DNA of 56,383 bases, the filler included, from Malassezia furfur (lineage: Eukaryota): assembly GCA_052055015.1 (NCBI GenBank). It is 3 parts of 3 records of this genome, joined end to end, with 100 filler letters (N's around TTAATTAATTAA, not from the genome) between each part and the next. Parts side by side here need not be neighbours in the genome. Positions count along the whole stretch, not along the records: positions 1 to 18,746 come from JBQJIT010000203.1; positions 18,847 to 37,586 come from JBQJIT010000204.1; positions 37,687 to 56,383 come from JBQJIT010000205.1. One strand, 5' to 3'. How positions within the stretch are numbered: position 1 is the stretch's first letter; each line of letters opens with the position of its first letter. The position numbers and the translations under genes are program-made. A model generated the notes under the pieces. It was not told where the DNA came from. It searched no databases and saw only the letters and a list, made by a program, of their open reading frames with translations. Below, piece after piece: positions 1 to 56,383 of this stretch.

Positions 1-2
1 CC

Positions 3-686
3 TCGCCCCCTCGCTCCCCACCGTTGCCCGCGTTGCGCCGTCCACGGCACCCGCTGATGGAGGATGCTGCGGTGACCTCCGTGTCAAACCTGCTGAATGA
101 GGCGACGGCGCGCATGGCGGGCGCCTCGTCACGACCCCAGTCGTCGGTGGATCAATCTGTACAGACTATGCGTCATGCCGCGCGCTTCGATGTGCCTGCG
201 ACGCCCGACATGAGTCCTGCGAACCAGGACGCTCATCACCACCCCACCGAGGCCGCCGAGGCCTTTATGCGGCGCGTGTTTGTCGACTGGACCGTGTCGC
301 GCGCCTTCCAGGCGGAAGACGCGGGTGTGGAGCTGGTGTGTCCCGGATGGACCGGCGCCGTGGCCCAGCGTCTACACACACCCCATGGCGCTGGGCGCAA
401 ACTCCCGCTGGACCCCGGTACGCGTGCGCTGTACGTGCATATGCCGCGCTCGTGTGATCGGTCGGCGCTGCGTGACCACATTTTGCAGCTGCTTGATACC
501 GCGTCAGAGCGCGTGTGCGCCGGGCGCGTCGTATTTTGCCTGGAGCGCAATCTACCGGACCTTTCGTCGCTCCTGCACGGTCTCTGCTACGTCGGGGGCC
601 AAGTGGCGACGCGCGCCGGCCAGCCGGATCCGTGGACCGGGCGCCAGCCGTTGGCGTCGCTGGTACTCGTCTCCGTCACGCTGTAG
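3..686 (+). CDS. OAZ1: Ornithine decarboxylase antizyme, ORF2 (post-frameshift part); 5' end outside window
   Basis: Frame is open from the window start (SPPRSPPLPAL, like the fungal antizyme SPPSSPPLAA). C-terminal ALRDHILQLLDTASERVCAGRVVFCLERNLPDLSSLLHGLCYVGG matches the ODC antizyme domain. Confidence 0.8.
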   Translation, partial: SPPRSPPLPALRRPRHPLMEDAAVTSVSNLLNEATARMAGASSRPQSSVDQSVQTMRHAARFDVPATPDMSPANQDAHHHPTEAAEAFMRRVFVDWTVSRAFQAEDAGVELVCPGWTGAVAQRLHTPHGAGRKLPLDPGTRALYVHMPRSCDRSALRDHILQLLDTASERVCAGRVVFCLERNLPDLSSLLHGLCYVGGQVATRAGQPDPWTGRQPLASLVLVSVTL

Positions 687-806
687 AACTAGTATTACTT
701 AATCTTTGTCAGCCGGTCTGGCTTGATTGGAGGCCGGGGTTACCGGACGCGCGTGTCGCGCAGCCGAGCCTTTATCCACCGCTCCGCATCCCCCGCCGGT
801 CGAAGT

Positions 807-3380
807 ATGGCGGTCCAGTCTCGGCTGCGTCCCGCATGGGAGACGGTGCGGATGAAGTTGATGGAGCGCGCCATCAACTTCACCGTGTTCTACTCGCGCA
901 ATTACAACACCATCCAGCGCGGGCTGAACGTGGTGTTCTTCGTTGGTCTTCTGACCGGCATTGCCGCCATGTTTGCCCCGCGCAAGTCCAAGAAGCAGGG
1001 GTCGGGCAACAATGCGAACGCAGGTGCTGTTTCGAAGCGCAAGGGTCCGGGCGGCAAGCGTGGCGGCAATGCGCCGCCGCGCGTCGCGATTGACAACGTG
1101 TTCTTCAAGCGTCTGCGCTTCCTGCTCAGGCTGCTTTTCCCCTCGTGGCGCTCCAAGGAGACCGGCCTGCTGGTGTCCTTTACGGTGATCCTGATCATCC
1201 GCACGGTGCTCTCGCTGGTGGTGGCGGACCTGGATGGCCGTATCGTCGCGTCGCTCGTGCGTGGCCAGAAGGCCGCCTTCTTCCGGAACGTGATGCTGTG
1301 GATGGGCATTGCGGTTCCGGCCGTGTTCACCAACAGTATGATCACGTACCTCAGCTCATCGCTGTCGGTTGCGTTCCGTGTGCGCCTCACGGACTACATC
1401 CAGCACCGCTACCTCCAGAACCTCACCTTCTACAAGCTCACCAACCTGGACGACCGCGTGAAGAACGCCGACCAGCTCATCACGGTCGACGTGCAGCTGT
1501 TCAGCCGCGCGCTGGCGACGCTCTACGGCAACATTGCGCTGCCACTGCTTGACGTGATTCTGTACAACTTCCAGCTGATGCGTTCGGTCGGTGCCGAGAC
1601 GATGATTGTCACCACGACCATCATCCGTCTCACCGCGGTGCTCCTGCAAAAGCTCACGCCGCCGTTTGGTCAGTACGCCGCGACCGAGCAGCAGCTCGAG
1701 GGCGAGTACCGATTCAGCCACGCGCGGCTCATCGAGAACTCGGAAGAGGTCGGGTTCTACCGCGGCCAAGAGCTCGAGAAGCACCTCATCGACCGCTACT
1801 ACTTCTCGCTGATCAAGCACATCAACCGCGTCTTCCACATCCGCATCGGCCACGGCATGATGGAGGAGGGCATCGTCAAGTGGCTCTGGGGCGCCATCGG
1901 TCTCGTGATCTGCTCTGCCCCCGTCTTTTTGCAGATCCCTGGCCTGAGCGGCGGCAGCCGCGGCGGCGACATGGGCTCGCGCACGCAGCTGTTTGTGACG
2001 AACCGTCGCTTGCTGCTGTCGTCTTCGGATGCGACGGGCCGTATCATGTACAGCTACAAGGAGCTCTCCGAGCTGGCGGGCTACACATCGCGTCTCATGG
2101 AGCTGATCGAGGTCATGGACGACGTCGAGAATGGCCGTGCGCAGAAGCGCCTCGTGTCGTCGGGCAGCGAGGACGAGAAGCAAAAGAAGGCCGACATCTT
2201 CAACCAGCGCGGCACGGTCGATGAGGACTCGAACGAGGTCATCTTTGACGAGGTGCCCATCGTCAGCCCCAACGGCGACGTCCTGCTGCAAAAGCTCAGC
2301 TTCCACATCCACCCCGGCCAGCACCTGCTGATCATTGGCCCCAACGGGTGTGGAAAGAGCAGCATGTTCCGTATTCTCGGCGGCCTGTGGCCCGTGTACG
2401 GCGGCAAGGTGGCCAAGCCGCCGAATGCCGATTTCACCTACATCCCCCAGCGGCCGTACCTGTCGCTCGGCACGCTGCGCGACCAGATCATCTACCCAGA
2501 CACGGTCGAGGAGATGCACGCCAAGGGGGTCACCGACGAGGACCTGTTCAAGATCCTCGAACTGCTCCAGATCCAGAACATCGTCGAGCGTGAGGGCGGC
2601 TGGGATGTCAAGCGTGAATGGCGTGATGCGCTCAGCGGTGGCGACAAGCAGCGCATCGCCATGGCGCGCCTGTTCTACCACAAGCCCAAGTACGCCATCC
2701 TGGACGAGTGCACCAGTGCCGTGACGCTCGACATTGAGCGGATCATGTACGACCACGCCACGGAGCTGGGTATCACGATGATGACCGTGTCGCACCGTCC
2801 GTCGCTGTGGAAGTACCACTCGCACGTGCTCCAGTACGACGGCCAGGGCGGCTACGTGTTTACCGAACTCGACGCCGACAAGCGGCTCAAGCTCCAGGAA
2901 GAGAAGCAGCAGCTCGAGCAAAAGCTCCTGCTCCTCCCCAAGTGGCAGGAGCGCAAGGAGGAACTCGAGGCGATCCTTTCGCAGCGCACCCGGTCGCGCG
3001 GCAACTCGGTACACTCGATCGAGCCGCCCGCATCCCTGACCGAGGCGGCGTCGCAGGCGAACGGCACGCCGGTTCCTGCCGAGACCAAGGCCGCCGAGCC
3101 GCAGGTGATCGAGCCCAAGGCCGCCGCGCAGGCCGCAGCACAGGACGCGGCCGCGCCCAAGGCCCCCGCGCCGACCAAGGCAGCCACCCCCAAGAAGGGC
3201 CGCAAGGCGCCCAAGGCCGACGCCGCCCCCAAGGCCGAAGCTGCCCCTGCCCCCGCGCCCTCGGCTGCGGCCGCACCCGTCAGCACGGGCGTGCATGGCC
3301 AGACGGGGTCGAACGCGTCGGGCCCTGCTCCGCCGATCAACATTGCCGAGCTGGGTGGGAAGAAGCCGTCGAGTAAATAA
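807..3380 (+). CDS. PXA2: Peroxisomal ABCD half-transporter (long-chain fatty acyl-CoA import), PXA2-like
   Basis: EAA-like motif [11 protein letters not shown], Walker [10 protein letters not shown], signature [31 protein letters not shown]; first ATG at 807; intronless. PXA2 versus PXA1 is less certain than the family. Confidence 0.88.
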
Positions 3381-3461
3381 GTAGTAGCCATCTACGTCGT
3401 TGCGACTCGCGGAAGCCGCGCGCATGCTCTGCCGCGGACGGCGACGGCAACCATCACGCGC

Positions 3462-4042
3462 TTAGTTCTGCGAGAGCGCAGCCTGGAGCGCGGTGTACAC
3501 CTCGACCTCAATCTCGGCGGCCGCCTTCTCCTCTGCCGAGCCGCTGCCGCCCGCGACGCGCTGCGCCTCGGCAAGGCCCTGCCTGACGGCCTCGGGCGAG
3601 AACGCATCGAGCGAGTAGGCCTCGACGGCGTTCACGGTGAGCTGGTTGTTGGGGTGGATCGTCGCGAAGCCGCTCGAAACTGGTGTTAGTTGTCGCGCCG
3701 ATAAGCGACCTACCAAAGAAGCGCTTCGCCGAGCCGCTTGACTCGATCACCTCGACGAGACCGGGCCGCAGCGCCTCGATGCTGGGCACGTGCGAGGCAA
3801 GAATACCGAGATCACCGCTCACAGCGGGCACGTTGACCTGCGTGACCTCCTGGTCATTGTACAGAGCCTGGCGTTAGCTTCTTCATCGCGATCGATCAAC
3901 GCACCTGGTGGGGCGCGACAAAGCTCAGCTTGAGCTTCTCACTGACCGCCTCGGCATAGCCACGGCGGGCACCAGCAAGCTGGGCAAGCGAGGGGCGGAG
4001 GCTCGAAGAACGGAGCGAGCGCGAGGCCAGAGCAAACACCAT
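3462..4042 (-). CDS. ATP16: Mitochondrial F1 ATP synthase delta subunit
   Basis: Spliced product: presequence, then YAEAVSEKLKLSFVAPHQ|ALYNDQEVTQVNVPAVSGDLGILASHVPSIEALRPG...FF|VSSGFATIHPNNQLTVNAVEA. Introns 3868-3904 (37 nt) and 3680-3713 (34 nt). Confidence 0.95.
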
Positions 4043-4175
4043 CGTGTCAGATCGGTGAATAGAAGCGACGCCGCGCTAGACCCGGGTCCGGCAGGCCAGC
4101 GCATGGCCATCGGCCGAGGCCGGGACATGCACCACGTGGGTACCACTCCTCCACCGGCGCTCGGACGGGGGGAGG

Positions 4176-5605
4176 ATGGGGTGGAATTGCCAGCGGTGTG
4201 GGCAACTGTTGCAGCTTGATGCGAGCTTGGAACAGATCGACAGTGAAACCCTTGCAGAAGCGCGCAAGGTAGTAAGCGAAGCCTTCCCGCATGCCGCTCA
4301 GAGCACATCCCCCGGCGTGAACCACCCATGGGACGCACTCCACGCGCTGCCCGAGGTGCGCGACGCCGTCCTGGCACAAATGGACGCATACACACCGCCG
4401 CCCGAATCGGCCGCCTCAGCGAAGAGCGATGCATCACTTCCTCAGTACACCCTGTTTCACATTTTGTCGTCCGGCGCTTCATGCCCCTCGGACGTCGTGC
4501 AGCATCCGCTCTGCGAATCATGCACGCTCCAAGTCCTCGAGGACCGGTCAGCACAAATCGACCGGGCTCGAAAGGAGCGCGATACCCTCCAAACACTCGA
4601 GCGAGAGCTTGTGCGGCTGGCTTTGCTCGATGGCGACATGGAGATGTCTTCCGAAGACAAAGCGCGATGGCAACGAAAACAAAACGCCATCCGGCGCGAG
4701 GTCGACGAGGTATGCGTGCACACTCACCCAGATGAATGCCGAGATGCACCGGCTTGAGCAAGAACTTGCAGAATACGATACAGAGGAGGCGAAACTGCTC
4801 GTTGAGCTCCGCAACGCACGGCTAGAGGATGAGACGCTCGAGCACCAAGAGACCAACTTCTGGCGCAATTACCACGCGGCCACCGCCGAACTTGCACAGT
4901 GCGAGTCGGATAGGGCTAAGGCCGATGCACAGGTGCGCGATGACACCGAAATCTGCGCGCATCTCGAGCAGTCGGACGCATATACTGACGTCTTTTGCAT
5001 CGAACAAGACAGCCGAGGCATGGCTTCCATCAACGGCTTGCGTCTCGGCCGTCTCAGCTCGAGCCAGGCGTCGACGGCAGGCGATCAAGTGGACTGGCCA
5101 GAAATCAACGCCGCATGGGGCCAGACAGCGTTTCTTCTCACCGTCCTTGCACGCAAGCTCGCACTGCAATTCAGCGCCTATCGCATCCATCCCAAGGGCT
5201 CGTTTAGTAGCGTGGAGCGATTGGGGCCGGACAAGGCTACCTACGAACTGTATGGGACAAGCGAATGGCAGCTTGGACGTTTGCTTCACTCGCGCCGCTT
5301 CGACCATGCTATGGTAGGTATGCTTACATGCGTGCATGAACTCTGCGAAAAGGTGCAGGAACTCGACCCCGCTGCGACCTTACCCCACACGTACGTGACG
5401 CTCTTATTCAGCATCGAGAAAGATACCATCGGCGGCGCGAGCATACGACTGCAGTTTAACCAGCCAGAGGTCTGGACGCGCGCCACTCGATACCTCTTGT
5501 TCACGTACGTGCACACTCCACTCACGCAGCCTCCGCGCGCTCCTGTGCTGGACGCTAGAGAAGCCCCATGTGTATGTAGCCTTACCAAGCATCACGTGCC
5601 ACTAA
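4176..5605 (+). CDS. VPS30: Beclin-1/Atg6 (PI3K complex subunit)
   Basis: N-terminal CQRC, HPLCESC, coiled coil, SINGLRLGRL and VDWPEINAAWGQ. Introns 4710-4731 (22 nt), 5391-5411 (21 nt) and 5505-5529 (25 nt). Confidence 0.92.
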
Positions 5606-5668
5606 AGTCTTCCGCCAAGGAAGCGACGATCTTCGCACGTCGTCGGCCTTTGTAGCTGCTAAGCCACT

Positions 5669-6271
5669 ATGCCGATTACACAGAGCGGGCACCCAGGGCA
5701 GGACCACTCGCGTGACCCCTGCCCGTGGGTCATTTTGAACGACTTCGGTGGTGCGTTCGCCATGGGCTGCATTGGTGGCACAATTTGGCATGGCATCAAA
5801 GGCGCCCGCAACTCGCCGCGTGGCGAGCGGTTCCTCGGCTCCGTGTCGGCCATCAAGGCGCGCGCGCCTGTTCTCGGTGGTAACTTTGGTATCTGGGGTG
5901 GACTTTTCACCTCGTTCGACTGCAGTGTCAAGTCTATCCGCCAGAAGGAAGACCCATGGAACGCGATTATCGCCGGCTTCTTTACCGGCTCCACGCTCGC
6001 CATCCGTGGTGGTCCCAAGACTGCGGCAGGCGCCGGCGTCATGTGCGGTATTCTTCTCGGTGTCTTTGAGGGTGTGTATCCGACTTACGCTGCTGACCAC
6101 AGGTGTCGGTGTTCTTATGCAACGTCTGCTCGCCGAAAACAACAAGCCGGTACGTATTTCCTGTGGCTCACCATTAGATTGCCCCTATCATGTATGTGCT
6201 CTATGTGCTCACTGTGCAGCCCCGAAGCGCCCGTTGCGCCTGCGATTGCGCCAGCGACGTCTTCGTCCTGA
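5669..6271 (+). CDS. TIM17: Mitochondrial inner-membrane translocase Tim17
   Basis: [22 protein letters not shown]...[15 protein letters not shown]. Introns 6072-6102, 6150-6177 and 6192-6219, with a 14-nt exon at 6178-6191. Confidence 0.95.
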
Positions 6272-6345
6272 TTTGCATCTTCTTTGTTTTTGCGCAGCAG
6301 GACACCGGTGTAGTATTCGTGTCGTATCGTGCAAAAAAGTATTCC

Positions 6346-7390
6346 CTACGTCTGCAAGATGGCATACGCTGTCCATTGCGCTGCACGCAGTTGCAGTGCG
6401 CGCGTCTTGTGCGAAAAGATGGGCGTGGGCTCCCTGGTGGCGCTCTGTCCTGGTCGACCCAATTCCCCATGCTCATCTGTGGTCAGTGGCTGGAAGACGT
6501 ACTGCTTCCCATGGCGAATATGGTCCCACGCTCATCCAAAAAATAGGAGCTCGACGCGCCACAGGCGATGGCCACAACATCCGTGTCGAGCTCGACGAGC
6601 GTGGGAGATTCGACATGCCCCCCGGGCAGCCAGCCCCATATGTAGCAGTCGCCATCTTCTGTTTTCACGAGCGAATGTTGGTTTCCGCAGACGACTTGGT
6701 CGATCGTCGAAGGGAAGGCTTCGATTTGCGAGAAAAAATCGACGGGGTGTAGTTCGTTCGCGTCTAGTCCCAACGCAACATCCCCTAGCTGTCCAAAGCG
6801 GTTGTCCCCTGCAGCAAACACTTGATGGTGTGGGTGTGTTGCTAGGAACACAAAATGAGCCCCCCCGGCTGCGACACGGTGGCAGGCGACTTGATCACCT
6901 GTGTGTGCCTGGTGCAGAACATTTTCCCCCTTCTCCGACTTGCCATCCCACGCTATCCATTCATCGAGCGAAGAAAACAGGTATGGAACATGGTCGTCTG
7001 AGTAAGTCATCTGTACGAACGTGTAATAGCCGCAATACGTCCTCGAAGATCCATGGCAGCGTCGCGCCAAATCACGTCGCCTCCTTGCATCCGAAAAGCA
7101 GGCCCGTATTTAATGCGCCCATGTTCAAGACACGCTTCAAAACAGTCCTGTCCCATTACGCACTCACAATGAGGGGAGATTTTCGTTTGGGCAAGCGATC
7201 GTTCTGGGACGCAAGACTCGAAACCCAGCTGACATAGCTGGTCTCCTTCGCTGAACAGTACTTGCGAGCCGCTCACTGCGCGAATATGTTCGGCATTCCT
7301 GATCGTTACAGGTGTGCTCACGACCAGTTCGGTCATCGGACGACCCAGTTGCCCGTGTGCATTAGAACCCCAGCCGTACAACGTCGGCAT
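6346..7390 (-). CDS. RCC1/BLIP-II repeat protein (Ats1-like)
   Basis: RCC1 repeats GWGSNAHGQLG, AAGDNRFGQLG and GSN|EHGELG. The last is restored only by intron 6477-6502; the frame is joined by intron 6998-7020. Confidence 0.8.
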
Positions 7391-7445
7391 CGCATAGTGT
7401 CTGTGCGAAGCGAGATCGGGCTACATCGGGGGTTTCTTCCTTGAC

Positions 7446-9007
7446 ATGCTTTCGCAACTTGGATCGGCCGCGCGCGCCCTGGGCAGGCGTGGTGCGCTTT
7501 CTGTTCGACTATATACCACACACAATGCCAAAGAGACATTTCTTGACACACTAGAGAAGCGGAATATGGTCCAGGCCACGACCTCGAGCGCTCTGCGCTC
7601 CCATATGGCTTCTACCAAGGACGGTGCATTCGTACCACGCACAGTGTACGCTGGTGTGGACCCCAGTGCAGCTAGTATACATGTGGGAAACTTGCTTCCC
7701 TTACTTGCTTTGCTTCACTGTGCACTTTATGGGCATACAGCGCTCGTTTTGGTACGTCATTTTGCTCACAAAGATTGGCGGAGGAACGGGGTCTATTGGT
7801 GATCCATCGGGCCGCTCAACCGAACGATCGGTCTTGGATGCATCACAGCTAGCCACAAATGTGGCTTCGATCCGGGGACAAATGTATCAATTCTTTCACA
7901 ATGCTGCAGCATATCTTCAACGCCGTGGTTTGCACACAAGTGAAGCGAATACGTATACGGCAGAGAACAGCAACAGTCCAGCAGGCGAACATCTCTTTTC
8001 TTCCGGACTCGACATCCGCATCGTCAACAACATTACATGGTTACAGCCTGTATCAATGATTGATTTTCTTTCCAACGTGGGGCGGCATGCGCGCGTCAAT
8101 GACATGATGGCACGCGACAGTGTCAAGAATCGCCTTGCACCTCCGGGTGATAGCAGTGCTAGTGCACAGGGACTCTCGTTCACGGAGTTCACTTACCAGC
8201 TGCTCCAGGCCTATGACTTCAGTGTGTTGCATCGCGAGCCGTATCATTGCTCCCTTCAGATTGGAGGCTCGGACCAAATGGGAAACATCAGTGCTGGAAT
8301 TGACCTAATTCGTCGACAGGAAGCAGCGAGAGGGACCGATATTCGAGAGGACCCTGCGTACGGTCTTACGCTGCCTCTTCTCACGACGGCGAATGGGACG
8401 AAGCTAGGCAAGTCTGCCGGAAATGCCGTCTGGATCAACCCCGAGATGCTTTCGGACATGGATTTTTACCAATACTTTTTGCGCAGCGCTGACGCGGACG
8501 TGGGCCGTTTCTTGCGCTCGTTGACCCTTCTGCCAATTGAACGCATCGATGAGGTCCTAGAGGTACATGAAAAGGACCGCTCAAAGAGACACGCCCAGGA
8601 GGTGCTTGCTGCGGAAATGACGGAGCTCGTTCGCGGAGAAGATGCTTTGCGTCGCGCCAGGATAGCCACTAAGGTCCTGTTTGGCACAAGCCTGGACGAG
8701 TTGCAGACCAAGGATGTCCTCTTTGCTTTTAAGGATGATCCCCGCCTTGTGAAGATCTCGCGTGATATGTTGGGAACCGAAGTGCTCAGTGTGGCTGCCC
8801 AGGCAGGACTGACACCATCCAAGAGTGCGTACTTCCTTTCTTAACGCAGGTGAAGCGCGGCGACTCCAGAAGGGAGGAGGCCTCTATTTGAACGGGAAAT
8901 CAATCGCATCCCCACAACAGATTCTGACGCGAGAGGATCTATTGGATGACGAATTTGTGGTACTGCGTGCAGGCAAACATAACCACAAGCTGGTAGTGAT
9001 GGTATAG
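7446..9007 (+). CDS. MSY1: Mitochondrial tyrosyl-tRNA synthetase
   Basis: Presequence, YAGVDPSAASIHVGN (HIGH), IGDPSGR, QIGGSDQMGNI, KLGKS (KMSKS) and an S4-like tail. Introns 7752-7773 and 8825-8849. Confidence 0.95.
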
Positions 9008-9058
9008 TACGGTTCTACGAAGATATAAATCAACGATCTCACATTAAGCATTGTGCCT

Positions 9059-9165
9059 GCGGCTATCGTCTAGTGGTTTAGGATCTCACCTTCCCATGTG
9101 CCTTATTGGCGGGCGTTTAAGCTCGGAAGTAGGTGAGGACAGGAGTTCGAACCTCCTTAGTCGCA
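9059..9165 (+). tRNA. tRNA-Gly(CCC) with 34-nt intron (9097-9130)
   Basis: Acceptor GCGGCTA/TAGTCGC+A, A-box TAGTGG, anticodon arm TCACC-TT-CCC-A^A-GGTGA, T-arm AGGAG-TTCGAAC-CTCCT. Confidence 0.92.
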
Positions 9166-9173
9166 TTTTTTTT
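9166..9173 (+). terminator. RNA polymerase III oligo-T terminator
   Basis: T8 immediately after the tRNA discriminator base. Confidence 0.85.
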
Positions 9174-9220
9174 CAACTTAATTTATTGAAGTAGCAATCC
9201 CCCACATTTTGCAAGCTATA

Positions 9221-9815
9221 TCACAGTTTCGCTTTTGTATCCAGTACTTTTTGAACACAAGAAGCGAGTTCGTCCCCTTCCTCTTGTGTAAGCTCGTCAC
9301 GTCGTCCTAGCATGGTCAACGTTGCTGGGGCGTCCCATTTATTCAAAACCGATGACGAGTCGTTGGGCAATGGAGCAGGAACGACGTGAAAATGCACCTG
9401 TTTTAGATAACAACTAGGACGTACATGGTCCACCGCCTGTGCATATTCTTGGTTTGCTGCCACTTGAAGTCCCGTTATGTCGAAAGCTGAATCAGCACAT
9501 TGTGTGCACGCACCTTTCTCCATAGCCCGCGTGACTGCAACGACAGTTTGCATCAGTGCAGCACTCTGTTTAGAATCCAACTCCGAGATATTCTTTACGT
9601 GGTCCTTCGGGACGACGAGGATGTGGCCTGCGGTAAGAGAGGATTAACGCGCCTGCACGAATGGGCAAGATGTCTAAGAATGCGACGCAGTCATCGGTTT
9701 CGTACACAATGTGCGCCGGCTCCTTGCCTTCTATAATATTGCAGAATATACAGGATTCTTCGCGCTTCCGCTGGTCGTCTTGCCTCTTCAGCCTGGAGAG
9801 CAGATGCGAGGTCAT
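9221..9815 (-). CDS. HIT-family nucleotide hydrolase (Hint/Hnt1-like) with C-terminal PTS1 (-AKL)
   Basis: CIFCNII, AFLDILPIRAG|HILVVPK and DH|VHFHVVP (HxHxH triad). Introns 9628-9652 (GC-AG), 9487-9513 and 9398-9424. Confidence 0.9.
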
Positions 9816-9872
9816 GGCCGAACGGAGCCGATTGGGAGCGCGCACGCTCCCACCTCCACTTTCACATCGCGC

Positions 9873-10325
9873 ATGGACCCGCGTGAGGCGATCCAAAGTA
9901 ACCCACCCCTGTACCGGCGGAGCGACGCGAAGCGCGAGACCTACGGTTTTGTACTCTATGTATTTGCATCTGTTTTATGGGTACTGTGGTGCCTTTGGGC
10001 GATGTGCCCCGAATGGCTTCTGATCCGTGTGGGGATTGAATGGTTTCCTCGCCGTGACTGGGCCTATGTCCTGATATCCTGGTCCCTTGTCGCCGTATTG
10101 ACCGTGTACTTCACATTCGGAGCTCTGAATATGTACCACACACCCCCAATTGACTCACTAGATTGTGTCACGGACGACCGCGCGAACATATACGATGCCC
10201 TGTCGAAGCCTTTGCCCCCCATGACTCTTGCCGAGACGGGTTATGCGGACTCGCCGCTGTGTGACGATGTTTATGACTTGTATCCCGGGCTTGTGTCTCG
10301 GGCTTTGTACCTGAATGAAGGCTAG
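9873..10325 (+). CDS. GPI19: PIG-P subunit of GPI-GlcNAc transferase
   Basis: ETYGFVLY...WAMCPEWLL...GIEWFPRRDWA, two TM helices, TPP...DVYDL motif. Confidence 0.85.
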   Translation: MDPREAIQSNPPLYRRSDAKRETYGFVLYVFASVLWVLWCLWAMCPEWLLIRVGIEWFPRRDWAYVLISWSLVAVLTVYFTFGALNMYHTPPIDSLDCVTDDRANIYDALSKPLPPMTLAETGYADSPLCDDVYDLYPGLVSRALYLNEG

Positions 10326-10362
10326 GCATTATGGCAGCAGCACCTGCCGACAAACCTTGCAA

Positions 10363-11767
10363 CTATGGAACCCATTGAGGAGCGACGCCTACATACTGGC
10401 CCACGTCCGATACGGCACGCCGTCGCTTCACGGGCTGTGCATCCAAGCCCTCCAGGTTGCGCTCCCAATGTGCATTGCACTCCACCAGCTGATCGTGCCT
10501 GGTGCTCAGCGTGTTCAATTCTCCGTGCAGCGCATCGATGTGCGTCGAAAGTGCCTCAATCTTTTGGGCGCGCGCGTCTTCATCGGCCAGAGAGGCGATT
10601 TCGGCCAGCAAATCCGCCTGTTTGGAGCGCTGCGCGTAAGCCTCTTCATACCAGGCCACTCGATCCAGCTCCTCCTCCAAATGCGCAACATGCGCACGCA
10701 GCTGTGATTCGTTCTGCATCGCTGCTTGGAGCGTAGCATCGACCTGCGCCTTGGCCTCATGTTGCAAACTCCGCTCCTTGGCATGTAACGCGGCCAACAC
10801 TTGGCTGTGGACTGCATGGGTATGATTCAGCTGTGCCTCGAGCCATGCGCATCGGTCTTCCGCCATTTGCAGCTTGGACTGGTACCATGCTGCTTCGGCG
10901 GTTGCGTGTTCTTCCGTGAGACGCGCATAGGCAAGCCGGTCCTCGTCCAGCTCGACCAGGGCGGCTCTGTTCTCGAGTTCGTCTTCCAGCGTATTGCAGT
11001 GAGCTTGCAGATGACGAAGTTGGGTATGTGCCTCTTCGAGGTCCATAAGGAGCGCATCGCGCTGTGCCTGGGTAGTGGCCAGTTGCTCTGCGATCTCAGA
11101 ATGGTCGTCTGCGTGAGAGACAATTTGGACGAGGGGCGGTCGAGGGGAAAAGGGCCGCGAAGGTGTTTGACGTGCCAGGCTCCCAGCGGCCCGCGCAATG
11201 CATCGAAGATTGTTTTGGAGAAGCTCTTCGACTTCTCGCTGCTCCTGCACCTCGTCCAACTCAGCAGCAAGTTCAGCGCAACGAGCCGCGTGTGCCTCTG
11301 CTTCAGACTCGGCTTGGGCACGCTTCTGCTGTGCCTCCTCCAAAGCACGTTGTGTGACTTGCCCTTTGCTCATATATACCGCGCGCTCCTTGTAGCGAGC
11401 AATGGTCGTTTCTTGTTTCTCCAACTGTGCCCGGAGTTTGAGCTCGCGTTGCCGCCCGAGTTCTGGGTGAGAAGAACCACGTACGAATTTCTGTGCGGAG
11501 ATCCTCACGCTCATTTTGCAAGGCATGTTTCTCCTTGCGTAGGTCATCGAGCAAGGCTTCCGCCATGCGTGCAATCTCGTCCGCCGGCTTGTTCCTGGGA
11601 AGCGTCTGGGTATGATAGGGGATATTCTCGCGTTCCTCCAATGGCATGAGACTCGCACGAGGTGTACGAGACTGCGGAGTACGTATAGGGAGCCTTGAGT
11701 GGACATCCGATGCGCGCCGCGGCGTCTGCGGCACCGGAATCATCGGCCTCCCTGGCGTCCGCTCCAT
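10363..11767 (-). CDS. Long coiled-coil protein of unknown function
   Basis: Two ORFs joined by the 22-nt intron 11463-11484; TP-rich N-terminus followed by an E/Q/A/L heptad pattern. Confidence 0.7.
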
Positions 11768-11813
11768 GGCTGGAGAACAACACTGGACGCGTTGGTCACG
11801 TGCTGTGGGGACT

Positions 11814-12470
11814 AAGTCGTGTCGGTGTCACTTCACGACACGACTTCTGCCCTAGGTACTGTGAAGGCTATCCTCGTAAGAATATGTGCATCTGACACCG
11901 TTTGAATCGGCAAAAGCGAGCTCAGATCTTAGAAAATGGGTTTACGCTGCGTCTGAGCCGGCAAGACATATTCATAAGCAGAGGAATTTTTAATATTTAG
12001 CCTGGCCACAGAGAACCACAGTCCATTGGGTGTTGCTCGTCTTGAGGGTGCACCGCCTGTTATAGGAGTGATCGCTCCTCTTGGAGAAATCCACTCACCT
12101 TGGGCAGCATCATTCATCAGAGTCGTACTGCATGGTTGCCACATGGCAGGACTACCTAAAACTAAACATCAGCGGGGTAGCCTGTAAATGTCCCAATTTT
12201 TCGTACCGCGATCCAGTAGGGTTTCTTGAAACCTAGGGCAGGAAAAAGGAGATGGTGCCCCGAAACGCGGAGTACAACCCAGAATTGACTCCGAGAAGCC
12301 ATTCTTCCTATTTCTTTATCCTAGATCTTCGCTTTAGTCGCCTGACATCTACTTGGATAGAGCACGTAGTTGTATACACTGGAAAAACGGAACGTGTCGG
12401 CTCAGAATTTGGATACCAAGTTCGCCGGCCATGTCGCTCGTACCTCGTTTTGGTATCAAATTCCCCTACC
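11814..12470. ncRNA. Candidate structured non-coding RNA (class unknown)
   Basis: Unusually long lower-GC intergenic gap with many helices, including perfect 11-bp pairings 11814-11824/11836-11846 and 11847-11857/12231-12241, and a 14-bp stem 12405-12419/12450-12463. Confidence 0.35.
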
Positions 12471-12530
12471 TGGGAACCCGAGCTACACGGAACAATGAGA
12501 CATATCCCTTGCAGGCTATACGATGGGTAT

Positions 12531-15500
12531 CTAGGGCGCCGAGTCGGCAAAGTGCGCGTCACGGCGCAAAATGCTGTGCACTAGCACCGATGGCGCTGAG
12601 CGCGTCTCGGGCATGGCCACGGGTGCGGCGCTTGGCCCCGTGTTGCGTTTCGCTTTGCCCATCCGTCGGCGGTCGATGCCGTGGCGCCCTCCACGCTCTT
12701 GGCGCCAGTGCGGCTCGTGGCTGTACTCCTCGAGCAGGCGCGCGCGGCGCTCCTGGAGCTCGCGTGGGAGGTTCGCTACGTCCACCTGACCCGTCTTGAA
12801 CAAGAGCCGGGTAAACTCGGTCTCTTCCTCCTCGTACGTCCGTGGCGCGGTTACGGTGCGTCGTGGGCGCAGTTTGGTCAGCACGGCATCGGTCTCGTCG
12901 TCGTCCGAGGATGGTGCGTGCTCCGACGCTTCGTCCCGTGCCTGCGCACGGCGGCGGAGCTCGGCGCGCAGGTCGTGCGTCGTGACCCGCGCTTCGTCGT
13001 CGCTGCTGGCCTCGCCGAGGAAGTCGTAGCGCTCCGCCTCTTCGGTGGCATGCGTCTCGTTGTAGGTTTCGACGAACGCGCGCGAATCCTCGCGCTCCGC
13101 CAGCGCCTGCAGGCCATCCTGCTCGATGCGGCGGCGCTTTGCCTGGAACGAGGGCGCGTGTAGCTTGCGGCGCAGCTCGTCCTCGTCAGCGTCCTCGTCG
13201 AGCATGTCAGCGAGTGGGTCGTCGAGGCGACGGCGCCGGCTGCGCAGCATACCTTTGGCGGCGCGTTCATGGAGCGCCTGCATCGCAGCGTCGTCCTCGT
13301 CGCGGTGCTGCTGGTATCGGAGCCGCGCCGCCTCGTCCTGTTCCTCCTCGTTCTCGTCGCGCTCGTCGTCCAGCAGCGACTCGAGGTCCGCGTCGTCGTC
13401 CGAGTCCTCCTCGGGCTCCGATGCCGAGCCGCGGTCACTGAACACGCCCGTCAGACCACCGTGCTCGCCGTCGTCCGGTCGATCTTCGTCGGACTCTTCG
13501 GCCTCGCCAGAGACAAACTCGGAGCGCTCGCGGCGCGACTTTGTGCGCTTCGAAGGCTGACCGAGCAGCGCGGACCAGTGCGCACGGGCATCCGAAGCGA
13601 CCGCCAGGTCGGCCTCCGCGTCAGATGCGTCCGCGTCGGACGGCGCATCCGACGGTGCAGCATCGCTCTCTTCGTCCGAGGTACCGGGGGAGTACAGCGG
13701 CGCACTGGTGTGCCGTTGCGACGACGGCGGCGCCGCCTCGCTGCCGTCCGATGCGGGGCCCTCACTCGGTCGCCGCCGCGGTGATCCGTCGTGCTCGGCT
13801 GGCACAGACTCTGTGCGGCGCTGCGACGGCGACGGGTCGAGCACATGCAGCGCCTGGCTCGGCGTGTCCTCCGCCGGCTTGGTCTGCGTAAAGAAACCGT
13901 CCTGGTTGATGTACATGACCTCGTTGGCGGCCGAGACGGTGCGCCGGTCGCGCCACTCCTCGCCACGCTCTGCGAGGGATGGGTCGAGCGACGGAAGCAT
14001 CTCGGGCGAGAGGAGCGCGCGTGCATCCTCGCGTTGTTGTCGGCGCAGCGCCGCAAATCCGTCCGAGGCCGCCGCGTGCGTTGGCGGCGGCATCGCTTCC
14101 TGCGACCGCGTCGGGCGCATCGATGCCGAAGCGGATGGCGTTGGCTCAAAGAACTGCGTCATGCCACCGACCGGGCCGTCGCGTTTCTGGTTCGCAAACA
14201 GGTCGAGCGACGCGCCGCGCGCCGGCCCGTCCTGCGTGCTCTCGAAGAACTGCGCAAGCACCGACGAGTTGGAGTTCGTGCGCGCACTCGGCTCCTCCCA
14301 TCCCGCTGACGCACGCAGCGGCGCTGGGCTCGGCGACGCGCGCGACGGCACCTGCGTCGGCGCAAAGAAGCGGCCTAGGTCGACATCCAGCTCGTTGTCG
14401 TCGGCCGCCGGGAGGATCGGCGAGAGCGGCACGTTCTCCTTCTCGCTGTTGTGGGCGCTGTGCGTCGACGCACTGCGTCGGGACGCAGGGCTGCCACTGT
14501 GCGGCGATGCACTTGCATCGCTGGCCGCGGATGACGCTGTGCCTTGCCCCTCGCTCCAGTCGCTGTCGTCGTCACTCGCAGACGATGCGCGGCGTGCACG
14601 GCCGCCGTATGTCTTGGGGCCGTCGGCCGGCGCCGCCGGCGCCGGGGCGGTCGGTAGGTCGAGCTCGGCGGGCGCGCGCTTCGACCGCTTCGCCGCAAGC
14701 CGCGCGTTCTGCTCGTAGGTCTTTTGGAGGAGCGTCTCATTGAGCTGCGCCAGGTCCATGACCAGCGGGACGTGCTTCACCGCGTCGTGATGCACGGTCT
14801 GCTTCTCGCCCGCGCGACTCGGCGACGTGGGAGGCAGCGTGCCTGCGACCTTGTGCGCTGCCAATGCAAACGCATGGGCGGCGGCATTCATCTCGCGGTC
14901 CGTCACGGGCGGCGCCGCGGGCGTATGCGCATTCGGCGAACGGTACACGTCAGAGGAGATGCGCCGCGCACGCGGCGTGCGTGGCCCCGCGCCGAGCTGG
15001 ATCAGCTGGTGGTCCGCCTCGGCTCGGTCGGTGTCCTTGGGCGGCGGGCGGAAGAGCACCTTTTTCGCGCGCTGCTGCTTGGGCTGCGACGCAAGCGCCA
15101 CGACCTCGACGTCGCTGTCTGCGTCGTCGAGCACGGATGTCTGGTGTGCACGCAGCATAGCCCACTTGCGCTGGATCCGCTCCTGGTTGGGATCGGCCGG
15201 CACGCTCGGCACCGGGCGCGGCGCTGGCTCCGGCGTGGACCGCGCAGCAGTCGACGAGGATTCCACCGGGTCCGAGCTGCTGTGCGCCTCCGGACGCGAC
15301 TCGGCATGCTGGATGGTGCTGAGCAGCTCCGAGAGCTGGTACCGCTTGGGTTCCGGCCGCTCGATCGTCGCGCGGTGCTCACGCCGCAGACGCGCCGACA
15401 TGCTGTGCATTTCGCGCTGCTCCTTGCGCGAGAGGCCTTTGGCACGTGGGCGCGCGGATGGCACATCCATCTCTGACTCGCTGCTCGTGTCGTTCAGCAG

Positions 15501-16019
15501 GGCCGACTTTTTCGGCGAGACGCGCAGCGGCGACGGCGACTTGCTCGCGAGCGGCGACGAGCCGCGCGCGGCTTGGACCGGAGCCTCGTCGTCCTCATCG
15601 TCGGCTGTATGCTGGGCCGCGCGCTGCCGCGCCAAATCTCGCAGACGATCCATGCGTGAGCGACGAGCATCGACTTCGTCGTCGCTCTCGTCCAAGAACA
15701 ACGGCTCCTGTGCCGACTCGTCGCGTGCGCGCATCCGCGCGGCCATAGAGGTGCGTGGGGGATGCGGCGCCTCGCCCTCACTCTCTTCCAGATCCGTCTC
15801 GAGCTCGGGCGTCGGGGGGCGTGTCGCGCGCTTTTCGGGGGCCGACGCGAGGCTCGTGTCGTAGCTTGTATCCGCGTGACTCGCCGAGGCGCCGCGCATG
15901 CGCGGCGACGACCCCATCTGGAACGATGGGGAGCTCGAGGGGGACGGTGTAGAACGCTCGTCACGCTCCGGCGGGGGGGTACGCCCGACACGCAGCGGGG
16001 GGGCGACGATCCCTGCCAT
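12531..16019 (-). CDS. MRC1: Replication checkpoint mediator Mrc1/Claspin
   Basis: Low-complexity protein with SQ/TQ sites (FFAPTQ, FFESTQ, FFTQT) and the MRC1 domain SEFVSGEAEESDED...DLESLLDD. Confidence 0.82.
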   Translation of the reverse strand: MAGIVAPPLRVGRTPPPERDERSTPSPSSSPSFQMGSSPRMRGASASHADTSYDTSLASAPEKRATRPPTPELETDLEESEGEAPHPPRTSMAARMRARDESAQEPLFLDESDDEVDARRSRMDRLRDLARQRAAQHTADDEDDEAPVQAARGSSPLASKSPSPLRVSPKKSALLNDTSSESEMDVPSARPRAKGLSRKEQREMHSMSARLRREHRATIERPEPKRYQLSELLSTIQHAESRPEAHSSSDPVESSSTAARSTPEPAPRPVPSVPADPNQERIQRKWAMLRAHQTSVLDDADSDVEVVALASQPKQQRAKKVLFRPPPKDTDRAEADHQLIQLGAGPRTPRARRISSDVYRSPNAHTPAAPPVTDREMNAAAHAFALAAHKVAGTLPPTSPSRAGEKQTVHHDAVKHVPLVMDLAQLNETLLQKTYEQNARLAAKRSKRAPAELDLPTAPAPAAPADGPKTYGGRARRASSASDDDSDWSEGQGTASSAASDASASPHSGSPASRRSASTHSAHNSEKENVPLSPILPAADDNELDVDLGRFFAPTQVPSRASPSPAPLRASAGWEEPSARTNSNSSVLAQFFESTQDGPARGASLDLFANQKRDGPVGGMTQFFEPTPSASASMRPTRSQEAMPPPTHAAASDGFAALRRQQREDARALLSPEMLPSLDPSLAERGEEWRDRRTVSAANEVMYINQDGFFTQTKPAEDTPSQALHVLDPSPSQRRTESVPAEHDGSPRRRPSEGPASDGSEAAPPSSQRHTSAPLYSPGTSDEESDAAPSDAPSDADASDAEADLAVASDARAHWSALLGQPSKRTKSRRERSEFVSGEAEESDEDRPDDGEHGGLTGVFSDRGSASEPEEDSDDDADLESLLDDERDENEEEQDEAARLRYQQHRDEDDAAMQALHERAAKGMLRSRRRRLDDPLADMLDEDADEDELRRKLHAPSFQAKRRRIEQDGLQALAEREDSRAFVETYNETHATEEAERYDFLGEASSDDEARVTTHDLRAELRRRAQARDEASEHAPSSDDDETDAVLTKLRPRRTVTAPRTYEEEETEFTRLLFKTGQVDVANLPRELQERRARLLEEYSHEPHWRQERGGRHGIDRRRMGKAKRNTGPSAAPVAMPETRSAPSVLVHSILRRDAHFADSAP

Positions 16020-16168
16020 GCACGCAAGAGCTGCAAAGGGGTACGCGCTGGAAGCGTAAGAGGCCCGCGACGCGTGCCAGCCATGTGGAGACGCGCGCGC
16101 GCGCGCGTCGGGCTTAGCTAAGCGGCGCGAAGCTTGCCGCGGCAGCCAGGGCGGCGCACGGAGGAGCG

Positions 16169-17881
16169 CTACGGGGCGGCGTCGGCCGCGTCGCTATGAT
16201 CCTCGCGTGAAGTGTGCGCGGGTGCGGGCGTGCCTTCGCCCTCGCCATCCGCCGACCAGTAGTGCTGTGCGAATCCGGCCATTCCCTGCTCGAGCTGCGC
16301 CGGGGCGCCTGCGCCCTCCTTCCGGTCCAGACCGACCCACGAGCGCTGCTGGTGGTGCTGCAGCGCGGCGCTGTCGAGCACCTTGACCATCTTCCCGGAG
16401 GCGTCGCGCACCGCAAGCTCATGGGGCGCGACGTCTAGCCGCTGGAGCGCACGCTCCGCGCCTTCGACGCCGTCGGCGCCCGCTGCGTCGTCGTCGGGCT
16501 GCCCGCCATAGCGCGTGCGGGTGACATAGGTGCCGGTCGCGAACGAGTAGTGCGGTTGTTCCTCGTGCGCCTCATCGGTCGCGACCTGCTCGGCATCGTG
16601 CACTGCCTCGCTCAGGTCCAGGACGTAGTCGCCCGTCCACGGCACCTCGTTGCCGCTGTGCGCTCGCACGGCGAGCATCATTTCCCATGGCGTGACAATC
16701 GGACGCAGGAACTCTTTGGTATCGAGCAGCGAGTTCTCAGGGCACGCCACAAGCACAAACGCGTCAATCTCCTGAAAGTTGGCGAGCTTCGCAGGGTTGA
16801 GCTTGCCGACACTGATGGTATAGACCTTGCGCTGCGACACGGGCGACGTCAGGACTCGCCGCAGCTCGCGCACGAGCGGCAGGTAGTTTTGCACGCCGAG
16901 CGTGCCGATCACCAAACCGATCACGGACGCGTCGCGCGCTTTCTGGATGGTCGCGTAGCGGCGCATGAGCAGCTTGTTGGTCGCGCCCGTCTCGACGCGG
17001 GTGCGCTGTGTGCGGGGGTCGTACGACACCACGGGGTGGTGTGTGCCGAGCGTGAGCAGCAGGTGCGTCAGGGCGCGCGACGGAGGACCAAGGTACAGCA
17101 CGCCCGTGTGCGCGAGTGTGACGCCGTCGGGCAGGTCGACGTGCCGCCCGGCGCCGAGCAGCGAGGTCGACAGCGCCGTCGGTGGGTCGCGCCGCGGTTC
17201 CGGAGCCGGGGACGCTGCGCCCGCCTGCCGCGCCGCGAGGCGCTCCGTGTAGGTGCGCTGGGTATCCATGTGCGAGAGCACGAGCGGGAGGCGCAGCTTG
17301 GACTGCAGCTGTGAGTAGACGAGGTCGATGGCATGTGCGTAGGCGACGTCGTAGGTCAGTACGAGCGCCTGCAGCTCGTCCTGAGGCAGGCCGTCCGCGG
17401 CGGCGTGCAGCGCGTCGACGGCCGCGGCAGCATCCACATCGTGCCGTGGGAAGACGTAAAGTGCGGGGATCTGTGCCGTGGGGCTCAGACAGGTGTGCCC
17501 GTAGTGCACGACGGCGTCCGCCTGGACGTGCGCCGCAGCGACTTCGTCGACGCAGCAGCTGCCGTAGCTGGTGTCGGCGAGGATATAGAGCTGCGGCGGT
17601 GCATCGGTGATCCGCGCAAGGGCCCGTTGCAGTGCATGGAAGAGCGGCACGGAGTCAATCAGTGCCTCGTCGGGGAACTGCAGCGCGACGCGGCGCAGCG
17701 GCGGCGTGATGCGCTCGTCGGTGCCTGGCACCCACACGAGGTCGCGCGCGGTGCGCTCGACGCAGTACACGTCCTCAATTGCCTGGTGCGTATGTGCGGC
17801 CGTCGCACGCACGGCGTCGTCATCCAGCTCGACTTCGTGCTCGATGACCGCCGCGTCGGCGGAGCTGAAGGCGGTGGCCAT
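16169..17881 (-). CDS. DPH2: Diphthamide biosynthesis protein 2
   Basis: ALQFPD, ILADTSYGSCCVDEVAAAH, VGKLNPAKLANFQEIDAFVLVACPENS. Confidence 0.93.
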   Translation of the reverse strand: MATAFSSADAAVIEHEVELDDDAVRATAAHTHQAIEDVYCVERTARDLVWVPGTDERITPPLRRVALQFPDEALIDSVPLFHALQRALARITDAPPQLYILADTSYGSCCVDEVAAAHVQADAVVHYGHTCLSPTAQIPALYVFPRHDVDAAAAVDALHAAADGLPQDELQALVLTYDVAYAHAIDLVYSQLQSKLRLPLVLSHMDTQRTYTERLAARQAGAASPAPEPRRDPPTALSTSLLGAGRHVDLPDGVTLAHTGVLYLGPPSRALTHLLLTLGTHHPVVSYDPRTQRTRVETGATNKLLMRRYATIQKARDASVIGLVIGTLGVQNYLPLVRELRRVLTSPVSQRKVYTISVGKLNPAKLANFQEIDAFVLVACPENSLLDTKEFLRPIVTPWEMMLAVRAHSGNEVPWTGDYVLDLSEAVHDAEQVATDEAHEEQPHYSFATGTYVTRTRYGGQPDDDAAGADGVEGAERALQRLDVAPHELAVRDASGKMVKVLDSAALQHHQQRSWVGLDRKEGAGAPAQLEQGMAGFAQHYWSADGEGEGTPAPAHTSREDHSDAADAAP

Positions 17882-17945
17882 GTGTGGAGGAGGACGAGCG
17901 AGGCGACGCGCGGAGGGGTTTTTTTTTGGGCGGCTGACCAATCCG

Positions 17946-18746
17946 CTAGGCACTACGGGGCAGCTGCGCAAGGTAGTGCGCGAGGGCGAGAAAGTGCTGC
18001 TCGGCGATGCTCGAGAAGTAGAACTCGTGCTCGGAGTTGTGGTCGGTCACCAGGTTGTGTGCGAGCTCGTGTGCCACCGAAAAGTACACCGAGACGAGCG
18101 GCGCCGCGAGGCGGCCGTGGCGCACGTCGTCGTCGTGCCACGCGAGGTAGTAGCGTAGGTTGAGGAACAGGCTGCCCCCCCGGTTGAATGCAATGCTCGG
18201 CCCCTTGGTGTCGCAGAACACGTTGAGGCAGCGCACGTCGAGCTCAAAGAGGCGGCCGACCGGCAGGTAGACGTGCTCGATGAGGCGCTGGAGTGCCTCG
18301 CCGTTGTGCTGCAGCGTCTTGCTCGGGTCGAGCTCGACGCTGGTGTACACGTTCATGCCCGCGACCTGCCCCGCGAGGTGCAAGTCGGTATGGATGCCGG
18401 TCACGTCGCAGTAGCTCGTGGCGGCCGCACGCACCTCGCGCTGCTGCGCCTGCGACTGGATGACGTGTGCGCCTTCGGGGCGCGACGCCTGGATCGCCTG
18501 CTGCACGTGCTGCCGGATGTTGGCCGTGGGCGTGACGTGCGCGTCGTCAGGCGCGGGCGTCGGCGTCGGCGGCATCGGTGGGCGCCGCTGGATCGACGAG
18601 GTGCCGTTCGCGAGCGACGAGAGCTTCGTCGAGGTGAACCGGTTCTTCCAGTGCTGGAAGAGGCCGCCGCTCGCGCCCTGGAGCGCGCTCACGTCCAGGG
18701 GCGGCTGCGCCCCCGGCGGCGGCGGCGGCTGCGGCGTCGGCACGAG
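17946..18746 (-). CDS. C-terminal fragment of a large fungal protein (DUF3684/sacsin-like HATPase type) with HEXXH motif; truncated at spacer
   Basis: SIAFNRGGSLFLNLRYY and SVAHELAHNLVTDHNSEHEFY. Confidence 0.65.
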   Translation of the reverse strand, partial: LVPTPQPPPPPGAQPPLDVSALQGASGGLFQHWKNRFTSTKLSSLANGTSSIQRRPPMPPTPTPAPDDAHVTPTANIRQHVQQAIQASRPEGAHVIQSQAQQREVRAAATSYCDVTGIHTDLHLAGQVAGMNVYTSVELDPSKTLQHNGEALQRLIEHVYLPVGRLFELDVRCLNVFCDTKGPSIAFNRGGSLFLNLRYYLAWHDDDVRHGRLAAPLVSVYFSVAHELAHNLVTDHNSEHEFYFSSIAEQHFLALAHYLAQLPRSA

Positions 18747-18846
18747 NNNNNNNNNNNNNNNNNNNNNNNNNNNNNNNNNNNNNNNNNNNNTTAATTAATT
18801 AANNNNNNNNNNNNNNNNNNNNNNNNNNNNNNNNNNNNNNNNNNNN
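18747..18846. other. Artificial contig/segment spacer
   Basis: N44-TTAATTAATTAA-N44, giving stops in all six frames; flanking genes are cut. Confidence 0.98.
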
Positions 18847-19181
18847 GCCGACGACGCAGCGCGTGCGGCGCCCGTCGGCGTAGGCGCCGTGGCGCCCATG
18901 GGGTGTGCGCCCGCGACCGCCACGCCGGGGTACTGCGGCAGCTCCGCAGGGCTCGGCAGCACCTCGGTCTTGATCGCGCTCACAGGCACCGCGGCGGGCG
19001 GCGGCGCCGCGGCGGCTTTCGGCTCCTCGTCGTCGAGCAGGCGATCGATCGACGCATCGCGCTTCGGCGACGACGCCGCCACGTCTACGGACCCCTCGGT
19101 AGGGGCGGGCGACGACGCGGCATGCACCGCAGCGTCGTGCACGCCGCGCGCGGGCCCGACGTCGTCCGTCGCGGCCTGCAT
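18847..19181 (-). CDS. N-terminal fragment of an unidentified Pro/Ala-rich protein, truncated at spacer
   Basis: ATG at 19181, open frame running into the spacer (MQAATDDVGPARG...SIDRLLDDEEPK). Confidence 0.55.
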
Positions 19182-19215
19182 GAAGAAAAGCGGTTCGGCC
19201 GGCCGTGGAGGTATG

Positions 19216-21195
19216 CTACAAAAAGGGCACGCGCGGCGCGACCCGAGCGACGCGCACCGCGGGCGGCGCCGCGGCCTCGGTGGGCGCAGGCGCAGAGTGT
19301 GCGAGCGTCCATGGGGCGAACGCGAGGCGCAGGCGCGCGGCCTCGGCGGCGATCTCGGGCGCGGCCGGCGCACCGCGCGCGAGGTGCGCCAGCATCGCCG
19401 CGTCCCGTGCGCCGTGCGGCGTCCATGCCGTGGCGAATGCGCGCAGCGTGTCGGGCGCCTCTGGCCCAAGCTGCAGCTGCGCCATGCTCAGCGCACGCAG
19501 CGCCGCGTACAGCGCCTCGGACACCACGTCGCTGCTCGGCACGCGCGGGGAGGCAGGAGCCTCGCGCGCCGCAGCACACGCCGCGCCGACCACGACACGT
19601 GTCCAGCGCACTTCCAGCGTAGTGTGCAGCTCGGCGAGGCGCGCCGACCATGCCGCGCCGCTTGTCTGCAATCGCGGCGCGACCGCCGTCTGGAGACGAC
19701 CACATAGCCGAAGTAGGTACACGAGGGACGGCGCATTGTCGCGCGCCGCGTCGCCCAGGCGCGCCACAAGCGCCTCACATGTGCGCGCGAGCGGCTCGGT
19801 TGCGACGCGGCCGTACGCCTCGGCGTGCTGGGCGGCACGCACGAGGCGCGTCTCGAGCAGCGTCGCGGCGTCGAGCGGCGCAGGCGCCGGTGGGAACACG
19901 GGGGGCGGCCCACGCGCCGCCGCATCGAGACCAGCACGCACAGCGTCGGCAAACACATCGACGGTCGTGCGCAGCAGCTGCTCGACGAGCTGCATCGCGC
20001 GAGCATCGAGCAGCGCGGCGACGCGGGCCTCGAGTGCGTCGAGCGGCGCACCGAGCGCCGCGGCCGGGCAGTCCGTGTGCAGTGCCGTGTGCAGTGCCGT
20101 GCGGCACGCCGCGATCGCGTCGAGGTCGCCGACCGTGTCCAGCACGGCCGACAGCGTCGCGAGCTCGTGGGCGACCTGCTCGCTCCACGCGGCGCACGCG
20201 GCATCGACGTCGGCTGCCGAGGGGCATGCGGCGTCGTTCGGCGGCGCAATGCGCACGACCACATCGGGCAGGTGTGCGTACGCATCGGCGGCGCGCGGCG
20301 CGAGCAGCGGCGCACCCAGCGCGTACAGACGCGATGACGTCGCGGCCTGCTCGCCGAGCGCTTCGAGCGTCGTCTGCAGCGCACTGCCGCGGGCGCCGCG
20401 CGGCGCAAACACGGCATGCGTGTGTGCGAGCGTCGCGGCGACGCACGCGGCGGCGGCGTGCACCGTGTCGCGTGCGTCGTGTGCCGGCGCGCCGAGGAGC
20501 GCACGGAGGTGGGCGGTGCGCTGCTGGTGGAAGCGCGCGAGTGCCTCGCCGGGTGTCGCGGCGCGCAGTACGACGAGCGCCGTGGCCGACGCCAGGACGC
20601 CACCCGTAGGCGCATCGGCGAGGCGTGCGTCGGCGCATGCCGCGACCTCGGCGGCGCTCTGCGTAAGGGCTGCGTGCGCGCTCTGTGTCTCGGGCAGGTG
20701 CGGCACGTCGGGCGCGTGCTCTGCGAGGTAGGCGTGCGCGGCGCGGCCTACGCACACACCCCACGCGGCCTGCAGCAGTGCGCCGTGCTGCAGTGCGGCG
20801 TCGACGAGCGCGGGCGCATCGAGGAGCAGCAGCGCACAGGCGCGCGTCGCTTGTGCCGGGCACGCCGGGGGCGTGCGTGCGGCGAGCGCAGCGGCGCGGT
20901 CCGCCGCCTGCGCGCTGTGGCGCTCAACGTCGGTGTGCAGCGTAGTGAGCGTGCCGCGCAGCGTGGTGAGCGACGTGTTCATGCGGACGACGGTGTGAGC
21001 GACGTCGAGCAGCGCCTCGTAGCGCCCGCCGACGAGCGCGCGTGCGGCGCGCTGCTTGTCGTCCGCAAGGCGCCCGAGCGTCGCAGCGAAGGTATCGAGC
21101 TGTGCGACGCTGTGCTGCGCAAACAATGTGTCGGCGTCCGTGCGGAGCGCGTCCGGCACCGACGGCCCCGGCGCGTCCGCCCGCGGCGCGGTCAT
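19216..21195 (-). CDS. COG1: COG complex subunit 1-like (Vps51/Vps67 N-terminal domain)
   Basis: [14 protein letters not shown]...[28 protein letters not shown], followed by a helical Ala/Leu-rich body. Confidence 0.7.
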
Positions 21196-21233
21196 TGTGG
21201 AGGGGGAACACTGCTACAGCGCCGCCTACGGAA

Positions 21234-22041
21234 TTACATGATGCCGCAGCACGAGTCTGCGTTAGGGTGCGTGTGCACGTACTTTGCTTGCGCGCCGACT
21301 TGTAAAACATCTTGCTCTGCTGGCTGAGCGAGCCACTCTTTTCCACGAGCTTGTCGAGGTCCTCGCCGCGCTGCAGGACCGAGTCGATCGTGTTGTGCTG
21401 CGTGAGCGGCGCGCACTTACCAGCACAATCTTGGTGTCGTCGAGCTCCTGCTGCACACGCAGGATCGTGTCCGCCTGGCGCGGGTCCTGGTAGCGCGCGA
21501 GGTACTCCTGCGCCTGCGGGAACTCGCTCGACTTGACGATGCCCTCGCCCTTCGACGGGATGTTGCCGCTGAGCGCGAGGTTGTTCGCCTGCGTCTGCCA
21601 GCTCGTCTTGGACACCTTGATCATGAACTCCTCCAGGAGCTTGTTCAGCAGCGAGAAGGCGACGCGCACCGGGTACTCGCTGTCCGAGATCAGCACACCG
21701 CTCACGCCGTCGACCGCCGGGCGCGCATGCACGTGCGCCGTGAACTGGTTCTCCGACACCGACTGGCGCTGCGTGGGCGAGGTGCGCTCAGCGACCGTCT
21801 GTGGGTTAGTGGGCGAGCGGCGCGGCGCGGCACGTACCTTGGCCATGAACGCCATCATGTCCTGCACCGTTCCGCGCTGGATCCACGAGAAGGAGTTGAG
21901 GTCCCACGCACTCAGCAGCGGCACGGCCGGCTGGCCGGGCTGCGTCGCAAAGATGAGCACCGAGACTGGGTTAGGCATGCGCGCGCGCGCTACGTACACA
22001 GCTTCCTGCGGTCAGTCGGTCGCGGCTCGCTCCACCTACAT
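21234..22041 (-). CDS. YKT6: R-SNARE Ykt6
   Basis: Longin domain ([29 protein letters not shown]), SNARE core with RGEDLDKLV and C-terminal CCGIM CAAX. Introns 22006-22039, 21966-21997, 21799-21837, 21398-21420 and 21257-21282. Confidence 0.95.
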
Positions 22042-22114
22042 GTTGGTTGCGTGCTGGCGGCTCAGCGACAACCCGTGACCCGATCCGCGCATGATCGGGC
22101 CTTCTTCCCCCGCC

Positions 22115-23665
22115 ATGGCTGCTCCGACTTCGCGTGCACGGATCGTCCAATTTGTGGTCGCCGCGCTCGTCGCGCTGTTCGCGCTGAAGACATATGAGCT
22201 ACGCAACTCGCTTATGATGATGCACACCTCGTCGCGCACGCGCTTCCCGGGCTTCTACGTGCGCAACCAAACGGACGAGTTCGGCGCCGTGCGCTGCCGC
22301 AACGTGCACGGCGCCTACGTCCCCGATGCGCGTGCGTACTCGGTGGACCCTGCAACGCACCAGGCCGCACAGACGACCGACTCGTGCGAGGACGTACGCA
22401 TGTCGACGCTGCTCGGCATCGCTGTGATCTCGTGCGACCCGGGCCGCGTCAAGTGGAATGCGGTCATGGGCCCGCTCGACGAGCCGCACAAGCGCGGCGC
22501 GGTCTGGGTGCTCGACTACAAGGATGCGTCCGCAGAGCCCTACATGCTCGCGCTCGAGGGCTTCCCCGATGCACACGACTTCCACCCGCTCGGCATGAGC
22601 CTGCTCGAGCTCTCGAAGAAGCTTGCGCGCCTCTTTATCGTGAACCACCGCGCGATCGGCAGCACGGTCGAGGTGGTGGACCTGCAGAACGTGCGGGGCG
22701 TGTGGCGCGCGCGCTACGTGCGCACGCTCTACGACACGCTCGGCACGCACGCGGCCAACAGCATCCAGGCGCTCGACCGCAACGAGGTGCTGGTGACCAA
22801 CATGCACACCGCCCAGACGCGCACGCCGGCCCTCGCCTACGTCGCAAGCACGCTTGAGCGCCTGTACGGTCCGCGCGCCAAGCGCTTCGCCCACTACCTC
22901 GACAACGCGCGCAACAAGGAGCGCGTGCGCGGGGTCGAGAACGTCGTGGGCGGCGGTTGGATCGCGCACGTCGCGTTTGTCGATGCGGCGCCTGCGAGCG
23001 CTGAAGAGGACCTCGACGCATGGTCGGTGGGTGTCGAGGCACGTGCAGTCGCGCGGCGCATTCCGTTTGCGAACGGCATCGCCATCACGCCCGGCCATCG
23101 CTACGTCGTTGCGGCGTCGACGTCGCTGCCCGGCGTGCTCCTTTTCCCGGTGCAGCGCTGGACGGAGCACGGCGAGCCGGACTGGCAAAGCCCGGAGGTG
23201 CTGGGGCAGCGCATCGTCGTGCCGACGCCCTTCTTTGCGGACAACGTCGACGTGGTCCCGCCGAAGCCCGCGCAGCGCATCCGTGCCGACGACCCGCTTG
23301 CGGGCGCCAAGGTGGTCGTGGCCGGCCACCCGTCGCTGCCGGACCTGGCCGACATGATGCAGAACATTGGCTCCGAGGAGCACCGCGGCGCGAGCTGGGC
23401 GGTCGAGATCACATACACCGGCACGGACGCGACGGACGACGCGCCCTTCCCCGCGGACGCGCGGCTCGGTGGCCTGCCGCGCGGCTGGCGCGTGCGCACG
23501 CTGATGCAGACCGACGGCCGGCCGTACTCGTACCTGGACCGCCGTGTCGAGATGCCCACGAGCTGCGGCGTGGCGTGGGACGACACGGGCGAGGGTCTCG
23601 GCACGCTGATTGTCACGGGCCTCTACTCGCCTGCGCCGCTCGTGTGCCAGGGCGTCTACAACTAA
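22115..23665 (+). CDS. Paraoxonase/arylesterase-like Ca-dependent six-bladed beta-propeller with signal anchor
   Basis: N-terminal hydrophobic helix; SCEDV, DFHPLGMSL, FIVNH, AANSI, FANGIAI and FADNVDV motifs. An alternative ATG lies at 22091. Confidence 0.8.
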   Translation: MAAPTSRARIVQFVVAALVALFALKTYELRNSLMMMHTSSRTRFPGFYVRNQTDEFGAVRCRNVHGAYVPDARAYSVDPATHQAAQTTDSCEDVRMSTLLGIAVISCDPGRVKWNAVMGPLDEPHKRGAVWVLDYKDASAEPYMLALEGFPDAHDFHPLGMSLLELSKKLARLFIVNHRAIGSTVEVVDLQNVRGVWRARYVRTLYDTLGTHAANSIQALDRNEVLVTNMHTAQTRTPALAYVASTLERLYGPRAKRFAHYLDNARNKERVRGVENVVGGGWIAHVAFVDAAPASAEEDLDAWSVGVEARAVARRIPFANGIAITPGHRYVVAASTSLPGVLLFPVQRWTEHGEPDWQSPEVLGQRIVVPTPFFADNVDVVPPKPAQRIRADDPLAGAKVVVAGHPSLPDLADMMQNIGSEEHRGASWAVEITYTGTDATDDAPFPADARLGGLPRGWRVRTLMQTDGRPYSYLDRRVEMPTSCGVAWDDTGEGLGTLIVTGLYSPAPLVCQGVYN

Positions 23666-23795
23666 AGCGGGACGCGCGCCATGCGTGCGCCGTCGCTGCG
23701 TCTTCTTACGTACATAACGGGCCATGAGCTTCTCCTCTCCCCCTTCCCCCCTCGCACGCAGCCACGTAGGCGAAGAAAAAACGCAAGATGAGTAT

Positions 23796-26700
23796 CTATA
23801 CAGTCGGGTATGGCGAGTCCGGCTCGAGCATTGCCTTGGTTTCTTCCTCCTCGCGGCGGTACTGCTTGTCGGCGATCAGCGCCTCGTACCCCGGGTGGCG
23901 GTGGTCCGGATGGCCCGGCACGACGCGGCTGTTCGGACTCGTGGATGCGTCGCGGTCATGCGCGGCGTCGTGGGGCGATGCGTTGCGAGACGAGCGGCGC
24001 GGCTGCTCCGGGCTCTGCGAGTCGTTGGGGCCCATCGGCGGCGAGATGGCTTTGGCGGCCTCGGCCTCCACATACGCCTCGGCGAGCTCCTCGGCGGCCT
24101 CGGGGGCGCCTGGCTCCACCGCGTCGAGCTCGCCCTCGGCGTTGAGTTCGTCGACGAGCGTGCGGATCCACGGGTGCATGCGGAGCTCGAGGGCGGTCGG
24201 GCGCGTCGTTGGGTCGATTGTGAGGCACTGCCGCAGGAAGTCGATGCCGAGCGGCGAGAGCTGCGACTCATCCGGGAGCGGCGGGTGCTGCTGGGCCATG
24301 CCGATGTGGAACATGATGGCCCACTCGTTGTCGAGGTGGGCCCATGGCCGCGAGCCGGTGGCGCACTCGAGGATGACGCACCCCAGACTCCAGATGTCCA
24401 TCGCGCCCTGGCGCCCTTCGTGGTTGCCCTTGATCACCTCGGGGCTCATGTACATCGGCGTGCCCTGCAGACTCTGCCCTGCGGCGTCGATGCCCGGTCC
24501 TGCGGGCCCGCCGATCACCGGCACGCTTGGCTTGCGGCTGCGCTGGACGGTGCGTGAGCTTGCCGAGAGCACCTTGGCGGCGCCGAAGTCGACAAACTTG
24601 ATGACGCCCATGTGGTCGAGCAGGATGTTTTCCGGCTTGATGTCGCGGTGCACCACGTTCTTGGAGTGGAGGTACATGAGGCCGTCGAGCATCTGGAGCG
24701 TGTACACCTGCAAAACGATCTCGTCCTCGATGCGCCCGTGCTCGAGGAGCTGGGCGAGGCTGCCGCCCTGGCAGTACTCCTCAAAGATGTACACCTTGTC
24801 GCGGTGCACTTCGATGCCGTAGTACTCGACAATGTTGGGGTGGCGCAGCATCTCCATCACGTTCATCTCGTCGTGGATCTGCTTGTAGAGGCTCGGCGTG
24901 CTGCTCAGCTCCTGGAAGCGGATCTCCTTGACCGCCATCAGCCCGCCCGTGTCGAGGTTCACGGCGAGGTACACGGTGCCGAACGTGCCGCCGCCGATGA
25001 AGCGGCCCTGCTGCCAGCGCATCTGCACGCCCTTGGACGCGAGCAGCTGCAGCCCGCGGTCCTCGACGCGCGTGTCGTCCAGCACGCGGCCGACCGCGCG
25101 GCGCTCGACGAGCTGCTCGTGGCGCCGCTCCTCGTGCACGACGCACTCCGCGAGGCGCCGCGAGGACACCGCGTCGAGCAGCTCCTGCGGGTGGTTGACG
25201 ATCTCGAGCTCCGTCTTGCGCGCGCGCACGAGCTTGTCGCGCTCGAAGCGCTTCTGCGCCTCCTCGGCCTGCGCCGCGTCGGAGCGCGCGCCGAGGATGT
25301 CAAAATGCGAGATGAGCAGCGCAACGCACGCCGACACCTTGCCCTTGAGCATCGCAAACTCGTGCTCGCTCAGCAAAAAGATGCGCTCGCCGCGCGTCAT
25401 CTGCATCGCGTTCTCCAGCGCGGCGACCGCCCACTTGAACGTCTTGCGCTCGGTCAGCACACAGTCGTCGCAGATGAACGAGATCCACTCGATCGCGAGC
25501 TGCGCCAGCGTCGCCGAGATCTGGCTGCGCAGCCGCTGCGACTCGAGGTAGCCGAGCGCGCGCGCGCCCTGGTCGACGGCGATGCTGAAGCACGTCTGCA
25601 CCAGCTCGTCGCAGCTCGCGCGGTCCGCGGCGCTCGGCTCGGGCGCGTGCGGCCCACGCAGCGCGACCATCTGCCGGCGGATCGCGGGCACGGCGTGGAG
25701 CACCGTGTCGGTGAGCACGTACGCGCCCTTGTTCATCAGCTTGAGCTCGTGCTGGATCATGCTCAGGTGCGCCATCTGCTCGTACACCGTCACCAGCGGG
25801 AAGGTGTGTGCGGGCGGCGGCGACGCATAGTCGGTCGGCCGCGCGCTCGGCGGCGCAAACTGCCACTGCAGGTGGTGCTTGCAGTACTGCAGGCGCTCGC
25901 GCGTGCCATCGGCGACGACGCGCAGCCGCTGCTCCTTGAGGTTCACGTTGATCCACGGCAGCGGCAGCGTCATCACACGCCCGGTCCACAGGAACGGCTC
26001 GCGCGGGCTCAGCAGCACGAGGTAGTGCGGCGGCGTGCGCAGCCGCGCCTGCGTGCGCGTCGGCGTGTCGCCGGACAGCGGGTCGTCCGCCGTGCGCGCC
26101 GCACGCGTGCCGCGCGGCTGCCAGATACACGTAAACATCAGCTCCTGGATCGTCTGCGGCTGGTCGTGCAGGCTCGGCTCGGCGAGCACGTAGATACCGC
26201 GCTCCTCAAAGCTCGACGTGTACACCAGGAAGTAGTCGGCCTGCAGCAACGTCTGCAGAAAGCCGTGCAGGTCGTATTGCGCCAGCGGCGTGCCGTCCGA
26301 CGCGAGCGGCGGCGTGGCGTCGGGGCGCGCCTTGAGCGAGCGCAGGTCGTACTCGGCGGCGTTCTCGAGGCGCTCGCGCACCTTGCGCGCAAAGCCCACG
26401 AGCTTGCGGCTGCGCACACGCTCTGTGTTGAATACGGTATGGATCCAGCGGATCATCTCGGGCACGCTCATCGCCACGTTGCCCTCGGTGAGGTGCCCGG
26501 CGGTGCTCGGGCCGCTGGCCACCGCGCCGCTTGCGTCGGGCGCGGGCGCGGGAACCGGCGCGGGCGCAGCGCCCGGCCCACGCTTGGCGCTCGGCGCCTG
26601 CAGCTCGCGCTGGAAGTAGGCAATGATGCGCACAAACAGCCGGTTCACCATGTACGCCGTCTTGTGCGCAACGATCGCATCGCCGCCGGGAATCACCTTC

Positions 26701-28145
26701 ACCGCCGAGCACAAAAAGTCCCACTCGGGCTCGAGCAGGTCGACCTCCTTGAAGTACGCCGTGCTCTTGAGCCGGAAGTGCAGCAGGCGGAAAAAGAAGA
26801 CCAGCGCGGAACACACCGTGGCGTCAAACGCGTCGTCGGACTGCAGCGGCAGATCCCAGCCGCGCTCGGGGTCCGATACGGTCGCCTCGGCGTACTGCAG
26901 CTTGATGCGGCATGCAAGCGCAATCGCCGTACGCAGATCCTCGGAGAGCGACTCGACCAGCAGCACACTCGGCTCCTTGAGCTTGTCCGCATACGCAAGA
27001 CGCTGACGCAGCGCACCCTCGGCAAGCCACATGGGGAACTTGATCAGCGGCAGCACGTCGGGCTCAAACGACGGCAACCGCATCGCACGGAACGCCGTGT
27101 GGTACAGCGCAGTGGTCTCGCGCGCCTTGAGCACCAGCTGGTTGAGCGCATACAGCGTGCGCCGCTCAAACGTCTGCTGCAGGTTGCTCTCGCGAAAGAT
27201 GTCCTCCACGCGCGTGTCGGCATGCGCGTCGCTCTCGATGCCGCGCTCAAGCACCTCAGACGCACCCACGCCGGGCAGGCCGACGGCACTGTCAAAGCTC
27301 GTCGCGCCGACGATTCCTCCGGGGCCCGTCAGCGAGCCGGTCCACTTGGCGAGCACCACGGCCTGCGCCTGCAGCGAGCGCGTCACGTTGTACCACGAGT
27401 AGAGCGCCGCAAGCTTTTGCTGCACCGCAGGGCTGCCCCACGCGGGGTACGCCGCAAGCATCTGGCGCTGCGACGGGAAAAGCGACTCGGCAACGTCGAC
27501 ACGCGCGAGCAGCGCCGCGACCTCGCGCATGACCTCGGCACGCTGCTCGGGCGAGGCGTACGTCGGGTCTTCGGCCTCGGCGTCGTTCGCTGCACCCGCT
27601 GCGCCCGGCGCACCCGGCGTGCGCCGACGTTCGGACGACGGCGACGTGGCGCCAAAGTCGCGCGCGCGCGTAATATCCTCAATGAGCGCCGGCATGACCT
27701 GCTGCTGGATCTCTTGCAGCACCTTGCGTTGAATGTCGGTATTGTAGCGCCCCTCGACATTGCCAAAGTGCATCGCACGCAGCTTGAACCAAATCTCGTA
27801 CATAAACTTGCTCGGGGCCGGCACAGAGGCGTCGACGGAGGTGATGCGCTTCGTCTCGCTGCTCAGCACCTCGCTCTCAAGCACAGAGCGCAGCATCATC
27901 TGCCACTCGAGGCGCTTGTTCGGGTCGTCCTCGAACGCCATGTGCTCGAGCATGCCCTGCTCGGCCTGCGGCGTACTCATCTGCATTGGTGTCTCGACGG
28001 GCCGCGAGCGGCTCACGCGCATGCGCGAGAAGTAGCTCGACAGCTCCGGCCGCGCACGGTGTGGCTGACTGAGTGACGGATGCCGCTTGGTATGCGCCGC
28101 GCCCGGCTCGGCGGACGCGGACCCCCGACTCCGCTCCCGGTCCAT
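23796..28145 (-). CDS. SSK2: HOG-pathway MAPKKK Ssk2
   Basis: RLEWQMMLRSVLESEVLSSETKRI, LAIEWISFICDDCVLTERKTFKWAV and kinase RWQQGRFIGGGTFGTVY...HRDIKPEN...GTPMYMSPE. Confidence 0.93.
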   Translation of the reverse strand: MDRERSRGSASAEPGAAHTKRHPSLSQPHRARPELSSYFSRMRVSRSRPVETPMQMSTPQAEQGMLEHMAFEDDPNKRLEWQMMLRSVLESEVLSSETKRITSVDASVPAPSKFMYEIWFKLRAMHFGNVEGRYNTDIQRKVLQEIQQQVMPALIEDITRARDFGATSPSSERRRTPGAPGAAGAANDAEAEDPTYASPEQRAEVMREVAALLARVDVAESLFPSQRQMLAAYPAWGSPAVQQKLAALYSWYNVTRSLQAQAVVLAKWTGSLTGPGGIVGATSFDSAVGLPGVGASEVLERGIESDAHADTRVEDIFRESNLQQTFERRTLYALNQLVLKARETTALYHTAFRAMRLPSFEPDVLPLIKFPMWLAEGALRQRLAYADKLKEPSVLLVESLSEDLRTAIALACRIKLQYAEATVSDPERGWDLPLQSDDAFDATVCSALVFFFRLLHFRLKSTAYFKEVDLLEPEWDFLCSAVKVIPGGDAIVAHKTAYMVNRLFVRIIAYFQRELQAPSAKRGPGAAPAPVPAPAPDASGAVASGPSTAGHLTEGNVAMSVPEMIRWIHTVFNTERVRSRKLVGFARKVRERLENAAEYDLRSLKARPDATPPLASDGTPLAQYDLHGFLQTLLQADYFLVYTSSFEERGIYVLAEPSLHDQPQTIQELMFTCIWQPRGTRAARTADDPLSGDTPTRTQARLRTPPHYLVLLSPREPFLWTGRVMTLPLPWINVNLKEQRLRVVADGTRERLQYCKHHLQWQFAPPSARPTDYASPPPAHTFPLVTVYEQMAHLSMIQHELKLMNKGAYVLTDTVLHAVPAIRRQMVALRGPHAPEPSAADRASCDELVQTCFSIAVDQGARALGYLESQRLRSQISATLAQLAIEWISFICDDCVLTERKTFKWAVAALENAMQMTRGERIFLLSEHEFAMLKGKVSACVALLISHFDILGARSDAAQAEEAQKRFERDKLVRARKTELEIVNHPQELLDAVSSRRLAECVVHEERRHEQLVERRAVGRVLDDTRVEDRGLQLLASKGVQMRWQQGRFIGGGTFGTVYLAVNLDTGGLMAVKEIRFQELSSTPSLYKQIHDEMNVMEMLRHPNIVEYYGIEVHRDKVYIFEEYCQGGSLAQLLEHGRIEDEIVLQVYTLQMLDGLMYLHSKNVVHRDIKPENILLDHMGVIKFVDFGAAKVLSASSRTVQRSRKPSVPVIGGPAGPGIDAAGQSLQGTPMYMSPEVIKGNHEGRQGAMDIWSLGCVILECATGSRPWAHLDNEWAIMFHIGMAQQHPPLPDESQLSPLGIDFLRQCLTIDPTTRPTALELRMHPWIRTLVDELNAEGELDAVEPGAPEAAEELAEAYVEAEAAKAISPPMGPNDSQSPEQPRRSSRNASPHDAAHDRDASTSPNSRVVPGHPDHRHPGYEALIADKQYRREEEETKAMLEPDSPYPTV

Positions 28146-28230
28146 GCTGGCGACGGGCGACGCGGCGCGCGCGCTCGATCGGGGGTCGATCGGGGTGTGC
28201 ACGCGCGCACCGGCGGTCGGCGCAGCGTCG

Positions 28231-31200
28231 ATGTACTGGCCGTCGGCGCCTGCGCGGCGCCTGTGTGCGCCCACGCAGCCGACCACCGCTGGCGACGAGC
28301 GCGGCGCGGGCGCCGTGCACATCGCACTCGCGCGCGACGCGTCCATGTGGCTCGCCGTGACGCCGAGCGCGCTCCAGGTGTGGGGTGTACGGCCCAGCGA
28401 GCTGCTCGCCGCGCTCGAGCGCACCCAGCTCAGCCTGGACGAGTACGGCGCAAACGTCGCAGCCGAGTGGCGCAGCGATACACGTGCAATCGTCGTGCAT
28501 ACGGCGCGCGACACGCTGCTTTTCTACGACGTGCATGTCCTCGACGGGTCGTTTGGGTACGGCGCCGAGCCGGGAGCGGTGCCGCCCGCCGCGCTCTTTG
28601 ACGCGACATTTCGCGCAGAGCCCGGCGAGCACTACTGCACGGCACCAGACACGCCGCTGGGCGCGCGCGCGCGCGTGCGCGTCACGTTCCGGCACGCGCT
28701 TGCCGTCGCGCCGCGCATCGCTGCGCTCACGGCGTTTGACACCTACGTACTCGTCGGCACCATCGAGCCGGCCGCCGTGCAGCTCGTGCCATGGCCGGAC
28801 GTGGACACTCTCGCCCAGCCGACCGTGCTCGTGCGCGATTTGGCGTTTGTCGCCGAGACCGCGCCGCTCACCTGTGCGGTGTACTCGCGCGCAATGGCGA
28901 TGCTCGTGTGGATCATTGCACAACGCGCGTACGTCGTCGGCTTCGACGATGCGTGGGAGGGTACGTGCTTCTGGGACGCGGAAGACGCAGCACAGGCGCC
29001 CATCGCGGCCGCCGTGAACGCGCGCTTCAGTCTCGTGGCGCTCGGCCAAGCGGACGGCGACGTGCGCCTGTTCGAGTTCCAGACACCGCACGAGGCGCCC
29101 ATGCGTGTTGCGACGCTCGCGCTTGGTGCGGCACTGCGACGCGACGACGTGCGCGCGGTGCCGGGCCGCGTGTGTGCGCTTGCCTGGACACCCGACGGGC
29201 ACGCGCTGTGGGTTGGCTACGAGCACGGCTGGGCGCTCTGGAGCACGCTCGGTGCACTGCTCGTGCACAGCTTCCGTGACGACTGGGACACGGCGGTGCG
29301 CACCTTCCGCGACGCGTTCATGCACGGCGCGCGCGCCGCCTTTTTCGGGCCGGGCGGCACAGAGCTGTACGTGCTGGCCTCGGCGCCGAGCAACGACGCG
29401 CTCGTGCACGTCGTGCCGCTCGTACGTGCCGCACGCACGATGCAGGCCGCCCCCGACGATGCGGGCACCGCAGTGCTCGTCGAAAACGACGGCGTGCGCG
29501 TGTTTTGCGGCGACGAGCTGCAGGACGCGGGGCTCTTGGCGCACGACCACGACGCATGGCGACACGTGCCGGTGCCGCCCGCGTACCTCGCCGAGCACTG
29601 GCCACTGCGGTACGCGGCGCTCTCGAGCGACGGGCGGTTCCTTGCGGTGGCCGGGCGCCGCGGTCTCGCGCACTTTAGCTGCGCGTCGGGGCGCTGGAAG
29701 ACGTTTGCACAGGCCGCGCAGGCGCGCGCGTTTGCGGTGCGCGGCGGCCTCGTCTGGTTCGAACACGTACTGATCGCCGCATGCGACGCCGACGGTGAGA
29801 TCCAGCTGCGTGTGTACGCGCGCGACACGGAGCTTGCCAATGCGCACCTGCTCGACCTCGTCAAGCTGCCCTCGCCGGTGGTGCTCCTGTCGCTGTTCGA
29901 CACGAGCTTGCTGGTGTACACGGCGGACAACACGCTGTACCACTACCTCATCACCCCGACCGAACACCACTTGCGCCTGCGCCTGTGCGGCAGCATCTCG
30001 TTCGAGGGCATCGTCGGCGAGCCGGCCCGCGTGCGTGCGCTCTCGTGGCTCCTGCCGCCGGGGCAGCAGGCGCTCGGCGACCCGGAGAACGACCTGGCCG
30101 TCGTCTCGCTCCTGTTCCTCATTGACGCCAAGCTCGTCCTGCTCCGTCCGACGCGCACCGCCGCCGATGCCGACGCCGACGTCGCGTACGATTTGCACAT
30201 CCTCCACGAGCAAGTCGAGACCTACTTCACCAACCTGCAGGGACGCGGGCCGCTGCACAACTCGCTCTGGGCGTTTGACGGACAGAGCCTCGCACTCTGG
30301 CCCGACGTCCATGCGCTCGTCGCCGGCGACGCACGCGCACCTAGCGCCGTGCTCCCGCTCGACGCCTACCCCGTGTGCTTGCTGCTCGCGCGCGGCGTCG
30401 TGTTCGCCATCGAGGGCACCGTCAGCGTACGCCGCACGCTCGACACCGCTTCGTTCCGCCTGCACGCGCGCTCTGTCCCATTCCTGCACGCGCTCCTCCG
30501 TGTGTACCTCGGGCGCGAGCAGCTCGACGACGCGCTCGACGTTGCCGCACGCTACCGCACGCTCGACTACTTCGCCCACAGCCTTGAGCTTCTTGTGCAC
30601 GACCTGCTCGAGGAAGAGGCAGATGCACGCCCGCCGCTGCCGCCTGCGCAGCGCCGCCTGCCGCTCGCGCTGCAGTTCCTGGACCACTTTGACCAAGCAC
30701 TGCAAGTCGTTGCGCGCGTCGCTCGCAAAACCGAGGCATCGCGGTGGCCCATGCTCTTTGATGCGGCCGGGACCGCGCCTGAGCTCCTCCAGGCGTGCCT
30801 CGACGAGGGCGACGCAGACACCGCGCGGCACTACCTCCTCATCGTACACGAGCTGGCGGACGAGGCGACCAGCGTCGCGCTCACCGCCGCTGTCCTGCAC
30901 GCGCTCGAGTCCCACGGAGCATGGGACGCTGTGCGCGAAGTACTCAGCTTCGTGCGCTCGCTCGACGACTCGGGCGCTCGCCTTGAAGCATCGCTGCGCG
31001 CCGCGCAGCCGCTCGTCGCCGACGACTCTCCGCTGCGCCTCGCGATGCCCGACGCGCCGCTTGCGCCGCCAAAACGCGCGCTCGTCGCTGCTCCGCGCCG
31101 CCCGACGTCGCAGCCGTCGCGCAGGGAGGCCGCCGAGGCACCGTTGGGCGTCCCGCGCGCACACACCCTGCACCAGGCCGCGCGGCATGCCTCACTCACG

Positions 31201-31278
31201 CTCTCTCCCGCCGCGGTTCCCGCACGACACACCAACGGGCGCATCATAATGACACCCACGCATACGCCACGCCAATAA
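28231..31278 (+). CDS. RIC1: Ric1 (Rab6/Ypt6 GEF subunit, WD40 plus RIC1 domain)
   Basis: MYWP start, [56 protein letters not shown]. Confidence 0.9.
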   Translation: [1015 protein letters not shown]

Positions 31279-31415
31279 TGCTGGCGTGTGTGTGTGCACT
31301 GCGCGTGGCGCTTCCTGCCTAGATCCGTAGCGATGCGCACCTGTATTCTACGCGTGCCTCGACGCCGGCCGCCGCGGCGCCTCCACGTATCGGGCGATCG
31401 GGCCTTTTCTCGCCC

Positions 31416-31907
31416 ATGGTGCAGCACCCGCCGACGCCGGCGCGGCACGCCGCGGCCAAGCGCGACAAGAAGAAGACGCGCTCGTCGCTCGCAGCACGCC
31501 TCGCGGGCGATACGAAGCAGAGTCCACGGACACTCGCGGCGCCCGATCCGAGCGCCTCGCTCTCCAAGTCTGCGCTACGCCGCCGAAAGCACAAGCAGCG
31601 CGACCAGCTCGCGGGCAACAAGGAAGGCCTGCGCGACCTTGCCGACGAGCTTGATACCGTCGAGCACGAGCAGGAAGGCGCAGAGCAGGAAGCCCCCGCA
31701 CTTCGTGCCACCTCCGCGCCGCTCACTGCCAAGTCCAAACGGCGCATGCTGTCGCGCGAACGTGCGCGGCAGCCCTACATCCTGTCGGATTTGCAGCAGA
31801 GCGGAAACCCATTTGCAGCGCTGCGCACGCACGCACGCAACACACTGGACCTGCGCCGTGCGAATGCACAAGCGCACGTTGAGGTGGACGAGGAGATGGC
31901 GCCGTAG
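31416..31907 (+). CDS. SLX9: Ribosome biogenesis protein Slx9/FAM207A-like
   Basis: SKSALRRRKHKQR and C-terminal NPFAALRTHARNTL. Confidence 0.75.
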   Translation: MVQHPPTPARHAAAKRDKKKTRSSLAARLAGDTKQSPRTLAAPDPSASLSKSALRRRKHKQRDQLAGNKEGLRDLADELDTVEHEQEGAEQEAPALRATSAPLTAKSKRRMLSRERARQPYILSDLQQSGNPFAALRTHARNTLDLRRANAQAHVEVDEEMAP

Positions 31908-31927
31908 AGCTCGATCCTAATGCAAGC

Positions 31928-32874
31928 CTAAGTGTCACGAAGATAGTCTACGAGCGCTCGCAGCTCTTCGAGCACCGTGAGCAAAATCACGGTCTGCGGT
32001 GCCAGGCGCATCCACGATGGGAACCAGCCGCGGAACAGGAAACGCGGGCCCTCCTCGCGGAGGGACTTGGCGAGCATGGGCATGCCGCCTTCGCTGCCGC
32101 GCGCGTTCATCAACCGCGCACGCACCACATCTGCGGGCGAGCAGATGGTCGTGGCCACTGTGCCCGCGAGGAGGGAGGAGCCGAGGTAGTGTGGCAGGCT
32201 ACCCGGGGTAAAGAGGCCCGAAGATCGTAACAGGTCCTTGAAGAAGTCGTATCTGGGTCAGTATACCACACACGCTGTGCCACGTACGATGCCAACTGAG
32301 AAGAGTTCATGAGCGCCGCGCGGACCATGTTGGGTGCGAGGCCACGGAATAGGGTATGCAGCCCCTCCTCTTTGGTAATGCGGATCAAACCATTGGCTGC
32401 GCCGCGATAGTTGAAACGCTGCTCGGGGGGGCGGTACATGTCGCCCGTCATGCGCACCAGGATCACGTCGGCCGGATTCCCTGCGAGTCCGCCCGCGGCA
32501 CCCGCGAACCCAGCGGTACTGATGGTGATCCACAACGGCGGTGGCCCCCGGCGGTTGGCGATAAAGCGCTCCTTGATCTTCTCGTAGGCAGCGAACCGCG
32601 TGAGACTGTACGTCATCTGCCGCAATACGCTGGCAGAGATGCCAATGTACAGCCCGCGCACACCCTCGTTCTGGACGGTGCTCCGCAGCAGGCGCAGCGT
32701 GGTGGTTTTTTGCGGTGCGTTTTGCATGCGTAGCTTGGTGAGATCGAGTGGGTGCGTGAAGAGCACGGCAATCGACGCCGACGCACCGCCGAGCCAGAAC
32801 GGATAACGTTTTGGCGTGACCTTGGCCTGCGGCGCTGCGTCGCGGCGCACGGGCTGCGCGCCGGTCGAAGCCAT
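31928..32874 (-). CDS. DIC1: Mitochondrial dicarboxylate carrier
   Basis: PFWLGG...THPLDLTK, RQMTYSLTRF, GNPADV, RAALMNSSQLAS|YD, CSPADVV. Intron 32253-32287. Confidence 0.92.
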
Positions 32875-32940
32875 GGGTGGATGCCAAAAAGAATTTGGGC
32901 GCCCTGGGATGACTAAGCTACAGGGTGACGTGGGACTACG

Positions 32941-35900
32941 ATGTACGTTGCATTCGGCACGCTGACCCCGCAGGCGAGTCGCCGTGCAATCCGATGAGAT
33001 TGCCAGCGTGACGCTGCACAAGGAGCGTCCGCTGCTGTTTCACCTCTATGTGTTCCCCTACCTCTTTCTGTACCCGCTGCTGGCGTGGGCGTACTACGTG
33101 GAGTACGACCGGTACATCCGCTCGGAAGAATGGACGTTTGTCTTCACCGTGCTCCTCACCTCGTCGCATGCTCTCAGCTTTCTCGTGACGCGCTGGAACG
33201 TGCGTGCGCGTGCGTGGATCACGAGTACGACGGTATGTGGTGCGCAACTGACGCCAGGCCAACTCGCTCGTCTCGGCGGACCGCGTGCAGATTGTGCCGC
33301 ACGCGCACAAGGGCGAGGGAGGTATGGTGCCGCTGCGCCGTGTGGTGCGCGAGGGCGAGCGCGATGAGTTCTCGTTCGTAAGCCAGGCGGACAAGTACGT
33401 GCTGGCGGTGCCCGACTCAAAGGCGCCTGTCACGTCGATCACCGCTTCGCCCGACATCCGCGAGCCGACGTTCCGCCGCCTGCTGTATCCTGCCGACGTC
33501 CACCCGAAGCTGTCGCACTTTTTGCAGCGCCCAGGCCTCGACACCGAAGGTGTCGCGAACGCGCGCAAGCTGTACGGCAACAACGTGCTCGAAATCCCCG
33601 TGCCGCGGTTCTGGGACCTGTTCTTTGAGCACGCGGTGGCGCCCTTCTTTGTGTTCCAAGTGTTTTGTGTGGGCCTGTGGATGCTCGACGAGTACTGGTA
33701 TTCGTCGCTCTTCTCGCTGTTCGCGCTGGTGGCATTCGAGTGCACGTTGGTGTTCCAGCGACAGCGCACGCTGAACGAGTTCCGTACCATGTCGATCCAG
33801 CCGTTCACCGTCCACGTGTACCGCAACCAAAAGTGGGTGGAGACCTCCACCAACGACCTGCTGCCCGGCGACGTGATGAGCATCGTGCGCACCAAGCAAG
33901 ACTCGGCGATGCCCTGCGACGTGCTGCTCCTCTCGGGTTCGGCGATTGTCAACGAGGCCATGCTTTCGGGTGAGAGCACGCCACTGCTCAAGGAGAGCAT
34001 CGCGCAGCGCAACGGCAACGACTTCCTCGATGACCAGGACGCAGACCGTCTGCACTGCCTCTTTGGTGGCACCAAGGCGCTCCAAGTGACCGCCGGGCAG
34101 GGCGTTCCCGGCGTAACGTCGCCGCCAGATGCGGGTGCGATCGGCGTGGTGCTGCGCACGGGCTTTGGCACGACGCAGGGCCGCCTGGTACGCCTGATGG
34201 TCTTCACCAACGAGAACCAGGTCACGGCGAACAACTGGGAGAGCTTTGTGTTTATTGCGTTTTTGCTGGTGTTTGCGATCGCGGCGAGTGCCTACGTGTG
34301 GGTGCACGGCCTGGAGATGGGCCGCCCCAAGGGCAAGCTGCTGCTGCACTGTGTACTGATCATTACCTCGGTGGTCCCCGCGGAGCTGCCGATGGAGCTG
34401 TCCATGGCGGTGAACGCATCGTTGGCGGCGCTCGGCAAGTTTGCCATCTTCTGCACGGAGCCGTTCCGTATCCCGTACGCGGGTCGGGTGGACGTGTGCT
34501 GCTTTGACAAGACGGGCACCATCACCGGCGAGGACCTCGAGGTGCAGGGCGTGGTGGGCTCGAGCGACCCCAAGTCGGAGGCGCTGGAGCCTGTGTCGCA
34601 CGCCACGCCCGAGACCACGCTGGTGCTTGCGGCGGCGCACGCGCTGGTGATTGTCGATGACGAGGTGGTCGGCGACCCGATGGAGAAGCGCACCGTCGAG
34701 GCGATCGGCTGGGAGGTGAAGCGCGGCGACCACGTCGTGCCGACGGAGCGCGCTGCAGCGCCGAGTCAGCACTCGGTGCACATCCGCGTGCGCTTCCACT
34801 TTTCCTCCGCGCTGAAGCGCATGTCGACCGTTGCGCAGGTCTCGCTGAGCCACGGCAAGAAGACGACGATGCTCGCCAGCGTCAAGGGCGCGCCTGAAAC
34901 GCTGCGCCCCATGTTTGCCGAGCTCCCGCCGAACTACGACACGCTCTACCGCGACTACACGCGCCGCGGGTCGCGCGTGATTGCGCTCGGCTACAAGTAT
35001 ATGGACCACCTCGACGCCCAAGGCCTCCGCAACGTGCGCCGCGAGGACGTCGAGTCGAAGCTGCACTTTGCCGGCTTCCTCGTGCTGCACTGCCCGCTGA
35101 AGCCCGATGCGGTCGAGTCGCTGCGCCAGCTGAACGACTCGGCACACCGTTGCGTGATGATCACGGGCGACAATGCACTCACCGCCGTGCACATCGCCGA
35201 GGAGGTCGAGATCGTCACGCGCGACGCCATCATCCTGGACCGCCGCGAGGGCGGCGAGGAGCACGAGCTGGTGTGGCACAAGACGAACGACGAGGTGGTG
35301 CGCCACCAGGACGTGGACGCGCCGCTGCACCGTCACCTGTTCGACGAGTACGACGTTGTGGTGACGGGTGTGGCGCTGCGCCAGTTCGAGACGCGCCCCG
35401 ACTCGCTCAAGGAGCTCGTGGAAAACACGTCGGTGTACGCGCGCGTGTCGCCGACGCAGAAGGAGCTCGTGCTGAGCACGCTCAAGTCGCTCAAGTACAT
35501 CACGCTCATGGCCGGCGACGGCACCAACGACGTCGGCGCCCTCAAGATGGCCAACATCGGCGTGGCGCTCCTCGACGGCTCGCCCGAGGATCTGAAGAAG
35601 ATTGCTCAGCACCAGATGCTCGAGCGCCAAAAGAAGGTGTACGAGTCGCAGCTGTCGCTCATGGCCAAGTGGGGCCAGCCGCCGCCGCCCGTGCCGCCGG
35701 CGCTCAAGGAGGCTTATCCGGACCTGGAGCAGGCGCGCGAAAAGGCCGTGCAGCTGCTGCAGTCGCAGCGCCGCACGAACCCTGTGGCGAAGTTCGACAT
35801 TGCCTCGATCACGCAGAGCATGAGCGCGATGGACGAGGAGGAGGACGGCCCGCCGCAGATCCGCCTCGGCGACGCGAGTGTCGCGGCGCCGTTCACGAGC

Positions 35901-36698
35901 AAACTGTCCAACGTCTCGGCGATCTGTGCCATCATCCGTCAGGGCCGCTGCACGCTCGTCGCCACGATCCAGATGTACAAGATTCTGGCACTCAACTGCC
36001 TGATCCAGGCATACGCGCTGAGTGCGCAGTACATTGACGGCATCCGCTCGGGCGACTACCAGCTGACGGTGAGCGGCCTGCTGGCGTCGGTGTGCTTCTA
36101 CTGCATCAGCCGCGGGCAGCCGATCGAGTCGCTGGCGCCGGAGCGCCCGGTGAGCAACATCGTGAACTTGTACGTGTTTGGGTCGGTGATGACCCAAACG
36201 GCGATCCACGTCGTGTCGATGCTGAGTGTGCAGCGTTTGACGCTGCGCTACGAGGCGCCCTTCCAGCCGGAGGACTTTGACATCACGGCCAAGTTTACGC
36301 CGACGCTGCTCAACACGGGCGTCTTCTTGCTGGGCCTGTCGCAGACCATGTCGACGTTCGCTGTGAACTACATCGGTCGGCCGTGGCGCGAGAGCATCAT
36401 GGAGAACAAGGTCCTCTACTGGGGCCTGCTCGGCACCACGGCGGTGGCCTACTTCGGTGTGCTCGAGTGGATGCCCGAGCTGAACGAGTGGCTGCAGCTG
36501 ACCAAGATGGAGCCGTCGTACCAACGTGCGCTGCTCACGACGATGCTCGCCGACCTGGTGGGATGCTTTGCCGCAGAGCGCTTCTGGAAGCTGTTTGCCG
36601 ACGTGCAGCCACGCAAGATGGTGCTCACGGGGCAAAAGCTGCGTGCCGCGCGCCGCGCCGCCCTTGGCGGCGCGCCCTCGGACAAGAAGCGCGACTAA
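32941..36698 (+). CDS. SPF1: P5A-type ATPase (ER transmembrane helix dislocase)
   Basis: FDKTGTITG, VVPAELPMELS, LSGESTP, MITGDN, MAGDGTNDVGALK. Introns 32943-32973 (splits the ATG) and 33233-33257. Confidence 0.95.
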
Positions 36699-36735
36699 GG
36701 TGGCGTGGAAACTGCAGTGTATGTATCTGTAGGAA

Positions 36736-37586
36736 CTAGTCTGCCTTGGCAGCGTCCTCGGGCACGGACTGCGTAATAAATACATGGTCGAGCGGCGCGC
36801 CGGCGCTCGGGCGCTGTGCCTCATCGACCTCAAAGGTGCGGAGCAAGAAGTCGGTCGCCGCCGCCGAAATGTCCGGTGGGATCTCGGGGTGGCGGCTCAT
36901 GCCGATTTGGAAGAGCGCCTGCATCTGGTCGAGCTTGGGCCACGGGTGCATCGCGGTGAGCATCTCGACGATGAGGCACCCGACGCTCCAGACGTCCGCC
37001 TTGGGCGTGTGCGAGGTCTGCTTCACCACCTCGGGTGCCATCCAAAACACGGAGCCCTGGAGCATGCCGCGCTGCCCGCGCGCGCTGACCAGCAGGCCGC
37101 TCTCGACCTTTTTGCTGATGCCAAAGTCGCTGATCTTGACGCCGCCCTTGTTGTCGACGAGGATGTTGGCGCCCTTGATGTCGCGGTGCACAATCGCCTG
37201 CGAGTGCAGGAAATAGAGTCCTTGCAGGATCTGCCGCACAAAGTTTTGTACAAGCTGCTCCTCAAACGCGCCATAGTTGCGCAGCAGCGCCACCACCGAC
37301 CCACCGGGCACGTACTCGAGGAAAATATTGAGGAATTCGCCGTCCGCATAGCTGTCCAGGTAATGCACAATGTTGGGGTGTTGGATCGTCTTGAGCAGCG
37401 CGATCTCGGCCTCGAGCGACTCGATCATGTAGCGCCGGCGTTGCGTCGCTGCCTCGTCGCTTGTCGGCAGCTCGACCTGCTTCACAGCCATCAACAGACC
37501 CGTCTTGGCGTTCATTCCGAGGAACACCTTACCAAAGGACCCGGCACCGATCAGCGCGCCCTTGTGCCACCGCATGCGCGGCTTGG
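36736..37586 (-). CDS. STE11: Ste11-type MAPKKK, kinase domain only (truncated at spacer)
   Basis: WHKGALIGAGSFGKVFLGMNAKTGLLMAVKQV, HRDIKGANILVDNKGGVKISDFGISKK, LQGSVFWMAPEVVKQT. Confidence 0.9.
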
Positions 37587-37686
37587 NNNNNNNNNNNNNN
37601 NNNNNNNNNNNNNNNNNNNNNNNNNNNNNNTTAATTAATTAANNNNNNNNNNNNNNNNNNNNNNNNNNNNNNNNNNNNNNNNNNNN
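37587..37686. other. Artificial contig/segment spacer
   Basis: N44-TTAATTAATTAA-N44. Confidence 0.98.
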
Positions 37687-39926
37687 CGCGCTGCACCTGC
37701 TGCCGCACGCCGTGCCGCGCAGGGCCGACGTCGCACCGCGTCTCGCTGCCGTACGCGCCGAAACGGTCGAGCGGCGGGTGCAAACGCCAAACAAGCGCGC
37801 CGTCCTCGGTACGGTCGGGAGCAAACGTGAGCGACAGCGAGAGCATCGTGTCGACGAGCGCGTGCATCGCGTGCTGGGCCTCGGCACTCGTCTGCGGCGT
37901 GGGCTGTGTAAGGGAAGGAGGTACGTACGCGCTTCAAATCGGGGCTCAGGATCTTGACGAGCGCGGGGCCAAGCTCGGTGGCGATCGCCGTGCGCGAGTA
38001 GAACGGCTGCGTGTTGGGCGAGAGGTGCGCGCGCAGCGTCGCGACCAGCTCGTGCGTCTCGGTGAGGCGCACATGGTTGTCGTAGTCCGTGCGCGGCAGC
38101 TGCTCCGGCAGCGGGTTCGCCAGATTCGCAAAGAGCAGGTGCCACGGCACAAACGCCCAGGGCAAAAACGCAAACAGCTCGTACGCGGGTCCATTCCCGC
38201 CGCCGCCATACGCACGGTGCGTCATGCTCTGCGCAAAGTGCAGCCAGTCGTGCGCAGACGCATACCGCTGCCACCCCTGGTCGGGCAGGCGCAGGCGCAG
38301 GTAGTGCTCAAAGCACCCCTGCGCCAGCCGGTCGTACTCGCCATACCCAGTCATCTCGTGCACGAGCGCACGCATGCGGTCCGCAGGTGTCGCCTTGGTC
38401 TGGCGCGAGCGCCGCGCGTGGAAGGCCGCAGGGGTCGCATCCACCTGGCAAAAGAGCTGCGCAAACAGCCGCTGCTGCGACACGACGCTGTCCTTGATGC
38501 CGATCGTCGACTGCGTGATGGCGTCGTCCGTGACGGGGGCGTCGCGCGTATGCAGCATCTCGAGCGCGTGCAGGCACGCCCGCAAATCGCCGTGCGTCAG
38601 CTCACACAACAGCGACAGACTGCGCGTGTCGGCCCGCAGCTGCTCCGCCGCACAGATCTGCGACAGACGCCGCGCAATCGCAGGCGTCGGCGGGCGGTGG
38701 AAGCGCAGAATCTTGCTCCACGGACGCAGGGGACGCAGCGCAGGCGCATACAAGTCGTTGCACACACATACAATCGGACGCAGCACGGGCGGTGCGCCTT
38801 TTTTGCGGCGCACGCCGGGCGCGTCCGAAGCGCGCCGCTTGCCGTCGCCCTTGCCGCGCTCCACAAGCCGCACGAGCGCACGCACAAAGCCCGCCGTACC
38901 GAGTGCATCACCGCCGCTGCCGCCCGTCGCGCCGTCGATCTCGTCAATGACCACGAGCGTCGGACGGCCCCCACCCCGTAGGCTATCGGACTCGAGCGCG
39001 ACGCGGACGCGTTGCTCGACGTCGCCGGCAGTGCGTGCGTCCGAGGCATTCAGCTCATAGACGCGGTAGCCAGCCTGTGCCGCCACGACGTGTGCCAGTG
39101 TCGTCTTGCCCAGCCCCGGCGGGCCAGAAATCAGCAGCACACGCTCGGCGGGGCGCTGGTACGGGTCGGGCGGCGGCCCGGCCTCTTCGGCATCGGCATT
39201 GAGGGCGCGCTTGCGTGGTGCAGGCACCGCACGGCCAAACACGCACGCATCCCACTCTTTTACCCAGCGCAGCGCGTCGCGATGCACGCGGTCGTCGCCG
39301 AGCAGTTCGGTGAATTTGCGCGGTCGGTACTTTTCGGCCCACATCACCTCGGACGCGGGGCGCGCACGCACGCGCGGCGGTGCGGGCGGGGGGTTGTGCA
39401 CGCGCTCCATCAGCCGGCCGATCGGTTCGCCAAGCAGCTCGTGCGTTGCTGTGCGCATGGGCGCGGGCGGCTGGGTCAGGATGCGACGTACCGTCCATCC
39501 ACGCGTGCGTCGACGGCGTGGGATCGTGATAGGGCGCCCATCGAGCGTCGTGGCATATGCGGGCTCGGCAGGGATGTACTTGGGTATGTGGGATGCGTCG
39601 GGGGCCGCGCGCGGTGCCGCAGGGGTATGTTGGGTCGCTGCATAGAGCTGAAAGGTGGGAGCAGTGGGCGCCGTGCGCGGCGCCGGCGGCGCTGGTGGTG
39701 CCGTCTCAAATGCCATGTGCGTGTCCTTGCGCTCGTCGGCAGCCGGTGCTGGCGTCGTGTCGTCGACGTCCATCGCGTTGTCCGCCTCCTCGTCGAGGCC
39801 AAGGAACAGCACGTCCTGAGGGTCGTGCGCCGGCTCATCGTCAAATGCACGCGGCCGTGCCCACTCGCCCGCGATCTCCTCCTCGGCCGCAAGTAGGGCC
39901 TCGAGGTCATCTGCATCGTCCTCCAT
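37687..39926 (-). CDS. CTF18: Ctf18 alternative clamp-loader subunit (3' end truncated at spacer)
   Basis: WAEKYRPRKFTELLG, WVKEWDACVF, GPPGLGKTT, ELNASD, DEIDG, RPIVCVCNDLY. Introns 39471-39491 and 37904-37928. Confidence 0.93.
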
Positions 39927-40012
39927 TGCATACGAGCGCTGCGACGCGCGCTCCGCGAACATCCTGAAGGTGGACGCGTCGCGTAAATGGGTTAGTCAGC
40001 ACCGCACGCCGC

Positions 40013-41066
40013 ATGCTTCGCACCGCGCGCCTCGTTTCGCGTGCTTCGGTGGGGATGACGAAACGCGCGGCGAGCGCGGCAGCAAGCGCAAGCGCAAGCA
40101 GTACGCCGAAGCGCGCACGCGCCACGCCCAAATCAGACGCGGATGGCGATGCGCCGCGCTCGCCCGCGGCGCCGACGGGCGTCGACCACGTCGCGCCCGA
40201 CTGGGTGCCGCGCAACAAAGAGCTACCCAAGGGCGCGCTGTCGTTTGAGCGCCCGCAGGAGGGCGATGTGCGCATGGTGATTTGGAACATTACGTCGCTC
40301 AAGTCGTCCGATGCCAAGGGTCTCATGCGCTACATCAAGGCCGAGGACCCCGACGTGCTGATCCTGAGTGAGACCAAGGTACGTGGGCGCGCTGACGCAG
40401 GTGAACGCGCCGCCGGCGCACGCAGGTCTCGACGCAACATACGCGCACCAGTACTGGGGCATCGGCGAGAAGAAGGGCTACGCCGGCGTGGCGGTCCTGT
40501 CGAAAATCAAACCGAGCGAGGTGCACTATGGCCTGCCCGGCTTCCATGACCCCAGCTCGCGCGCGCGCATGATCACCGTCGTGTTCCCGCACACGGTCGT
40601 GGTGGGCACGTACGCGGTGAATGCCGGCGACCAGCTCAAGACACTCGACAACAAGATGCGCTGGAACGACGCGCTCGAGAAGCACCTGGAGACGTACGCG
40701 GACCGCGACCTGATCTGGTGCGGCGACCTGAACGTCGTGTGGGACGACCGTGACCTCGCGGGTGCGTCGAAGAAGTGGAACAAGTCGGCCGGCTACACCG
40801 AGGCCGAGTGCGACGCACACCGCCGCGTGCTGGGCGCGACGCAGATGCAGGACGCCTGGCGCGTCCTGCACCCCGACGCAGTTGGCGAGTACACGTACTA
40901 CGGGTGGCGCGGCAACTGCCGCGCACGCGGCGCGGGCTGGCGCATCGACACGTTCATCGCGAATGCGCGCGCGCTGCCGCGCATCACCGCGTGCGAGATC
41001 CGGCACGCGATCTACGGCGCGAGCGACCACCTGCCGGTGGTAGCCGATGTGCGGGGACCGCTATGA
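40013..41066 (+). CDS. ExoIII/Xth-family AP endonuclease (APE1-like, no GRF zinc-finger tail)
   Basis: WNITSL, LSETK, KKGYAGVA, CGDLNV, YTYY, GWRIDTF, GASDHLPV. Intron 40379-40400. Confidence 0.92.
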
Positions 41067-41075
41067 CGTAGCTAT

Positions 41076-42788
41076 TTAGCACTGGCCCGAATAGCCGTGG
41101 CCCTTGGCGCCCTTGTTCACTGGACGGCCAAGGTACGCGTCGGTCATGCGTACCAGGCCCGGGACGTGGCGCCCGCGGCCGCTGCTTGCCGGGGCCTGCG
41201 CTTTGTCATCGCCCGTGTCGACGTTCGGCGAGGCGTCCGCGAGGTGCCGGGGCACCGACGACGGGTCGGCCGCGAGCTGCTGCGTAATGTGCAGAATGTC
41301 ACGCACAAGCTGCTCGATCAAGTCAGCCGTCATGCTGTCGCGCACGACCACACGCAAGATCTGCACGTTCTGCAGCGTCGGCGGCAGCTCGTAGTTCGGC
41401 ACGATCCAGCCCTTGGCGCGCAGTAGCACCTGCACCCAGCGCTGCTGCAGCGTGGGGTGATTCTTCTGGAACTCGTCCGTCCACCGGAACGCAACGACGG
41501 GCAGACCCGGCACGTAGTACTTGGCGTCGTGTACGTCGACGGCGTGCGTCTTGAGCTCGGCCTCGGCAATCTTGCTGACGGGGCGGTGGATGTCGGACAG
41601 CACGAGGAAGTCGCCGCTCAGCTCCAGCGAGCGCGAGAGGAGACGCGCGTTCTGCAGATTGGCCTGCATCGCCTTGGTAAAGCCCTCGCGGCCGAGGCTG
41701 ATAAAGTTGAACATCTGCCCCAGGATTGGCGCCGCGGGGCGCGAGAAGTTCAGGCCAAACGAGTACTCGACCGAACCAAGGTAGTGCAGCTCGAACACGA
41801 GGTCGTCGGGTACTTCGTCCGCGGAGCGGAACACGATCCACCCAACACCGGGGTACACCATGCCGAACTTGTGGCCCGACGTGTTGATCGACTTGACACG
41901 CTCCAGCTCAAATCCCCAGCGCAAATCCGGGGTCGCGAACGGCGCCACCATACCGCCCGACGCACCGTCCACGTGGATCGGCACATCGATGCCCGTGCGC
42001 GCCTGCAGCGCGTCGAGTTCCTTGGCGACCTCCTCGACAGGCTCGTAGTGGCCCGTGTACGTTGACCCAAGAATCACCACCACGGCAATCGTGTTTTCGT
42101 CGACCTTTTCCATCGCGCGCTTCGCGTCGAGGCAGTAGTGCGTCGACTCGTCAATGTCCACGGGGCGCTCTTCCACGTCCCAGTAGCGCGCAAACTTTTC
42201 GACGGCAACCTGCACGTTTGCACCAAACACGAGGTTTGGGCCCGGCTCGTGGATCGACTTGCCCTGCGCCTTGCGCTTGTTTTGCCAGCGGCGCTTGGCC
42301 GCCAGCAGACCGAGCATAATCGCCTCCGACGAGCCGGTCGTCGCCGTGCCCATCGCCGCACGTGCACGCCCGTCCTGCTGCTTCACCTTGGGTGCATTCC
42401 ACAGCGTCGCGATCGAGCTCACGCAGCGCGCGTGGATCGACATCGTCGCAGGATATTCGTCCTGATCACACAGGTTGATGCCGATCGACTCGCTCATCAG
42501 CTGGTGCGCGCGCTCGGGCATCCACGTGTGCACGAACGAGGCAAGGTTCAGACCTGGCTTGCCGTCAAGCAGCAACTCGTTCTTGAGTAGCTGGTACGTC
42601 GCATCCTCCGACAGACCCTGCTCGGGAATGCTGTACTTGGGCACGAGCTGCGTCTCGTAACGGCCAGCGTGCGCCGACGTCACGGTCGACGGGCCGCCGC
42701 CGCCGCGTGCGAGGCGCAGCACACGGCCAGCATCGTCTTCGGCCTCTTCGACGAGTAGCTCGGGGTCAATGTGCAGCGAAAGAGGCAT
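41076..42788 (-). CDS. GAD1: Glutamate decarboxylase (PLP-dependent)
   Basis: LNLASFVHTWM, DEYPAT, TTGSSEAIML, HVDGASGG, SINTSGHK (PLP lysine). Confidence 0.95.
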   Translation of the reverse strand: MPLSLHIDPELLVEEAEDDAGRVLRLARGGGGPSTVTSAHAGRYETQLVPKYSIPEQGLSEDATYQLLKNELLLDGKPGLNLASFVHTWMPERAHQLMSESIGINLCDQDEYPATMSIHARCVSSIATLWNAPKVKQQDGRARAAMGTATTGSSEAIMLGLLAAKRRWQNKRKAQGKSIHEPGPNLVFGANVQVAVEKFARYWDVEERPVDIDESTHYCLDAKRAMEKVDENTIAVVVILGSTYTGHYEPVEEVAKELDALQARTGIDVPIHVDGASGGMVAPFATPDLRWGFELERVKSINTSGHKFGMVYPGVGWIVFRSADEVPDDLVFELHYLGSVEYSFGLNFSRPAAPILGQMFNFISLGREGFTKAMQANLQNARLLSRSLELSGDFLVLSDIHRPVSKIAEAELKTHAVDVHDAKYYVPGLPVVAFRWTDEFQKNHPTLQQRWVQVLLRAKGWIVPNYELPPTLQNVQILRVVVRDSMTADLIEQLVRDILHITQQLAADPSSVPRHLADASPNVDTGDDKAQAPASSGRGRHVPGLVRMTDAYLGRPVNKGAKGHGYSGQC

Positions 42789-43047
42789 GGTTGTGTCAGG
42801 AACGAAATCCCGCCGTGCCCGCGCTCGGGACGCACATGGGCCGTGCGCATGCACCACCGCGGACCTGTCAGATGCGCGGAAATTCCCTCGCGCGCGACCC
42901 CGTTCGGTCGGCCGCCGAACACGTCCGGAGCGTCACGCATAGATATGTCAGCGTGAGTCAGCGATTTTATGGGAATCACGTGGCGCGCTGCGCCGCCCCA
43001 ACGTTCTCGCGCGTAGCCCCCGCACGTCGCGTTGGACTCCACACGAC

Positions 43048-43598
43048 ATGGTGCAAACGACGTGGGCCGCGTATGTCGCTGCGGCGCTCCTCGCGCTCTC
43101 TGGCACTGTTCACGCACAGTCGTCGTCGTCTGTGCCGTCGTCCATGGCACCGGTGTCGAAGCCGACCGCGTCCTCGAACGGCGTTTCCGGCTGCGTCCAG
43201 TTCGGCGACTGGTACGTTGGGGAACACCCTACTGACTCTTCAGCACTACGGGCGCCAACACGTACAAGACCGAGACGCAGTACTCGCCTGTCGTCTCGCC
43301 TGCATCGCACAGCGTGCCGGACATCACCGGCTCAGCTGCTAGCAGCTCTTACGTCAACTCACTCGCCGCCGCCGGCGCCAGCGAAGCGTACGCGTCCAGC
43401 CCCTTTCAAGGCTCGACAACCGCCGCGCCCGCACCCACTACGGTTGTGTTTGATTCAGTAACCAAGTCGGGCGGACAGGAAGTCACCACGTCCGTCGTGA
43501 ACTCTGACAGCACCAACGGCGCAAGCATGCGCCAGGCCGCTCCCCTCTTTGTTGTCGCGGCCGTGGCAGTTGTCGGCGGCGGTGCTTTGGTCTTGTAG
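43048..43598 (+). CDS. Small secreted Ser/Thr-rich, probably GPI-anchored surface protein
   Basis: Signal peptide MVQTTWAAYVAAALLALSGTVHA, CVQFGDC across intron 43212-43243, omega-like STNGA followed by a hydrophobic tail. Confidence 0.8.
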
Positions 43599-43843
43599 TA
43601 GTAGTACTGGGATTTATCTGCGTCCATGCTGGAGTGCGTGCTATAAGCGTACACACGCGCCGGACCACGCCACACCGCGCCACGCCGGCTGCAACGCATG
43701 CATCATGCATCGAGCCGGCCTTTGATTGAAAGACACGCGTCATGCCAAAAGCACCAAACACGCACTTCGAGACCCAATCCTACTACCTTTTGAGAGGCCC
43801 AAACGGGACTTGAAAGCTAGCAACCTACAACACGCGGATGCAC

Positions 43844-44782
43844 TTAGTCGAACAGACCGAAGCCCATGTCCTCGTCCGACTCCTCCTCCTCCTTGGGAGC
43901 CTCCTCCTTGGCGGCCTCGGCAGCCGGAGCGCTGCTGGCAGCAGCGGCAGGGGCAGCAGCAGCGAACGCCTCGGGGTTGGCGATGCGCTCCTTGATCTGC
44001 TCCGAGCCCTCGAACGTGTAGTCCGTGGCGATCGACACGGCGAGCACGTTCTTGTACGAGTTGACAAGCGAGTGCAGCACCGACACGATCGTAGGGAAGT
44101 TGATCGCGAGCGAGATCGAGGCGACCTGCTTGACACCGGTCATGAAGCGGCCAATCAGCTCGTCCTCGCTGACGTCCAGGACGTTCGAGTCGAAGACCTC
44201 GCCCTTGTCGTAGATCTGCACAACCGTCATACCGTAGGTGAACGGCGAGATGTTGAGCAAGTTCAGCAGGGTAGCCTCCGAAGTACCGACACGGTTGCCG
44301 GCCTCCACGACCTTGACGTCCGAGACAATCTCAATCGTACCACGGGCAATCTTGGTGGGCACACCAAGAGCCTGGAAGAACGAGGTCTTGCCGGGCTCCA
44401 TACCGGTGTTGCCGGCCGACACGTAAATGTCACCGGGGGCGTACGCACCGGCACGCGCGGGAGCACGCACACGGTTGTCCAGGATCTTGGTGCGGACGCC
44501 CTTCAGGTCACCGTTGGTGAACACGAAGCCGATGTTGCCGCGGATGAACGGCACCAGCTTCTCGAGCTCAGGGCGCTCCGAGATCACCATGCGCAGCGCA
44601 CGGCGCACCATGGTGTTCTTGCCCATGAGCACAACACCCTCACCGCGCAGCGAGGCACGGATCTGGTGCATCTGCTGCGAGCTGACGTTGTCGATGTTCA
44701 CGATGAAGATCGACGAGAACGTGTCGATCAGCTCGCTGAGCTTCGCGAACCAGGCCTCCTTCGAAGCACGAGTAACACCCAT
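43844..44782 (-). CDS. RPP0: 60S acidic ribosomal protein P0 (uL10)
   Basis: VDNVS-type motif ([13 protein letters not shown]), [12 protein letters not shown]-terminal [13 protein letters not shown]; intronless. Confidence 0.98.
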
Positions 44783-44993
44783 TGTTAGTTTTGTTGTTTG
44801 GTTAGACGGTTTGTAGTAGTTTTGTGGCCCTTCCTAGCACCTCGCTCCGCGGGTTGAAAGGAAAATTTAAAGGGATGGAGAGACGTAGCGGCCGCCGCGG
44901 CGGAACCGTTTTCTTCGCGCAACTATAATTGACACGTGACCTTTCCTTCGCGCCACGTGGCTACGCACAGACGACGACATCGTATGCCAGGGC

Positions 44994-46868
44994 ATGCGTG
45001 CGTGGGCGCCGTGGGTCGCGTACAATCCGCGCAAGATCCAGCAGGCGACCGGGCTGGCACGCTGGGGTCGACGAAGCGTCGTCCAAACCCGGCAGCCACG
45101 GCTGCCGCGTGCGGTGCGCGCAGTGCATGACACACTGCTGTCGCGCATGCAGCTTCCTACGACGGATGCGCCGGTGCCCCGCGTAGAGCCAGCGCCGCGC
45201 GCACCAACGACCTCGCTGTGGTCCCTCACATTGCATCCTGATGTCCAGACACGATTTGTGCGGCAGGCGACGAAGCACTTAGCCGCAGGAAAGAGCCTCC
45301 GCGCCGCAACCGAGGCAGCCGCGCCGGCCTTCGCCCAGCTCGATGGCACCGACGGCGCCGCGCGGCGCGAAGAGCTCCAGTGCATGCTCCTCTCACGCGT
45401 CGTCTCGCAGCGCTTGCTTTCATTGTCGCGCATCAGTGCGGCATGGTACCCCGATGACGCTTTCGACTCCACACTGCACTACGTTCCGCCCGATGCGGCG
45501 CAGGAGCTGCGCCGCTTCCAGCGCGCCTCGTTGTACCGCCTCTTTCGCGCCCAAATAGAGGCGCGAAGATTGTATGCCGCTGCATGTGTGCTTCACGACC
45601 GTCGGCTGCGTCCCGCACAGCCCAAGCACCTGCTCGCAACATTGCTGACCCACACCGCACGGCTTCGCACCTTGCCGCCGCTCGCCGTCGACCCACAGCA
45701 GTCGGCGCGTGTCGCATTGCGCCAGGCATGTGCGGCCATGGAAGCGCGCCCACCGCAGACACTGCGTGGGTCCGTGGCAGTCAGTATGCTGCACCAGCTC
45801 GCAGCGCTGCACATGTATTCGACGCTCCTCCGCTGGGCACGTGTCTTGACCCAGACGCACGTCACAGACATGGACCCGCACGCGCTCACGCGGATCGTGC
45901 AGCAGCTGTGCCACGAGGAAATGTATGCCGAGGCGTATACGTTCGTGCAAACCCTGCCGCTCGCTTGGCGCACGCCCGGAATGTACCCTCCGCTCGTCAG
46001 CCACTATGCCAATGTAATGCTCGACTCGAACGGACTCGTTCAGTCGGCCCTCCCAACCCCCGATACCCGCTTGTGGCACGAGCTGTGCACGGTGGCGCAC
46101 CTGGCGCCCCCCGGTGCGCCTGCGTACCTTGCACGGCTTGCGTCACATGCCAAAAAGGCGCGCGCGCTGCATGCGCTGCGCGACGAGCGGCTTGTGCGGC
46201 GCGTGTGCAGCGACGACGCTTCAGTGTGTGCCGCTGCATCCCTCTACACACTGCGTGCGCTCGTGCGCGCTGGCCGTTGGAGCCTGGCGGTGCGCTATGC
46301 ACGCCGGTGCCTTCGGCGGGATGGGCCGCCGCCAAATGCGACCGCGTGGCTGAATACGCTGGTGGGCGGCTTGGTCCGGGCACGGCGCACACGCACATCG
46401 ACACCCGAGCAGCGGCGCCACCTGCTCTCGTACCTGTACCGTGCTGTGTTGCGTCCCGTTCCGGTGCACAGTGCGCGGCGGCTGCCGTATATTACGTCGC
46501 AGTCTGGGACGCTCGATCCGCTCGTCGATGCGATCTCGCAGCTGATTCCCGCGCTACATGCACGCCCCAACCGCACGACCCTCCTGCTGTTGATCCGCGC
46601 AGCCGCGCAGTGGGGCGAAAACTTGGATTCTCGAGCCCTGCGGCGCATGGCTCAGTTGATTCTTCCGGAAGGAAGACAGCTTCATACCCTCACGGATACC
46701 CCGAGCGCCATCCAAGGTGCTCTCCTTGTAGAGCTCGCCGCCGCATTTGCGCGGCGCGCCGACCACCGCAGCGCGCGTCGGGCGCACTTTCTGGCACGCC
46801 AGAAGCGTCGCCGCGTGCGTCGGTCGACGGGCCTTGCGCCGCGGGCTTTGCCTCCACATCGTTCGTAG
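44994..46868 (+). CDS. Hypothetical helical-repeat (degenerate PPR-like) protein, probably mitochondrial
   Basis: 624-aa ORF with an Arg-rich N-terminus and PPR-like snippets (TPGMYPPLV, PNATAWLNTLV, PNRTTLLLLIRAA). Confidence 0.55.
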   Translation: MRAWAPWVAYNPRKIQQATGLARWGRRSVVQTRQPRLPRAVRAVHDTLLSRMQLPTTDAPVPRVEPAPRAPTTSLWSLTLHPDVQTRFVRQATKHLAAGKSLRAATEAAAPAFAQLDGTDGAARREELQCMLLSRVVSQRLLSLSRISAAWYPDDAFDSTLHYVPPDAAQELRRFQRASLYRLFRAQIEARRLYAAACVLHDRRLRPAQPKHLLATLLTHTARLRTLPPLAVDPQQSARVALRQACAAMEARPPQTLRGSVAVSMLHQLAALHMYSTLLRWARVLTQTHVTDMDPHALTRIVQQLCHEEMYAEAYTFVQTLPLAWRTPGMYPPLVSHYANVMLDSNGLVQSALPTPDTRLWHELCTVAHLAPPGAPAYLARLASHAKKARALHALRDERLVRRVCSDDASVCAAASLYTLRALVRAGRWSLAVRYARRCLRRDGPPPNATAWLNTLVGGLVRARRTRTSTPEQRRHLLSYLYRAVLRPVPVHSARRLPYITSQSGTLDPLVDAISQLIPALHARPNRTTLLLLIRAAAQWGENLDSRALRRMAQLILPEGRQLHTLTDTPSAIQGALLVELAAAFARRADHRSARRAHFLARQKRRRVRRSTGLAPRALPPHRS

Positions 46869-46876
46869 CGCCCAGC

Positions 46877-47857
46877 ATGTCTTCCTTTAAGGTGCGCCTG
46901 CGTGTACCCCCCAACGGCGGCTCTAAGAGTCCGTCAGAGGGAACCGAGGCGGCAACAGCACCCGCGGAACTCCCGTCCGAGGCCACGAGCGAGCGCAGCA
47001 CGCCCGTGGCCCAGGAGCCCGGCACACCCACGCATGCTGACACAAGCCGCCAGCCAAGCGTCGACTCCGCGGTCGAGATGCAGCGCGCGTCGAGCAACGA
47101 TCCACCACAGAGCGACACGTCGCAGACACAGTCACCCGCACCCGATTCCAAGCCTGCCAAGAAGGCGGCCAAGTCACGACGCTCGATGATGCCCAATTCT
47201 ATCTCTGCAGTTGCTGCATCGCTGACACTCGAAGAGCTCGACGCCCTACCCTCCGCAAAGCGGCGCAAGAGTCTTAAGACGCGTGGTGCACCAGGACCCG
47301 GCCGCGGTTGGCGTAAGGGACTGTCCAAGGGCCAAAAGCCCGTCTACCGGCTGCCGGACATGGACCTGAGCACCGCCGATGTCCGCCACGACCCAGACAA
47401 GATGCCGGTGCAGGCCACCACGCCGTCGTCGTTTGCAGGCTCGAGCTCATCCAGTCGCAAAGCCAAGAGCAGCTCGTCTGCGAGCAAGAGCATCGAGAGC
47501 GTCCCGCTGGTTTCGGCGACAATCCGCGTCTTGCCCAACTCGGCTGATGCCGTATTCAAGTACCCTCCCATGCCCAGCCTCAAGGATGCGCCCTCGCTGC
47601 TCCCGCTTCCCCGCATACCCAACGTCATTCCGACTATTGTACCATTGCAAAAGTCGGACCTGAAGCCGCGGCATTGGCAGCATGGCCAGCGCGAGATCCT
47701 CAACATTGCCGGGCGCTCGTGGCGCGCCCCAGCGTGGCTTACCGAGGAAAAGGCAGCATCGTCGGCTACGGACGTGAATGAACCAGACGACAGTAATGAG
47801 GCTATGGCAGATACCTCGATCGCGCCTTCGGAGGCCGACGCGGATGGCAAGGCATAA
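46877..47857 (+). CDS. INO80 complex subunit Ies4-like
   Basis: MSSFKVRLRV start, basic GPGRGWRKG, C-terminal PRHWQHGQREILNIAGRSWRAPAW. Confidence 0.6.
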   Translation: MSSFKVRLRVPPNGGSKSPSEGTEAATAPAELPSEATSERSTPVAQEPGTPTHADTSRQPSVDSAVEMQRASSNDPPQSDTSQTQSPAPDSKPAKKAAKSRRSMMPNSISAVAASLTLEELDALPSAKRRKSLKTRGAPGPGRGWRKGLSKGQKPVYRLPDMDLSTADVRHDPDKMPVQATTPSSFAGSSSSSRKAKSSSSASKSIESVPLVSATIRVLPNSADAVFKYPPMPSLKDAPSLLPLPRIPNVIPTIVPLQKSDLKPRHWQHGQREILNIAGRSWRAPAWLTEEKAASSATDVNEPDDSNEAMADTSIAPSEADADGKA

Positions 47858-47858
47858 T

Positions 47859-48679
47859 TTAGACAGACTCGGGCAGATCGAACCTGAATGAGTAGACGTC
47901 ACGTACTTGTCGGGCTGGTTGAGAATCACGAACTGCTCCTTGAACATCAGCTCGCGGTTCACCTTGTAGCCGTTTTTGAGAGTGCGCGAACGCAGCGCCA
48001 TCGCGAGCTCGATCGACTTCTTCAACGTGCCCTCCGAACCTTCGTAGCCAGGCCCGTCGGCAATCACGTCAATTAGCTTATGCTGCAGCGCCTCCTTTGC
48101 ACCAAACCGGTGGCCCTCAAGCACAATCTTGCGGATGACCGTAGGCTCGTTGGTCACAGTGCGAAGGACCGCCATCATACCATTCGGCACCGGAGCGCCA
48201 AACTCGATTTCATTCAGGCAGAGATAACCCTTCTTGCCGTTCTGCACACGGTAGTCGTGCGCAGCAGCCAATGTGAAGCCACCAGCAAATGCATGACCAC
48301 CAACCGACGCTACAGTGGGAATAGGAAGCGAGAGAAGCTCCTTGAACATGACGTTGAGGTAGTCGTCGAAGAAGGTGGGATCGGCAATGGCATTCATCAG
48401 GTCCAGGCCGTTGGAGAAAATCTTGTTGCTCGGAAGCGCCGTAGTTACCAGCGCGGATCCTTCACCGACATTACCCTCTTTGACCCACTGGGCCCACATC
48501 TTCTGCACCTGTTGGCACGCGGGCACAATTCCCTCCCGAATAAACTCGTGCGTGAGACGGTTGTCGGGAGTCTGCTCGCCAAGCAGGTACAGCACAAAGA
48601 TGCGTGTCTGCGGATCAAAGTCCAGGCGGACCAAAGGAATGTTGTCCTTCTTCGTAGCAAACGTCGTCGACTCTACCAT
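47859..48679 (-). CDS. Enoyl-CoA hydratase/delta3-delta2 isomerase (crotonase fold)
   Basis: PDNRLT, KIFSNGLDL, LPIPTVASVGGHAFAGG, LCLNEIEFG. Terminal intron 47884-47906 gives DKFDLPESV*. Confidence 0.88.
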
Positions 48680-48850
48680 GGTGGCTTCCGTTGGCTTTAC
48701 CCCGGATTCACGCCGGCCAGACTGGAGAATAGCCGGGCCACGTGGCCTTTGACATCTCACAGGCGAGGAGGCGCTGAAGGCGTGGGTTCTATTGGTGGGC
48801 GAATCGGGGATTCATTTGCGTGCTCCTAGGCCATCTATAGATTGTATGGA

Positions 48851-50028
48851 TTACTCAGTGAGACCTTCAATGTCTGGTAACCAGAACGCGACTTGCCCGC
48901 TCGCGGTGCAAAATTCTGTGTCAGATATGGCGACGTACGAGCGCATTTTGGATTGAAAGCAACGACACGCGATGGACCCTCGTGACCGTTAAGGAGACCA
49001 CTGGGGCGCAGCGTTGTTGTTGTTTCAGGCGCCGTCTCAGGGAGAGCCCAGATACATAGTTGTCCAGTCGATGAGCCGGAGAGGACCATACGGCCGTCAG
49101 GTGTCCAGCACGCCTCTTGCCCACTAATGCCCGCCTGCGGCACCATCCCCACGCCTCTTCCAGATGCTTGCTCAAGGCCGACATGACCCACGAGCCGGTA
49201 GAGTAGTTTGCCTGAGAAGGAGTCAACAATATAGTGCACGTCACCCGCAGTGCCCACCAAAACAAACTGGCCGGACTGGTTGAAGCTCAGCGAAGTGATC
49301 ACTGGAATCCTCGGTGGCATTGAAATCTGGGAGAGCGCCGCCGTGTCATCAATCGTGATCATCAAAAAAGGGTCGCAATCAAATTTCCGCACGTCGTATA
49401 GCAGAACGGCATTGCGCTCATTCAATGCAATGGCGAACACAGCGCCGGTAGGGTCGTACGTCACAACCGGGTGTCCGCGTACGCGCAATTGTCCTTGAGC
49501 CTCGGGGCTACGCAGGTCCCAAAACCGCACCGCATCGTCCACAGCCCCAGAGAGGAAGGTGTCGTCGACCGGCGACATTTCCAGAGAGACAACCCTACGT
49601 CAGTCCAGATGCATACCGTCTCTTGTGCCCTCGGAAATACTGTAGATACTTGTTGTCGTGCAAAGAATGGTAGCGGATCGTGTCTGGGTGAGATTCGCAC
49701 GTACCATCTTCTTTGGTCGACGCGTAAACGATCGCAGATGCACGGTGGGTGAACCGCGCCAGGTGCACACCGTATTTCTTGCTATAGAGCGACTTGATGT
49801 GCCTGTGTTAGTGCGCGCAACCTACCGCCCTGTGCGGCTGTTGTATAGCTGAATGGTCTCGTCGTTGGACGCCGTGACTAACAACTCGCCACGATCATCA
49901 TAGTCGACGCTCGTAACTTGGCAGTCATGCTGTACAAAGTCGTGGAACACCTTCGCAGGGCGAAAGCTGCTCACAAGCTCGAGAGAGAGCGGCAACGCGC
50001 CGTTCGGCACGTCGCGAGCTTCGCTCAT
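48851..50028 (-). CDS. SWD2: WD40 subunit Swd2/WDR82 (COMPASS and CPF)
   Basis: [40 protein letters not shown]. Introns 49803-49825, 49595-49616 and 48916-48938. Confidence 0.93.
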
Positions 50029-50057
50029 CGTCGCGCGAGATTCTCGAAATTGAGGAA

Positions 50058-51198
50058 TTATGGAGGGCTACTAAAAAATTGGGCCATGGCCGTCTCGAAT
50101 GGTGCATGGTGCAGTGCATAGTCAGGCACGCGCTCGCCAAACGCGCTCGCGGCCTTCCTCCGTGTTGAGTTGCGGCGCTGGTTTGTCGTGGTAGTGGGGT
50201 ATACTGTGCCATCCGCACGTGGGAGATTGTCCTGTGCAGCAAGCTCGGCGAGAGAGGGACCCATGCGCTGGTGTAAGAGGGGTTTGGGACGCATAGGGGA
50301 CGCGCGCTCTCCGAGTGCTTTTGTGCTTTCCTTGACCACACGCGGTACTTGGGTGGGGGTATGTTGGGAGAGAGGAGTGGGCGCGCGAGTCGGTCGTTTG
50401 ACGTAGTCGGTATCTGGGTCGTGTTTTGCTTCGGACGGTAAAAGTTTGTTGTAGCGAGCAAGGGTAGCTTTGGCATCTGCGAGTAGTTCGGCATGCAAGG
50501 CGGTAAGATGCGCGGTGAGTTCGTTCTCGCTCCGGGGCGGTTTGTCGTGCTGGGCATCCAACGACGCCAACATCGGTACAAGGAGCGCGATATCCACCTG
50601 CTCCAAACTGTCGATGCGCGCAAGCAGCTTTTGTCGATCACGAACCAAGTTCTCTTTCTCTTGTTTGCGCAGTTTCTTCTCGGCTCGTTCGTGTCGAAGA
50701 TGGCGTGCCAAGTAGACTTCGTCAGAAGTGTCATACTGTGTGAATTCCGGCAACGTACCACCGGCGTCGAAACGCCACGCGTCTTTCCGAGACTTGCAGG
50801 TGCATCCGCAGCATGGAACTCGGGTGTTTCCACCTCTTTCATCGCCGCACATTCGCGGGCCTTCTCAGGGTCGGAAAGGTATGCAAGGATCGCTTGAACG
50901 CGTGCAGAGGCATCAGGGATTTGTGCGCTTGGTCCATCAGACCCGGCTGCATCGTCCAAAACCAGGACCGTGTTTCCAGGTAGAAAAGGATTGTCTGCAT
51001 GAGCATTAAATGCATACCCTGTGACATGCGGGGAGGTGGATTAAGCAGCATCTCGATGTCTCCTTGCCCTCCCGCCAGGAGACGCGACTCGATCTGTGAC
51101 CGACGTAGAGACCGAGCGCGTTTGGGTGGTATGGCGGCGCTTGGGGCCCGCGACGGCGCGCTTTGCGGGGTCGCGCGAGGCGACGGTTCCCCGGGCAT
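50058..51198 (-). CDS. PEHE/Sas4-like domain protein (putative MYST acetyltransferase complex subunit)
   Basis: VETPEF...DTSDEVYLARHLRHERAEKKLRKQEKE. Three reading frames joined by introns 50995-51017 and 50736-50758. Confidence 0.65.
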
Positions 51199-51281
51199 CA
51201 AATTGGGAGTGCGCAATTTTGCGGCCCTGCGCAAATCGGGGCGAATTGTGTCAGCAATCCGTCCCACACTTGGCACACGAC

Positions 51282-52322
51282 ATGGTCATTTGCAAGCGAC
51301 GCGGTTGCGGTGCAGACTTCAACCCTGATGATCCGGCCCAGGGTGGGGAGTGTAAGTACCACCCTGGTGCACCCGTCTTCCACGAGGGTTTGAAATCCTG
51401 GTCTTGCTGCAAGGAGACCAACAAGCCAGTAATGGAATTCGACCAATTCTTGGCCCTCCCGGGTTGTGCCACCGCGCCCACGCACACAACCGAGAAGCAG
51501 GAGCCAGCACCGACGCAGGTTCCTGGCGGAAAGGTAAAAGACACCTCTGCGGATGTCAAACAGACCACGGATGCTCTCAATGATGTCCAGCTTAATGAAA
51601 GTGCACCGCCCAAGCCAGCCGCCAAGACGCCGACAGTGCCCGGGCGCGCTCCCATCGCACCTTCGGCAGCCCCCAAGCCGAGTGCGCCAAAAGAGCCCGA
51701 GCCGGAGGCGCAGGACCCGCTCTCTATGCAGTCTGTACCCTCGGGTGCGAAATGCCACCGCCGCGCCTGCAACTACACTGCTGAGACCGGAATTGCCCAG
51801 CGCGATCGCTCGAAAGAAGAGTGCAGGTACCACCCTGGTACGCCCATTTTCCACGAAGGGTCAAAAGGCTACACATGCTGCAAGCGACGTGTCCTCGACT
51901 TTGACGATTTCCTCCAAATTGCCCCGTGCACGAAAGCGGAGCACGGTCATCTGTTCGTGCCCCCCACGCCGGCGAGTGGCGAGCTGGTGCAATGCCGTTT
52001 GGACCACTATGAAACACCAGACGATGTGCGTATTACCGTGTATGCCAAGGCAGTGGATGCTGCCAAGTCCTTGGTAGACATCCAGACGGACCAGGTCCGC
52101 CTGGATCTTCATCTCGATCCGGTGGGGTCCATCACCCATGCGCGCCGGTTCGAGAAGACGCTACTGCCCTATTCCGAAGTGGACCCTGAAAAGTCTTCGT
52201 ATACCATCGGCAAGATGAAGCTGGACCTCGTTCTGGTCAAGCGGTCTCCGGGCCAAAGTTGGCCGGCGTTGGAACGTGGCGATCCTGTGCATGGGTACGG
52301 CGTTACCTTCGGCAATAAGTAG
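51282..52322 (+). CDS. CHORD-CHORD-CS Hsp90 co-chaperone (Chp1/CHORDC1-like)
   Basis: CKRRGCG...CKYHPGAPVFHEGLKSWSCC, a second CHORD CRYHPGTPIFHEGSKGYTCC, and a CS domain. Confidence 0.93.
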   Translation: MVICKRRGCGADFNPDDPAQGGECKYHPGAPVFHEGLKSWSCCKETNKPVMEFDQFLALPGCATAPTHTTEKQEPAPTQVPGGKVKDTSADVKQTTDALNDVQLNESAPPKPAAKTPTVPGRAPIAPSAAPKPSAPKEPEPEAQDPLSMQSVPSGAKCHRRACNYTAETGIAQRDRSKEECRYHPGTPIFHEGSKGYTCCKRRVLDFDDFLQIAPCTKAEHGHLFVPPTPASGELVQCRLDHYETPDDVRITVYAKAVDAAKSLVDIQTDQVRLDLHLDPVGSITHARRFEKTLLPYSEVDPEKSSYTIGKMKLDLVLVKRSPGQSWPALERGDPVHGYGVTFGNK

Positions 52323-52356
52323 CTAAAATACAAAAATAAAGAAACCGTGTGCATGG

Positions 52357-52616
52357 TTATTGTGTTTCTTGGGTAGGAGGAGGACCACTCGCGCTGGATT
52401 CGGTGCCGTGCACGAGTTCTGTGTGAGTCAACAACACGCACCTTGAATGGACGCTTCGAGCGCGTCAATACGATCCGCCATTTCGTTCACTGCATTAGTT
52501 TGTCACATACTTCGGTTCTCAACCTGCTTGTTGCGCTCGTTGAGCCGCGTCTCGACTTGTGTAAGCAGCGCGTCGACCCAATTCCCCAACTGCTGCGGTG
52601 TGGTAATCTGGCTCAT
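52357..52616 (-). CDS. HSBP1: Heat shock factor binding protein 1 (71 aa), not in ORF track
   Basis: Spliced MSQITTPQQLGNWVDALLTQVETRLNERNKQVENR|MNEMADRIDALEASIQ|ELVHG... using introns 52490-52510 and 52419-52441. Confidence 0.85.
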
Positions 52617-52663
52617 GGTCGCGCAGTGGAGGGCATTGGCACGTGGCTCGTTCTTCTTCCACG

Positions 52664-53323
52664 ATGAGTGCCCCCGCCGGCGTACAGCGCCTAATGCACA
52701 CGAGCGCCCGGCTGCAGGCCGAGGCAGCCCGTCAGGCGCGTAAGAACGCCAAGCCTGCGCGTGCCTCGATGCCAGTGTCGCAAGACACGGAGAAGGCGCC
52801 GGTGCCTGTGTCCATGTGGGACCATCCCTTGTACCGTATCGCCAACCGCAAGCCGCACCAGGCCATGCCGAGCACCGCGGGGGATACCAGTGCGCCGGGG
52901 TCCGAGATCCGCAGGCCGACTATGACACAGCGCCAGACATACCGTGCCATGATGCTTGACTTCCGTGCGCACGCACCTACCATTCTCGGCGGTGCGCAAA
53001 AGCCAACGGTGCGTTATGCACCTCCGATTGCCGTGCCTGCGGATGCGAAAATTTCGGGCACGTCCACTGCATCGCTGCGCGACCGTCTGAAGCAGCTCAA
53101 AGACCTGCACAAGGACCAGGTCTCGAAGGGCAACTACGCGCCGTACCTTCCCAAGGCGTCCCTCCACGACCAGCGCCTGCACAGCGCTGAGGCGGCCAAG
53201 TCGCCTGAAAACCGCGCGATCATCAATGCAGACCAGGCGATGAGCGCCAATACGAGTATGCACCCCATTGCGCGCCGGTTCATTATTGAGCGCCTGGGCT
53301 CCCAGCTCAAGGTGCCATGCTAG
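52664..53323 (+). CDS. Hypothetical basic protein with mitochondrial presequence-like N-terminus
   Basis: RLMHTSARLQ cleavage-like motif; coding-like codon usage. Confidence 0.6.
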   Translation: MSAPAGVQRLMHTSARLQAEAARQARKNAKPARASMPVSQDTEKAPVPVSMWDHPLYRIANRKPHQAMPSTAGDTSAPGSEIRRPTMTQRQTYRAMMLDFRAHAPTILGGAQKPTVRYAPPIAVPADAKISGTSTASLRDRLKQLKDLHKDQVSKGNYAPYLPKASLHDQRLHSAEAAKSPENRAIINADQAMSANTSMHPIARRFIIERLGSQLKVPC

Positions 53324-53333
53324 GGTATCTAGT

Positions 53334-54203
53334 CTAATCCATATCCTCTATGTCTGCATCGAGATCTTCGTCCTCGGCGATGGGCGAAGTCATTGCCATG
53401 GACTGCCGAGCGATGGCGTCAAGCGCAGCGGCAGCCGCAGACGCCCCTGCCGTACGCTGTGGAGTCCACCGCTGCGGAAGCGAGCGTCTAGGTCGAGTAC
53501 GAGGAAGGTCAAACGAGGCAGACATGGATTCTGACCACCCCGAGGTATCTTCGAGCAGGACATCGCCCATGCCGTAGAGATCATGTGGAAGCGACAAATC
53601 AGGACCCGGAGGTGCCGTCTGCGCATGCAGATCGTCTTCATGATGACTGTGCTCTTCCTCTGCCAGTGTCCGACGGCGCCCAATTTGTACAATGTCTTTC
53701 TCTCCATACCGTACACGTTGGATCTTGGCATTCTCGAGCGCATCCTCCCAGTCGCTGAGCTGATCTGCATCCGCCACGCTCCCCAAGGGCTGAATCCCCT
53801 TGAGCGTACGCAATATTCTCGCATCCTCTGCCACGTCGCCCCGCCAAGGTAAATGCTGCCCACGCGCAGCGCGTTTGGCCTCTTGCGCAATTCGCTGCTG
53901 CGTACGCAGCTCCGCGGTTTGTTGCGTGGAACCTGCGCGAGCAACAACGTTTGTGGACCTCAGCCAACGTCGATCTTCGGCCTGCTCTGCTAGCGCTGCT
54001 GCATGCACCAATGTTTGTGATCCGTTCGCGCGAACTTCTGGTTGGGTCTCCTCGTCCGCAAATTCGCCAAGTGCATCCTCAGATGAATCTGCATCGAGTG
54101 CGGCTGGGTCTGTTGGATCCAAATTTTGCTTCTGACTGCGTCTTTGCCGCTCGCGCGTTATGGACTGAGCGGAGAAAGTCCACAGCGTCGAGATGTCGGC
54201 CAT
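53334..54203 (-). CDS. Hypothetical protein, possibly APC/C subunit Apc15/Mnd2-like
   Basis: RVRYGEKDIVQIGRRRTLAEEE and acidic EDLDADIEDMD resemble fungal Apc15 motifs. Confidence 0.5.
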   Translation of the reverse strand: MADISTLWTFSAQSITRERQRRSQKQNLDPTDPAALDADSSEDALGEFADEETQPEVRANGSQTLVHAAALAEQAEDRRWLRSTNVVARAGSTQQTAELRTQQRIAQEAKRAARGQHLPWRGDVAEDARILRTLKGIQPLGSVADADQLSDWEDALENAKIQRVRYGEKDIVQIGRRRTLAEEEHSHHEDDLHAQTAPPGPDLSLPHDLYGMGDVLLEDTSGWSESMSASFDLPRTRPRRSLPQRWTPQRTAGASAAAAALDAIARQSMAMTSPIAEDEDLDADIEDMD

Positions 54204-54739
54204 GGTTGAAGCACTCCACGGCGATCCACAAGTGGAGGCCTGGTGTTGGCTTCGCGTAAAGAGCGCGCGCTCGCTTGGCTTGCTAAAGAAACAACTGTGC
54301 TGAATTCATAGATCTATTAGGTGGGATACAGCCACTTATAAATCGATTGGCTTGGGTACATGGGCGTCAGGGAACGAACACCTACACCCCTCTACTTCCA
54401 AGCATGTCTACGAGAGGCTCCCCTATCTGTATTGCCCGGTCCTAAGCTCTCTCAAGTCTCGGTTGGTGCGCATCCTAAGACAGAGTGCGGCCTTGATGCT
54501 CTCAGTGAAGCAAATTAAAAGAAGCTCTTGGGCGTTCTCTACAATTCCAAAATGAGCCCTTCAGCCTAGATATTTTCTGACCCATCTCGATCACCTCAGA
54601 GAAGTACGCCAGTTCGGGGATTACGGGGGTATCGGAAAGATAGAAAGTTCCAGAGCAAAATTACTTGTGGAGGCGTCTGGCACATAAAGGCGGCCCGTGC
54701 TTGGGCCGTGCCGTGGTTGTTCCCACATCTCCCATCAGC

Positions 54740-55831
54740 ATGTCTTCCACCAACATTCCCGCAAAGATGAATGCGCTCGTTGTTCAGGGCAAGGGCGAGG
54801 CCAAGGTCGAGCAAGTGGACACTCCCAAGCCTGCGCCTATCGGCGTCCTTGTTCACGTTGACAACGTCGCGCTCAACCCGACTGACTGGAAGCACCTCGA
54901 CCTCTTTGGCGCGAAGGGTGCCTTTGTCGGCTCTGACTTTGTTGGAACCGTGGTTGCCAAGGGCGACGAGGACAAGTCGGGCATTGAGATCGGCACACGC
55001 GTCGCTGGTATGACCCGCGGTGGCTACAGCGTTGGTGTGGGTTCATTCGCAGACTACGTCGCCACCTACCCTCAGACGCTCATCCGTGTGCCTGACAACC
55101 TGCCGAACGAAACGGCTGCGGGACTTAGCGTCGGTGGTCTCACTGCGTACTTCTCCCTCTTCCAGGACAAGCACCTTGCTTTCACGCCGCCATCGCCTAC
55201 GCTCGACAAGTTGCCGTCGGTCGACCAATCCAAGAAGGTCCTGATCTGGTCGGGTGCCACGTCGGTTGGCCAGTTCGCCATCCAGCTCGCTCGTGCGGCT
55301 GGTTACCATGTCATTGTCACCGCCTCGCTCAAGCACGAGAGCTACATGAAGAGCCTGGGTGCTGCCGAGGTGCTGGACTACAAAGACGAAAAGACGCCCG
55401 AGAAGATCGCAGAGGCGCACCCTGATCTGGTGCATGCGCTTGACACGTTTGCGACGGAGCAGTCGCAGCTTGGTTGTGCTCGTGCGTTGTCCAAGACCCA
55501 GGCTTCTAAGCTCTGCACTATCCTCCCTCCGAACGAGAAGGTCAAATCTGTGAACGACAAGGTTGAACAGACGTTCTTTATCGGCTACACCCTGGCTGGT
55601 CAGGAGCTCGACTTCTTTGGCATGCACTACTCGAAGGAGTACTGCCAACAGGATCAGCAGTATCTCTTCAAGGTCATCAGCAGCGGTGTTCTGACCGGCC
55701 TTCTGAGTAAGGACCTTCTGAAGCCGAACAACACTGCGCCTCAGACGGGTGGGCTTGCGGCCATTCCGGCCGGTCTCGACCGCATGCGCAAGGGCGAGAT
55801 TTCCGGTGAGAAGCTCACATACAAAATCTAA
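54740..55831 (+). CDS. MDR-family NADPH enoyl/quinone reductase (YLR460C/ToxD-like)
   Basis: VALNPTDWKH, GSDFVGTV, LIWSGATSVGQFAIQLAR, GEISGEKL. Confidence 0.9.
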   Translation: MSSTNIPAKMNALVVQGKGEAKVEQVDTPKPAPIGVLVHVDNVALNPTDWKHLDLFGAKGAFVGSDFVGTVVAKGDEDKSGIEIGTRVAGMTRGGYSVGVGSFADYVATYPQTLIRVPDNLPNETAAGLSVGGLTAYFSLFQDKHLAFTPPSPTLDKLPSVDQSKKVLIWSGATSVGQFAIQLARAAGYHVIVTASLKHESYMKSLGAAEVLDYKDEKTPEKIAEAHPDLVHALDTFATEQSQLGCARALSKTQASKLCTILPPNEKVKSVNDKVEQTFFIGYTLAGQELDFFGMHYSKEYCQQDQQYLFKVISSGVLTGLLSKDLLKPNNTAPQTGGLAAIPAGLDRMRKGEISGEKLTYKI

Positions 55832-56383
55832 ATTAATGCTTCAGAGTAGATGTAGTCATAAGTATATGTCCGATCAAGAAATATCTTGAATGGATTGTTA
55901 TAAAGGAACGCTTGTGAACTGTTCGACGTCGGCAACCCATGGTCTCAGAAACAAGAGCAATTTTCCCGAAAATGGTCGCTGGCCTAAAATGACTGCTTTT
56001 TACCGGAACATTTTTAATTTTGGTCATGGTTTTATAATGAAGCACAGACTGCACCAAGTGAACTATAGTACAAACACACTAGGATCACAATCGAGAGCAC
56101 TGGATTAAAGCATAACTCTAGATTCTCTTACATTACATATCTAATGGTCTCGTGCGTGCAGTATTTAGTTACTCTAAAGACTAACGTTCGAAAATCCTTG
56201 TTTTAAAGGGGTTCATCGAGGCTAATATGATTCTTGGCGCCGCGAAAACGCAACTTTCGAAAGGGTTCAGTTTCTTCGATGGTCATTAATCTCGGTATAC
56301 TATGTATCTCCAATCACCGCTGGCCAGGCCATATATCCGTCCGTTAAGTCCACAAGACCCCATCGCAACCGTGCGAGCCATGC

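Follow-up and report, generated by a model that had tools for sequence, protein, structure and literature searches.

The very short introns of this Malassezia furfur genome are probably ordinary major-class introns that have been shortened genome-wide down to a steric floor of the spliceosome. Counts across long contigs show that the floor, at 21 nt, is the sum of two limits: the branch-point A lies at position 16 or beyond, and at least 5 nt follow it. The shortness of introns in the genus was known already; what is new is the floor with its branch geometry, neither of which we found described for Malassezia in the literature.

Introns of the window

The window, that is, the whole stretch of 56,383 nucleotides analysed (filler included), contains 36 introns of 21-39 nt (median 25), 16 of them 21-23 nt long, in a list that we compiled by hand from motif scans and inspection of the sequence; it agrees with the preliminary description in count, length range, median and number of 21-23-nt introns. 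Their length is not a multiple of three in 29 of 36, and with junctions fixed by orthologues 35 are GT-AG and one is GC-AG. The minimal architecture claimed earlier recurs in all five intervals then cited (4710-4731, 7752-7773, 40379-40400, 49595-49616 and 52490-52510; 22, 22, 22, 22 and 21 nt), which run GT...AG with a CTRAY/CTCAC-type branch motif. Comparison and reading frame, the only grounds on which splicing is predicted here, confirm that the segments are real U2-type introns. They had been presented as a window-wide system, and they do occur across the window, but the system is genome-wide and genus-wide and no speciality of this stretch.

The VPS30/Atg6 gene (plus strand) yields a 453-aa spliced ORF with Pfam support and has introns at 4710..4731 (22 nt; branch A at 17, tail of 5), 5391..5411 (21 nt, in frame and stop-free; branch A at 16, tail of 5; identical in the homoeolog) and 5505..5529 (25 nt). 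Its homoeologous copy has one 1-nt frameshift. Also on the plus strand are the Tim17-family gene (Pfam), interrupted at 6072..6102 (31 nt), 6150..6177 (28 nt) and, after a 14-nt exon, 6192..6219 (28 nt), and a Tyr/Trp-tRNA synthetase gene, earlier named MSY1, with introns at 7752..7773 (22 nt) and 8825..8849 (25 nt); the former separates an upstream match to Pfam profile positions 7-43 from a downstream one to 40-291 in another frame. On the minus strand, the ATP synthase delta gene (Pfam) has introns at 3680..3713 (34 nt, kept in the homoeolog) and 3868..3904 (37 nt), and an RCC1-repeat gene (Pfam) has one at 6477..6502 (26 nt). A minus-strand HIT-domain gene (Pfam) has three: 9398..9424 (27 nt), whose removal joins the histidine triad, 9487..9513 (27 nt, 26 in the homoeolog) and the GC-AG intron at 9628..9652 (25 nt), where the homoeolog has a GT donor. 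A gene with no Pfam match carries a 22-nt intron at 11463..11484 (minus).

Removal of five introns from a minus-strand longin R-SNARE gene (YKT6-like, Pfam) leaves a 217-aa ORF; they lie at 21257..21282 (26 nt), 21398..21420 (23 nt), 21799..21837 (39 nt), 21966..21997 (32 nt) and 22006..22039 (34 nt), the last splitting the start codon and preceding an 8-nt exon. The 35-nt intron at 32253..32287 (minus) was called from motif and coding score, in a gene that we take to be mitochondrial-carrier-like. In a plus-strand P-type ATPase gene, a 31-nt intron at the 5' end (32943..32973) was called from its motif and a 25-nt one (33233..33257) has Pfam support. A minus-strand RFC1/CTF18-like AAA gene (Pfam) has introns at 37904..37928 (25 nt) and 39471..39491 (21 nt, in frame; branch A at 16, tail of 5); for the latter the spliced form outscores the retained one by only 7-10 points, with 4 of 4 orthologues. 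Together with 32943-32973 and 47884-47906, 39471-39491 is among the weakest calls of the window. The intron at 47884..47906 (23 nt, minus) lies in an enoyl-CoA hydratase/isomerase gene (Pfam) and was called from motif and frame; no orthologue aligned there.

The genome is an M. furfur-like hybrid whose second subgenome is 85% identical, and 15 of 15 introns compared lie at the same sites there, 14 with the same length. Between the homoeologs identity is 81/90 at donors, 71/75 at branch motifs and 42/45 at YAG, and 114/165 in spacers and 14/26 in tails; both subgenomes thus have conserved splice signals and divergent spacers. A DNA search for a second-subgenome copy of 37700-56383 found none, and support in that part comes from other species, where window sites show either precise absence or an intron of another length. 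Eight of nine junctions are gap-free in an intron-poor relative. The 22-nt AP endonuclease intron (40379..40400, plus) is aligned through without a gap in 63 of 71 homologues, is absent from the relatives' loci L171-L173 and is 36 nt long at the same site in locus L174; L173 is 97% identical to the M. sympodialis AP endonuclease. A small plus-strand gene with no Pfam match has a 32-nt intron at 43212..43243, with 25 nt (L173) and 49 nt (L174) at the same site. In the minus-strand WD40 gene previously named SWD2, introns at 48916..48938 (23 nt) and 49595..49616 (22 nt) are absent from L171-L173. Two others of this SWD2-like gene, 49684..49704 (21 nt, in frame; branch A at 16, tail of 5) and 49803..49825 (23 nt), are absent from L172 and have counterparts of 35 and 30 nt in L171 and of 23 and 22 nt in L173. 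A SAS4-domain gene (minus, Pfam) has 23-nt introns at 50736..50758 (absent from L172) and 50995..51017 (28 nt in L171). Finally, a minus-strand gene for a 71-aa coiled-coil protein, presumably HSBP1-like, has introns at 52419..52441 (23 nt) and 52490..52510 (21 nt, with an in-frame stop; branch A at 16, tail of 5), both absent from L172, the second being 31 nt in L171 and 22 nt in L173. Across orthologous sites, introns measure 28-35 nt in L171 and 22-25 nt in L173.

These comparisons bear on a possible artefact, namely that the frame changes are indels from sequencing or assembly or that the segments are coding sequence kept in the transcript. The assembly is fragmented, the VPS30 copy has its frameshift and some 21-nt introns of the window are in frame and stop-free; moreover, lengths divisible by three are not depleted among genome-wide candidates (104 of 281), and stops are not significantly enriched. 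Yet the same segments recur in both subgenomes, their signals conserved and their spacers diverged, the sites in relatives are either precisely empty or occupied by introns of other lengths, and the genome-wide length peak stands at P about 1e-116 against background. We therefore regard an artefact as very improbable; the indel possibility raised earlier is countered by the 15 of 15 shared sites.

The 21-nt floor and its geometry

The floor was sought in 550 kb of the 13.7 Mb genome, on long contigs and with strong motifs only, so that introns shorter than 21 nt with weak motifs may have escaped the scan. Scanning 2,640 strong donors followed by a branch motif and AG gave 1, 42, 44 and 41 candidates at 20, 21, 22 and 23 nt, versus 0-12 for two control-donor sets, with little excess above 40 nt. 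For GTAYGT donors (n = 658), the branch A, predicted from the motif, falls at position 15 in 2 cases and at position 16 in 42, against a background of 2.3. The first AG lies 3, 4 or 5 nt past the branch A in 3, 1 and 111 of 185 cases. Reading frames agree: with confident coding flanks, 83 of 87 candidates of 22-28 nt whose length is not a multiple of three are accompanied by the matching frame shift. Below 21 nt, 25 motif candidates were considered and rejected as introns; nine had confident flanks, none of the seven with lengths not divisible by three had the right shift, and five of the nine proved to be internal sites within a longer intron of correct frame. Nearer donors and AGs are passed over in favour of outer ones. 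The frame-validated introns of 21-40 nt number 149 in the 550 kb, with a median of 24 and most at 21-25, and the modal length genome-wide is below 30 nt, as in tiny-intron lineages. A purge of stop-free introns divisible by three, as in Paramecium, was not significant (stops in 25/58 versus 30/91, P 0.23).

The signals are those of the major class. Among 281 candidates from eight preset donors, donor +4 is C in 68%, T in 21%, G in 7% and A in 4%, and a donor-unbiased count gave 72 GTACGT and 5 GTAAGT. The branch motif, RCT(R/C)AY with a purine at -4 in 80% of the 281, is complementary to GUAGUA of a canonical U2. U12-type introns have an ATATCC or GTATCC donor and a TCCTTAAC branch; no such donor is among the 30 commonest donor hexamers. 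Degenerate signals of the myxozoan or Stentor type were not seen, the introns having a strong 6-nt donor and a branch motif in scans that select for motifs.

At its shortest, such an intron consists of a donor of 6 nt (GTACGT or GTATGT in most cases), a free spacer of 6 nt, CTRAY, one base and YAG, that is, 16 + 5 = 21 nt. Recognition would be by intron definition, with U1 on +1 to +6 while SF1 sits on positions 11-17 with no overlap; SF1 would then be replaced by U2 and the donor taken by U6 with minimal helices only. The long U6/5' splice site and U2/branch helices, and the gap of ~15 nm of the human B complex, would have to be shortened or passed sequentially. The 5-nt tail, which lacks a pyrimidine tract, may be the least that YAG docking in the second step requires. 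The human B complex spans ~52 nt, versus 15 nt here, and it is plausible, as had been proposed, that U1 and U2 cannot occupy such an intron jointly in the human arrangement. Since the branch in Stentor lies at 10-11 and is followed by an equal tail of 5 nt, we infer that assembly or activation, and not catalysis, probably sets the position-16 limit.

The wall could also be selective or mutational, with shorter introns spliceable but spacer deletions eroding the donor and branch motifs. Stentor has 15-16-nt introns with all snRNAs, which indicates that spliceosomes can go lower, and the floor seems variable within the genus, given the lengths in L171. However, the six unconstrained spacer bases that remain at the floor (69% identity between subgenomes) argue that information is not limiting, the counts drop in a single-nucleotide step, from 42 to 2, and outer sites are used although closer donors and AGs exist. 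We consider a selective wall quite unlikely, and prefer the steric floor.

Spliceosome components and the search for U1

The core spliceosome is apparently conventional, as judged from a survey of about ten components by presence. U2, U4, U5 and U6 snRNAs are encoded, all above Rfam cut-offs, with standard ACAGAGA/AGC in U6; U1-70K (RRM intact) and U1-C, each in two homoeologous copies, SF1, U2AF65, Slu7 and METTL16 are present. The reduced U1 snRNP/U2AF components envisaged in the preliminary description, and altered U2/U6, find no support in this survey, and a Cyanidioschyzon-type loss of U1 snRNP proteins or early factors was not observed. Loss of METTL16 or Slu7 fails as an explanation, both being present, as does a compensating U6 change for +4 C, the ACAGAGA being standard. 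RED had no candidate in a genome search run without a positive control.

No U1 snRNA gene was found with Rfam RF00003 (41 of 173 candidates scored), with 5'-end plus loop patterns, with TATA plus 5' end, or with promoter patterns, the shared snRNA promoter pattern recovering only U2, U4 and U5. Inspection by eye of the 88 exact ACTTACCT sites showed nothing U1-like, cmscan on 29 of them (9/21 + 20/67) gave no U1, and patterns allowing any base at the +4-pairing position gave none either. Three candidates were discarded: the only paired one (L085/L086), which corresponds to an intron donor, on the opposite strand, in a ubiquitin-conjugating gene; L100, with no Rfam match and a fold z of -0.67; and L166, the 3' end of a coding gene. 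Excerpts of PMC8476143, PMC12506658, PMC3560662, PMC5654937 and PMC2396436 contained nothing on nuclear intron length or Malassezia U1.

An unlikely reading of this gap is that the introns are real but the U1 step has changed, by an altered U1 5' end (e.g., G opposite +4) or by U1 bypass with early hand-off to U6, in which case U1 and U2 would at no time share the intron. A G there would pair with the dominant C or with U at +4, and the excess of GTACGT over GTAAGT, the ACTTACCT sites devoid of U1 and the promoter pattern that stops at U2, U4 and U5 are in line with it; Entamoeba offers a precedent in its coevolved U1, and Cyanidioschyzon one in its reported U1 loss. Against this, U1-70K and U1-C persist in duplicate, Thecamonas prefers +4 C and still has a standard U1, and the patterns left open at that base were equally empty. 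Moreover, U1 may sit in an assembly gap, because the assembly is split into 1,856 contigs, in which U2 and SF1 were recovered only once each. A rewired early spliceosome, in which a changed U1 end or U1 bypass is joined by RED loss, with donor and branch 15 nt apart and a one-nucleotide ruler at 16 that varies between Malassezia species, also seems to us improbable. We retain ordinary introns at a steric floor.

Comparison with other tiny-intron systems

Annotation should set its lower limit on intron length at no more than 21 nt, and some public models are already wrong. The predicted mis-modelling is borne out: three of six named public AP-endonuclease models checked lack the 17 residues past the 22-nt intron, and in M. 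sympodialis curation lowered the mean intron from 65 to 30 bp, with 5,350 curated introns of which 5,271 (99%) are RNA-seq supported (Zhu et al. 2017, PMC5389616). "Very short introns" are noted for the genus (PMC7426719), and M. restricta was annotated with a minimum intron of 15-20 (PMC6473144). Excerpts of these three papers offer a mean or a remark; a length floor, the position of the branch point and a survey of the spliceosome were not found there. M. sympodialis and M. furfur share genus and phenomenon.

Between donor and branch site, human spliceosomes require some 50 nt, and tiny-intron organisms cope with 10-15 nt. Cases so far come from ciliates, nucleomorphs and parasites; none of the tiny-intron papers surveyed names Malassezia, and the splicing field may therefore have overlooked it. 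Gene-editing tools are reported for Malassezia. In a culturable, editable yeast with a near-standard spliceosome, strong signals and a length floor defined to the nucleotide, a simple length series can find the limiting step.

The claimed size range holds: Paramecium introns, reported to average 25 nt, have a mode of 23.4 and a median of 24.6 in the fitild table (PMC6157073), where most of the fungi considered lie at 42-62 nt. Paramecium shares with M. furfur the size range and thousands of GT-AG introns; unlike it, M. furfur has a GC-rich genome, a strong 6-nt donor, an explicit CTRAY motif and no significant bias in multiples of three or stops, in a small sample. Stentor coeruleus, with introns of 15-16 nt, is reported to conserve snRNAs and core proteins, including a standard U1 RNA (PMC9505925). 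Its tail past the branch A is identical, at 5 nt, whereas its branch A lies at 10-11 versus at least 16 in M. furfur, its branch consensus is weak and its intron length is near-fixed, versus lengths trailing off from the floor to about 40 nt. Tiny introns are also described in myxobolids and Dicyema, and myxozoans retain U2 and U2AF (PMC13644364); Trichomonas has 24 type B introns of 23-25 nt with a fixed fused branch/3' motif (PMC12316389). As excerpted, these lineages, microsporidia and Malassezia are all host-associated, with compact genomes and introns of 22-27 nt. However, myxozoan signals are cut to GTa/AG and Trichomonas has only its 24 type B introns, whereas Malassezia keeps full signals in thousands. 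Rozella allomycis, also of the fungal lineage and with an intron mode of 26 (PMC6157073), is an early-branching parasite, whereas Malassezia is a culturable basidiomycete.

Introns of the window and their annotation

By motif scans and reading, we reproduced the intron set of the preliminary description: 36 introns of 21–39 nt with a median of 25 nt, 16 of them 21–23 nt long. The five intervals that it cited are all bounded by GT and AG, measure 22, 22, 22, 22, and 21 nt, and each contains a branch motif. The lengths of 29 of the 36 introns are not multiples of three. Taking out five introns yields a 217-aa longin SNARE open reading frame (ORF), and taking out four yields a 362-aa WD40 protein. 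When the 22-nt intron of the AP endonuclease gene (40379–40400) is removed, the junction is gap-free in 63 of 71 aligned homologues, the other eight being truncated, gapped, or mis-modelled there; the second exon of this gene shows 100% identity to a Malassezia furfur protein across the aligned part. Four independent lines of sequence evidence identify these segments of the window as introns. Two micro-exons, of 14 nt (6178–6191) and 8 nt (21998–22005), lie between tiny introns. The window consists of three contigs, with scaffold joins at two N gaps (18747–18846 and 37587–37686) that each contain a short TTAA-repeat linker. At the start of the window (3–686), we also observed an ornithine decarboxylase antizyme ORF (Pfam ODC_AZ), for which any programmed frameshift site would lie upstream of the window.

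The suggestion that gene finders would mis-model such genes describes a real problem, although not a universal one: the 17 residues that follow the AP endonuclease intron are missing in three of the six models checked, two of them from M. furfur and one from M. yamatoensis, and present in the other three.

Conservation between subgenomes and among Malassezia loci

The M. furfur assembly (13.7 Mb, 1856 contigs) carries another copy of the window region at 85% identity, as expected of a hybrid genome. From 3.6 to 11.5 kb the window has 15 introns; this second subgenome has every one of them, 14 with equal length. Splice signals are conserved to the same degree as exon flanks (donor, 81/90 identical; branch motif, 71/75; YAG, 42/45; flanks, 638/720), unlike the intron spacer (114/165) and the tail after the branch A (14/26), which are drifting. 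The 25-nt intron at 9628–9652 has a GC donor in the window and a GT donor in the homoeologous copy. Unlike other introns, the VPS30 intron at 5391–5411 (21 nt, in frame, stop-free) is identical in both subgenomes, possibly reflecting regulated retention. The homoeologous VPS30 copy (locus L049) is shifted in frame by a 1-nt deletion opposite window position ~4397, which reflects either decay of this copy in the hybrid genome or an assembly error.

We further compared four syntenic loci of other Malassezia drawn from metagenomes. The intron-poor locus L172 is gap-free across eight of nine tested junctions, the ninth (39471–39491) being weakly supported. Other loci have introns that differ in length from those at the corresponding window sites; for instance, the site of the in-frame 21-nt intron at 49684–49704 holds introns of 35 and 23 nt. 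At sites orthologous to window introns (fewer than 10 per locus), lengths are 22–25 nt in L173, which matches an M. sympodialis protein at 97%, versus 28–35 nt in L171; the length floor may therefore vary between Malassezia species. Intron presence also differs heavily within the genus, L172 having none at nearly all window intron sites. The enoyl-CoA hydratase/isomerase gene (47.9–48.7 kb) has a tandem duplicate in L172 (5233–7296) and L173 (5488–7083).

A length floor of 21 nt

We examined 550 kb of long contigs (4% of the assembly), considering strong motifs only. Among 2640 strong donors, a branch motif and AG end at 20, 21, 22, and 23 nt in 1, 42, 44, and 41 cases, respectively, compared with 0–12 cases for control donors at these lengths; the excess declines until counts reach the background level at around 30 nt. 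In a count of 658 GTAYGT donors that did not require an AG, the branch A falls at position 15 in two and at position 16 in 42, against a background of 2.3. The first AG follows the branch A by 3 nt in three, by 4 nt in one, and by 5 nt in 111 of 185 cases. The minimum intron is thus 21 nt because the branch A lies at position 16 or later and the tail comprises at least 5 nt; a tail of 5 nt is too short to hold a pyrimidine tract.

A codon model, which does not depend on length, confirmed the floor for the roughly half of candidates with confident coding flanks. A matching frame shift was found in 83 of 87 such candidates of 22–28 nt whose length is not a multiple of three, and in none of seven of 20 nt or less. 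For five of nine confident candidates below 21 nt, the sites are nested within a longer intron that has the correct frame. Validated introns of 21–40 nt (n = 149) have a median of 24 nt, and donors are predominantly GTACGT and GTATGT.

Spliceosome components and comparison with known systems

The inference of a reduced spliceosome is unsupported: the genome encodes U1-70K (RRM intact), U1-C, U2AF65 (three RRMs), SF1, Slu7, and METTL16, together with U2, U4, U5, and U6. U2 has a standard branch-pairing region, U4 and U5 each occur twice, and U6 contains the ACAGAGA and AGC motifs. The internal stem-loop of U6 carries one extra base, and U6 also shows a C-to-U change that, judged by eye, is matched by a G-to-A change in U4 (L006 1501–1605 and L117 1501–1633). 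A search for RED, run with no positive control, returned no candidate in the assembly. Candidate introns of 23–32 nt occur inside the U1-70K and U1-C genes (four and two, respectively; L070, L093).

The main rival explanation is that the introns are real and the U1 step is changed or bypassed. It is suggested by C or T at donor position +4 and by a U1 snRNA gene missing from searches of a gappy assembly, in which U2 and SF1 were recovered once and U1 may lie in a gap: Rfam did not find one, pattern searches were negative, none of the 88 exact ACTTACCT sites looked like U1 on inspection (cmscan was run on 29), and an snRNA promoter pattern returned only U2, U4, and U5. However, the genome has two intact copies each of U1-70K and U1-C, and Thecamonas has +4 C yet a standard U1 (bioRxiv 2022.06.08.495308). 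A YAACGGCC element ~75–115 nt upstream is common to all seven snRNA gene copies and resembles a promoter element for snRNA genes in Malassezia; when it is combined with a TATA box, a search of the full assembly matches only U2, U4, and U5. Near position 1500 of L128 and L152, two short homoeologous ORFs rich in cysteine, by eye metallothionein-like, lie behind a TATA box.

M. furfur introns combine two hard distances, to the branch A and along the tail, with a largely standard spliceosome core. In the human B complex, donor and branch must be ~52 nt apart, as a 17-nt helix, 21 extended nucleotides, and a 14-nt helix (PMC6692369, in part). In M. furfur, U1 on +1 to +6 and SF1 on 11–17 would fit next to each other; U2 and U6 would then pair by minimal helices only, with a 4–5-nt linker, and assembly would be compacted or sequential. 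The 5-nt tail may be a catalytic-core minimum common to Stentor, with the position-16 branch limit probably set at an earlier stage.

Short introns are already published for the genus. The accessible parts of the sources give a mean of 30 bp for curated M. sympodialis introns, with 99% RNA-seq support (PMC5389616), call Malassezia introns very short (in a review, PMC7426719), set a minimum of 15–20 nt for M. restricta annotation (PMC6473144), and list main modes of 42–62 nt for most fungi, 26 for Rozella, 36 for M. globosa, and 23 for Paramecium (fitild supplement, PMC6157073). For Malassezia, our search of open papers found no report that describes a floor at 21 nt, the geometry of the branch, or the spliceosome, and the tiny-intron papers listed do not name the genus; the intron-length curve in Figure S8 of PMC5389616 may show the floor. 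The one-nucleotide-sharp, two-part floor appears to be unpublished, and allows the steric question to be tested in a yeast that can be cultured. The introns are real and add M. furfur to the known tiny-intron lineages; introns of comparable size occur in myxobolids (PMC13644364) and Trichomonas (PMC12316389). Stentor, as described in part of PMC9505925, has the same 5-nt tail, whereas its branch lies at position 10–11 rather than at 16 or later.
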